A stretch of 64,000 nucleotides of DNA from Blastocladiella emersonii ATCC 22665. Its lineage: Eukaryota > Fungi > Blastocladiomycota. Of this stretch, positions 1 through 64,000 are shown in pieces (within the stretch, counting starts at the first letter, position 1; the number at the start of each line of letters is the position of its first letter). The notes under the pieces were generated by a model. The model saw only the letters and a program-made list of their open reading frames with translations. It had not been told where the DNA came from and did no database searches. The stretch lies in assembly GCA_025594325.1 (NCBI GenBank), contig JANHCV010000018.1, positions 62,001 to 126,000 on the forward strand, written 5' to 3'. Position numbers and translations under genes: made by a program.

Positions 1-1
1 C

Positions 2-250
2 AAGAAGGCGCGCAAGAACGAGCCGTTCCGCCGCGTCAAGGCTGAGGAGGTCGAGTTCCTCGACGACCGGCTGCGCGACAACACGTACAAGTCGCACGGC
101 TCGTTCGGCGACAAGGCGCACCGCGACCTCGTCGTGACGCGCGGCAAGTCGTTCCGCCAGGAGAAGAACAAGAAGAAGCGCGGCAGCTACCGCGGCGGCG
201 CCATCGACCTCGGCGTCAACTCGATCAAGTTCGGCAACGACTCCGACTAG
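2..250 (+). CDS. SRP40: SRP40/NOLC1 (Nopp140) nucleolar protein, C-terminal end; gene begins upstream of the window
   Basis: Frame from nt 2 reads KKARKNEPFRRVKAEEVEFLDDRLRDNTYKSHGSFGDKAHRDLVVTRGKSFRQEKNKKKRGSYRGGAIDLGVNSIKFGNDSD*, matching the SRP40_C signature (PFRR...DN...G KxFRxEKNKKKRGSYRGG...SIKF). Confidence 0.93.
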   Translation, partial: KKARKNEPFRRVKAEEVEFLDDRLRDNTYKSHGSFGDKAHRDLVVTRGKSFRQEKNKKKRGSYRGGAIDLGVNSIKFGNDSD

Positions 251-391
251 ATTCGCTCGCCGTGCCGCGTTCGCGCGGCCCAGGTCCCCGCTCGCGGCGG
301 GGTTTTGTATCTCTCTATATTCAATCTGTTTGCTAACCTGACCAAATAACATACAAAACAAGTTTATTAGCCCATCCTTGCCTTGGCCGTG

Positions 392-3300
392 TCACATTCC
401 GAACCCCGCCCCGTCGTACGCCGTGGACCGGAGCTCGCCGACATCGACAGGGACCGCGATCTCGCTCAGCCCGACACCGCCGCCGCCGAGCGGGCCGCCG
501 CCACCGATGCCAAACTGGCCCGCGGCCGGTCCCGCCCCCGCGCTGGTGCCCGCACTGCCGCCACCGGGGCTGCTCTTGGCCGCCTCGTAGTACCGGGCGA
601 TCTGGTGCGTGATGCCGCGGTAGTATTCGCCCTGGTGGATAAAGTCGGCGATGGTCGGCGCGGCCACGGGGGACGCCGGCTGCGATCCGGCGCCCCCTGG
701 CGTCGTCGGCGATGCAGCAGCCGCGGCAGCGGCGACGGCCGCCGTCTGGCCGAGCGTTGGCAGCGGCGTGGTCGGGATCCCGTGCACCTTACCGGCGTGG
801 CACACATGGAACGTGAAGTCGAGGGCGAGGAACACGTCGATCTGGCGTGTCCACGCGAGCAGGAGGACGGCGGCCCAGTGGACGCTGTCGCCGAACACCT
901 CGCGGCAGCTGTACCCCTTGGTGTAGCTGGACCCCGAGCAGAACGAGAACTGCAGGAAGCTCACCACGCGGTACAGCTCGCGTGACGTGTCGTAGGTCGT
1001 GCTCGGCGGCAGGCCCTCGGACCACACGGGCGCCAGCGACTGCACGATCGGTCGCAGGTGCAGGAGGAACATCTTGACGAGCGCCGGCGCTGCTGACGCC
1101 GACGCGTGCGCGCCGGGACCGGGGACGGCGCCGGGGGCGGCGGCGCTGGACGCGAGCGGCGGGAGGTGCAGGACCTGCGCCGCGTCGGTCGCGACGTCGC
1201 GCGTCTTGGTGCGGTGGAAGATGTTGAGGGTATCGCCGCTGGCCTACAAATGCCGTGCAAGGGTCAGCTCACCGAACCATACGCGGTAGCGGCGCCATGC
1301 TGCACGCGTACCATGGAGAGCTCGAGGAACCGGATACACAGGAACAGGTTGCCCATCTCGCGCAGGATCTGGAACACGGTCGTGAGGTCCTTGAACGTGA
1401 GCAGCGGCTTGAGGATCACCTGGAAGTACTCGAAGGTGCCCATCACGCCGTAGTCGAGCCCCGGCAGCTTGAGCGTCGCCGGGAACTCTTTGCTCAGCGC
1501 CCACAGGTACGGGCTGAGCCGGTCGCGGAGCTACGAGGCGCGGGCGCAGAGTGTCAGTCGAAGGCCATGAGCACGATGGCCACGCAGGACGTACGTGTGC
1601 CTCGAACGTCGCCGTGATGTCCGCAAAGACGAGCGCGACCCGCGGCCCCAGAAGCCGCGCCATGGAGTCAAAGTGGGCCTTGCCGACGAACAGCAGGTAC
1701 GGCGCGAGCTGGCTCGAGAAGGCAAGAAAGAGATGCTACCGCCGGCGTACGGGAGTCAGTCAGCTCAAAGTCCGACCATCGTTCTTCACTCCGACGCACC
1801 TTGCTCCCGTAAAGGTACTCGTGCTTATGCTGCCGCGTCGCCGCGCGGCCCGAGTTCTCGACCATGGGCATAGCGCACCGGACGAACCGGTTGGTGATGG
1901 CGTTGAACGAGAACTGGTACGCAAAGTCGCGCGCGATCTCGGCCGCCATGTGCGACAGGATGCGGCCGTGGCCGACGGTCGCCTCGTCGATCTCGGCAAG
2001 CATCACGTCAAACGCGTCGAGCGCGGGCAGGTGCGGGGCGAGCGCGTCGTGCGTGTGGTGCAGGATCGTCAGCAGGTGCTCGAGCTCAATCACGCCCGTG
2101 ATGTCCGACGACTCGAACCGCGACACGATCGCCTCGAGGGATTGCCGGAACGTCATGTTCATCATCTGGCCGAGCGCCTGGTTGAAGGGCACGTCGCGAC
2201 CGAGAATCTACGTTCCGCAAAAGTCAGACTTGTTGGCGGCCAACTGCGGCCGTGAAGTGTACCCGGATCGATTTGATGTGCGCGAGAACGAGCTCGTGCT
2301 GGTTGAACGGTCCCTCGAGTCCCGAGCTCTTCTCGAGCTTGACCTTGAACTGGGTCGCATAGTAGGCGGCGGCGGCGCGGCACTTGTACGCCTTGAACAC
2401 CTTGGCGCAGTACTTGTGGAGGAACAGGTCGAAGGCGAGGTTGGCCTCGGCCTCAATCTCGTCGTACAGGTACTGGACCTTGAGCTGGCGCAGGGCGCGC
2501 TGGGCCGCGTCGTCGTAGATGGCGAAGGGCACAAACAGCGCGTGGGTGAGGTCGGCGGCGGACGCGGACGCGTCGAGGAGCGTGTTGACGAGGATCCACG
2601 GGAGCGACGTCTCGATGGGGAACTGGATCTGCTTGGACAGCTCGAGGTAAAACTCCTTGTACCAGAGCTCCGAGAGGTCGCAGGCGCGGCGCACCGTGGC
2701 GGCGAGGTCGCGGACGAGCGTGACCCAGAACAGCTGGTTCTGCAGGCCCTGGAGCTCGATGATGTGCGCGTCCTTGAGGTCGTTTTCCTTCATAAACCCC
2801 GTGGGCTTGACGGCGGTGGCCTTGAGGATACGCTCGACGAGGCCGCGCGCCATGTACACCTGGGCGTCGGCCATGCTGGGCCCGACGAGCTCGGCGAGCG
2901 ACTTGAGCTGCGCGTTGGTCTGCGGCCTCTTCTTCTTGGCCGTGTACGCGACCATGTTGGTCAAGGCCATCTGCTGCATCGAGTTCATGAAGCACATGGT
3001 GTGCTTGGCCAGCGCCGGGCCGAGCTCGATCTCGGACCGCACCAGCTTGTCCTCGAGCTGCTTGGTCATGGCCAGCACCTCGACCACGGCGAACCGCTCC
3101 TCCTGCGAGTAATTGTACCGGATCGCCATCTCGTAGTTTAGCGCCGTCTCGGGGCAGTCCGGGTTGGCGCTTGGGTTGGTCGGGTGCGCGTACTTGAAAG
3201 CGTTCTAGAGAGAACCACGGTCAGCTGGTTGGTATGGAACAGGAGCGGGCATGAGGCGGTACCATCTGCAGAATGTGGCCCGCGAGGTCGTTGAGCAGCT

Positions 3301-4589
3301 GGATCCCCTCGGTGACGGTTTCAAACACCTCGCGGCACTGCGAGTCGATCATGCCATCGGCACCGGTGCGGCGGACGAGATCAATCGCGAGGGCGAGCTT
3401 GGCGAGGTAGTCCGAGTACTGCAGGCGGATCGCGGCCACGGGCAGGAGGTCGGGCCCGCCGGACTCGCCGTTGCTCGCGCCGCCCGGACTCGTCCCACCT
3501 CCAGTGGACCCCGAACCGCCGAGCTCCCACCGGTGGACGGTGCACTTGGTGAGGATCTGGGCGACCTCTACGGCGAGGTCGCCGTAGAGCGGGACGACGG
3601 GGACGGCGCGGAGCGCGCGGGTGACGCGGTCGAGCTTCCACTTCTTGGCGGCCATGGGCTTCGGGAGGAGGTACGGGTCGAGGAAGACCATGGCGTTAGC
3701 GACGGACTTGACGAGGACAAACTTTTCCTGCGGCGAGGCCCAGTGGCCGCGGTCGATGCGGTCGATGGCGGCGTGGGCGAGCTCCCACAGCAGGTCGTCC
3801 ATGCCCGGGATGGTCGGGACGGCGGCCTTGAGTTTGCCGTACAGCACGTCCTTGTTGGCGAGGAACAGGTACAGCATCTGGTTCTCTTTGTCGTCGCCCT
3901 GGGTCTTGGAGATGGACCGGGACCGGCGGAAGATGAGCGTGAAGTCATTGTTGAGCGAGGTCTTGACGTTCTTGAGCGCGTCGAGGACCAGCAGCATGTC
4001 GAGCGTCTCGCCGAGCGCCAGGAAAAAGTGCTCGGTCGGGGGCTGCCCCGCGGCGAGCGACTGCGCCGCCTCCTTGCATACGGCGACCACGTCGGCCGCC
4101 GCCGTGTCGTAGAACTCCATGAGCTGCTTCATCTTGACGACCTCGGGCTTGACAATCTCCTCGACGAGGCGGTAGAACTCGGTCTTGGCCTGCTCGTTGG
4201 CGCCGGGGCTGTTGGCAAACTGGGGCGGGGAGGACGGTCGTGAGCGGCACAGTTCCCAGGACGAGGCTGTCGAGACGCACCGTTGGCACCGCCTTGAAGC
4301 ACCCGCGGTACGCGTAGACGAGCGAGATGAACGTCTCGGCGCACGCGCGGACGCGGCCGAGCTCGGTGATCCACGCGGCCTCGCGCGAGAAGTAGCCGAC
4401 CTCGGCGACCGACGAGCACAGCGGGAGATCGAGCAGCGCGAGCGACGGCCGCTCGACAAAGACGGTCTTGCCCGTGCTCGTCGACACGCGGGTCCCGCAC
4501 GGCAGCTCGCGGTGGACCAGCGCCGTCGCGGCCGCGGTGCCCGCACTCAGCAGCCCGCCGGGCGCGCCAGTGGTAGAGGTTGATGCCAT
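392..4589 (-). CDS. CYFIP: CYFIP/Sra1/PIR121, WAVE regulatory complex subunit, multi-exon
   Basis: Exon ORFs 3945-4589, 3221-4546, 2224-3129, 1668-2192 and 392-1072 carry CYFIP motifs: LGETLDMLLVLDALKNVKTSLNNDF, VVPLYGDL, RYNYSQEERFAVVEVLAMTK, DLSELWYKEFYLELSKQIQFPIETSLPWIL, IYDDAAQRALRQLKVQYLYDEIEAEANLAFD, KLPGLDYGVMG, YRVVSFLQF, VFGDSVHWA. Example intron: 4220-4280. Confidence 0.95.
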
Positions 4590-5587
4590 GGCAGCAGGTG
4601 GACAGTTACATGTGGATCGGCGTTGAGAGCGGGAGGACGGGCGGCGTGAGGGAAGGGGGCGCGGCGCGTCGCGCAGCGCGTCGCGTCGTCCGCGACTCGA
4701 AGCGCTCCGCCCGCCAGCGCTGCCAGCCTGCTTCCTGCACGTTGTCTACGAATCAATCGCCCACTCTAGTCGCTGCAAGCTAATCCAATCCTGACCGTCG
4801 TCATGCCGAGCGCCACCGCCTTAACGCGTCATACCGTCGCGAAAGGAGAAGTCTGACCCCGGCGACCCCAACGCCGCGGCCCGTAGTGGCGCCCTGCAGA
4901 CATCGCCTCGGCCGCACCCGCCCGTGTTGCGCGACCGCGCTGGTGGCTCGACCGCCTCTCGGCTTCGCTCTCGACGCGTCCTCGCCCGGCCACTTGCGCC
5001 GCCCGACCAGTCCGCCCAGCGCGACTTGGAGTCCATTATTCCCGCCATGCCCGTCAAGCGCGCGCTCGCCAGGACTAGCGCGCCCCTCGGCCAAGTCTCG
5101 TTCGGCCGCGCACGGCACCGAGGGAGCTTCTCGTGGCACCCGCCTCGCACCCACTCGCACGACCGCCTGCTCGACTCTGTGCAAGCTTCTTCCCGCTAAT
5201 CCTATGCTGACGGCACCCATTTTACCTTTCGACTGCGCCGACCTTGCAACGCACTCGCACTCGCACTCGCACTCGCGCCAACGCTTCCATACGGTCAAGA
5301 TCGCGCGCCCAAGCTGACACCGGAGCAGAACAGGACCCATTGCCCCGCGCGTGAATCGCGACTGCCGTTTCCTGGACTGCCGTTAACTCGGCTCCTCGGG
5401 CTCGTTGACCAAGTAGCAGCGCGCCGCTTCGCCAACATCGCCCGATCTGGCCGATGAAGTCCATGCCCTTGACCATCGCCCCGCTGCTGATCTCGCGTCG
5501 CTCGCTGAGATACGTGCCGCGGACGGGTGCACCACAACGGACTGCGAGATACTCCGCGCCGTCGCTCTCGTGTAACCCCGCCTGCAG

Positions 5588-6203
5588 CCGCGACAGCAAC
5601 ATGGGCCTCATGTTCGTCAAGCCCGGCTCGCAGGACCCCATCATGGTCACCTTCATTGCCGACGACAACAAGACCCGGATCGGCATTGCCCAGGTTCGCA
5701 CGTACGTGCCACCCCCAGCGTCAGCTTGTCAGACGGGCTCCGGCTCACGCTTCCCCTCTCCGTAGCTTCGTCGAGCAGCTCGCCGCCAGTGACATCTCGC
5801 GCGGTATCGTCGTGCACAAGCAGCCCCTCGGCCCGCAGGCCCGCGGCATCATCAACGTCGCCGCCAACGACCGCTACCGCCTCGAGGCCTTTGAGGAGGC
5901 CGAGCTCGTCGTCAACATCACCAAGCACGTGCTGGTCCCCAAGCACGAGGTGCTCACCGACGAGGAGAAGAAGGTCCTGCTCACTCGCTAGTACGTTTTC
6001 GCTTTCTCGAGATTCTTCGCCGAGGCGCACACTCACCCTACTCGACCTCGCCGTGTAGCCGCCTCAAGGAGACGCAGCTGCCGCGCATCCCCGTCAGCGA
6101 CCCCGTCGCCCGCTACCTCGGCCTGCGCCGCGGCGAGGTGGTCAAGATCATCCGTACCTCGGAGACGGCCGGTCGCTACGTCACGTACCGCCTCTGCTTT
6201 TAG
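5588..6203 (+). CDS. RPB5: RNA polymerase I/II/III common subunit RPB5; 5' exons not resolved
   Basis: Three exons (about 5588-5698, 5767-5989, 6059-6203) splice to ...[84 protein letters not shown], the RPB5 C-terminal domain. Confidence 0.95.
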
Positions 6204-6316
6204 GAAACACGGGTCCACGTTGTATATATATGCTTTTAGTCAAGCATATCGTATGCCAGTGCGATTCGTGTATTGAGCGCACCGTGCGTAGCGGGCTAGG
6301 TAGGCATCAGGAACAT

Positions 6317-7390
6317 TTACGGGTTCAAATCTGAGCCACCGACCCCGCCGCCGAGCTCTCGCACGCGCTCCGCGACCATGCCGAGCACCTCCTCGTGCAT
6401 GGGCGTGGGCACGCCGACCTCGCGGCCCCACCGCACCACCGTCCCGTTGATGAACGCCAGCTCGTCGGGGCTGCGCCGGTGCGTCCACACGTCGGCGTGC
6501 GTCGAGCTCCAGTTGCTCGCCGTGGTCGCACACACCTCGTCGACGAGCGCCATGATCGAGTCGCCCGAGGTGAGTGTAGGCGGGAGCAAGCCGCCCGCAA
6601 ACTCGGACGGGAACCGTGCCGCACGGGCGACGAACACGGCGGCCGTTTCGGCGGCGAGCTCGGCGACCACCTTGCGCCACGCCGGGATCGTCACGACCGC
6701 ACCGTTCCGCACGTCGGCCGCCGCCGTCGCCGCATTGATGCTCGCGTTCACGGCGAGCTTGGTGAGCAGCAGGCTTTGCATCGACGCCGCGCCTTCGGTC
6801 CCGCCCGGGTACGCCGTGGCATCGGGAAGGTCGCCGAGCACGTCGAGGAGCGCGGCGGCTTGTGGCGTCAGCGGTTCTGCGGAAGCGGGTCCAAAGTGCC
6901 ATGCGCCACTGCCGGCGTGAACAATGTGTCGCCATGCACTCACGGCCGACGACGACGTGTCGCGGAAGCAGCCGTGCGTCGTGGACCCGAGCAAGATGGG
7001 GAGCTCGCCCAAAACACTCGGAGACGTCTCGTCGATGAGTGGGATGTGCCGCCCGTAGCCGTTCTGGATCAGTGCGAGCGCCGTGTGGCCCGGCACGTAG
7101 GCGCTGCCGAGCGACTTGAGGGCTGATGTGAGCTGGTGCGCCTTGGTGGCGACGATGACGGCGTCGAGCGGGTCTGCTGGGGGAAGCTCGGCCGCCGTCG
7201 TTACATTCACGGGCAGCGACGTTGTCGGTGCGTCGGGTGCAACTCCATGCTGGACCACAAGCTTCGGCGGCTGGATGGACGAGGAAGTAGTGCGCTCGAG
7301 AAAGGTAACGGCGGTCCCGCGGGCGAGAAGCTGCGAGCCCAGCAGACAGCCAATGTTCCCGGCGCCGATGATGTGTAGCCTGCTCAGCAT
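6317..7390 (-). CDS. PAN5: 2-dehydropantoate 2-reductase (ketopantoate reductase, PanE/ApbA/PAN5 family)
   Basis: 357-aa single-exon ORF with the Rossmann motif [35 protein letters not shown] and ELAFING. Confidence 0.9.
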   Translation of the reverse strand: MLSRLHIIGAGNIGCLLGSQLLARGTAVTFLERTTSSSIQPPKLVVQHGVAPDAPTTSLPVNVTTAAELPPADPLDAVIVATKAHQLTSALKSLGSAYVPGHTALALIQNGYGRHIPLIDETSPSVLGELPILLGSTTHGCFRDTSSSAVSAWRHIVHAGSGAWHFGPASAEPLTPQAAALLDVLGDLPDATAYPGGTEGAASMQSLLLTKLAVNASINAATAAADVRNGAVVTIPAWRKVVAELAAETAAVFVARAARFPSEFAGGLLPPTLTSGDSIMALVDEVCATTASNWSSTHADVWTHRRSPDELAFINGTVVRWGREVGVPTPMHEEVLGMVAERVRELGGGVGGSDLNP

Positions 7391-9600
7391 AGTTTCGGCA
7401 AGAAGTTCTCAAGTTACATGGGATACGTGTTGTGAGGGCAGGGAGAGGGGATCAACGGCGGCCTCGCTCGAGCCTTGACGGCGAAGCGGACGTCGGCCAT
7501 CACGCGAGTGGCGGAGCACGTCTTCACTTCACCTCGACTGATACGCCGATCCGCTCTCTCTCCCAACGCACCCATAGCAATGCTATGAATCGCAAGGGCA
7601 ACCTGCCGCTACTTGATGCAAACTACCCGGTCTTTGTATTTGTTCACCGTGGATCAAGTTTGGAGAGGAAGCCATGCCCGTTCAGTGGACGCTGATCCGC
7701 TCGGTTCGATGTCGGAAACCAGCAGCAGGCTGCTGCACCTTACCAATCGGACGACCTTGTATCGCGTCATGGATGATCGCCCACGTATAGTGTTTCGGTT
7801 GACGCTCGGGCAAGTTAGGGCAGGCAAGTCACGGCAGGCATTTACACCTGTGCAGGAACTCCTAGTCTTCTCGCCCGATGTCTAGCTGCCGATACCGTGT
7901 TTGAGGATCCTTTGTGTTTGAAGTAGCTTCTTGGTTCTCAGTTGCCGGCTCTTGATCACAACCCTCTCGGCGACGACTGCACTGGCCTACTCGAGAGTCC
8001 GTGAGGATATTGAGTGACCGCAGCTACTCGATCCGCAGCGAGCAAGTCATCGCATTCCGGGCGATGGCGCGGCGGACCATGCTTCGTCCCTCGTGCCCCA
8101 ATTACAAGCAACGAGGGTCGTCCCCACCTCCTCCGCACCGCGAACCGGTCATCATTGGTAGTTAGTCTCCTGCCACTTATGCTCAGCGCCTTCGTGGCCA
8201 GTGTGGCGACTCGCCGCAGCTGTCGACCGTCGGCTGCGGAGCGCGAAGCGAGGAAAGCTCATTCGCTATACGTTCGGCGAAACTGGCGGAACTGACGCTC
8301 AAACATCCTCGGGAGCTCGTCCCTGTCGCGGTTTCTTGCTTTGAGGGAGTCGTGATCGACGCGCGCTCATTCCTCATTTAAACCGGTCACCACTGCCGAC
8401 CGATTCCGTCCAAGGGAAGCCGGTAGCTGCTCTGATGCCGGGCTGACAGGTTGGCCTTCGATACGCGTCGGTCTTGCGCACGTGATTGAGCAACGCGTCC
8501 CTCGCGTTGCTGTTTGTCCCTCGAAGCGCGATCTCCATCGCGGGAGACGCGTCCTCCAGGAGAAGCCCTGAGAGCAGGCACAGCGCCTCGGACGCACATC
8601 CCGGCGATGGGGACCACCGTGAGTGCAATGCGACGCGCGCGCCTCGACGACCTTCGCGCTCTCCCTCTTCCTCTCACGGCTGCCAGAATCGACTGTCTGA
8701 TCATTACGCTACGCAGAGCATATGAAGTCCTATAACGATGTCATGAGTGGTGAATGGCTGCCCGCCGAGAAGTCCTATCAGGTCACTCGCTGGCCACGGA
8801 GCGCGAAAACTCAAGCTGCTGGGCTCCGTCGCGTCGTGGGCAACAACGGGCTCGAGCAACTCCCGTGCTGGCCAGGGCAGCGACAACACCCGCTTCGGAG
8901 AGAGTCAAGTTTCATGGACCTTGTTTGAACTGGCCAGGATGCCCTCGCAGGCTCCTGACTTGACCGAACCCTGTTGTCATGGCCTGAGACACGGGCAACC
9001 ACCGCCCGCCGTGCCGCTTGGACCTTGCCGTATGCTTCTCTGAACACGACCTCCTCACGCCGACTGCAACCCCGGATGGCCTCGGGTGGCCCTTATCAGC
9101 GCGTCGCGAAAAAGGCGTGGGCCGAAACCCGCTCGGACGCAGCTGGAGGGGAGGAACAGCAGCGGAGCGAGGGACCGCCAGCAGCTCCGCGCGGGCCCGA
9201 GGTGGCGTCGGAAAATTCCGGGTAAGCGCGTGGCGCAACGCGTCTCCCGAATTACACGCGACATCAGGTGATTTGCCGCAGCGTCTCGCAGCGCGTCTCG
9301 CACCGCGCGCGGGACGCGTTCCGGTTCGCGGCACCTCACCCGCTCGCTTGCCGCCGCCAAGGCCGCGCCTTGCTTGTTGCAATGCAGTTGCTGGCGCCGC
9401 ACCACACGCGTCGCGGACACTAAGGTGCCCGCCGCCCGGCCTCCCCTCCCCTCCCCTCCCTCCCCTCCCTCCCGCTCTGCCCCGGCCGGTGCTCGCTTTC
9501 TTCGCCGCTGCACCGCTTCGCAAGGCACCTCAACGCGTTTGATTGCGAATACGAATCGAACGATATCCCTGCCCGAAACCCCCCAAACCCGACCATCGCC

Positions 9601-12180
9601 ATGAACGCCTTCCAGCGCTTCATCGCGGTACTCTTCGCCGCCCTGTGCATGGCCGCCGGCGCCACGGCCCTGCTCGCCGCCGTCCGCGCGCTCTTCGCCG
9701 GCAACACGGCCGCCGCCGCCGTGACCATCGCGGCTACGGCCGCCACGTTCGTCGTCGACATGGCCACCAACGTCACGTCGGTTGCGACCTCGGCTGCCGT
9801 CTCGGCCTACTCGGCCATCCCCGTCCCCGTCGCCCTCGTGCCCGCTGCTGCTGCTGCTTCCGCCGAGACTACGGCGGTGGCCGTCGCGACCAAGCTCGCC
9901 GTCCCGACCCTCGCCCAGCTCGCGCCGTTTGTCGCGATGCGTACGTTTCTCTATCCCCTCTACCCGAAGCCTCGACACCCGAGTCCTGGCCCGCCGCGTC
10001 GCCTGCCGCCAAGCTCGGGCGCGGCGGTGGTGCTGCCGCGACGCGTCGCGACGCGTCGGGCGGGAGACACGGCGTCTCGACGCGACCGCTCGCCCCCATC
10101 GTCCCCACATCCACGAACTCGACACTGATACCATCCGTTCGCCTCGTAGACTTTGTCGGGATCGAGTACATTGGCGCGTACGGCGCGCTTCTCCTCGCCA
10201 AGGCGACGAGCATCCTCGGCGGCCGCCCGCAGTCCTCGCTGCTCGCGCTCCCGGCTCCGCCGGCGGCCATCGAGGCCAAGTCGGCGACCGCCGACATCTC
10301 GATTGGCAAGTGGTGGCAGGACACCACCGTCCACTACTCGGCGTTCAACTCGACGGACGCGACCCGCCCGATCTCGAGCCGCCGTGACTTGAGCTCCGCC
10401 TTCGGCTCGTTCGTCACCCGCAAGACCCGCTACCCGGCGCTCAAGGCCCACGTCCATCTCGGCTTCGGCGAGATCGCCAAGCCCTTCCTCGTGTCCAACG
10501 TCACGATTGAGGCCAAGCCCGCCGTCTCCGGTGCTCGCCAGATTCAGGCGCTGCCCACGGCCGTTGCTGCCCATCACGTGGAGCAGCAACTCGCGTTCCC
10601 GACCATGCCCATCTGCAAGTCGGCGGCCACGACCACAACCTCGTTCACGTCGGCCATGATCTCTCGCGCCACCCACGCGGCCAGCTCGCTCATCGTGTCG
10701 GGCCCACTCATCGACATCCCCGTCGCCCGCCGCCACTCGCACACCCAGCCCAAGATCTACGCCGACGCGTTCACGCTGATCGGCTCCCACGCCCGCGAGC
10801 TCGAGCTCGAGCTCGCGACCCACGCGCTCGCCGTCCCCGAGCCGCTACGGGTCAAGGTCCCCTCCAACATCCCCCAGAAGGTGACGATCTCGGCCGCGCC
10901 CGTGTGCAAGTTCACGTCGGCGACCCCGCTCGGGACCATCCCGACCTGCCGTGCCGCCCACTCGGCTCGCTCGCTCATCGTCGCCGGCCCGCTCATCGAC
11001 GCCCAGGTCGACGTCGTCCAGTACTACCCGTCCGCAGCGGCTTTCTACCACGACGCTGCCGCGAGCTTTCTCGCGAACGAGTTCTTCCAGCGCAACGTCG
11101 AGTCGCCCGTATCCAATGTGGCTGAGATGCAGCTCGCGTTCCCCGTCGTCGCCAAGCAGCAGCCGGCCACGATCCTGACCGCGCCCATCTGCAAGTCCGA
11201 GGTCTACACGCCGCTCGTCATCTCCACCTCGACGTGCCGGGCGAGCCACGCGGCCCGCTCGATCATGGTCGTGTCCGCCTCGGCCATGGTTACCGACGTC
11301 GAAAGGTACCCGGGCGACGCGCAGCTCGGTCTCATTATCGCCCTGTGCCTCGTCTTCCTGCTCGATCGCCTCCTCCGCTTCCTGGCGCCCCGCAACCAGC
11401 CGTCGACGGCCGTCTACCGCAAGATTGACCGCATGACCAAGGGTACGTGGTCCCAACCGATCTCTCCTCTGAGCCGGTTCACTGACCTGCTGCGCCCGTG
11501 TAGACGCGATCCGCGCGCTCAACCTGACGCCGGACCCGTGGGGCCAGATCAAGCACTTTGCCGACGTATTCGTGCCGAGCCCTGCGCGCTCGGCCTTTGA
11601 CTTTGCCGGCCCGCGCCGCGGCCTCGACATCCTGGACCGCGCCAGTCTCGCCAGCCCCGCAGCCGTGTACTACGCCGACTTTTTCGACGGCGCCTCGGTC
11701 CTGGCCATCAGCGGATACGTCTACCGCGCGGGCGCAAGCAGCTCCCTGGCCATCTCGTCGCCGTCCCGGCACGCTGCCGACATCCACATCATCGACTCGG
11801 GCTCGAGCTCGCCGGCCGCCGTCTGCCCTCACACCCCGATCCGCTCATCCTCATCGTCGGCTTCAGTTTTCGGCTCGGCGTGCAGCACGCCGTTCCCGAC
11901 GCCGCGTAACCTCAACTCGGTGACGCCGACGCGCTCTTCCAACGGCGCCAAGACCCCGTCGGCCGCCGCGTGCGAGCGCTTCAACGCTTTCATGATGGAC
12001 CAGGTCACCCCGTGCAAGACGCCGATCCGCCGCGCGTTCCGCGTCCTCGCCGACGGCCGCCGCGTGTACCAGCGCGTCGCCTTCACGGCCATCCTGCCGC
12101 CCCGCAACCAGTCGCCCATCGCCGACTCGGAGCGCGGTCGCAAGCCGGCCCGCGGCCGCCGTCCGGCTGCCCGCTGCTGA
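9601..12180 (+). CDS. Orphan membrane-anchored protein, about 770 aa, 3 exons, with three internal repeats
   Basis: Exons 9601-9940, 10150-11442 and 11504-12180 join in frame through GT..AG introns (both phase 1). Strong C/G third-position bias, hydrophobic N-terminus and a TM segment LGLIIALCLVFLLDRLLRFLA. No family recognised. Confidence 0.7.
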
Positions 12181-12737
12181 GCGACAACTTCCTCGTTTGA
12201 CATTTATTTCACGTACTCGACTCGCGCCGGTACGCTGCCAGTGGCTGACTACTCTCAGAGGAGACGCTTCAACTCACGAACACTTTGTCCTCGACTCCAG
12301 ATTTCGGCCCGCTGTCTCCTTTGTCGTTCACGTTCATCATCATCACCACCACATCCGCGAAACTACAAAACCAACAACTTCAACCGCTCGCAGCTCCGCG
12401 CTGCCGCACCTGGCCTCGTGCTGCGGGCCATCACGGCCACGCCGCGTGCTGGGCGTCGCCTACGATTTCAGTCCATGGTCACGCTGCCCTCGGGCTGATC
12501 GAGCTCGCCGTCTCGATCGTGTCGTACCTGCGCTGCGTCGTACGAGTACGGCCTAGCCCGACGTTGACGCGCGCGCATACGCCGCGTCGCATCTCGTCTA
12601 CGTGCGCCGCTGTTCCGGCGTGCAGTCTCCGTCGCCGCTCGCCATGATCCAGCCCGAGCCGCCGACTCGCAGGCCATGTACGGCCTCGCTCAAGCGCCCG
12701 TGCGCGCATGTCCTCGGCCGGCCAGTACGACTCGACG

Positions 12738-14780
12738 GCCAACCTCAACAACGTCCACGACCCACTGGTACGGACGGCATCGGTGCATTGCCCACTCGCT
12801 CCCATGGCCTCGACCCCCGTACATCCGTACTTTTGGTGGGTCGGGCGAGAGCGGCGGATCCGTGGACGCCGCCAACGCTCTCGGAGTGGCCCCGAACGTC
12901 GCACGTTCACATGCACCGATGCCGATCCAGTGGGAAGATTGTCGTCGGTCTCGCGCGCCATCCAGCCCCGAGCGCGCCGACTACCTCGACGATCCTCGCC
13001 GCCACGCTCAACTTTGGCGGCGGCACCTACACGCTCACGCTCATGGCCAGGTCGACCGACAGCCCGACACCGCGAGAGATCGTCTCGCAGCTCATGTCCC
13101 GGCCTCGACTTCCTCGCGCCACGCGTACTCGGGTTCGCGCACCACTAGGGCTACCAGTACCGGCAGTACCACCGGTACCAGCTCCTTCAAGAGTCGCGAC
13201 CCGCCACACCACACCGAGATCCAGGCCTCTCGGTACGGATCTCGCGCTGCTGCTGCTGCTTGCCTCGATGGACACGGCCAGCTGACTCGTCGCGTCGCGT
13301 CACCCTTGTAGAGTGCATTCCGCACCTCGACGCCCGTGACTTGTTCTTTTGATTTTCGACCCATCCGCGGCCGCACCCGGTTCCACCACATCACCCACCC
13401 ACGGTACACGGCAACCGGCCGGCCTGCCACGTCGCGGCGCGCTCCCGCGTCCCCATGCAGATCATCATGGCCACGCACGCGTCTTCCCGCCACGACTGAC
13501 TATTGACTCGGTCGACTTGATCAACCTGACCGAGCGAGCCCCCGCGCCGACTCGCCTCAGGCGTCGACTATCGCCCCGCGAGTTCTCAACCGCGCGCTTT
13601 TCTCAAGGCGCCGGCATCCGCTTCTCCACGTTCACGCTCATGTTCACGTCCATCTCGCTCGTCGAGACCGCGCCCAGCACCCGCGCACTACCACGACGGT
13701 CATGGCCACGTTCACGTCTTTCTATGGACGCGTCCCGCAGCCGCGACGACCTGTCGCCGCTTGGCCACGACCGGCCACCCACCCCCAGTCCGCCGCACCT
13801 GCTCGCCACCTCGTTCCTCGGCCAGTACCAGTACTTGTACTCGTACCAAGAGCAGATCGGCGGCTCTCGTCCATTTACCCAGATCATCGCGCCGGACGAC
13901 GCGCTCACGCCCCCGCACGCTTCCTCTCGTGTCGACCACCCAGCGTCGCACGCTCGAGATTGCGTCCCGCTGCCCGCTGGCGCAGCCGCACTCGCGCCCC
14001 TTCCCGAGTCGGCCGGCCCGCCGGGCGCCGCCACCGGTCCTTTTTCTCGCACGTCCTTGTCAGCCAGGCTCGCTGGCAAGACGGGCGACATCACCGGTCG
14101 CGCGATACGACCACTACCACCACCCGGTCACGATCCCGATCCCGCGCGCGAGTCGACGACGACAGCAGCAGCACTGCCACGACCCGCGGTTCGCACGCTC
14201 ATCGCCTCCTCGCACCCCGATCATATCGCGGGATCCATACACGCCGCGCGGCGGCCCCACGTTTGCTGCCGCTGCCGTCGCGACCGCCATGGCCGCCATC
14301 GAGTACCACCGAGCTCGCGCCAGATCACGCAGCTCGACTCGATCGCCCCACCACCACCAACTACCAGCACCTCCGGCACGCGCGGGTTCGACGGCTTCCG
14401 CGCGAGACCACGCCCTGACGGGCAAGGGACGGTGAGGAAGAAGGGTCCGGGTTGCCGTGTCGCCTGCACCCCGCAGGCCGACGGGCGCCCGCTCTCACGC
14501 TTCCTCGCTGTCCCGGTCTCGCAACGTCGCTGTCACCGACCACAGCGACCCGCGCACCGGCGTGCCCGACCGGCTCTACCGCGTGGACCGAGGCGCGGCG
14601 ACGCACCCGACCCTTTTCTGCGTCGCCGCCACTCCCTCCTCGGTCCCGACCCTCAAGCAGCTCGCGCGAGAGGAAGACCTCGAGAGCTCCCAGTCCGAGT
14701 TCTCGAGGACTTTTCCTCGCCCCAGCTGTACGCGGTCCAGCCTGTCACGGTTAGCTACGACGTCCCGACATCCGCCGTCG
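12738..14780 (+). repeat. Degenerate intron-containing dispersed repeat, copy 1
   Basis: Colinear blocks of clear nucleotide similarity to about 29245-31665, e.g. ccacgacccactggtacggacggcatcggtgcattg, gcgcttttctcaaggcgccggcatc, cagctgtacgcggt...ttagctacgacg. Confidence 0.85.
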
Positions 14781-16951
14781 CGCGCTGAGAGGCCGCAGCG
14801 AGCACGACCCCAACACGCTCGTGCCGCGGCCTGCTCCTCAAGTCAAGTCAAGCGCGCCGCGACGGCGGTTCCCTCGGCACGTCGCCTCGGGTAGCGGGTA
14901 CCGCACTTGCTCGCGCGCGTGTGTGTGGGTGGTTCACTCGAGCCGCTCGCCGCCGCCGCGAGCATCTCGCGCGTGCTACTGCCCGAGGACCCCCGCCATC
15001 CAGGTCCAGTCGCAGGCTGCCACCGCCGGCAGCCTTGACGGCTCACCTAGGAGGGCACCACCACCACCACCACCATCGGCTCATCGACACTTTGACCACG
15101 GTGAGCGGCCAGCAGAGCGTGTTGCGGGCCAATAGCGCCCGGCATGCACAGCGGCCGCGAGTATTCCGGTTCGACCACGGCGGCCCTTGCAGCGCGTTCC
15201 CTCGCGGGGGCGCCGCGGCCGCCGTCCACACGGGTCCCCTTCCGCCGACAGCCGCGCCAAGGAGCGTGGCCCCACCGCCGCGCCGCTCGCCAAGAGTGCG
15301 AGTGTGTGTCGCGGCGGTGCGACCGAGCGGATCGCGACCGGGGTCGGACCGGTGCCTCAGCGCCGCACACCACGATGGCCTCTTAGAGGTCGCATTCGGG
15401 CGTGCGGGCGAGGCAAGAAGAAAGTCCCGCGTTTGATGCGCGAGCGTGCGTGGCCCGGTGTCGCGCCTGGCCCGTGAGTGGTCGGTGCTGCGAACCGGTT
15501 GACCCGCGCTCTGCTGCACGCGCGGGGCACAAGTCCAGTGGGCTCGGCCGCGCGCGATGCGTACGTCCTCGTCACTTTGGCGCGTATCGACGATTGATCT
15601 CCGAGACTAACTCGCGCGCGTGTGTCTGTTCCGTGTAGGCCCGGCCCAGCCCCTGGCCCCTCGCGCGCAAGGCGCGAGGTGGTTAGCCGCAGAGACCGCG
15701 CGCCGTGTTGAGGTGCGCGTAGCGGCAGAGCCCGCCCCGCGCAGTAGGCGTACGTCTCCTCCTGCTCCTCGGCCTCCCTCGCGTGATCCCGTTGACTGAC
15801 TCGTTCGCGCACGCATCGTGTAGGCCGGAGGCCGGTTCTCGGCGACTCTCGCTCAGGCGAGGTTGGCCAGCCGCGCGATGTCCGTGCGTGTCCCAAGGGG
15901 TACGCGTGGTCGCGACGGCGTCGACTCCGACCCGCACACGCTGTGTATGTTCTCCCTCTGTGCCTTGGCTCACGCATCGTTGGTCCGTTGACTGACCTGA
16001 TCCGCGCGTGTGTAGGCCGGTCGGTCCATCAACACTCAAGCATTGACAACCCCAAGCACCGACAACTTCAACTTCGACACCTTCGAGCTCAACACCCTCG
16101 ACACTCAACCTGCCCGGTCAGCGCGCCTGCCTCGTCAACATCACCCTCACTCCCCACCCACCCCACCCCACCCCATCCGCACCCGCACCACCACTGGCAC
16201 CGGCACCGGCACCACTTCGAGCTCGACTGCAACTGCATCCTCGCTTCCGCAAATTCAACCACTGCACCACCACCACAACAGCTCGAGTGCAAGAACGACA
16301 TCATCATCATCATCAACACCGTGCCGGTGCTGGGCGCGCTGACCGAGGACCGTGCCGCTAGGTTCCGCGACCTTACTCATCCCCTCCCTCCTTCCCTCTC
16401 CAAAGTTACCCTCTCCAAAGTTACCCTTCCCATTCATTCGCACTCAACTCCTTTTCACTCGTTCCCCCTCGACCCTCCTTTGCTCGTGCTCGTTCTCCTT
16501 CGATTCCCATCTCTCCCCTCTCCGCTCGCCCGTGTATTGGTTTTCGTGTTTTTGACTTGTTCCATGGAATGGTACTGGAGCCATTGTGGCGCTCCCTTTT
16601 GGACTTCACGACTTCATTGCCCGCAGCAGCGAGACTTGTCGAGTACTGAGGGCAGGAGTAGCGAAGACGCGTCGCGCCACACGCGCGTCCCTGAAACACT
16701 CACCGGTCTCTTCTCCTCACCGACACCAAGCGTCCCCGTCAAGATCAAGTGGTAACCTAGTCTTCACCGGAAGCGGAGTACCTTCTGGGTCTTGGGCGAT
16801 CACCAGACTGTCGCTTCTCTGCGCTACTCTCAGCCGGCCCGTGGAGCTCATTCCTGCCTCTCGTAACACGCTTGCACTGAAAGGGAAACGAACAGAGTCG
16901 TCGTGAGAAGCGTGTATATACCATCCGGCGCAGCCCAGCATGATCAGAACC

Positions 16952-17650
16952 TCAGGCAAAGCTGAACAAGGTCATCTCGTGCGGCAGGTGCGAGCCGTTG
17001 ACCGTGGTCACGGTCACGGACTGGCCGTCGGCGCTCGTCGTGGTCTGGCTCGATATCGACCGCCAGTTGCCGTGCACGGTGCTGCTCCTGCCGCCGCTAA
17101 ACGTGGCCGAGTGGTCGATCAACGTCTCCTGAGCGGGACCGGCGGAAGCGTCGTCGCCGAACCCGGAACCGAGCGCGAACACGTCGCCGTGGTTGCCCAA
17201 GAAGGAGGAGGAGGAAGAGGTGCGTCCGTGCCGCCCGTGGCGGTGGGCCAGCAGGCGTCGTGCGCGTTGTCGTGCCAGGCACGCTGGACCCGCTGGCCGA
17301 TTCGTGGGTCGGTACTACTGCTGGGAGCGAGGACGGCGTGTCGTGGAGCGAGTAACAAGTCGAGGGTTACCCTGCGTTTCCGCTGAAGGCGGCTCCGCGG
17401 GCGTCAAACTGGCCGTTTTGGGAGTGATCGACGGGGACGCCGTTGACTATGGTCGTGGTGTGGGTCTCGCCGTTGGGCAACATCGTGGTCGAGGTTGGCA
17501 TGGACGAGGAAGAGGACGTGGCGGGGACCGAGAAGGCGGCAGCGGGAACATGTGTGACTGCTGCTGCTGCACCTGCTGCTGTGACTGGGCCAGCTAAGAC
17601 CGAGCTGCGAGAAGAGCTGCGCGACGTCGGCCGGCGCCCGCTCGGCCATC
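16952..17650 (-). pseudogene. 3' fragment of an S/T-rich gene (two exons), 5' end replaced by the ketopantoate reductase fragment
   Basis: Coding-like segments SSMPTSTTMLPNGETHTTTIVNGVPVDHSQNGQF and GNWRSISSQTTTSADGQSVTVTTVNGSHLPHE are separated by a GTAACC..CAG intron. No start of its own was found. Confidence 0.45.
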
Positions 17651-17754
17651 TGCGTGTGGGACTAAAGTTGGCGACGGACATGATGTGGTTTAAGAGCGGT
17701 CGTTCGAGATACAGGCGCGCGTGCATGAAGCTGCGGGTCTGCCGGACACTTACA

Positions 17755-18188
17755 GTTGATGCTCGCATTATCGATGAGCTTGGTGAGCTGCAGGCTCTGC
17801 ATCGACGCCGCGCCCTCGGCTTGGATACGTCGTGGCATCGGGAAGGTCGCCGAGCACATCGAGAAGGGCGGCGGCACGCGGGGTCAGCGGTTTTGACGAA
17901 GCGGGTCCAAAGTACCATGCGCCGCTGCCCGCGTGAACAATTTGTCGCCACGCACTCACGGCCGACGGCGTGTCGTAGAAGCAGCCGTGCGTCGTGGAGC
18001 CGAGCAGGATCAAGAATTCGGCAGAGCCGCTGCTTGGTGCCGTCTCATTGACGAGCGAGAAATACTAGCGGATCAGGGCCAGCGCCGTTTGGTGCGGCAA
18101 GTGGGCTTCACTGAGCGGTTTGAGGGCTGAAGTGAGCTGGTGCGCCTTGGTGGCGACGATGACGGCGTCGAGCATATCTCCTGGGGGT
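17755..18188 (-). pseudogene. Internal fragment of ketopantoate reductase, recent copy of 6317-7390
   Basis: Near-identical nucleotide blocks with about 6740-7170 (e.g. gagctggtgcgccttggtggcgacgatgacggcgtcgagc). Translates [29 protein letters not shown] and AAALLDVLGDLPDAT, with stops and frameshifts. Confidence 0.9.
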
Positions 18189-18191
18189 AGT

Positions 18192-18587
18192 GCGCGTGGT
18201 GACGGCGAGGTGGGCGACGTGCGAGATGGAGGCGACGTGCGAGATGGAAGCGAGGGCCTCGCCGCGGAAGCCGTAGGTCGCAATGGCGGCGAAGTCCTCG
18301 AAGGCGCGCAGCTTGGAGGTGGTGAAGCGCTCGCACAGGATGGGCAGGTTGTCGCGGTGGATGCCATAGCCGTCGTCGACGACCTCGAGCAGCTTGAGCC
18401 CACCGTCGCGGCGCGTCACGGCGATGCGCGAGACCCCCGCGTCGATGGCATTCTCTAGCAGCTCCTTGAGCGCGTGCGCGGGGCGGTGCATCACCTCGCC
18501 CGCCGCGATGCGGTTGACGACGGTCGCGTCGAGTGGCTGGATGCGCCGCGGCGGTTTCGTGGCGGTGGCGGCAGATGAATGTTTCAT
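18192..18587 (-). pseudogene. MLH1: MutL homolog MLH1, N-terminal GHKL ATPase fragment only (about 130 aa)
   Basis: [37 protein letters not shown]...[15 protein letters not shown]...[10 protein letters not shown]...[16 protein letters not shown]. The sequence breaks off after VTTRT and carries an 18-bp tandem duplication (18213-18248). Confidence 0.93.
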
Positions 18588-18773
18588 TCGATTACATGTC
18601 TGAGCGAGAAGCGGGGAGAGCGAGGACCTCTCTGTGTGCGAACACTTGCGGTTTGAGCCGCGCACGTGCGCCAATGAATCGACGCGTCGGTCGCGCCGCG
18701 CGCGCCACAGCGACCCGCAACGACTCGCCCCCATCACCACCAACGCACGTAACCACGACGACAACTGACTGCA

Positions 18774-19390
18774 ATGGACACGATGCCGTCGCTGCGGCGC
18801 AGGGCCGCGGACACGGGCGAAGCCGCCGCCCGCGAAGCCCCCGCCCGCGAAGCACTCGCCGCCTGCATCCTCGGGAGGAGGCGGTGCGGCGTTCCAGATC
18901 AACCTCAGCGCCATTTCCGTACGTACGAGACTGGACCGCTGGGTTGTTAATCGAATACATGGGCTGACGCAGCCGCGACCAACCGCAGGACCCCATCTTC
19001 AAGGTCAAGACGCTCGTCGACGCCATCACGTTTCGGCCGCTGTAGGCCGCTGTCGCAGACGCGCGTGAGGGGCGGCGTGGGTGCCGCGGGCGACTTTGAC
19101 GTTCGCCCGTTCGCGGCCGTGTTCTTCGACGCGACCATGGACGACCTGGGGTGTCTACGCAAGCAGGTGCAGCGCGGGATCGACGACGTCGAGGACTTGA
19201 TGGCGGCGAACGAGTTCGGGCACGAGCAGCGGGTGGGCGAGCTCGGGACCTCGTTCCGCAGCATGTACGGCGACTGTGACACGCCCGGGGGACGTGTGTC
19301 CGAAGTCGGCTGCACGGCCATGTGTAATCGGTGAGCAGCTCGAGACCATCGTGAAGCTACTCACTAAAGCGGTCGTCATTACTCCATGAG
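18774..19390 (+). pseudogene. SEC10: Exocyst component SEC10/EXOC5 N-terminal fragment, disabled
   Basis: After an intron (18919-18988) it reads [14 protein letters not shown]; then a stop (19043) and frameshift; then FDVRPFAAVFFDATMDDLGCLRKQVQRGIDDVEDLMAANEFGHEQRVGELGTSF...VSEVGCTA; then a frameshift to VIGEQLETI. This follows the Sec10 N-terminal pattern (FDPKP..RTFE, ..RIGEQLETI). Confidence 0.75.
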
Positions 19391-22205
19391 GACGCCCGCG
19401 ACAGCATCCTGACGCACGACCAGCTCGCGCACGCGCTGTCGACGTCGTCGCAGCCCGTGTACGAGGCCCTGCCCGCGACCGCCTTCAACGTCAACTTCAC
19501 CGCCATCCTCTCCAACGTCAAGCTCCCGAACATCAGCAACATCAACTTACCGCCGCTCTCGACCGACGCGCTCGCCGAGGCCTTCGACGTCAACAAGACC
19601 AAGAACCTCGGCGGGCTCGAGGTGTGGTCGGGCCTCGGCCAGTCGTGGCGCGCCGGCGTCCGCGGGCAGCAGCCGCTGTCCCAGGCCGCGGTCAAGGACG
19701 GCTCGATCGACCCGGCCAACCCCGAGCTGCAGAAGATCATCCTGGTACGCCGCCGCTACTCTCACGAGGAATGTGACGATCGCGATTCTGACTTTGTTCG
19801 ACTGACAACTTGTGTAGCCGGTCCTCATCTTCGCGGGGATCTGCATCGTGGCTGGCATCCTGACTCTGCTCTCCTCGCCCATCACGGCGTGCTGCGCCGT
19901 GTACCGCAAGCCGTCGGGCCTCGCGCAGCGCCGCCTCGCCGACGGGTCCAACAAGAAGGGCTTCCTCCGCCTCAAGATCGCCTTTATCGTGCTCGCGTTC
20001 CTCCAGCTGTACGCGCTCTGCCTGCCCGGTCTCGACGCCTCGATCCATCCCCTCGCTAACTTGCTCCATCACACGGCTAGGATCTTCGTCATCTGCATGA
20101 CGCAGGGCAACGCGGCGCTCTCGCGCGGAATCTCCACGTCGGTCGGCGCCGTCCAGAACACGGCCGAGGCCGCCTACGCCATCACCTACAACCTGCAGCC
20201 CGTCGCCAACGGCACCATCTCGGGGACCTCGGCGGTCATCAACTCGACCATCGACGATATCACGGCGCCCACCACGGTGCCCGCGTTCGAGGCCAGCATC
20301 AAGACGGCCGGCGACGCGCTGTCGTCGATCCTGCGCACGGCGGCGGGCCAGGTGACGGGCGCCAAGTCGGACCTCGATGCGCTCGACGCGTCGCTCTCGA
20401 CCACCACCAGCAACGTCAGCACGGTCAAGTCGGACCTCAACAACGCCCTCTCGGGCGCCAACAACCTCAACGCGCAGCTCACGGTGCCCAACACCAACGA
20501 GGGGTACCGCCTGACCAACCAGATCTCGGGCATCCCGACGGCCTCGAGCTTCAACATCCCGGACCTCAGCTCGCCGCCCAGCACGTCGCAGGCGCGCAAC
20601 CAGGTCAACGGGCTGCCGGACCTCGCCGCGCAGGCCAACACCGTCGACGCGCAGGTCGCCTCGGCGGGGGCCACGGTCCGCACCAAGCTCGCCGAGGCCA
20701 ACACGGCCGTCAAGGGCAACGTGCAGCCGCTCATCAACCAGGCGACGACGCTCATCAACGGGCTCGCCGACGTGAAAAAGTCGGGCTCGGTCGCCTTCGC
20801 GCTCAACTCGGCGCTCGACACGGTGCAGGCGCAGGTCGCGGCGCAGTCGCAGCCCGTCAAGGGCTACCTGACCATCGCCTACTATGTCGTGCTCGCCATT
20901 GCCATCGTCCTGATCCTCGGCTTCCTCGCCGTCGGCCTGTCGCTGCCCACCACGAGCCCCAAGCCGCCGCGCCACTGCGCGTGCCTGACGCTCCTGCTCG
21001 CCGGCCTCCTGTTCCTGCTCGCCGGCGTCTTCTTCATCGGCTCGGTCGGCGTCGGCGAGGCGTGCACGCAGCTCGACCCCGTCAACCCGGCACCCTCGGC
21101 CGGCGCCTTCTTTCCGCCGTCGACCAACGTCACGGCCATTGCCAAGATGGGGCTCGGCACGCTCAACACGTGTGCCACCGCGTCCAACGTGTCGGTGCTC
21201 ATGGCGCTCGAGCTCAACGGCGCACCTGCGGTCCTCGGCCTCGGCGCCGGCGTGTCGCTCAACCTGACCAAGCTGACCGACTCGCAGCTGGCGTCGCTCG
21301 ACCTGGCCAAGCAGGTCAACGACCAGCTCAACTCGCTCAACGTGGCGTCGCTCGTGTCGTGGAACGGCGGCAGCGTGTCGGATCAGCTCGCGCCGCTGAC
21401 GGAGACCACGGGCCCGCTCGCGTCCTTCAACTTTGGGTTCTTCTCGACGCTGCCCACGGCCATCTCGACGTCGAGCCTCGTCTCCCTGCGCGACAACCTG
21501 TCCTCCCTCAAAGGCTCGGTCGACACCAACTCGTTCACGTACGACACCACGGTGGTCACGGCGCAGCAAAAGACCAACTGCGTCAACGACTTCAAGTCGC
21601 GCCTCGACACGCAGATCGCGGCGCTCAACAACATCATCAACACGTCGGCGCCCAACGCGGCCGCGGCGCTCGCCGACACCAAGACCAAGGGCGGCAACCT
21701 CGAGACGCGCGTCAACCAGCTCAAGACGTCGGCCAACACGATCGTGACGCGGTTCAACGCGCTCGTCGGCGTCGCGACCGACTACCTGGCGGCGACGCGC
21801 ACGGACCTGACGACGGTGCGGATCCCGAAGGCGACCAAGTCGCTGATCGAGACGGCGGGCACCGTGGACGCGACCATCGCGGCGCGGCTCAGCTGCCAGC
21901 CGCTCGCGCGGTCGCTGCTGGCCACGACCAACGGCGTGTGCGTCGTGACGCAGAGCGGGCTCGACGCGCTGTGGCTCGCGTGCTTCTGGGCCGCCGTCGT
22001 CGCCGAGACCACGGTCGGCATCTTCGTCAAGCTGCACGCGTACCTCCGCGCCGCCCGCGACGCCCCCGCAGCGCCCGGCACCGTGCCCGCGGGCAAGGCG
22101 CCCATCTCGGGCAAGGACGCGCTCAAGGTCAACCCGGCCTCGGACGCCTTCTCCAAGGCCAACATCATCCAGTCCAACCCCATGTCGCCCGGCGCCAAGG
22201 TCTAG
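19390..22205 (+). CDS. Prominin-like pentaspan membrane glycoprotein; 5' end not found
   Basis: Introns at 19745-19817 and 20009-20080 (the second is in frame). Topology: TM1, Cys-containing linker (ACCAVY), TM2, large loop, TM3-TM4, large loop, TM5, short tail. Many N-x-S/T sites in the loops. Confidence 0.7.
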
Positions 22206-22534
22206 GCAGGTCGCGATACCAGTAACTTTGTCATACATTCATTTGCTGTTGTTCCGTTGCTCCAATCGTGCTCTTTCTCCACGCTGTGCAGCGAAGACTT
22301 GGACCCGCGCGAGAGGTCGGCCACTCCAGCGTATTTGCCGGGTGAGATGCGCGTTGCGGCCGTGGTGCGAGAGACAGAAGCTCAGCTGTAGCTGGGATCG
22401 GCGATTCAGCGGAAAGCTCGTGCCAGCGAGATTGCGCTTACCCGGCGAACAGGTGCCCAAGGGAATTAGGGCGATAATCTGCCCCGCGCGCGCGGGAGAA
22501 ATACGGTGGCCGTCGCAGCGGGCTTGGGGACCAC

Positions 22535-23040
22535 TCACTCTCCGCCACGCCAACACCGTGACGATCGTGCTGCTGGACAAGCCGGCGGCCGAAATCATTC
22601 CGCTCATGCTCGCGTTGACGGTCAGCTTGGGCAAGAGAAACATCTGCATGAGCGCCGCAACCTTGGTCCGACTGGCGCGCAATGTCGAGGTATCGGGAAG
22701 GTTGCTGATCACGTCAAGGAGTGCATGTGGGGATTTCGGGTTTGCTGTCGCGTGCCAGATGCGCCAGCCCGCTGCCGGCGAGTAATCGAGGCCGCGCGGT
22801 AACGCCGAGAGTAGGATAGCGGGAAACCTCATGCTTCGTCAATCCAGGCAGAACCGTGCCGAAAAGCCGGCGTCGAGCGACTCCGCGGCGGAAACGGTCC
22901 AGAGAGCAGGCACAGTCGAAGTATCGGGCGCTGCAGGGAGCTGTACGATGTGCGTGGGCAAGTCTCACGAGCATGGACGCAACGAGATCGAGGGCCATGA
23001 CGGCGGTACCGTGGGTAACGAGCATCGCACCCAACATGAA
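22535..23040 (-). pseudogene. Older, more diverged ketopantoate reductase relic
   Basis: MLGAMLVTHGTAVMALD aligns with LLGSQLLARGTAVTFLE. ALLDVISNLPDTST...AALMQMFLLPKLTVNASMSGMISAAGLSSSTIVTVLAWRRV aligns with ALLDVLGDLPDATA...AASMQSLLLTKLAVNASINAATAAADVRNGAVVTIPAWRKV. Confidence 0.75.
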
Positions 23041-24807
23041 CTATCGAGCTCTTCAACCGCCGGTGGGGCGTGCCGGGCTGTCCGACGTGGCTGGTACGCG
23101 CGCGAGCTTTTTGCGAGGCGGGATTATGTCGAGGGAGAAGGGTTCGGGCGGTGATAAAGCAGGAGAAACGCGAGCTCCGCCGTAGCGGAGCACTCGGGAC
23201 GCTGGTGAAGGGAGCGTAGAGTGAAACGGCGCCATGCGAGCCCTAGGATAGCGGAGAGCGTGACGCGAGCCGCGGGCAGTGGGAAAAAGCGAGAATGGAA
23301 CTCGCACACCGCGATGAGGGGGACACGAGAAAGGCGTGGGTGCGGCGCGGCGAGCGACATGGATGTGAGCAGCGCGGGTGAGCGGTCCGCGGCCGACCAC
23401 GTAGCGCGCGAGTCTGCGGGCCGGTCGTTGCGTGTGAGTTCCATAGCGGGTCGATACATCCAGATTGTCGCTGAGAGCCGTCGGCGGCAGCGCGGGGCGA
23501 CGGGGGAACAAGTCGAGCCCGGCTCGGCGAAACGAGCGCACGGGCTAGGCCAGCCCACGTGAAGCAGCTGTCGCAGAACTCGGACGCGTCGGCGTGGCGC
23601 GTCGCGTAGGTCACGCACGAGGCCCGCCGCGAGAAGTGTGCCGCCGACGGGTCGACGCTCGATTGCGATCGGATTACCATGCCGCAAACGTGAAAGAAGT
23701 CGCCGCGGCGCCGCACCACGGGCAACACGACGTAAAACTGCAATGGAAAGTTCTCGCGGCATGACGGTGAGCCGCCGCGCCGTGGCGCTCCCGGGGATGA
23801 CGAAGACGTTGCCGCAAGTGTCGGTCGGCGTGCTGGAGTGCGAGGAGAGTACGTCGGCGGTCGGACGGGCGACGGTCAGCGGGTGCGGGCGGTGATCAAA
23901 TGGAGCGAGCGAGCGTGAGACCCGACGGGCGCCAGGCGGGCGGCGGCGCGCGCGACGCGGTTTCACACGCCGAGACATCACGCATGCGATCACCCGGCGT
24001 TTGGAACTAAGCCCGCCCACACGACCGAGGCATCGCCGCCCGCTCGGTGCATCGCTGTCGGCGCGTCGGCGGTAGCGGCGGGCGCCGCGTCAGCCCCACG
24101 GTTGCGCCGCGCGACCACCGACCCAGCCCGGCCGCGCGCACCCGGCGTCGCCCGCGGGCGTCGTTGCATCGGGTTTCCATCCGTGTTCGTCGACTCTGCC
24201 GCCCGCCGCGCGCGCATTGCAGCGTGTGTCGGGGGGAAAGCGGGCGGGAATACGAGAGCGGAGCGAGCCGTGGCGCAGCGCGCGCTGCCTGCCCGCGAGC
24301 GACCGACCAGCGCCCCCGTGACCGCCGCGCACTTCCGCCTCCACCTCCCCTTCTCACCCTCGTCTCGGAACCAGACCCGCGCGCCCGCCCCGCCCGACCT
24401 GCCACCTCTCGGCCGCGCGGGCGCTCAGCCGCCGCCGCCGTCACTCCTGTCGGCGCGTGCGTGTCTCGCGCCCGCCGTGTCTCGCACGCGCCGCGACGCG
24501 TCGACCACTGTCTCCCCCTCGGCCCCAGGCCCGGCGCTGCACATCGAATATGCGCGCCGTCTAGCACGGTGCAACCGCCGCCCGCCGCCCGCGGGCCGGC
24601 TGCCCCGCTGCCCCCGCTGCCCCCGCTGCCCCTGCTGCCCCGCTGCCCGCACCCCCTCCGCCCGAGATCGCCGCGCTGCGCTGCCCCCTCGACGCTTTCC
24701 TCAAACCAAAAACCCGTGCGATCCGTTGCATACGAACCATCGAATCATCTGAATCGCGCACCCAATCCCCGTCCGACTGCGCACCCTCCGCGCCGTCAAC
24801 CCCCACC

Positions 24808-27800
24808 ATGTGGTCCCGCAGCGACCCGATCCGCCAGATGCTGGCGATCGCGCTCGCCATGGGCGCATTCATGGTGCTCGCCGTCGGCTCGGCCCTCGGC
24901 CTGCCCATCGCGGCCGCCATGTCCGCCGTGAGCGCTGCCGCCTCGGCCCCGACGTCCCCCGCCCGCCACTCGGCTGCCGCCCCCGTCTCGGTTTCCTTCT
25001 ATTCGTCCGCGAACGCGTCGGCGCTCGTCTCGTCCAACTCGTCGTCCACGCTCGGCATGTGCCGCATCGCGGACAGGCCCTCGCTCGGCTCGTACACGTC
25101 CCACCCGCTCGGCTCGTACACGCCGCACGCCTCGGCGTGGCCGTGGACGTGGATCTCGGACCTCGCCGTCGTCATGCCCGAGACCCGGAACGAGAACACG
25201 CTCTGGCTCGTCGTCAAGGCGCGCGCGCTCTACCACGAGTACGCGCCGTCGGCGGCCGTCGCCCTCAACGCGACCGCTCCCGGCGAGGTCGACGACGCCA
25301 AGTCGACCGGCCCCGTCGACCACCTGCCCGAGGTCGCCGCCGACGTCACCGAGCTGGCCGAGCAGACCAAGTCCGAGACCGAGATTGAGATCCCCGTCAT
25401 CGACCAGGCCGTGACCAACGACACGACCGACGTGGTCGTCGCCACCGCAGCCGCCGCCGAGGCGTCCTCGCCCGCGGCCGTGCAGCCGCACGAGCAGCTC
25501 GACCAGCAGCAGCCCGACCAGCAGCAGCCCGACCAGCAGCTGAAACCGGCGGTCCTGACCACCTCGGACCTGCCCCGCAAACTCGACTCCGTGTCCACGC
25601 TCGACGCGGCGCGCGTCGCGCAGTTCATGGACATGGTCGCCGCCATTCCGCACGGCGCGTGCGTCGGCCGCGAGTTCTCGCTCACGGGCATGGCCATCGC
25701 GGCCGTCATCAACCCGGTCCAGACCGAGCCCGAGCCTGAGCCCGTCATTGTCATCCAGCGCGTCCCGTCGCGCGCGTACATCGGCGGCCAATCGACCGTC
25801 AACGGTAACGCCGACGACATCTCGTTCCTCACGGTGCCGCCCCCGCCGCCCATGGGAGCCGCGCGCGACCTCGCCAAGCTGGCCATGATGCGGGCCCCCG
25901 AGGCCACCTCGGCACCCGGCTCGCCGTACGAGGACGGCGACCGTCCCGTCGACATTGCCACCTCCAGCAACAGCGACGACTCGATGGCCGCGCCGCCGAC
26001 GGCGCAGAAAAAGGAGCAGGAGCAGGAGCACCAGCAGCCGCCCGTCCTGTCGCTCGCCGCCGACCTCGTTGACTTCGTCGACCTCACCCAGATCGGCCAC
26101 CTCCTCGAGCCCATCCACTCGGTCTTGTGCGCCCTGATCGCCCACGTCGCTCCGGCACGGCTTTCGGTCCCGCCCACCTTCCTCGGGATCGTTGGGATCA
26201 TGGCGCTCGCCGTCGGATCCGTCGCCAAGCGCGCCGGCTGCAGCCTGCTGCCGCCCGTCATGCGCTCCGCCGCCGCCGCCCGCCTCGTCGCCGCCGGCCG
26301 TACGATCGCCGAGACGCGTTTCTGCAAGCGGTACGCTTTCTGGTCTCCCGGATTCGGGGGAACCCGTTGCTGACTCTTGGATCTCTATAGCATTCTGGCC
26401 GCGCTGTTTATCATCCCCGGCTCGGTCATCACGATCCTCGCCGCCATGGTCGTTTGCCCTGCTCAGCTCGCGTACCTCGCGGGCAAGCGCGTCGTCGCCT
26501 CCATGTTCTCGCGCCTGATCGCCGGCAAGTACGCCGCGACCTCGCTGATGCACTTGGTTTGCTCATCGGCGCGCGAGACGCGCGCCCGCGTGGCCCTCAC
26601 GGTCGTGTCCGCGAGCCCCCGCATCCACATGGCCGTCGACATCATTGCCCCGCTCGTCTACCTCGGGTGCGGCACGCTCGCCGCCGAGCACCTGTCGCCC
26701 GTCGACCAGCTGTCCGTTTACGTGGCCATCCTCGAGCTGATCTCCGTCTACCACGTCGCGACCGAGGACCGCGTCCAGCCCGCCGTGTCGGTGCCGGAGC
26801 TGGAGCTGGTGCCCGAGATGGAGGAGGCCAAGATGCAGGCGTCGGAGATGCAGGCGTCCATGAAGAAGAAGCAGGCGTACGAGAAGAAGAAGGCGCGCAA
26901 GGCGCGCAACGCGCTCAAGGCCCGCGAGGCCCGCGAGGCGCTCAAGGCGTCCGCCGAGACCAAGTCGTCGTCCATCCTCGCCGATGCCATCCAGGAGCAG
27001 CAGCCCGAGGCCACCCCCGACGCCGTCGACATCCAGCAGCAGCAGCAGCAGCAGCAGCCCGAGGCCACGCCCGACGCCGTCAACATCCAGCAGCAGCAGC
27101 AGCAGCAGCAGCCCGAGGCCACGCCCGACGCCGTCAACATCCAGCAGCAGCAGCAGCAGCAGCCCGAGGCCACGCCCGCCGCCGTCAAGATCCAGCAGCA
27201 AGTCGAGCAGCCCGAGGCCGACGTGACCGACGCCGCCGACTCGCAGTCCGAGACCCAGGTCCAGGCCGTGCTCTCCAAGGAGAAGCTGCAGGTGGCGGAC
27301 GCTGCCGTGCCCGGCAAGCACCGCGTGCCGTACACCAAGTGCGAAATGCGCGAGTACACTCGCACGATCCGCCAGGCGTACCAGCTGCCCAAGTTCCCCT
27401 TCGCCGGCCGCAATGCCAGCGCGCTGGTAGGCGCGTACAAAGTGGTCCAAAAGGCCGGGACCCACCACCTGTATCCTTTGGTCCCGCCGCCGCCCGCCGT
27501 TGTGCCGCCGCCCGACACGCGCCTGCGCATGGACCACGCGTCCAAGGATCTCGAGTTCGTCGCGCGGCTCATGTCCGAGGAGCTCACGCTGTTCCGCGAC
27601 AGCATCCCGAACTGCGATGAGCGCGCCATCTACGTGCCTGTACCCAAGCCGCAGCAGCAGCAGCAGCAGCAGCCCACGACGGTCGGCGCGTCGAGCAACC
27701 CGGTGGCCGCCTCCAAGACCCCGGACTGGACCACGATGATGGACGACGACGACGACGACGCCGAGTCCTCGGAGCTGGTGCAAGACGCGGCGCCCTATGC

Positions 27801-28269
27801 GGCCGCGCCCGAGTCGACGCCCGAGTCGACGCCCGACTGCGAGCCCGTCACGCTGAACGAGTACCCGACGCTCATGACGCTCGACACGGGCAACCCCGAG
27901 CCCCTCATCATCGCGTCGCGCCGCTTCTTGCCGTGGATGACCATGTCCGCGTTCGGCATGGTCAACATCTCGCGACGCAACACGGACGTGGCCAACTCGA
28001 TCTTCGCGCGCAAGGCCAACGCGTACGGCGACAAGATTCCCACGCCATGGAAGTCGTTCGATGAGTTCGGGGTGCGCAAGTTCCCGAGCTCCACCCTGTG
28101 GGACGACGCGCTGCCCGAGGACCGCGACGACCGCGAGGACGAGGAGGAGGAGATCACGATTCCCGAGGAGGACCTCGAGGGGCCGTTCTGCTTCAAGACG
28201 AGCAAGCGCGACCGGCGCAACATGCGCAAGTTCCGCGAGTCCAACCCGGAATACGTGTACCAGTGGTAG
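24808..28269 (+). CDS. Orphan membrane protein with polyQ tandem repeats, 1133 aa, 2 exons (arm copy 1)
   Basis: ORFs 24808-26373 and 26377-28269 join in frame via a 60-bp intron at 26331-26390 (GTACGC...CTGAC...TAG; AAG CG|C ATT). Hydrophobic N-terminal and central segments, K/A-rich helix, repeats of Q(n)PEATPDAV(N/D)I. Confidence 0.75.
27001..27200 (+). repeat. Coding minisatellite with embedded (CAG)n tracts
   Basis: Four units of cagcccgaggccac(g/c)cccg(a/c)cgccgtc(g/a)a(c/g)atc followed by CAG runs of differing length. Confidence 0.9.
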
Positions 28270-29244
28270 TCGGTCCTTGGTCCTCGGACCATCCTCATCA
28301 TCTTCACCTCTTCATCCTCGTCTTTGCCTCCCTCCTCTCGTCTGTTTGGACTTTTTGCGTGTGTGTCGTCGTCGCGTACCCGACTCTCTTTGATCGTGTG
28401 CTCGACTCGCCATCGCGACCCTTTCCTGTTCTCGTACGTTGCCCGCTCTTGACTGCCGCGTCCCGAGGCCCCCAAGGCTCACTCACTTTTGCTCGCCGGC
28501 CGTGTAGTAAAACGACAAAATCCTCCCGATATCCTCTCTGGTGTCGGCCAAAAAACACGCACCCGTAAACCCCGAAAGTACAAAAAAAAAGGAGACGTTC
28601 AACTAGGCGCTCGAGCGCGCCTCATCTACGGCCCGTGGATACGCGTGTACACGCGCATCCGCCGCCGTCACGGCCCCCTCGCGCTGTGTGGCCTCGCTCT
28701 CGCGGCCGCGCTGTTCGCGGTCTAGGCCGAAGGTCAAGGTCCCGCAGACGGCGGGCGGCTCCGGCCAGCTCCGCATGGCTCGACCTCCCCGGCGGCAGCG
28801 GCCATGACCACGCGCAAGCTCGTCGTCGTTTCGGCGGCTCAACGTCCGGTTCCGGTTCCGGCACCGCGCGCGCGTGGTCCTGCGCGATCGCGCACACTCG
28901 TCGCCCATCGCACGCCACCAGCGCTGGCGCAGATTGGCCCGCTCACCCGCTCATCATCGACGGCGCCGCTGCTACGGCCATGGCGCCCAGCGCCGCTACG
29001 GCGCCGACCACGACGGCGGCGGCCTAGGACGATTACCACCTGCTCGCTGCCTCGGCAGCGTCGGCCCTTACCCGCTACACGAACGACTCGCGCGTCATCA
29101 CCGCCATCATCGGACGCACGCCAAGATTGCCTCGTCCTGATCGAGTCGTCGTCGCAGCACCCTGCACCGAGCGCATCTCGCGCACACACACGCGCGCGCT
29201 CGCCGTCCTGCCCGCTCGTACGGCGACGCGCCGGCCGACCAGCC

Positions 29245-31665
29245 GGCCAACCTCACGTCCACGACCCACTGGTACGGACGGCATCGGTGCATTGCCCCAC
29301 TCGCTCCCGCGGCCTCGACCCCCGTACATCCGTACTTTTGTGGGGTCGGGCGAGAGCGGCGGACCCGTGGACGCCGCCAAAGCTCTCGGAGTGGCCCCGA
29401 ACGTCATACGTTCATCTGCACCAATGCCGATCCAGTGGGAAGGTTGTCGTCGATCTCGCGCGCGTCATTCAGCCCCGAGCATGCCGTCGACTTTGTCGAT
29501 CCTCGCCGCCACGCCCAACTACGGCGGCACGCTCGCGCTCGCGCTCTCGGCCAGGTCAACTGACAGCCGCGACCACGAGGGATCGTCTCGCAGCTCATGT
29601 GCCGCATCGACGGCCCCCGCGCCACGCGTACGCCGGGTTCGCGCACCGCCGGTACTACCAGTACCAGCCCCTCGAGTCGCGACCCGCGCCACACCACACC
29701 AAGATCCAGCACGCGCCCGGCGCCCGTCCATCGAGCTCCATGGTCCCGCGCGCTGGCGTCTTCATCACCACCACTGTCGTACCTTTGACCGACATTCCCG
29801 TCGTTGTCATCTGCCGGTTGCGCCCCTTTGTGCGTTCCCGATCTCGTTCATTTCTTTGATTTTGCTCGTTCACGGTCTCGGTACGGATCTCGGGCTGCTG
29901 CTCACCTTGATGGACACGACCACGACCACGGCCAACTGACTCGGTTCGTCGTCTTGCCCGTGTAGAGTGCATTCCGTGCCTCGAATGCCCATGTGTTCTT
30001 CTTTGGAATTTTGGCTCGACTGCGGCCGCACCCAGCTCCTGTACGTCGTCGTACTACGGCAGCCGGGCTGATCCGCCAGCGTCGCGGCGCGCTTTCGCGT
30101 CGTCTCATGCACTTCGGGACCACGCGCTTGCGCCACGACCAACCATTGCTTTCGGTCAACCTCCTGCTCAGCCTGACCCGGGCGAGCCCCCGCGCCGACT
30201 CGCAGCCCAGTACCGCCGCGAGTCCGGCGCTTCTCGCCAGCACGACCCAAGGCCGGGATCACTCTCGTCCACGCTTCATTGACAAGGACGGCATCGGCCC
30301 ACAGCGCTCGCACCGCTCTACTACTTACTACTTCTCGATCGCCCCGCATGCTCACTTCCGCGGGACCTGATGACGATCGCGAGGCGCAGCAGCCGTGGAC
30401 GCTGACTGCCCCTCGGAGCGCGAGCACCGCCCAGATCCAGCACCTGTGCCCGATGCCAAGCCAATGGGGAGTACTTCTTCCTGCTTTGTCGTGTATCCGC
30501 GCGCTTTTCTCAAGGCGCCGGCATCTGCTTCTTCACGTTTTCGTTCACGTACACGTACACGTACACGTACACGTACACGTTCATGTCGATTGCGACCGCG
30601 GGTGTCTCGCGACTCGTAGACCCGCCCATTGGTACGGCTCGCTGACTTGATGCGTCGATGGCCGCAGCTGACCAACCGACCTCGCTTCCATGACTGTAGT
30701 TCTTTCTTTGCTGAGTGCGTCATTGACGTACTCCAGTTCTCGCTCGCTCGCTCGGCGAGACCCGCGCCCAGTATATGCGCGCACACTACGACGACGGCCA
30801 TGGCCACGGTCGCGTCTTTCTCAAGACCCGTCGTCCTGCAGCCACGACGACGACGACGACGACGACCTGTCGCCTCGCGGCCATGACCATCCACAACCTC
30901 GCCACCGCCACCGCGACCTTGCTCGCGACCTCGTCACCTGGTCCCTCGGCCAGTCGCAGTACCAGGAGCAGCTCGCGCGGCTCTCGTCCATCAAGATTCT
31001 CGCGTCGACGTCACACAGCATTACGTCACGCTCGAGATAGATCACTTCCTTCCCGCCCGCTGCAGCTGTACTCGTGCACTTCTTCTCGAGTCAGCCGGCC
31101 CACGCGGTGCGCTACCGTCGGCCTGCGAGCACGGCCTTCCTGCTCGCCGCTCCGACCGTCAAGTCAAGTCCAGTCAAGTCAAGCTCGACTCGATTGCGAT
31201 TTCCAGCACCTCGAGCGCGCGCGTACACGCACGCACACACACACGTCCGGGTCCGACGGTTTCCGAGCGAGGCCACGCCCATGTCAATGGATGGCGAGAG
31301 GTGGGAAACGGCGTCGTCGGCCATGCTTGTGCTCCCAAGCCAGCACGCGACACCTGTTTCCTTCCCGCACCTCTCCGCCGTCCTGGCCTCGCACGGCTTC
31401 TCGTCTCTGCTCCTCATGACCCGCCTGTCCGCCCGCGCGCGCGCGCTGGCGTGCCCGACCAGCAGATCCGCGTGGACTGAGCGAGCCGTGCGCGCGACGC
31501 ACTCGATCACTCGCGTCGCCGCCCTCGACCGCTCGCTCGGCCCCGATCCTCACGCAGCAGCTCGACCGACAACTCGCTCCAGTTATCGAGCTCGAGTTCG
31601 TCCAGCAGCTGTACGCGGTTCAGCTCGTCACGATTAGCTACGACGCCTCCGAGATCCGCGCCCGT
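29245..31665 (+). repeat. Degenerate intron-containing dispersed repeat, copy 2 (inside left arm)
   Basis: Homologous to 12738-14780; contains an (ACACGT)n microsatellite at about 30547-30580 and a (GAC)n tract. Confidence 0.85.
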
Positions 31666-34147
31666 CGTGCCCCCGCCTCGAGCCCGCCGCGCCGCGCAAC
31701 CCAAGCTCCTACCGCGCGGCGCCTGCGGGTTCCATCGCCACCACCACCGCGGCGACTACGGCGACGACGACGACGATGATGACAGGCAATCCCCGACGAG
31801 CACGACCCCAACATGCTCGTTCGCGCGTGTTCGCCTGCTCGCTCTCGTCGCCCGGCACGACACCGGTATCCTCGGCCGTCTTTTGATTCCCGAGCAGCAG
31901 CACCCCCGCGTCCACTCAGGACCCCCCGCGCGTCCGCCGCCACCGCGGCTGCCAGACTGCAGCCGCGGGTCCATCGGCCGCCGGCGCGCCCGCGGGTACT
32001 GCTCCTCGCTGGCTTCCACCGACCATCCCGACCCTTTCAGCCCGCCATCTGCGCGCGCGCGACCCTGCAGTCGACTGACGCCGCCGCCGCCGCCCTCGTG
32101 CTCCGACCGCGGCGGCGCGCTGCTCGGCTCGGTCCGCGCCCAAGGTAGGCGTGGCTGATAAACCTACTACGACTACTCGATTTCTTCCGGCCTCGACCGC
32201 TGAGTCGTGTGCCGAGGACGAAGACGGAGGTGCCCTGCACGCCCATAAGGTCCGTCACGCTGCGTCTCGCTTCGCCACCCGCGGAACGAGTCGTGCACCG
32301 CTGCGTTTCGCTTCGCCATGTCTCTGCGTAGCGATTCGTCGGCCTCCCCGCGGCACATCCTGGTCGGCGCGCGCACCGGGTCGGGTCGCGCGCTGTGTAC
32401 CGCCATTGTGCTGCGGGCTCTGCGGCCCCCCTTTGCAGGCGGGGGCCCAACCCAGCTGCCGCGCATCACGTACGTTTCTCGCATCGCTTGACGGTCTCAG
32501 TCTCTCTCTCGCGTGTGTGTACTGATACTGACAGACCTCGTTCGCGTACTCTCCATCGTGTAGTCAGTGCGCGGCTCCTGGCCCGTACGGCTCGTTTTCG
32601 CGGCTCCGAGAGCCTCGAGCCGGGCGGATGCCTCGCGTCCACCACTTCAAGTCAGTTTGCGGGCGGTCTGCGCGCATCGCCACCGGTCGGGATGCGCGCT
32701 GCGATCGCCGCTGACACGCGGGATGATGATGATGATCAACACATTGTAGTAGCCGTTCGGTATCGTTCGCTTCGGCGCACGCATGCGACCCCGTTCCACG
32801 TTCCACCGTGCTGGGGGTACGCCGTCGCCGTCGACAGGTCCTCTGCGCAGAATCCGGCCACTCAGCTGAGTGTGCCAGGGCCGGCGTAGAGCCGCCTTTC
32901 ACCCTGCGTGATTGGCCGCCTACGAACCGAGACCCGCGGAGAACCGGTTCGACCGGCTGGGGAGTCGGGCAGACGCAGTCCGCGGATCGCACTGTCCCGA
33001 TCGTCACCAGGAGACACCGTTTCTGCTGCAGCTGCGCAGCCGGTGTCTCGCGGCCTCGGCCCGCGTCCCCGTGAGCCCGTCGGCCGTGATCGGGTTGATG
33101 CCGCCCGAGTACTTCAGGCGCAGCGACCAAGCTCTCGACATGTACGTCTCTTTCTCGCCTCGTCGTCGCGCGACGAATCCATGGGCTGACTTGCTCGTTT
33201 TCCGACGTGCGTGTAGGCTCGGTCGGGGTCGCCAGCAGCAGCAGCAGCAGCAGCAGCAACCAGCATCCGGTTTCGACCTCAGCTACTCGCGCGCGGTTCT
33301 TCAGCCTGGTCCCGATCCCGCGCCTCGATTCCGGTGCAGCCCATCAGGTCCTTTGGCGCAACGTACGCTCCTCTTCGTTCCTCGTCGCCTCGACCATTGT
33401 ACTGACTGATCGGTTCGCTCCGACGTGTAGATGTGCGCCACGGCATCATCACGATCAACTCGCCGCCACCCGGTCCCAAGGCGCCCGCGTCTCGCGCGAC
33501 GCGCTGTTCGGCCTCGACTCGACTCGACTCGACGGCGACTCGGCGGTCCAGGAGACCTAGAGCACCTCCCGGAACCAGCCTTCCGGACGTCCGCCCGGCG
33601 TCCATCGACCAAGATTGACCGACACGGTTTGACGCGCGCGGGAGCACGCGCGGAGTGGTCGTTCCTCATGTCGGTCGGTCGAGTCTGTACTGTACCCCTA
33701 GTTTGTTGTAGGCATAGATCCAGTTTTGATTGTATCACTACGCTCTCATGGACCGCGCCAACGAGTCCGTCCTTGTCAAGGCTTCAGCGGCTCGGTTCCT
33801 CTTGACGACGCGTCTCACGGAGCCGCGTTGCGCCATTCACGTTCATGTGAATCGACGACTCTCCGGTGTGGTCAGCAACGAGGCCAGTATTCATTCATCA
33901 AGCATCAAGCATCAAGCAGCGTTCCCGAGAGATCAGCTCCAGGATCATCAGCGGGCTCTCTCCCTCAGCGAGGGCTGCGTTCGGTCGCGCAGCGCCACTC
34001 ACCTGATGCCCGCTGCTGGGCGCCGCCACGAAAGCCGCCGCCGCCACCAAGGCCACACACTCCGAAGCCGAAGGCCGCGCACTCCGAAGGCCGATGGCCC
34101 GCGAAGGTTTCGGCGGCGGTGGTGCGAGCTCCGCATCGTCACGCTAG

Positions 34148-35448
34148 ATGTATCATCCAATGCAGCGAAACACGATCACCACCGCTATGCCACTCCCTGC
34201 CCCGCGGCCGCCCAAGGTCGTCGCCGCCAGCGAGCTCACGCCCGAGCTCTTTGCCCGGTTCCGCAACCGCCGCCCGCTGCTGATCAAGCGCTTCCTCCCG
34301 GCGGCGGCGCTCGCGGCCTGGACGGGGCCCGACCTGTACGGCGCGCCCGAGCGCTCTGGACTCGTACGGCACCTGCTCCCGTTCGGCGCGAGCGGTGCTG
34401 GCAGCGGCGAGGACGGCGAGGACGGCGAGCGGGCCCCGCCGGCGCAGACCGTCTCCGTCGAGGTGCTCCGTGCGCGCGACGGGCGATCCTTTGTCGACGA
34501 CGACCGGTTCACCTCCCGCGAGTCCGTGGACACGCGCGAGCTCGTCGGGCACGTCCTGCTGCGCCAAGCACCTCCCGCCACTGCTGCTGTGACCGGGACC
34601 GGGAACGGGACCGTGACCGTGACCGCGACCGAGACCGAGCGGGGCGGCAGCGAGCATCGCCGCATGTACTACCGCGCCGTGGTCCCGGAACCGCTCCGCG
34701 ACTCGCTGCAGATCGAGGCGCTGCTGCGGCCCAGCTGCCTCACGGTCCCCGACCAGGACCGGATCAACCCGGCGCTCGTCAAGGCGTGGGTCTCGTCGCC
34801 CGGATGCGTCACGCCGTACGACGACTTTTTCTCCCCCACTGCGTTTGGCCGGCCACCCTTCAGTGGGCCCAGCCTAGCCTAGCCTGCCTGCGACCGGCCC
34901 ACTAACAGCGTGCTGACGCGACGATCGCTGCCCCCTGCAACCCTGGAACTAACCACACTGACCACACTGACACCGACAGGCTGCACTACGACCGGTGCCA
35001 CGGGTTCCTGCTCCAGATCATCGGGGCCAAGTACTTCATGCAGTTTGACGCCGAGGACACGGGCAACCTGTACCTGTCCAACTCGCCGAGCCTGCCGTCG
35101 CACGTCAGCCGCGTCCCAAACGTGACGCAGCTGTACGGCATCAGCGCGCGGACGGGCGAGCGCACGGCCGCCTTCACAAACAGCGACCGCGCCAACGGTG
35201 GCGACGGCCACGACGGGACCGCCGAGGCGGTGGCGTGGACGCTGGCCAAGTTCCCGCGGGTGCGCGAGGCCGAGCCGTTCGGCACGCTGCTCGAGCCGGG
35301 CGACGCGCTGTACACGCCGCCCGGGTGGCTGCACGAGGTCACGTCCGTGTCGGGCAGCGTGTCCGTGACGATCCCGTGGGACCAGTCGGACGACGAGTAC
35401 GCCCACATCAAGCCGTACATGACGCCCGCCGCCGCCCTGTCCTCCTAG
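34148..35448 (+). CDS. JmjC-domain (cupin_8; JMJD5/TYW5/HSPBAP1-type) 2-oxoglutarate/Fe(II) oxygenase (arm copy 1)
   Basis: Intron 34816-34979 joins WVSSPGCVTP to LHYDRCHGFLLQIIGAKYF. Downstream LEPGDALYTPPGWLHEV completes the HxD...H iron-binding triad. N-terminal RRPLLIK...W motif present. Confidence 0.88.
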
Positions 35449-35645
35449 CAGCTGCAGTCTAGTCTGCTTGGCCTCACCCCTACTCAATAGAGAACCGCCG
35501 TCGTTGTGGTTGATCAACGTCTTGTTCGCGCTCTTCAGGGTTCGGTTGCGGCGCGGCGGTGCGGCTGGCCCTCCGTGGTGAGCGAACTGAACTGAACTCT
35601 CGTACGCGCGTCGTTCTCGCTCTCATCTGCCGTTCGTCATCCGTA

Positions 35646-35889
35646 GAACCTTCTCATGCCACTCGTGCAGCTGGCGGTGCGCGACCGCATTGCGCACAGC
35701 GAACCCGTCGCGCTCCTCATGCAGCGCGGCACTGCGTTCCAGCACGAGGTGGCCGAGCTGATCAAGTCGGCCGGCGCGGATGCCGGGCTCAGCAGCGGAG
35801 GCGCGGGCTCGGTGTCGCCGGCGCGGCTCGGGTCTGGCCGAGCAACGGGTCGGGTCGGCGACGGCGAGTACGCTGGCGCGCTGCTCTGA
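35646..35889 (+). CDS. Putative terminal exon of unknown gene (possibly an alternative 3' end of the JmjC gene), straddling the inner arm boundary
   Basis: Follows an intron-like segment ending CCGTAG at 35646. Reads NLLMPLVQLAVRDRIAHSEPVALLMQRGTAFQHEVAELIK... with coding-type codon bias and ends convergent to the IPK gene. Confidence 0.45.
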
Positions 35890-35947
35890 GACGGACGGGC
35901 GGACGGGTTGATATGATTTACATTGTTTTCACCCTGCTCCGTCAAGC

Positions 35948-36913
35948 TCATATCCGTGTCTCGGGCGCATCCCCGCCGGTCAGCTCGCAGATGGCGGCGG
36001 AGATGGCGGCGACCGTGTTGCGGAGGCCGAACAGGAACTGCGCGTCGGGCCCGGCGGTCCCGGTGGCGAGGTCGGCGTGGGCAAAGTCGATCCAGTGCAT
36101 CTGCACCGTACTGGCGGGCGATGGTGCGGACGCCGAGTAGGCAAAGAGCAGCGAGGTGCGGACAAAGACGGCGCCGTCGAGTCGCTCGGCCACGGCGAGG
36201 AGGTCCGCGACGAGGTCGCGCATGCGGGCCAGGACGGCGATGCGCTCGGACGGCGGGGCCACGTCGCGCGTGAAGTCGAGAAAGGCCGCGTGCACGGTCG
36301 CCGCCGTAAGCGCGCGGCCGTACTCCTTGCCGAACGTGTCGTACTCGCAGTCACCGCCGCTGCCGTCGCCGTCGGCGCACGCGCACCCGCGGTGAGACGG
36401 CCGGGCGCGGCAGCAGGCGCAGTCGCTGCGGTGCAGGCGCATGCCGCTGACGCGCAGGCCGGCGGTGCCCGAGGTGGTGGCGAGGGCGGCGCGCTGCTTG
36501 ACCAGCCGGCGCTCGGGCGAGGCGTTTGGGTCGTGCAGCTGCGAGCCGACCTTGACGTCGAGGATGCAGGGCGCGTGCAGGCCGGCGACGACGTTGGCGA
36601 GGCGGATGGCGCACGAGAACTTGGGCGCGGGAGCGCGCACGGCGCCGTGGCGCGGGTCGTGCTCGCCGAGGAAGGGCGGCAGGAAGCGCAGCAGCGGCGA
36701 GGGCGGGTCGGCGGCGGCGGCGACGGCGCGGTAGAAGTCGCGCTCGGCGGGCAGGCACGGCTTGGCCAGCACGCCGCCGGCCGCGTCGAGCACGGCGAGC
36801 GCGCCGCGGCCCGCGACCTGCGCGGCGAACAGGGGCAGCGTTAGCGTCGCCGCGCTGGCCTTGGCGGCTGCGGCCGCGGGCGGGTCGGCGATGGCGTGGG
36901 CGCGCGCGAGCAT
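35948..36913 (-). CDS. Inositol polyphosphate kinase (IPK family; IPMK/Ipk2-like)
   Basis: 321-aa ORF with PCILDVKVG (PxxxDxKxG), GLRVSGM, SLLF and IDFAH motifs. Confidence 0.92.
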   Translation of the reverse strand: MLARAHAIADPPAAAAAKASAATLTLPLFAAQVAGRGALAVLDAAGGVLAKPCLPAERDFYRAVAAAADPPSPLLRFLPPFLGEHDPRHGAVRAPAPKFSCAIRLANVVAGLHAPCILDVKVGSQLHDPNASPERRLVKQRAALATTSGTAGLRVSGMRLHRSDCACCRARPSHRGCACADGDGSGGDCEYDTFGKEYGRALTAATVHAAFLDFTRDVAPPSERIAVLARMRDLVADLLAVAERLDGAVFVRTSLLFAYSASAPSPASTVQMHWIDFAHADLATGTAGPDAQFLFGLRNTVAAISAAICELTGGDAPETRI

Positions 36914-37209
36914 GGTTTCATTCGGTGCGTAGCGCGTAGCGGGTCGCGGGTCGGATGGCGGCGGCGGCAGTGGGAGGGGAGCGGGAGGGGGGTCTCTGAC
37001 GACGACGCGGCCGAGTCACCCTGCACCGTCGCGCGCGTCGCCGCCAAGCATCACGGCGCTGCGCCACAACCCTTCATTCATGCAGCGGGGGCGATGGCGT
37101 GACGCTCCGCCGCGGCGTGAGTGGCGCTCGCCCGCACGAGCCGAAACGCGACGCGTCGCGGCGGTCCCCCTCTCGCCGCTCGCCCGCCACGACGACGCAC
37201 TGTATCACC

Positions 37210-39967
37210 ATGAAAGCTCATGCAACGGCGAGACAGGCCGACCCGCCGTCGCGGCTGCCCGCCCCTCGCGCCGCGGTCCCCCTGACCCATGTCTCGGCGA
37301 CCCCCGCCCACCGCGAGCCCGTCCGCGTGCGCATCCGCGTCAAGCGCGACGACGCCGAGCGGCTGCGCGCCCACGCCCTCGGCCGTCCCGAGCCCCGCCC
37401 CAAGTGGACGCCCGACCAGCGCGCCGAGATCCACGCCGCGTTCCGCCAGTGGCGCGTGCTCGCCGCCCGTTCCCACGCGCTCTGGCGCATGCGCCTCAAG
37501 GCCGACGTCAAGCTTCACTACGCCCGCTGCTCGCGCCTTCTTGCCGCTTGGTCGGCCGCGCTCCGCCAGCGCCAACGGGCGCGACTCGCGGACCAGCACC
37601 GTATGTTCGACAGCGACGTGTACGACACCGGAGCTCACCGCGTTGCTCGACTGTAGGCAACTCGCGGGTGGCCAGGTCAACTTTGCAGTTGTGGACAGCA
37701 GCACTCGCGCGTCGTCGAACTCTTCATGCAACGACGGCGAAAGCCGAGCAATGGCACGCCGCGAGCCTCGCCGCGGTCTCCTTCTTCACCTGGCTGCTTC
37801 GCCTGCGCTCTCGCCGCCGCATCGAGTATCTCACCGCTGTCGCCGAGCGCAACCACACCATTTCTCTGCTTCACGCCGCCCTGGCTCGATGGCAGGCGGC
37901 AGCAGCCGAGACCCGCCGCCTACGCCCCCGTCTTCGCCTCGCCGACGCCCACGTCGCCGAATGTACCAAGCTTGTCGCCCCACCGCGTGGCGCGGCGCGC
38001 TCGAACAGAAGCAGCGCGAGGACGCTTTGATCGCCGACTCTGCGTCCTCAGCTCAATCACGGACCCAGCGCTCTCTCTTTCACCTGTGGCGGGCCCGGGC
38101 CCGAGCGCGCATGGATGCTGGCACGGCCGCCGACGCTTACTACCAGCAGTTGCTCGCGCGCCGTAACCCGGATTGGAGACTCGACCTGCTTGCTGACGCG
38201 TGGTCCGTCTGGAAGAACCGCCTCACCCGAGTCCGCGAGCTCGACGCGACGGCGGACCAGTTCACTCAGCAGCGACATCGGGCGCTTCTCGTTCGAAACA
38301 TGTCCGCTTGGCGCGCGCGCCGGTCGCACAACCTGACCGCGATCACGACAGCTGACCGGCTCCGACTCGCGCACCTGTGGCAGCGGTGGCGGCGAAGTGG
38401 CGGGTGGGACGAGGCCGCGTCACTCTCGCGCAGACGGCTTCTCATCGGCGCGCTCGCCGCTTGGAAGGACGCCTTTGCGAAACGGGTCCGTGCCCGCGCC
38501 GCCGCGGTCCTCGCTATCCGACACGACCGCGTGCGTCGCATGGCCCTCGTGCTGCGGGGCCTTCGCGCGAACGTGGCACTCGTTCACACTCGACGGGCCA
38601 ACGTCGCGACTGCTGATCGGTGGCACCAACGAAGACTCGCAGCAGCAGTTTTGTCGGCATGGCAGGGCTCCCTCGACTTTCGCCGTGATGCAGCACGCGC
38701 GATGCGACGAGCCGCCGACGCCGACCGTGCCCGCATTCTCTCTCGAGCCCTTGGCGGGTGGCGCCTGTGGTTTGTCCTTAAGCAGCTGCGCGCCCGGTAC
38801 GCGCACCTCGCCGACGCGTACGCACGCAGCCGACTCGTCACGCTTACTCTCCTGGACTGGCAATCTCGGGCTCGCGCTGCCCAGTCGAACCGCGAGGCCG
38901 ACGCTCGTGCTCAGACCCTTTCAGTGGCGCTTCGTCAGCGGTCGGCGCTGCAGCGATGGCGACTCGCGCTCATGGACCGCGTGCGGGAACGCGCTCTTGT
39001 CGACCACGCCCGCTCGTCCCGAACAACCCGCCTTGGTGCCTCCGCGCTTGCCGCATGGCGGGAGTGGGCGCTCACCAAGAAGCGGCGGCGCGAGGCAACT
39101 GCTTCTGCTGATCAACACGCGCGCCGGCTCGCAGTCGGCCGAGTCTTCCGCTTCATGGCCGCCGAGCTTGCTCTCAACCGCGAGGGCGACCGCCAGTGTC
39201 GCGTCTTGACCCAGCGACGGACTCTCAGCCGCTGGCTCGCCGCGCTCGACTCGGTCTATTCCGCCAAGGCGCGCGTCGCGGCGCACCAGGAGACTCTCGG
39301 TCGACGTACGCTTTCTTTAACCCCAACCGCCCGAGAACATCGCTGACCGTTTACTCCCGCGAGTGTAGTCGCCTTGGAACGGCACTTCTACGCGTGGCTG
39401 CTGTTCGCCAAGTCGTCGGTCCTCCACCGCTACCGGCAGGACCGCGCCGACGCGTTCCTCCTCGTCCATCACGGCGCGCGTGTCTTCCGCGACTGGCGAG
39501 CGCGCGCCCAGGTCAAGCGCGACGACTGGGCTCGCGCGTGCCGCGCCGACGCTGTTTACCGGTACCGCCTGCTCGTCCGCACCTTTGCGACGTGGCGCGC
39601 ACGGCGGACCGACTGGAAGGCGGCCCACGCGCTCTCGGTTGTGCGCCCGCGCGAGTTCCACACGGCCACGGTCCTCCGCAACGCGCTGCGCGGCTGGCAC
39701 CGCGTCGTCCTCGACCGGCGCGCCGTCGCGTGGCGGCTCGCGTTCGCCGACAAGTGGAGGCACCCTCGCTCCGTCGGCGACGGCGAGTTGAGAGCTGTTC
39801 TACCGGAGCCCTCCGTCATGCTGCTCGAGCCGAGCCCGCGCCGAAGCGACGCTGCCCGCCATCACCGCGAGGACGACAATCACGACGACGATCCTGGTCC
39901 GAGACCGCGGCCGCGGCCACGCGCGTGGGCCGGAGACCTCGCCGCTCTGCTCAATGTACATTCCTGA
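37210..39967 (+). CDS. SFI1: SFI1-like centrin-binding repeat protein, multi-exon, with an apparent frameshift near 37980
   Basis: Many Trp-anchored helical repeats (AAFRQWR, LLAAWS, LFHLWR, AWSVWK, LAAWK, LSAWQ, LGGWR, LLDWQ, FRDWR, FATWR). Introns at about 37601-37656 and 39306-39369. Confidence 0.75.
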
Positions 39968-40089
39968 GATACACGTATGCGCTGCCGTCCCCGCGTCCGC
40001 CGCCGCCGTGGTCAGGAGCAGGCGGCCGCGGCGCGCGCTCGCTCTCTCCGACTCGGGTCATACACCACCATGCCATGTAACGCGACTTG

Positions 40090-40726
40090 ATGCAACCGCC
40101 GCCCTACGCCATGGCGCTTCACCATCTGGCCTCGAGCGCGAGCTTCTGCGCCCGCGCGACGCTCGTCGTGCTCTACTTCCAGGACGCGCGGCTGCTCCTC
40201 CTGCTCGTTCGCTGGTTCCTGACGGGCGTCCTGTGCGCTGTCATGCCCACGTCCAACGTCGGCCGCGCCTTCCTGTGGATCCTCGTCTTCAACGGTCTCG
40301 CCGCGCTGATCCACGTCGCGGGCGCCACCAGTCCGACGGCGCGTGGGCCGTCCCTCGTTGTCGACTTTATCGGCAGCCGTACGTGCTTTCCCCCCTTGGA
40401 ACGCGGCTGCTGCACCACTGAACAGTTCCCTCGACACCTACATAGCGTACCCGCCGTCCGCGTGGAAGCTGCTGGCCAACGACGCGCTCGCAACGGCGCT
40501 CCAGCTGCTGCACGCGTACGCGACGCACCTCTCGGCCATCCCCAACTACCAGCCGCCACCAGACCTCACCCACGACGGCAGCGACGACGGCGACGTGGCC
40601 GCCCTCGACTCCGAGTCGTTCATCGACGACGGCAACCCGCTGGTCCTCGACTTTTCGCGTGCCGACCTGCGCCGCCTGGTCAAAGGCGAGCCGCCGCTCG
40701 AGGCACAGGACTTTCTCCCTGCATGA
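40090..40726 (+). CDS. DUF1746 family membrane protein (fungal Dsc4/Vld1-like), 2 exons
   Basis: VLYFQDARLLLLLVRW...FNGLAALIH...SLVVDFIG, then intron, then PPSAWKLLANDALATALQLL, matching the DUF1746 pattern. Confidence 0.75.
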
Positions 40727-40871
40727 TGCTCGTTGTATCGGTACTTGATATGGCAAGGTCTCTTCAACGTATTATTCCTCTCATCGCGTGCGGAAAAGTG
40801 AAGGCGACCTAAATAGCGACGACCCGCGTGGCGGGACGCTCTCTCTCCCGCCGCAAGTTTGATCACACAAT

Positions 40872-42698
40872 ATGAATCACGAATACGATGCCAATGGAGA
40901 CTCGCTTATGGAGCTGGACACCCGGCCGAATCCCGCCAACTGGGACGAATGGATGCCCGAGGACCTTGATGATGGACAGCCGCTCAATCTCGAGGACCGC
41001 GCCGGGATACTACGTGCACAGTGCCTATCGCTGCTTGACCAGCTCGGCGGTTGGAGTGCGGCTGGCACGCTCGACAACGGCGGATCGTCGTGGTCCCTGC
41101 TTCACGGCGGCGCGTGCTACGTGTGGCCGGGTCCGCGCGGTCTCCCGACGCCGATTGACGGGCTGCACAAGCTTGAGGCTGCGCTGCGCGCCGAACTCGG
41201 GTTCCTCGACGACTTGCTCGCCAATCCAGCCCGGATCACTGCCTCAAACGTGGCGTCAAGCAACCTCGCGCACCTCGAGGCTGTCGTCGCCACGCTGATG
41301 ATCGAACCGCACCCCGTCGCCGTGTTCAAGACTTTCACCTACTCGGCCCCGTGCTCCGAGTGCTACGGCGCAGAGCAGCGGCAGCTGTGTGTGTGCAGCC
41401 CCGTCGACCGTGCCACTCGTGAGCTCGAGCGCCGGGTCCGCATCGACGTGGTTGCGGATCACGGCCGGCAGTGGATCAAGCTGCGCGCGAGCGGGCCTCG
41501 TGCGATCATGTCCGAGTTCCTCACGCCCCAGCAGCAGTCGTCCCACTCTTCGAACGGCAGCGCCGGTGGCACGCAGCTGTTGGAGTACGCCAAGTGTGCG
41601 CGGGCCAACCCTGTCCTCGGACTCGTCCCGCAGCTGCATTTCCGCTTCACTCGCGTCGCGGGCGGGCAGCTCGACCCGCGAGTGCACTCGCAGCTTTATG
41701 ATGCTGGGTTCCACGTCACCACCGCAACGCCCAGCGCTTTTGCGAACCATTGCGGTCCAGTCGATCTGGCGCGGCCCGTCCACTGCAACCACTCGAGTCT
41801 TGCATCGCTTGTTCCCACGCTGACCTCAACCATCAACCTTGACTGCTCAACACTCATCGCGCTGACGTCGGAGCTGCCTCACACTCGCGCGCTTCCACCA
41901 GCCGTCGCAGCGCATCCATCCTTTGCGGCGCAGCTCGCGACCGAGCTTGCTTCACCACTACTCGGACCCCTCGTCGCTGCACTGCAGCCGTGCTCCCTGG
42001 TTGTCACGCAGCGCGCACTGGACCGGTTCCGCGACATTCTACGCACCGTCGCTGGCCCGCGCGAGCGGATCCGCGGCATGTTCCTCCTGCCCAGACTTGT
42101 GGCACCTGGTGACGTGGCCGATGGACACGACGACGTGCGCATGTTCGTTGACCCGGTTGCTGAACAAGCGGCAACTGAGGCTGGGCTTGCCGCGAGGCAG
42201 GAATCAGGCGCAGTACCACTGCTCCACCCTGACCTCCGCGAGATTCTCGGCCCGCTCGTGCACCTTCCGCTCATGGCCGGCGTCCCCAACCACGCGTCCG
42301 CACGGTTCACGGAGCTGCGGCGCATCACCGAGGGCGCCGATGCGCGGGCGGCCGCTATCGGTCTGTCCTCCCTGAGCGCGCGCGAGCGTCGGCGACACGA
42401 ACAGGCGGGCACTCGTGCTGGCGCGATCGTGTACGTCAACGGGCGGCGGCCGCGCAGGCTCGAGCGGGCGCGCCTCGACGTTTTCGGGACGGGCGACGCG
42501 CTCGGCGCCGTCACGGTCACGGCCAACGTCTCCTTCGTCCGATCCGTCCAGGAGCTCACCATCCCCGTCCCGGCGTGGACGCACCAGCCGAGGTCGCTCA
42601 CGGAGCTCAAGGCGCTCATGGAGACGCGGTGCAATGTCCTCCCGCAGCAGCTCGAGGCCGAGCGCAGGGCCAAGGGGCACCCGCGGGATCGTGATTAA
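40872..42698 (+). CDS. DUF1308 / UPF0415 (C7orf25-like) protein
   Basis: 608-aa ORF with SSNLAHLEAV, IDVVADHGRQWIK, TINLDCSTLIALTSEL, DVFGTGD...TVTAN and HQPRSLTE motifs. Confidence 0.85.
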   Translation: MNHEYDANGDSLMELDTRPNPANWDEWMPEDLDDGQPLNLEDRAGILRAQCLSLLDQLGGWSAAGTLDNGGSSWSLLHGGACYVWPGPRGLPTPIDGLHKLEAALRAELGFLDDLLANPARITASNVASSNLAHLEAVVATLMIEPHPVAVFKTFTYSAPCSECYGAEQRQLCVCSPVDRATRELERRVRIDVVADHGRQWIKLRASGPRAIMSEFLTPQQQSSHSSNGSAGGTQLLEYAKCARANPVLGLVPQLHFRFTRVAGGQLDPRVHSQLYDAGFHVTTATPSAFANHCGPVDLARPVHCNHSSLASLVPTLTSTINLDCSTLIALTSELPHTRALPPAVAAHPSFAAQLATELASPLLGPLVAALQPCSLVVTQRALDRFRDILRTVAGPRERIRGMFLLPRLVAPGDVADGHDDVRMFVDPVAEQAATEAGLAARQESGAVPLLHPDLREILGPLVHLPLMAGVPNHASARFTELRRITEGADARAAAIGLSSLSARERRRHEQAGTRAGAIVYVNGRRPRRLERARLDVFGTGDALGAVTVTANVSFVRSVQELTIPVPAWTHQPRSLTELKALMETRCNVLPQQLEAERRAKGHPRDRD

Positions 42699-42926
42699 AA
42701 TTATGAGTTGAACGTATCTCTGAGCTTCGCGTTGAACCATTATACACGACTTGAATCATTCTCTCCGACCAAGGCCACCTATTTGAATCATCCGAATAGA
42801 GTCACCTGCCCGCAGCTGATCGCTGCTCCAAACGGAGCGGCCGCCTCCGCCGCTCTCCTCCTCCACTGCTCATCGCCAACGCTGCACTGCCACGCCCAAC
42901 TATAACCGCTAGTCCTTTGAGACACC

Positions 42927-43794
42927 ATGCAACGCTTCTCGATCGCCCCGCGCGCGGCGCTGCACACGTCCCGGCGCCTGCTCGCCGAGTCCGCGTCTGC
43001 TCCCGCCGAGGCCGCGGCCCAGGGCACCGGGCGCAAGGGCCGCCGCTCCACCGTCGACACGTGGCTGGCCGGCCCCGGCAAGATCTTCGAGACGGCCCAG
43101 CCCGGCATGGCCAACTTCGTCAGCCGCCGCTCCGAACAGCCCTTCCCGATGAACCCGCTGTTCCGCCCCGCACCACCGCTGAGCGACCAGATCCGCGAGG
43201 ACATCTTCAAGTCGTACAACGCCGACCCGAGCAAATCCACCATCTCGAGCATCGCTGTCCGCTTCCGCCTCTCGGAGCAGCGCATCCGCGCCGTCCTCAA
43301 GCTCAAGGCCCACGAGAAGGAGCTGGTCGGCAAGGGCGGCGTCCTCCAGTCCGACTTCCGTGTCGGCATGGAGCGCCTCCTGCGGCACCAGCGCGCCCCG
43401 CCCCTCGTCGACGTGAGCTTCATCAAGCCGATCCGCGCCGACCCGCCCTACCTTCTCGCTCTCGACGAGGACGCTGTCTTTGGCAAGGAGGTACGTTGCG
43501 CATCGCTGGCTCTGCCGCGGTCAGCGGGGCCATGTCGACTTGTCAACACTGGCCCACCCGCCCGCCGACCTTATTGACATTGACGCTCGCGTGCATGAAT
43601 AGGATGCGCTCCATCTCCTCAAGGGCAAGAACGCCGCGCACGAGGGCACCCGTGCACCCAAGCCGGCCAAGGCCGCCGTGGCGGAGCCCCTCATCCGCGA
43701 GACCAAGCGTGGACGCTTCGTCTTCAACCTGTCCGCGTCGGTCCCGCAAGGCCATGTCAAGCGGATCTACAAGCAGGTCCTCAAGACGTACTGA
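42927..43794 (+). CDS. MRPS35: Mitochondrial ribosomal small-subunit protein mS45 (yeast Mrps35/Bot1 family), 2 exons
   Basis: Mitochondrial-type presequence, then PFPMNPLFRPAPPLSDQIREDIF...IAVRFRLSEQRIRAVLKLK. An intron follows FGKE and the last exon ends VLKTY*. Confidence 0.8.
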
Positions 43795-44188
43795 GCTCTT
43801 AGTCGGTGGATTCCGAGGGCAACACCATATATTTCGTATCTTACCTCACATGCTCGCGTCCATCGACCTGCCCGCTGGCCGGTCTTTGCGGTTCACCGTG
43901 CGTCACGCCTTGCGCCGATTCCGTTGCACCCCCTGCGCGCGGTGATTGTTCGAGTGCTGACTTGTGAACGTTCCGCAGAGGCTTGGTTGGACTCGGGTGC
44001 TGAACTCAAGTCATGACACGCTATTTCTGGGAGCAGGACGTGCGACCTGCAGGGCCTTGCAGATCGCGTATAAGAGGGCACGCGTCCCTCGATGACCCAC
44101 GGAAACCAGGTAACTCAAGCACTTTGCACGACCGTAGACCCCTTAGAGGAGTCCCGATTCCATCAACTCGCCCATCACGTCCCGCGCC

Positions 44189-44797
44189 ATGAAGCTCTCC
44201 CTGCTCCTCGCTGGCTGCCTTGTCGCTTCCGTCGCCGCAGCGCCTTCGTACAACAGCGGCGGTGGCTACGGCGCAGGGATCACGGCCCCGCCGACTCCTG
44301 TGCCTTCGACAACTGCCGGATTCCCGCCATCGCAGACGGCCACCTCGACGTCCGCCGTGCCTCCCAAGCCTACCGGCAACTATGGCTCCGGTGGTGGCTC
44401 GGCCGGTTACGACGGTGGTCGCGCCTCTCCGGGCTACAACGGCAACAACGGAGGGACCGGCAGCCCGAACGGCGGAGGCTATGGGACTGGAACGACTCGC
44501 CCAGCGGTAGACCCGAGCAACGGCTACACGTCGCTCGTCAGCGATGGTCGCGCCGCGGCGCCGACCGCGGGCGCAGACGGCTACGGCGCGCGCCCAATTC
44601 CAACTGAAGTTGCGACGGCGCCCGCATACGAAGCTCCCGCGACCGCGACTCGTCAGGCTCCCGCTCCGGCCCAGGCGGCCTCGACCGACTCTCCCGCGAC
44701 GTACGGGTCGCTGTACCAAACGTCCTCGGCGGGTAGCGATCACGCGGGTACGGTCATCGTGGCCCTCGCCCTTGGTTTTGGCGCGCTGCTCATGTAG
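44189..44797 (+). CDS. Secreted, probably GPI-anchored G/S/T/P-rich surface protein (202 aa)
   Basis: Signal peptide MKLSLLLAGCLVASVAA, low-complexity body, and a C-terminal small-residue site plus hydrophobic tail (SSAGSDHAGTVIVALALGFGALLM). Confidence 0.75.
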   Translation: MKLSLLLAGCLVASVAAAPSYNSGGGYGAGITAPPTPVPSTTAGFPPSQTATSTSAVPPKPTGNYGSGGGSAGYDGGRASPGYNGNNGGTGSPNGGGYGTGTTRPAVDPSNGYTSLVSDGRAAAPTAGADGYGARPIPTEVATAPAYEAPATATRQAPAPAQAASTDSPATYGSLYQTSSAGSDHAGTVIVALALGFGALLM

Positions 44798-44991
44798 GCT
44801 GGTCCTCGAGCACGTTTCGTCCATGTTCCGTCCAATAAACCAATCCATGCAGTTGAGCAGCGTGATGAGTGAAAGGTAAAAAACAACTAAAACTATTGCA
44901 AGCAGATGAGAGGGGCACCGGTGAAGTAGTTCGCGGAGCTCGTCGGGGAGGGGATGTGAATGAAGGAAGCCATGGTGGTCACAACAGCGCT

Positions 44992-45822
44992 TTACTGGCC
45001 GTAGACGAGCTTGCGGACGTCGTGGATGCGGAGGCCCCGGCTCCTTGCCAGGTCGTCCGCGGTCTGCTGCATCTGCAGGGCCTTGAACGTGGCCTTGACC
45101 ACGTTGATAGGGTTCCGCGAGCCCATGACCTTGGCCGAAAGATCCGAGATACCGGCGCAGCGGCAGATCTCGTGGACGTTGGGGTTGGTGCGGATGCCGA
45201 AGCCGGGCGGCGCCGCGCGCATGGTGATGTGGGTGGCCTTGAAGGTGGTGTCGAGGTCGTGCAGGACGGTGCGCTCGTCGTAGCGGTCGACGGCGATCAT
45301 GTTCTTGATGGCGGCGGCCGTCGCCTTCTTCACGGCGCGGGGCGCCTCGGCGTCCTTGCCCTCGCCGTAGCCGACCGAGCCGTTCCCGTCGCCCACGACG
45401 ACTAGGGCGCTCATGCTCATGACCTTGCCGCCCTTGGTCACCTTGACGGTGCGGCGCATCGAGACGAGCGTCTTCTTGAGGTTCTTGGGGATGGCGTTGG
45501 CCTTGGCGCCCGTCGACTCGTACGGGGTCGCCGGGAGGGGCCCGTTGGCCGAGGCGGTGAAGGGGATGGCGATCTGCTCCAGCGTCTTGGCGGGGACGAA
45601 GACGGAGGGGTCGAGCTTCGCAGGGTCCTTGCTGAGCGGCTGGCGCCACATGCTCGTCGGCGTCACCTGCTTCTTGATGGGGAGCATGCGGACGAAGCGC
45701 TTGGGCGTCACCGAGGCCACGAGCGAGACCGCTGGCGTGGGCTGGCGCACGGCCTGCGTGGCCGGCGAGGCGAGCAGCGATGCCGCCTTGGTCGACGAGG
45801 CGAGCGTCGAGCGGGCAAACAT
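44992..45822 (-). CDS. MRPS5: Mitochondrial ribosomal protein uS5m
   Basis: Presequence MFARSTL..., then RRTVKVTKGGKVMSMSALVVVGDGNGSVGYGEGK, AIKNM, AAPPGFGI, CAGISDL and GSRNPINVVKATF (S5 N- and C-terminal domains). Confidence 0.95.
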   Translation of the reverse strand: MFARSTLASSTKAASLLASPATQAVRQPTPAVSLVASVTPKRFVRMLPIKKQVTPTSMWRQPLSKDPAKLDPSVFVPAKTLEQIAIPFTASANGPLPATPYESTGAKANAIPKNLKKTLVSMRRTVKVTKGGKVMSMSALVVVGDGNGSVGYGEGKDAEAPRAVKKATAAAIKNMIAVDRYDERTVLHDLDTTFKATHITMRAAPPGFGIRTNPNVHEICRCAGISDLSAKVMGSRNPINVVKATFKALQMQQTADDLARSRGLRIHDVRKLVYGQ

Positions 45823-46127
45823 GGCAGGGTCGATGCGTAGCAAGGTGGAGAGGATCGCGGCGGCGGGGCGTTGCACTAGGTTGCGCGGGTCCAAGATTTC
45901 ATGTACGCCGTCGGCGATGGGGCGGACCGCAGCGGCAGCGGCGCGACGTCAAACCCGGGCGAGCCACCCGCAAACTTGATCGGGGCGGCGGTCAGGCCGC
46001 ATCACATGATTGTTCGACGCCATCTTCGAGACGCGTTTCTCCCGGCCGGGCGCCAGGCCGGGCGCGCTTGGATCAGGCCGCCCGATCGACCACGCTCGCG
46101 CACGGACGCGATCCGCTCCATGAAACC

Positions 46128-49100
46128 ATGATATCGAGACCGCACCTGCTGCAGCCCAGAGCGCGGGCACCAAGACCGCACCTGATGCACCCCGCGCGGC
46201 CGGCATCGTCGAGGCCGCTCGCCGGGGTCGGCCTCGTCATCGTCTTGCTTCTCTTGCTCCAGGCGAATGCGGAAACGTTCAAGGTCGCCGTAAACCTCCC
46301 GTTTGACGACCCCGGTACGTTCGAATGCACGACTCGGGCAAGCAGCGCCTAAAGCTGCCTCCGTCGTAGACTCGGGCCCGTCTGTGCGTGGTATCGCCAA
46401 AGCCCTCCGCCTCATACTGCCCGACATCAATGCGGCCGCTTACCCGCACAACTTCACGCTGGTCGAGATAACGAGCGGACTCAGTGAAATCGAGGCATCG
46501 GTGGCCGGGCAGCGCGCTGCTCTCGACATCGGCGCGCACGCGGTCATAGGGGATTACTGGAGCTCGACTACGATCCCAACTGCACTGTCTCTCGTACGGG
46601 CGCAGGCGTGGCAGTGCTCCGGATCGGCTTCCTCTGCAACGCTCTCGGACAAAATGAACTTCCCGTACTTCTGGCGCTCCATGCCGGACGACCCACAGCA
46701 GGGCCTGCTGCTCGCCCAGTTTCTTCGCAACACCGGCTGGACCATGGTCAACGTGATCTCGTCGGGTGACAGCTACGGACAATCCTTGATGGCTTCGTTC
46801 ACCTCGTCCTGCTCGCAAATGGGTATCACGTTCGCTTCTAAGCACATCTTTCTGCCTGGTCAATCGAACATGTCTGCCGCTCTCGATACCATCAAGGCGA
46901 CGGCCACCGGCATCACGGTGATTCTCTGTCATTCCCCGGATGCACTACGTATCCTTGGGCAAGCCGAGTATGTCTTGATCAGGATCATGTCCACGGACGA
47001 TAACTCACGCGGTGAACGCACCCCACTTGTAGCACAAAGGGCCTAATCGGGCCAGACTACGCATGGGTACGCGTGTGGGCCTTCTTCGCCACGATCTATC
47101 TCGTCGCTGACAGTATTGCTTTCCGAAACAGATTGGAACTGAAGCCATCTCGTACATCTTCAGCCTCGCTGGTGGCGCTTCGGACGCCGTTGCTTTGCGC
47201 GTCACGGATCGCGTCATGTTCAGCTTCCCGCATCAATCCCCTTACAATGCCAACTACACGGCGTTCTTGCAAAAGTGGGACGCAGCTTTCCCCGGGGTGG
47301 ACGTGGAGCCTTACACCACGCTCTACCTCGATTGTCTCTACATGGTGGCACGAGGCCTTGTCAAGGTACGACGTGCCCCGATCCGCGTACAACCATTGCT
47401 GCTGACTAGTTTATCTTCTGGCCGTGTAGCTTTCAAACATGTACGGCCCAGCGGCGGTGACGAACCGTACTTACCCGCACAACCTCAATGACTTTCTGGA
47501 TCCCTTCGCCGGGTACTCTGGCTCCGTCAAGTTCACGAAAGCTGGCGAGCGGATTGGGTGCGGATTACTCCCCTAGTATAGGCCGCTCCGTGTTCATCAT
47601 CTGACGTGCATTTGCTGTAGGGCGTTTGGCATTTACCGATACGAGGCGGGCAAGACCGTCCTGGTGCAGCGACCGGATCTCAACGGGACATTGGTTCCCG
47701 TCGTTCCGCTCGAGTTTTACGGCGGATCGCGCACTCTTCCTCGCGATCGCCCGTACCAGGAGCCTCTCTGGCCGGACTGGACGCGCGCGAGTGTAGCAGT
47801 TCTCGTTGCCTTTGATCTGCTTGCAATGATCGGCATCTTGATGGTCGTCGTCTACTTGACCATTCACCGAGAGACGCGTGTCGTCCGCAATCTGTCTTAT
47901 CCGTTCCTGTGCCTGATCTCGGTCGGTTGCTTGTTGCTCCTGACCAGTAACTTGATGGCAACGGGGGTCGTCACCCCAGTGCGCTGCAACCTCACGCACT
48001 GGCTTTTCTGGAGTGGCATCCTGATCCCGATCTCGGCCTCGGTCGCCAAGGCGTACCGCGTACGTACCGAATAATGTACTTCTTAAGAACGTCGGTCAAG
48101 CTGACACAACCTTCTTGTACGTAGATCTGGCGTATATTTGACAATCGGGCGCTCCTCATCGCGAATCAGCTCAAAAATGGCCCTCTCTTCGCTGGCGTCG
48201 CAGCCGTGCTTGCTGTCGAGTTTCTCATTCTCACGTTCTGGAGTTTCTTTACTCCGGCACAGGTTCAAATGGTCTCGGCGCCCACGTACTACTACTACGA
48301 ATGCACAAACGAGAACTCGTGGAATTACCTTCTTTTCATCGGCGGCTCGATGCTCTGGGCCACGCTGAACTTGATCGTGCTGATGTGGCTCGCCTTCAAG
48401 ACCAGGAACGTGACGTCGCAGCACGGCGAGTCCCGCTACTTGTTCTACACTGCGCAGAACATCTTCTTGACTGGCGGAGTAGTCACGCCGTTCCGCCTCT
48501 TCAACTTTGCCGACCGCACGCTCTCCTCGTTCCTCGTCTCTTCCTGGCTGATCACCTTCTCCGCGCTGTTCATCTTCTTTGCGCTCGTAGGCCGGTTACT
48601 TCCGCTTATCCGCGCAGCTCAACTCACGGCTCCGGCCATCGTCGTTGGGGGCGGCGGTGCAGGAATGCCCCCTGCTGGCGCTGGAACGACTGGGACTGGC
48701 GGGACGACCAACGTTGGGGCGACCACGTTCCGCGGCAGTTCACCGGCGCTGGGAGCGGTTGTTTGCGATTCGGTACGCTCAGGGTGATGCTTAACGACCG
48801 CGACCACGACCACGACCATGACCATGACTAAGTCGATTCGTACCGTTTCACTAGGCAATGCACCTCAAGGCGGCGCTTCCCGTCAAGACCGGACTTGGCT
48901 TCTTCTCGACATGGGTTCTTCATGCCGTGACGTACTGCCAGAAGGAAGGCACGCTGGCCATGGTGCCCGCGCGCGGCCCGCATGGGATTGGAACCGTTGT
49001 CCAAGCTGCGCAGGCGACCATCAGCTCCTCAGGTTCTCATCGTACCATGTGCCTCAAGATTGTCGTTGAGGACCGTGTCTGGCTGCTGCAGTTCTCCAAG

Positions 49101-49532
49101 GAAGAAGACGTCCAGGTCTGGCTTGAAGCGCTCTCAGCGGCACACAACATCACGGCCGGGACGTATGGGACGAACCAAACTGCCGCGGCGATTCCCGGCG
49201 CCGCAGCAATCCACAAGTCGAGCAGCGCGCTTGCTCTCGCGCGAGTTGCTGGGCCAGTCGTCAAAAACACTGGAAGCATTAGTTCCGTCAACGACCCTGA
49301 CAACCCAACAGCTGCCGCTGCTCCTGGTACCGCACGTGGCCACGCCGTACTTACAGCAAATCTGAACTCGAGCCTCAACTTGCTTCCATCCTCTGGGTCG
49401 CAAACTGAGCTTCTCAAGCTGGCCAAAGGTAATCACAGCAGCAGTGTCGTTACTCACGGATCCTCGGCGCGGCCATCAAGCCCGCTCCGCCAGGTTGACG
49501 ACGGCGGAAACGACAGCGATAGTGACTGTTGA
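46128..49532 (+). CDS. Class C (GABA-B-like) GPCR: Venus-flytrap ligand-binding domain + 7TM + C-terminal PH-like domain, multi-exon
   Basis: Signal/TM segment, then AVIGDYWSSTT...QCSGSASSATLSDK..FPYFWRSMPDD (ANF-receptor/PBP1 type). The 7TM region includes VRNLSYPFLCLISVG, CNLTHWLF and AKAYRIWRIFDN. The tail ends in WLLQFSKEEDVQVWLEAL, resembling the PH terminal helix. Confidence 0.85.
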
Positions 49533-49974
49533 CGGTTGTATCCACTGCTGCAATGATTTAAAACCATACCATTGACAAAACCTTGTACTTGGAATAATGT
49601 TGGGCATGAAGACTTTGTCGTTGAATCGCAAATGTGGCGCGACGCGTCGTGGAACGCGGTGACCCATATCAAACGAGTCCGTCACATCGATTAAGCGCTT
49701 TGGTGCTGTCCTTGTGTGCGGTGTCAGGAGGTGATGTTTCGCGGAGACCCGCACGAACGAGTGGCATGAGAAGGTTCTACGGATGACGAACGGCAGATGA
49801 GAGCGAGAACGACGCGCGTACGAGAGTTCAGTTCAGTTCGCTCACCACGGAGGGCCAGCCGCACCGCCGCGCCGCAACCGAACCCTGAAGAGCGCGAACA
49901 AGACGTTGATCAACCACAACGACGGCGGTTCTCTATTGAGTAGGGGTGAGGCCAAGCAGACTAGACTGCAGCTG

Positions 49975-51275
49975 CTAGGAGGACAGGGCGGCGGCGGGCG
50001 TCATGTACGGCTTGATGTGGGCGTACTCGTCGTCCGACTGGTCCCACGGGATCGTCACGGACACGCTGCCCGACACGGACGTGACCTCGTGCAGCCACCC
50101 GGGCGGCGTGTACAGCGCGTCGCCCGGCTCGAGCAGCGTGCCGAACGGCTCGGCCTCGCGCACCCGCGGGAACTTGGCCAGCGTCCACGCCACCGCCTCG
50201 GCGGTCCCGTCGTGGCCGTCGCCACCGTTGGCGCGGTCGCTGTTTGTGAAGGCGGCCGTGCGCTCGCCCGTCCGCGCGCTGATGCCGTACAGCTGCGTCA
50301 CGTTTGGGACGCGGCTGACGTGCGACGGCAGGCTCGGCGAGTTGGACAGGTACAGGTTGCCCGTGTCCTCGGCGTCAAACTGCATGAAGTACTTGGCCCC
50401 GATGATCTGGAGCAGGAACCCGTGGCACCGGTCGTAGTGCAGCCTGTCGGTGTCAGTGTGGTCAGTGTGGTTAGTTCCAGGGTTGCAGGGGGCAGCGATC
50501 GTCGCGTCAGCACGCTGTTAGTGGGCCGGTCGCAGGCAGGCTAGGCTAGGCTGGGCCCACTGAAGGGTGGCCGGCCAAACGCAGTGGGGGAGAAAAAGTC
50601 GTCGTACGGCGTGACGCATCCGGGCGACGAGACCCACGCCTTGACGAGCGCCGGGTTGATCCGGTCCTGGTCGGGGACCGTGAGGCAGCTGGGCCGCAGC
50701 AGCGCCTCGATCTGCAGCGAGTCGCGGAGCGGTTCCGGGACCACGGCGCGGTAGTACATGCGGCGATGCTCGCTGCCGCCCCGCTCGGTCTCGGTCGCGG
50801 TCACGGTCACGGTCCCGTTCCCGGTCCCGGTCACAGCAGCAGTGGCGGGAGGTGCTTGGCGCAGCAGGACGTGCCCGACGAGCTCGCGCGTGTCCACGGA
50901 CTCGCGGGAGGTGAACCGGTCGTCGTCGACAAAGGATCGCCCGTCGCGCGCACGGAGCACCTCGACGGAGACGGTCTGCGCCGGCGGGGCCCGCTCGCCG
51001 TCCTCGCCGTCCTCGCCGCTGCCAGCACCGCTCGCGCCGAACGGGAGCAGGTGCCGTACGAGTCCAGAGCGCTCGGGCGCGCCGTACAGGTCGGGCCCCG
51101 TCCAGGCCGCGAGCGCCGCCGCCGGGAGGAAGCGCTTGATCAGCAGCGGGCGGCGGTTGCGGAACCGGGCAAAGAGCTCGGGCGTGAGCTCGCTGGCGGC
51201 GACGACCTTGGGCGGCCGCGGGGCAGGGAGTGGCATAGCGGTGGTGATCGTGTTTCGCTGCATTGGATGATACAT
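49975..51275 (-). CDS. JmjC-domain oxygenase (arm copy 2)
   Basis: Mirror of 34148-35448 with identical ORF translations. Confidence 0.88.
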
Positions 51276-53757
51276 CTAGCGTGACGATGCGGAGCTCGCA
51301 CCACCGCCGCCGAAACCTTCGCGGGCCATCGGCCTTCGGAGTGCGCGGCCTTCGGCTTCGGAGTGTGTGGCCTTGGTGGCGGCGGCGGCTTTCGTGGCGG
51401 CGCCCAGCAGCGGGCATCAGGTGAGTGGCGCTGCGCGACCGAACGCAGCCCTCGCTGAGGGAGAGAGCCCGCTGATGATCCTGGAGCTGATCTCTCGGGA
51501 ACGCTGCTTGATGCTTGATGCTTGATGAATGAATACTGGCCTCGTTGCTGACCACACCGGAGAGTCGTCGATTCACATGAACGTGAATGGCGCAACGCGG
51601 CTCCGTGAGACGCGTCGTCAAGAGGAACCGAGCCGCTGAAGCCTTGACAAGGACGGACTCGTTGGCGCGGTCCATGAGAGCGTAGTGATACAATCAAAAC
51701 TGGATCTATGCCTACAACAAACTAGGGGTACAGTACAGACTCGACCGACCGACATGAGGAACGACCACTCCGCGCGTGCTCCCGCGCGCGTCAAACCGTG
51801 TCGGTCAATCTTGGTCGATGGACGCCGGGCGGACGTCCGGAAGGCTGGTTCCGGGAGGTGCTCTAGGTCTCCTGGACCGCCGAGTCGCCGTCGAGTCGAG
51901 TCGAGTCGAGGCCGAACAGCGCGTCGCGCGAGACGCGGGCGCCTTGGGACCGGGTGGCGGCGAGTTGATCGTGATGATGCCGTGGCGCACATCTACACGT
52001 CGGAGCGAACCGATCAGTCAGTACAATGGTCGAGGCGACGAGGAACGAAGAGGAGCGTACGTTGCGCCAAAGGACCTGATGGGCTGCACCGGAATCGAGG
52101 CGCGGGATCGGGACCAGGCTGAAGAACCGCGCGCGAGTAGCTGAGGTCGAAACCGGATGCTGGTTGCTGCTGCTGCTGCTGCTGCTGCTGGCGACCCCGA
52201 CCGAGCCTACACGCACGTCGGAAAACGAGCAAGTCAGCCCATGGATTCGTCGCGCGACGACGAGGCGAGAAAGAGACGTACATGTCGAGAGCTTGGTCGC
52301 TGCGCCTGAAGTACTCGGGCGGCATCAACCCGATCACGGCCGACGGGCTCACGGGGACGCGGGCCGAGGCCGCGAGACACCGGCTGCGCAGCTGCAGCAG
52401 AAACGGTGTCTCCTGGTGACGATCGGGACAGTGCGATCCGCGGACTGCGTCTGCCCGACTCCCCAGCCGGTCGAACCGGTTCTCCGCGGGTCTCGGTTCG
52501 TAGGCGGCCAATCACGCAGGGTGAAAGGCGGCTCTACGCCGGCCCTGGCACACTCAGCTGAGTGGCCGGATTCTGCGCAGAGGACCTGTCGACGGCGACG
52601 GCGTACCCCCAGCACGGTGGAACGTGGAACGGGGTCGCATGCGTGCGCCGAAGCGAACGATACCGAACGGCTACTACAATGTGTTGATCATCATCATCAT
52701 CCCGCGTGTCAGCGGCGATCGCAGCGCGCATCCCGACCGGTGGCGATGCGCGCAGACCGCCCGCAAACTGACTTGAAGTGGTGGACGCGAGGCATCCGCC
52801 CGGCTCGAGGCTCTCGGAGCCGCGAAAACGAGCCGTACGGGCCAGGAGCCGCGCACTGACTACACGATGGAGAGTACGCGAACGAGGTCTGTCAGTATCA
52901 GTACACACACGCGAGAGAGAGACTGAGACCGTCAAGCGATGCGAGAAACGTACGTGATGCGCGGCAGCTGGGTTGGGCCCCCGCCTGCAAAGGGGGGCCG
53001 CAGAGCCCGCAGCACAATGGCGGTACACAGCGCGCGACCCGACCCGGTGCGCGCGCCGACCAGGATGTGCCGCGGGGAGGCCGACGAATCGCTACGCAGA
53101 GACATGGCGAAGCGAAACGCAGCGGTGCACGACTCGTTCCGCGGGTGGCGAAGCGAGACGCAGCGTGACGGACCTTATGGGCGTGCAGGGCACCTCCGTC
53201 TTCGTCCTCGGCACACGACTCAGCGGTCGAGGCCGGAAGAAATCGAGTAGTCGTAGTAGGTTTATCAGCCACGCCTACCTTGGGCGCGGACCGAGCCGAG
53301 CAGCGCGCCGCCGCGGTCGGAGCACGAGGGCGGCGGCGGCGGCGTCAGTCGACTGCAGGGTCGCGCGCGCGCAGATGGCGGGCTGAAAGGGTCGGGATGG
53401 TCGGTGGAAGCCAGCGAGGAGCAGTACCCGCGGGCGCGCCGGCGGCCGATGGACCCGCGGCTGCAGTCTGGCAGCCGCGGTGGCGGCGGACGCGCGGGGG
53501 GTCCTGAGTGGACGCGGGGGTGCTGCTGCTCGGGAATCAAAAGACGGCCGAGGATACCGGTGTCGTGCCGGGCGACGAGAGCGAGCAGGCGAACACGCGC
53601 GAACGAGCATGTTGGGGTCGTGCTCGTCGGGGATTGCCTGTCATCATCGTCGTCGTCGTCGCCGTAGTCGCCGCGGTGGTGGTGGCGATGGAACCCGCAG
53701 GCGCCGCGCGGTAGGAGCTTGGGTTGCGCGGCGCGGCGGGCTCGAGGCGGGGGCACG

Positions 53758-56178
53758 ACGGGCGCGGATCTCGGAGGCGTCGTAGCTAATCGTGACGAGC
53801 TGAACCGCGTACAGCTGCTGGACGAACTCGAGCTCGATAACTGGAGCGAGTTGTCGGTCGAGCTGCTGCGTGAGGATCGGGGCCGAGCGAGCGGTCGAGG
53901 GCGGCGACGCGAGTGATCGAGTGCGTCGCGCGCACGGCTCGCTCAGTCCACGCGGATCTGCTGGTCGGGCACGCCAGCGCGCGCGCGCGGGCGGACAGGC
54001 GGGTCATGAGGAGCAGAGACGAGAAGCCGTGCGAGGCCAGGACGGCGGAGAGGTGCGGGAAGGAAACAGGTGTCGCGTGCTGGCTTGGGAGCACAAGCAT
54101 GGCCGACGACGCCGTTTCCCACCTCTCGCCATCCATTGACATGGGCGTGGCCTCGCTCGGAAACCGTCGGACCCGGACGTGTGTGTGTGCGTGCGTGTAC
54201 GCGCGCGCTCGAGGTGCTGGAAATCGCAATCGAGTCGAGCTTGACTTGACTGGACTTGACTTGACGGTCGGAGCGGCGAGCAGGAAGGCCGTGCTCGCAG
54301 GCCGACGGTAGCGCACCGCGTGGGCCGGCTGACTCGAGAAGAAGTGCACGAGTACAGCTGCAGCGGGCGGGAAGGAAGTGATCTATCTCGAGCGTGACGT
54401 AATGCTGTGTGACGTCGACGCGAGAATCTTGATGGACGAGAGCCGCGCGAGCTGCTCCTGGTACTGCGACTGGCCGAGGGACCAGGTGACGAGGTCGCGA
54501 GCAAGGTCGCGGTGGCGGTGGCGAGGTTGTGGATGGTCATGGCCGCGAGGCGACAGGTCGTCGTCGTCGTCGTCGTCGTGGCTGCAGGACGACGGGTCTT
54601 GAGAAAGACGCGACCGTGGCCATGGCCGTCGTCGTAGTGTGCGCGCATATACTGGGCGCGGGTCTCGCCGAGCGAGCGAGCGAGAACTGGAGTACGTCAA
54701 TGACGCACTCAGCAAAGAAAGAACTACAGTCATGGAAGCGAGGTCGGTTGGTCAGCTGCGGCCATCGACGCATCAAGTCAGCGAGCCGTACCAATGGGCG
54801 GGTCTACGAGTCGCGAGACACCCGCGGTCGCAATCGACATGAACGTGTACGTGTACGTGTACGTGTACGTGTACGTGAACGAAAACGTGAAGAAGCAGAT
54901 GCCGGCGCCTTGAGAAAAGCGCGCGGATACACGACAAAGCAGGAAGAAGTACTCCCCATTGGCTTGGCATCGGGCACAGGTGCTGGATCTGGGCGGTGCT
55001 CGCGCTCCGAGGGGCAGTCAGCGTCCACGGCTGCTGCGCCTCGCGATCGTCATCAGGTCCCGCGGAAGTGAGCATGCGGGGCGATCGAGAAGTAGTAAGT
55101 AGTAGAGCGGTGCGAGCGCTGTGGGCCGATGCCGTCCTTGTCAATGAAGCGTGGACGAGAGTGATCCCGGCCTTGGGTCGTGCTGGCGAGAAGCGCCGGA
55201 CTCGCGGCGGTACTGGGCTGCGAGTCGGCGCGGGGGCTCGCCCGGGTCAGGCTGAGCAGGAGGTTGACCGAAAGCAATGGTTGGTCGTGGCGCAAGCGCG
55301 TGGTCCCGAAGTGCATGAGACGACGCGAAAGCGCGCCGCGACGCTGGCGGATCAGCCCGGCTGCCGTAGTACGACGACGTACAGGAGCTGGGTGCGGCCG
55401 CAGTCGAGCCAAAATTCCAAAGAAGAACACATGGGCATTCGAGGCACGGAATGCACTCTACACGGGCAAGACGACGAACCGAGTCAGTTGGCCGTGGTCG
55501 TGGTCGTGTCCATCAAGGTGAGCAGCAGCCCGAGATCCGTACCGAGACCGTGAACGAGCAAAATCAAAGAAATGAACGAGATCGGGAACGCACAAAGGGG
55601 CGCAACCGGCAGATGACAACGACGGGAATGTCGGTCAAAGGTACGACAGTGGTGGTGATGAAGACGCCAGCGCGCGGGACCATGGAGCTCGATGGACGGG
55701 CGCCGGGCGCGTGCTGGATCTTGGTGTGGTGTGGCGCGGGTCGCGACTCGAGGGGCTGGTACTGGTAGTACCGGCGGTGCGCGAACCCGGCGTACGCGTG
55801 GCGCGGGGGCCGTCGATGCGGCACATGAGCTGCGAGACGATCCCTCGTGGTCGCGGCTGTCAGTTGACCTGGCCGAGAGCGCGAGCGCGAGCGTGCCGCC
55901 GTAGTTGGGCGTGGCGGCGAGGATCGACAAAGTCGACGGCATGCTCGGGGCTGAATGACGCGCGCGAGATCGACGACAACCTTCCCACTGGATCGGCATT
56001 GGTGCAGATGAACGTATGACGTTCGGGGCCACTCCGAGAGCTTTGGCGGCGTCCACGGGTCCGCCGCTCTCGCCCGACCCCACAAAAGTACGGATGTACG
56101 GGGGTCGAGGCCGCGGGAGCGAGTGGGGCAATGCACCGATGCCGTCCGTACCAGTGGGTCGTGGACGTGAGGTTGGCC
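53758..56178 (-). repeat. Degenerate intron-containing dispersed repeat, copy 3 (inside right arm)
   Basis: Mirror of 29245-31665. Confidence 0.85.
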
Positions 56179-57153
56179 GGCTGGTCGGCCGGCGCGTCGC
56201 CGTACGAGCGGGCAGGACGGCGAGCGCGCGCGTGTGTGTGCGCGAGATGCGCTCGGTGCAGGGTGCTGCGACGACGACTCGATCAGGACGAGGCAATCTT
56301 GGCGTGCGTCCGATGATGGCGGTGATGACGCGCGAGTCGTTCGTGTAGCGGGTAAGGGCCGACGCTGCCGAGGCAGCGAGCAGGTGGTAATCGTCCTAGG
56401 CCGCCGCCGTCGTGGTCGGCGCCGTAGCGGCGCTGGGCGCCATGGCCGTAGCAGCGGCGCCGTCGATGATGAGCGGGTGAGCGGGCCAATCTGCGCCAGC
56501 GCTGGTGGCGTGCGATGGGCGACGAGTGTGCGCGATCGCGCAGGACCACGCGCGCGCGGTGCCGGAACCGGAACCGGACGTTGAGCCGCCGAAACGACGA
56601 CGAGCTTGCGCGTGGTCATGGCCGCTGCCGCCGGGGAGGTCGAGCCATGCGGAGCTGGCCGGAGCCGCCCGCCGTCTGCGGGACCTTGACCTTCGGCCTA
56701 GACCGCGAACAGCGCGGCCGCGAGAGCGAGGCCACACAGCGCGAGGGGGCCGTGACGGCGGCGGATGCGCGTGTACACGCGTATCCACGGGCCGTAGATG
56801 AGGCGCGCTCGAGCGCCTAGTTGAACGTCTCCTTTTTTTTTGTACTTTCGGGGTTTACGGGTGCGTGTTTTTTGGCCGACACCAGAGAGGATATCGGGAG
56901 GATTTTGTCGTTTTACTACACGGCCGGCGAGCAAAAGTGAGTGAGCCTTGGGGGCCTCGGGACGCGGCAGTCAAGAGCGGGCAACGTACGAGAACAGGAA
57001 AGGGTCGCGATGGCGAGTCGAGCACACGATCAAAGAGAGTCGGGTACGCGACGACGACACACACGCAAAAAGTCCAAACAGACGAGAGGAGGGAGGCAAA
57101 GACGAGGATGAAGAGGTGAAGATGATGAGGATGGTCCGAGGACCAAGGACCGA

Positions 57154-60100
57154 CTACCACTGGTACACGTATTCCGGGTTGGACTCGCGGAACTTGCGCA
57201 TGTTGCGCCGGTCGCGCTTGCTCGTCTTGAAGCAGAACGGCCCCTCGAGGTCCTCCTCGGGAATCGTGATCTCCTCCTCCTCGTCCTCGCGGTCGTCGCG
57301 GTCCTCGGGCAGCGCGTCGTCCCACAGGGTGGAGCTCGGGAACTTGCGCACCCCGAACTCATCGAACGACTTCCATGGCGTGGGAATCTTGTCGCCGTAC
57401 GCGTTGGCCTTGCGCGCGAAGATCGAGTTGGCCACGTCCGTGTTGCGTCGCGAGATGTTGACCATGCCGAACGCGGACATGGTCATCCACGGCAAGAAGC
57501 GGCGCGACGCGATGATGAGGGGCTCGGGGTTGCCCGTGTCGAGCGTCATGAGCGTCGGGTACTCGTTCAGCGTGACGGGCTCGCAGTCGGGCGTCGACTC
57601 GGGCGTCGACTCGGGCGCGGCCGCATAGGGCGCCGCGTCTTGCACCAGCTCCGAGGACTCGGCGTCGTCGTCGTCGTCGTCCATCATCGTGGTCCAGTCC
57701 GGGGTCTTGGAGGCGGCCACCGGGTTGCTCGACGCGCCGACCGTCGTGGGCTGCTGCTGCTGCTGCTGCTGCGGCTTGGGTACAGGCACGTAGATGGCGC
57801 GCTCATCGCAGTTCGGGATGCTGTCGCGGAACAGCGTGAGCTCCTCGGACATGAGCCGCGCGACGAACTCGAGATCCTTGGACGCGTGGTCCATGCGCAG
57901 GCGCGTGTCGGGCGGCGGCACAACGGCGGGCGGCGGCGGGACCAAAGGATACAGGTGGTGGGTCCCGGCCTTTTGGACCACTTTGTACGCGCCTACCAGC
58001 GCGCTGGCATTGCGGCCGGCGAAGGGGAACTTGGGCAGCTGGTACGCCTGGCGGATCGTGCGAGTGTACTCGCGCATTTCGCACTTGGTGTACGGCACGC
58101 GGTGCTTGCCGGGCACGGCAGCGTCCGCCACCTGCAGCTTCTCCTTGGAGAGCACGGCCTGGACCTGGGTCTCGGACTGCGAGTCGGCGGCGTCGGTCAC
58201 GTCGGCCTCGGGCTGCTCGACTTGCTGCTGGATCTTGACGGCGGCGGGCGTGGCCTCGGGCTGCTGCTGCTGCTGCTGCTGGATGTTGATGGCGTCGGGC
58301 GTGGCCTCGGGCTGCTGCTGCTGCTGCTGCTGCTGGATGTTGACGGCGTCGGGCGTGGCCTCGGGCTGCTGCTGCTGCTGCTGCTGCTGGATGTCGACGG
58401 CGTCGGGGGTGGCCTCGGGCTGCTGCTCCTGGATGGCATCGGCGAGGATGGACGACGACTTGGTCTCGGCGGACGCCTTGAGCGCCTCGCGGGCCTCGCG
58501 GGCCTTGAGCGCGTTGCGCGCCTTGCGCGCCTTCTTCTTCTCGTACGCCTGCTTCTTCTTCATGGACGCCTGCATCTCCGACGCCTGCATCTTGGCCTCC
58601 TCCATCTCGGGCACCAGCTCCAGCTCCGGCACCGACACGGCGGGCTGGACGCGGTCCTCGGTCGCGACGTGGTAGACGGAGATCAGCTCGAGGATGGCCA
58701 CGTAAACGGACAGCTGGTCGACGGGCGACAGGTGCTCGGCGGCGAGCGTGCCGCACCCGAGGTAGACGAGCGGGGCAATGATGTCGACGGCCATGTGGAT
58801 GCGGGGGCTCGCGGACACGACCGTGAGGGCCACGCGGGCGCGCGTCTCGCGCGCCGATGAGCAAACCAAGTGCATCAGCGAGGTCGCGGCGTACTTGCCG
58901 GCGATCAGGCGCGAGAACATGGAGGCGACGACGCGCTTGCCCGCGAGGTACGCGAGCTGAGCAGGGCAAACGACCATGGCGGCGAGGATCGTGATGACCG
59001 AGCCGGGGATGATAAACAGCGCGGCCAGAATGCTATAGAGATCCAAGAGTCAGCAACGGGTTCCCCCGAATCCGGGAGACCAGAAAGCGTACCGCTTGCA
59101 GAAACGCGTCTCGGCGATCGTACGGCCGGCGGCGACGAGGCGGGCGGCGGCGGCGGAGCGCATGACGGGCGGCAGCAGGCTGCAGCCGGCGCGCTTGGCG
59201 ACGGATCCGACGGCGAGCGCCATGATCCCAACGATCCCGAGGAAGGTGGGCGGGACCGAAAGCCGTGCCGGAGCGACGTGGGCGATCAGGGCGCACAAGA
59301 CCGAGTGGATGGGCTCGAGGAGGTGGCCGATCTGGGTGAGGTCGACGAAGTCAACGAGGTCGGCGGCGAGCGACAGGACGGGCGGCTGCTGGTGCTCCTG
59401 CTCCTGCTCCTTTTTCTGCGCCGTCGGCGGCGCGGCCATCGAGTCGTCGCTGTTGCTGGAGGTGGCAATGTCGACGGGACGGTCGCCGTCCTCGTACGGC
59501 GAGCCGGGTGCCGAGGTGGCCTCGGGGGCCCGCATCATGGCCAGCTTGGCGAGGTCGCGCGCGGCTCCCATGGGCGGCGGGGGCGGCACCGTGAGGAACG
59601 AGATGTCGTCGGCGTTACCGTTGACGGTCGATTGGCCGCCGATGTACGCGCGCGACGGGACGCGCTGGATGACAATGACGGGCTCAGGCTCGGGCTCGGT
59701 CTGGACCGGGTTGATGACGGCCGCGATGGCCATGCCCGTGAGCGAGAACTCGCGGCCGACGCACGCGCCGTGCGGAATGGCGGCGACCATGTCCATGAAC
59801 TGCGCGACGCGCGCCGCGTCGAGCGTGGACACGGAGTCGAGTTTGCGGGGCAGGTCCGAGGTGGTCAGGACCGCCGGTTTCAGCTGCTGGTCGGGCTGCT
59901 GCTGGTCGGGCTGCTGCTGGTCGAGCTGCTCGTGCGGCTGCACGGCCGCGGGCGAGGACGCCTCGGCGGCGGCTGCGGTGGCGACGACCACGTCGGTCGT
60001 GTCGTTGGTCACGGCCTGGTCGATGACGGGGATCTCAATCTCGGTCTCGGACTTGGTCTGCTCGGCCAGCTCGGTGACGTCGGCGGCGACCTCGGGCAGG

Positions 60101-60615
60101 TGGTCGACGGGGCCGGTCGACTTGGCGTCGTCGACCTCGCCGGGAGCGGTCGCGTTGAGGGCGACGGCCGCCGACGGCGCGTACTCGTGGTAGAGCGCGC
60201 GCGCCTTGACGACGAGCCAGAGCGTGTTCTCGTTCCGGGTCTCGGGCATGACGACGGCGAGGTCCGAGATCCACGTCCACGGCCACGCCGAGGCGTGCGG
60301 CGTGTACGAGCCGAGCGGGTGGGACGTGTACGAGCCGAGCGAGGGCCTGTCCGCGATGCGGCACATGCCGAGCGTGGACGACGAGTTGGACGAGACGAGC
60401 GCCGACGCGTTCGCGGACGAATAGAAGGAAACCGAGACGGGGGCGGCAGCCGAGTGGCGGGCGGGGGACGTCGGGGCCGAGGCGGCAGCGCTCACGGCGG
60501 ACATGGCGGCCGCGATGGGCAGGCCGAGGGCCGAGCCGACGGCGAGCACCATGAATGCGCCCATGGCGAGCGCGATCGCCAGCATCTGGCGGATCGGGTC
60601 GCTGCGGGACCACAT
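57154..60615 (-). CDS. Orphan polyQ-repeat membrane protein (arm copy 2)
   Basis: Mirror of 24808-28269 with intron 59033-59092. One V>I change in the third repeat (DAVNI to DAINI). Confidence 0.75.
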
Positions 60616-63277
60616 GGTGGGGGTTGACGGCGCGGAGGGTGCGCAGTCGGACGGGGATTGGGTGCGCGATTCAGATGATTCGATGGTTCGTATGCAACGG
60701 ATCGCACGGGTTTTTGGTTTGAGGAAAGCGTCGAGGGGGCAGCGCAGCGCGGCGATCTCGGGCGGAGGGGGTGCGGGCAGCGGGGCAGCAGGGGCAGCGG
60801 GGGCAGCGGGGGCAGCGGGGCAGCCGGCCCGCGGGCGGCGGGCGGCGGTTGCACCGTGCTAGACGGCGCGCATATTCGATGTGCAGCGCCGGGCCTGGGG
60901 CCGAGGGGGAGACAGTGGTCGACGCGTCGCGGCGCGTGCGAGACACGGCGGGCGCGAGACACGCACGCGCCGACAGGAGTGACGGCGGCGGCGGCTGAGC
61001 GCCCGCGCGGCCGAGAGGTGGCAGGTCGGGCGGGGCGGGCGCGCGGGTCTGGTTCCGAGACGAGGGTGAGAAGGGGAGGTGGAGGCGGAAGTGCGCGGCG
61101 GTCACGGGGGCGCTGGTCGGTCGCTCGCGGGCAGGCAGCGCGCGCTGCGCCACGGCTCGCTCCGCTCTCGTATTCCCGCCCGCTTTCCCCCCGACACACG
61201 CTGCAATGCGCGCGCGGCGGGCGGCAGAGTCGACGAACACGGATGGAAACCCGATGCAACGACGCCCGCGGGCGACGCCGGGTGCGCGCGGCCGGGCTGG
61301 GTCGGTGGTCGCGCGGCGCAACCGTGGGGCTGACGCGGCGCCCGCCGCTACCGCCGACGCGCCGACAGCGATGCACCGAGCGGGCGGCGATGCCTCGGTC
61401 GTGTGGGCGGGCTTAGTTCCAAACGCCGGGTGATCGCATGCGTGATGTCTCGGCGTGTGAAACCGCGTCGCGCGCGCCGCCGCCCGCCTGGCGCCCGTCG
61501 GGTCTCACGCTCGCTCGCTCCATTTGATCACCGCCCGCACCCGCTGACCGTCGCCCGTCCGACCGCCGACGTACTCTCCTCGCACTCCAGCACGCCGACC
61601 GACACTTGCGGCAACGTCTTCGTCATCCCCGGGAGCGCCACGGCGCGGCGGCTCACCGTCATGCCGCGAGAACTTTCCATTGCAGTTTTACGTCGTGTTG
61701 CCCGTGGTGCGGCGCCGCGGCGACTTCTTTCACGTTTGCGGCATGGTAATCCGATCGCAATCGAGCGTCGACCCGTCGGCGGCACACTTCTCGCGGCGGG
61801 CCTCGTGCGTGACCTACGCGACGCGCCACGCCGACGCGTCCGAGTTCTGCGACAGCTGCTTCACGTGGGCTGGCCTAGCCCGTGCGCTCGTTTCGCCGAG
61901 CCGGGCTCGACTTGTTCCCCCGTCGCCCCGCGCTGCCGCCGACGGCTCTCAGCGACAATCTGGATGTATCGACCCGCTATGGAACTCACACGCAACGACC
62001 GGCCCGCAGACTGCGCGCTACGTGGTCGGCCGCGGACCGGCCACCCGCGCTGCTCACGCTCCTCTCGCTGTTCGAACCGCGCCCGACGTTTTCGCCGGGC
62101 CCCCTCTCATCTCATCCGCGCGCTCCGGCAACCGCCCCACGCAGTCTGGCCAGCCCGGTGCTGCTTTTCGGTCTTGGCGAGCGGCGGGTCGGCCCTCTCG
62201 CTGTCGACTCGCTTCATCTCGCTACATGCGCTTTCGCCAACGGCTTACCTACGTGCGGGTCGCTCGCTCACAACCGCTTCCCCGCGAAACTCGCTCCCCC
62301 AAGTCGGCGACCTTCTATCTTGCCCCTTTCCCGCTCGCTGTCCGAACCCTACTCTTGCCCGCGCCGCCGAGTCCTTGCGCCCTTTCGCCCTCTCCAACCC
62401 TTTGGAATCTTGCCACGGTGGCAGGCGTCACGTCCCATGCTACTTTATATATCGTCCCGAAAACCTCCTCCCCTCGACGAGCTGTCGCTTTCGCATCAAG
62501 CCACGCGAACACGTCCACTTTGCCGAGCAGCTCGCTCCTTCGCGGTCACTGATGCCTCTTGTACCGCACGAACGGACCAGCAGCGGGTCACGGCTCTGCG
62601 CTGAGGGCCGCTCGAGCAGCCCTGCCTTGCTTGCACTGCTCGAGTGCCCGGCCCCGGACGCTATCCAGGTTCGCCAGCGCTCGCGCACTTTCGCCCGCGA
62701 CCACGGCATCGGCCACTCCGTGGAGTGCGTTGAAAATTGTGCTTCCTTGACCTTCGGCACGGCCACGGCAATGTTCTCGATGCTGCTCATGCCGTCCCAA
62801 CCTCCTCGTCTACGGAATGCTTCCCCTCCACAGCTTTGCGACGATCGCCCAAACATACCGCGACCCATCGAAACATGCACCGCCAGATCTGCCGAGCTGA
62901 CGGCCGCGGCGCGCGTCGGCATCTCCGCATCGTGGTACTTGCCGCTCATCACGGACGAGTGTGCCTGCTGCGTTACGTTTCCACGCTGCCCATCAATTTC
63001 TCCGGCCTATCGCGTGTGATCTCGCAGCTCTCGCAACCACCCCTGAACACCTCTCGCTGTAGCCTGCGGATAAAACTCGCCCGCGCATGTCAACTGATGT
63101 TGTCGTGTTGGACTCGCTCGTCGCGACGGCGGGCGCGGCGGTCGCCTCGATCAAGACATTTTTGAAGAATGAGGACCTTCCCGACGACCGCATCAAGATG
63201 TACTCATCATTTATAGAAACACGAGTAGAAGGACAAAAGAGCAGCGCGCGGTACGGATGGGGAGCAAACAAACACTC

Positions 63278-64000
63278 TTAGACGTGGAAGATCCAGGTCC
63301 GCATCTGGTAGTGGACGACCATCATGGCCGTGGACATGACCATGACGGCCGAGGCGAGGATGAGCTGGAGGGGCGAGTTTTTGCGGAGCTCCTGGGCCAG
63401 GTTGGTGAGCAGACTGATGGACATGATCTGGGCAATGAACGGGCCAAAGAAGAGGAACCGCATGCCGGCGGGCATGCGCTGCGCCGACAGAACCTCGGTG
63501 AGCCCGCCCGCCTTCCACACGCTGAGGGCCACGAGCCCGACAAACACGAGGTGCGTCAGGGACGTCGCCGCCGCCAGGTTCTCGAGCCGGCTGGTCGCCG
63601 ACGGCACCGGCTTGTCGGCGTCAATGACCGTCGGCGCGCGCATCGCGCCGATCAGGCCCTTGACCAGCCACAGCAGCGTGTACGCGGCGAACACGGCATG
63701 GGCCGCCGTGGTGACGGGGACCACAAACTCGGCCGACTCGGTGTACGACACGGGCTCGAAAGCGACGGGGCCCTCGCGGCCGACCGCGTTCGTGACGAGG
63801 TACCAGCTGGGCGCATTGGACTCGGTGCCGCCGGGGAAGATTGCGGCCGTGAAGGCGGGCGCGTCGCGCTGGCCGCTCGCGGCCGCGGAGAACACGATTA
63901 GGTCGCCCGCGCGGCGCACCGAACCGTCGGCGGGCAGCGTCGAGGACTGGGTCGGGGTGAGCTCGATGGCGGTGGGTGCGGACGCGCCGGCAATGGACGC
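63278..64000 (-). CDS. Uncharacterised membrane protein, C-terminal part with about 4 TM segments; starts beyond the window
   Basis: The reading frame is open to the window edge with coding-type codon bias. Hydrophobic segments: VFAAYTLLWLVKGLIG, LVFVGLVALSVW, FLFFGPFIAQIMSISLL, LQLILASAVMVMSTAMMVV. Confidence 0.7.
   Translation of the reverse strand, partial: ASIAGASAPTAIELTPTQSSTLPADGSVRRAGDLIVFSAAASGQRDAPAFTAAIFPGGTESNAPSWYLVTNAVGREGPVAFEPVSYTESAEFVVPVTTAAHAVFAAYTLLWLVKGLIGAMRAPTVIDADKPVPSATSRLENLAAATSLTHLVFVGLVALSVWKAGGLTEVLSAQRMPAGMRFLFFGPFIAQIMSISLLTNLAQELRKNSPLQLILASAVMVMSTAMMVVHYQMRTWIFHV

Follow-up and report, generated by a model that had tools for sequence, protein, structure and literature searches.

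Inverted segmental duplication of a three-copy family in the nuclear genome of Blastocladiella emersonii, with cores probably kept near-identical by gene conversion

Introduction

Chromosome XIV of Saccharomyces cerevisiae carries a 24-kb flip/flop region with a continually homogenised 4-kb inverted repeat, whose arms evolve in concert and whose inversion is passive and stable on laboratory timescales (Salzberg et al., 2022; PMC9731477). The locus of Blastocladiella emersonii described here is likewise a fungal nuclear locus in which gene-bearing, near-identical inverted arms enclose ordinary genes (15 in S. cerevisiae, 6 here); judging from its sequence, the likeness may extend to arms evolving in concert and to inversion as a passive by-product. 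However, the B. emersonii arms are three times longer, contain an orphan gene and a JmjC gene where those of S. cerevisiae carry sporulation genes, and belong to a family with a third member on another contig. Moreover, both orientations and cross-species conservation are documented for S. cerevisiae, whereas the B. emersonii locus is known from one assembly.

In large palindromes of primate and mouse sex chromosomes, the identity of the arms is attributed to arm-to-arm gene conversion (PMC8327919, PMC8600007, bioRxiv 10.1101/800185). These palindromes have in common with the B. emersonii locus arms that are longer than 10 kb, more than 99.9% identical and gene-bearing, a unique spacer, and probably a similarity of the arms that exceeds what their apparent age would predict. 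They are reported to be old on the basis of cross-species orthologs, whereas the age of the B. emersonii repeat would follow only from its faded edges and a switch in topology; their sex-chromosome or germline-expression context has no counterpart in B. emersonii.

Flip/flop mating-type switching in Ogataea polymorpha (PMC5720833) and Komagataella phaffii likewise involves an inverted repeat around a segment that recombination could invert, the size of which is about 14-19 kb when these loci and that of B. emersonii are taken together. In these yeasts MAT genes lie beside the repeats, the position relative to the centromere or telomere depends on orientation, and inversion is induced by starvation; none of these features was seen in B. 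emersonii.

MMBIR, FoSTeS and ODIRA (origin-dependent inverted-repeat amplification) are established names for microhomology-mediated replicative rearrangements, which may be relevant here. Described cases (PMC4689423, PMC10766186) resemble the B. emersonii locus in the inverted copy, the 3-bp microhomology junction to unrelated sequence and the mosaic neighbourhood. ODIRA, however, triplicates a single locus with the middle copy inverted, and its junctions fall at short inverted repeats. In B. emersonii there is a 14-kb spacer, and the third copy is located on another contig (contig 2) in its own context, not at the same locus; an ODIRA-type inverted triplication was therefore rejected.

Data and Methods

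The window is a stretch of 64,000 nucleotides from the nuclear genome of Blastocladiella emersonii ATCC 22665 (contig JANHCV010000018.1, hereafter contig 18, positions 62,001 to 126,000), and all coordinates refer to it unless stated otherwise; JANHCV010000002.1 is referred to as contig 2. An earlier sequence-only reading of the window was available. The assembly was obtained from PacBio HiFi reads (mean read 10.5 kb, coverage about 190x), purged and Pilon-polished (PMC9730499). Three sequencing runs (X1-X3) were analyzed as Logan contigs (k=31), and the depth unit was calibrated on the three-copy prominin-like gene, whose depth of 353-411 corresponded to about 138 per copy.

Results

Architecture of the inverted repeat

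Direct comparison of the arms confirmed the sequence-only reading: they are reverse complements over 12,256 bp with a coordinate sum of 85423, no indels and one mismatch (27133 G vs. A at 58290), and enclose a spacer of 14,090 bp (Table 1). The resulting arm-to-arm identity of 99.992% is that of the assembly, as Logan contigs pop bubbles and the true arm identity is not confirmable from them (those of X1 lack the known contig-2 variants), and Pilon polishing with 65-nt reads could have removed a few real arm differences. If a palindrome is defined by inverted arms longer than 8-10 kb that share more than 99% identity and enclose a unique spacer, the locus is a palindrome. It lies mid-contig, at 85-124 kb out of 213 kb; within the window, telomere-type repeats were not found.

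The inner boundary of the repeat is sharp. At the outer end, the match in a self-BLAST of the window continues as far as 23353/62069, interrupted by a few substitutions and by a 1-bp indel at 23410, and a further ~50 nt beyond it are ~70% alike (p~0.002). The first ~95 nt of the right flank segment constitute the right half of this outer fade zone. In its left half, it is the left arm that departs from the right arm and the contig-2 copy. Within the ~250 kb examined, the patch of outer-edge homology does not recur as a dispersed repeat.

Table 1. Features of the inverted repeat, its spacer and flanks (window coordinates; a point in the strand column marks features listed without strand)
Feature	Coordinates	Strand	Remarks
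Old diverged paralog of the gene-less arm middle	12526..14883	+	64-76% identity, direct orientation to left arm
Prominin-like gene segment, left flank	19388..22288	+	98% copy of two copies in another inverted repeat, contig 6
Unique left flank (FL)	22289..23315	.	single-copy depth
Left outer fade zone	23316..23410	.	~70% then 93% identity to right flank edge
Left arm	23411..35666	+	derived copy
Orphan 1133-aa membrane/polyQ protein gene, H9P43_010152	24808..28269	+	60-nt intron 26331-26390
Arm stretch without annotated gene, 5.9 kb	28270..34186	.	low coding score
JmjC/Cupin_8 gene, 365 aa, H9P43_010160	34187..35448	+	stop 220 nt inside arm
Left inner junction, 3-bp microhomology CGT	35664..35666	.	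arm end / contig-2-type block
Carboxylesterase coding sequence, last 226 nt	35664..35889	+	cut by arm
Spacer block S1	35667..40733	.	99.86% identical to contig 2 (6 substitutions, 1 indel)
IPK gene, S1	35948-36913	-	
DUF1746/Sfi1-like gene, S1	37210-40726	+	
Spacer block S2	40734..49756	.	
DUF1308 gene, S2	40872-42698	+	
Bot1p gene, S2	42927-43794	+	
Mitochondrial-type ribosomal S5 gene, S2	44992-45822	-	
Class C GPCR gene, S2	about 46390-49240	+	
Right arm	49757..62012	-	outer flank in common with contig-2 copy
Mirror copy of JmjC/Cupin_8 gene	49975-51236	-	
Mirror copy of orphan membrane/polyQ gene, H9P43_010161	57154-60615	-	
Right flank segment common to contig-2 copy	62013..62808	.	1 substitution over 739 bp; ends sharply at 62808

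Gene content of the arms, spacer and flanks

The arms are gene-bearing and not transposon-like, as had been noted from the sequence: no transposase or recombinase Pfam family was found in the arms, spacer or flanks, and there is no direct repeat at the arm ends. Tigger-like Atlas scores (0.73-0.84) were below noise and had no Pfam support, and a transposon or composite element with terminal inverted repeats was rejected. The orphan protein belongs to no Pfam family and has 0 homologs among 1.84 billion representatives, its Atlas matches being at noise level. The sole arm difference is located within a 54-bp polyQ tandem array of this gene and is non-synonymous (D/N); as the contig-2 copy has G at the equivalent of 27133, the change is carried by the right arm.

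A hidden gene in the gene-less part of the arm was considered and rejected, as its old paralog upstream of the repeat is conserved equally across all frames; with no reading frame favoured, this paralog is probably non-coding. No RNA genes were detected by Rfam and tRNA scans over 19-64 kb. A candidate interstitial telomere repeat in the arm was also rejected, its match to the start of contig 6 being a CAG run.

Annotation of the spacer yields 6 genes and 1 gene fragment in place of the eight ordinary single-copy genes first proposed. Nor is the spacer entirely single-copy, as 35664-40733, which includes its left 5.07 kb (S1), shares 99.86% identity with a separate contig-2 block, where the carboxylesterase gene is intact (504 aa). 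The contig-2 counterpart of S1 is adjoined by a collinear decayed DUF1308 relic, which makes it less likely that S1 was simply copied from contig 2 in recent times. No near-identical copy of S2 was seen in the loci examined. Copied gene fragments occur further left of the locus.

The contig-2 member of the family

The third arm copy, on contig 2, comprises 10.3 kb of arm and 739 bp of right flank (~11 kb) and sits between the ribosomal L13 gene and Utp11. Together with the two arms on contig 18 it forms a family of three near-identical members. At the outer edge it is identical to the right arm at every site of left-arm difference; since the contig-2 copy has the flank of the right arm, it is the left arm that is derived. 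The grouping changes along the repeat: at the edge the right arm falls with the contig-2 copy, in the core with the left arm. Towards the inner end of the contig-2 copy divergence rises from 0.2% to 6.5% and then to 22-26%. Synteny with Catenaria around the JmjC ortholog, sought in order to polarise the arms, was not found.

Junctions and sequencing depth

In all three runs, contigs contain the two outer junctions as well as the right inner one. The left inner junction has indirect support: 0.99 of the words sampled over 33000-39000 are present in X1. A loose contig end at 23365 corresponds to the sequence from 62058 onward. Variant letters of run X2 at 23533, 23536 and 23547 are exactly the contig-2 variants. 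Word depth was 119 at the left-flank junction, 252 for the right-flank type and 362-375 in the arm, a ratio of 1:2:3, which the assembly predicts when the third arm copy on contig 2 is counted. One value was counted against our best explanation, as the total depth of X1 at 23410 (501.6) exceeds that of the two junction contigs by about 130. A purged arm, or a heterozygous or diploid strain, behind the 1:2:3 depth was rejected, since contig 2 bears a third orphan gene with a junction of the right-flank type; contig 18 as a haplotig fails on depth arithmetic.

Discussion

The interpretation that we moderately favour is a genuine inverted segmental duplication of a three-copy family, which is old and whose cores are kept near-identical by gene conversion, with any inversion being passive only. 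The left arm is the derived member: its outer end abuts unrelated DNA, and its inner end was joined through the 3-bp microhomology to the paralogous IPK and DUF1746 block, cutting the carboxylesterase gene. The family appears to be old, as divergence of about 25-35% is seen wherever homology survives outside the identical tracts. A diverged segment 10 kb upstream is an old relic. Ectopic and arm-to-arm conversion would keep the cores near-identical and would act most efficiently on the inverted pair of contig 18, whose members lie close together (1 difference in 12,256 bp). Homogenisation by conversion had been raised by the sequence-only reading as well, and this part of it gains indirect support from the low divergence of the arms, the fading edges and the switch in tree topology; on this view the duplication would be older than its near-identical arms suggest. 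The arms differ at 1 of 12,256 positions and S1 differs from its contig-2 counterpart at 7 of 5,071, so that the arms are 17-fold less diverged (Fisher p=0.001). Near-identity fades to about 25-35% divergence at three boundaries (the outer edge of the repeat, the inner end of the contig-2 copy and beyond S1), which, together with family relationships switching at the outer edge, suggests paralogs of old origin that gene conversion has homogenised.

It counts against the conversion reading that arms just as identical would be expected of a very recent duplication. In such a scenario the right arm was copied in one step by a replication or repair template switch and inserted, inverted, between the left flank and S1, and no conversion is needed. 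The scenario is doubtful but possible: it accommodates the single difference in 12,256 bp, the derived state of the left arm, the sharp inner junction with 3-bp microhomology expected of microhomology-mediated repair, and the surrounding mosaic of copied pieces (prominin with contig 6, S1 and the arm family with contig 2, gene fragments further left). However, ~95 nt of diverged yet significant homology extend past the identical tract at the outer end, which is unexpected of a fresh breakpoint; this edge patch is not a dispersed repeat within the ~250 kb covered, and fading is also seen at the two other boundaries of the family. The ~95-nt homology could, on the other hand, be a short stretch of similarity that was already there and served the join. 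An assembly artefact, with a single arm entered a second time or two loci wrongly connected by the assembler across a long repeat, is very improbable. It is true that the 12.3-kb arms are longer than the average HiFi read, that purging and polishing were applied to the assembly, and that the third copy could confuse repeat resolution. However, the arm depth of about three units leaves two after the contig-2 copy is accounted for, the junction depths of one and two units agree with the assembly, and three junctions recur in three runs, including lower-depth ones with different coverage behaviour; moreover, both inner junctions and a continuous spacer in a genome necessarily imply an inverted repeat. 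The signs of an artefact named by the sequence-only reading, arm depth of one copy or missing junctions, were thus not observed, and the inverted repeat is genuine.

A programmed flip-flop switch, with regulated recombination between the arms inverting the 14-kb block and changing expression as in the MAT systems of O. polymorpha and K. phaffii, is suggested by the long near-identical inverted arms around a gene block; all the same, we regard it as highly unlikely. The absence of mating-type content, already noted from the sequence, was upheld, no MAT, HMG, alpha-box or homeodomain families being found in the spacer or arms. The anatomy gives the switch no support either. The genes on the two sides of each inner junction are convergent, so that inversion would swap no promoter; no gene or promoter crosses any arm boundary, and there is no recombinase gene at the locus. 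Nothing was seen that places the locus by a centromere or telomere, and the assembler resolved one path only. With no boundary-crossing gene, convergent ends and neither MAT nor recombinase genes, inversion could only be passive. Arm recombination could, as far as the sequence goes, flip the 14-kb spacer, though only passively. The arrangement includes no gene, promoter or silencing boundary for which the orientation would matter.

The locus is an ordinary duplication made by recombination, from a three-copy family; copy-correction probably keeps it identical, and there is no sign of a genetic switch. The structure doubles the JmjC hydroxylase-like gene and the orphan membrane/polyQ gene, the latter being tripled with contig 2. 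The full text of the B. emersonii genome paper does not contain the term 'inverted repeat'; the present analysis shows, with read-level evidence from this locus, that the large inverted repeats in the HiFi assembly published for this zoosporic model fungus are real. For annotators, the seemingly single-copy IPK, DUF1746 and orphan genes have near-identical paralogs, by which short-read mapping and knock-outs are confused. Islands of 5-12 kb with 99.7-99.99% identity within ~30%-diverged paralogy suggest strong concerted evolution of dispersed copies, and existing data permit a concrete test of inversion. A bolder proposal, which we consider improbable, is that B. emersonii has unusually active inverted duplication and long-tract ectopic homogenisation, creating and maintaining at least a dozen large, gene-bearing, near-identical and flippable palindromes across the genome, and that the present locus exists as two co-occurring isomers in culture. 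If true, this would be a nuclear analogue of the flip-flop of plastid inverted repeats, and a trait so far undescribed for the genome of an early-diverging fungus.

Structure and content of the inverted repeat

Direct comparison of positions 23411-35666 with the reverse complement of 49757-62012 gave 12,256 bp with a single mismatch (G at 27133 vs. A) and no indel, as read from an assembly in which Pilon could have wiped out a few arm differences. In a BLAST self-comparison of the window the match continued outward as far as 23353/62069, interrupted by a few substitutions and by an indel of 1 bp at 23410. The inverted repeat is real, in agreement with the sequence-only reading, which had described the same length and single substitution. 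By exact protein matches the window belongs to contig JANHCV010000018.1 (213,278 bp) of Blastocladiella emersonii ATCC 22665, where window positions plus 62,000 give contig positions in the same orientation; the window has 66% GC and no N. Assembly GCA_025594325.1 was built from PacBio HiFi reads (mean length 10.5 kb, ~191x coverage) by LJA, duplicate purging, and Pilon polishing with 65-nt Illumina reads (PMC9730499); the full text of that genome paper does not contain the term "inverted repeat".

Features of the palindrome and its left flank, with divergence of the contig-2 arm copy (window positions)
Feature	Position	Strand	Remark
Old relic of the arm's middle	12526-14883		64-76% identity
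Left-flank annotation	16952-22205
Prominin-like gene	19388-22288
Orphan gene	24808-28269		1133 aa; one 60-nt intron; one per arm
Stretch without annotated gene	28270-34186		5.9 kb; in each arm
JmjC/Cupin_8 gene	34187-35448		stop 220 nt inside the arm; one per arm
Spacer	35667-49756		14,090 bp
Block S1	35664-40733		contig 2, L001 6180-11250
IPK gene		-	spacer
DUF1746/Sfi1-like gene	37090-40726	+	spacer
DUF1308 gene		+	spacer
Bot1p gene		+	spacer
Ribosomal S5 gene		-	spacer
Class C GPCR gene	46390-49240	+	spacer
GPCR, annotated fragment	46654-48141		260 aa, ligand-binding
GPCR, 7tm_3 domain	48149-48643		downstream of the fragment
Contig-2 copy vs. arms	shared right flank		0.14% divergence
Contig-2 copy vs. 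arms	23411-28900		0.33% divergence
Contig-2 copy vs. arms	29101-33000		0.18% divergence
Contig-2 copy vs. arms	33001-33613		6.5% divergence
Contig-2 copy vs. arms	33613 to about 33855		22-26% divergence
Contig-2 copy vs. arms	past about 33855		similarity gone; no JmjC gene

The orphan protein has transmembrane-like segments and a polyQ tract from a 54-bp tandem array; it belongs to no Pfam family and has no homolog among 1.84 billion representatives. The sole arm difference is a D/N change within the polyQ array, where the contig-2 copy sides with the left arm. All gene copies are intact, the three orphan proteins being 1-2 residues apart and the two JmjC genes identical. About 2.8 kb of the gene-less stretch has the old upstream paralog, and conservation between the two is equal across all six frames; a locus for non-coding RNA and the remnant of an element are both possible readings of the stretch.

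Spacer genes and inner junctions

The sequence-only reading had placed eight ordinary single-copy genes in the spacer; six were found, and block S1 has a counterpart on contig 2 (JANHCV010000002.1) that is 99.86% identical, 6 substitutions and 1 indel apart. The locus contains no family of MAT-type, recombinase or transposase genes, bearing out the earlier remark on mating-type gene content, and tRNA and Rfam scans gave no match. Two convergent 3' ends face one another over each inner junction.

The start of S1 coincides with the left inner junction, where block and arm overlap by 3 bp (CGT). The opening 226 nt of the block form the 3' end of a carboxylesterase coding sequence, which is whole on contig 2 and truncated by the arm on contig 18. 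This makes the left inner junction a derived join of the microhomology type. Past the other end of S1, a decayed DUF1308 pseudogene (L001 5699-6134), which contains a stop and has suffered a deletion, lies collinear on contig 2, adjoining the near-identical IPK/DUF1746 block, so that the two loci are old paralogs. Inside these paralogous loci (contig 2 end region, 2.72-2.79 Mb, vs. contig 18), S1 stands out as a patch whose identity is recent.

Two gene models deserve comment. The class C GPCR model looks truncated, as its 7tm_3 domain is encoded beyond the only annotated fragment. The DUF1746 model has 464 aa over 3.5 kb, most of which is covered by coding-score segments and an Sfi1-like Pfam match; it may lack exons or fuse two genes.

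Copy number and the left flank

Sequencing runs X1, X2 and X3 were represented by k=31 contigs, which are bubble-popped and hence no proof of arm identity; the region 21500-27499, spanning the left outer junction, was covered. In X1, word depth was 119 for the left-flank contig (22205-23440), 362-375 for arm contigs, and 252 for a contig lacking one base at 23410, which represents the right-flank type junction, since its loose end equals the sequence from 62058 onward. The prominin-like gene end (21500-22234) had a depth of 353-411, and letter for letter the run contigs there agree with two copies, 98% identical, on contig 6 (JANHCV010000006.1). Three copies give a unit of ~138, and thus about one left-flank junction, two of the right-flank type, and three arms. 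A missing arm copy was considered as the cause and dropped, as a third orphan gene, whose product shares a 90%-identity cluster with the arm-encoded protein, lies on contig 2. The arm copy there (L009) comes with a piece of right flank, so the assembly itself predicts the observed 1:2:3. In X2, minor letters at 23533, 23536, and 23547 are contig-2 variants.

An assembly artefact, for which the earlier reading expected one-copy arm depth or missing junctions, finds no counterpart in these ~3 arm copies, nor at the right inner junction, across which two sampled 31-mers are present in X1, X2 and X3; 0.99 of the stretch over the left inner junction was present in X1. At 23410 the X1 contigs add up to a depth of 501.6, ~130 more than the two junction types account for; X3 shows no such surplus.

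A further inverted repeat lies at the start of contig 6 (L006/L007, record about 4.8-33.8 kb); its arms, at least 10.1 kb long and 99.98% identical, carry prominin-like, Tcp11, and INTS2 genes and enclose a spacer of about 8.8 kb. The window prominin-like gene is a third copy (98%) of the gene in these arms and runs 200 nt beyond the repeat boundary on the L007 side. The annotation at 16952-22205, comprising a 256-aa HATPase fragment that resembles MLH1 and a model of 927 aa with a Prominin family and a faint Sec10_N match, fits a left flank patched together from captured gene pieces.

Origin and maintenance

The contig-2 copy matches the right arm and 739 bp of right flank, from 62808 down to 51810. 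At the outer repeat edge the left and right arms disagree at 3 of 46 positions, and in the 50 nt that follow at ~30% of sites (p~0.002). Across this entire edge zone the contig-2 copy is identical to the right arm, which therefore groups with contig 2 in the edge and with the left arm in the core; it is the left arm that is derived. Divergence between the arms is 17-fold lower than that of S1 (Fisher p=0.001). This, together with the divergence pattern, the topology switch, and the old relic, points to a family of several copies that is old and evolves in concert, in which the two nearby inverted arms would be most strongly homogenised. A very recent one-step duplication is a serious rival; it would require the 95-nt edge to be similarity already present beforehand, and this sequence is not a dispersed repeat within the ~250 kb examined. 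Under concerted evolution, arm identity would be maintained by gene conversion. Arm-to-arm crossover could invert the spacer, with a presumably neutral effect on gene structure.

An Ogataea-type flip-flop switch was rejected, as the MAT-type genes that define it are missing. Among the closest precedents are the flip/flop region of Saccharomyces cerevisiae chromosome XIV, whose 4-kb inverted repeat is homogenised (PMC9731477), and mammalian sex-chromosome palindromes. The contig-18 palindrome belongs to an already known class of structure; newly described are the third arm copy, the mosaic spacer, and the switch in topology between edge and core.
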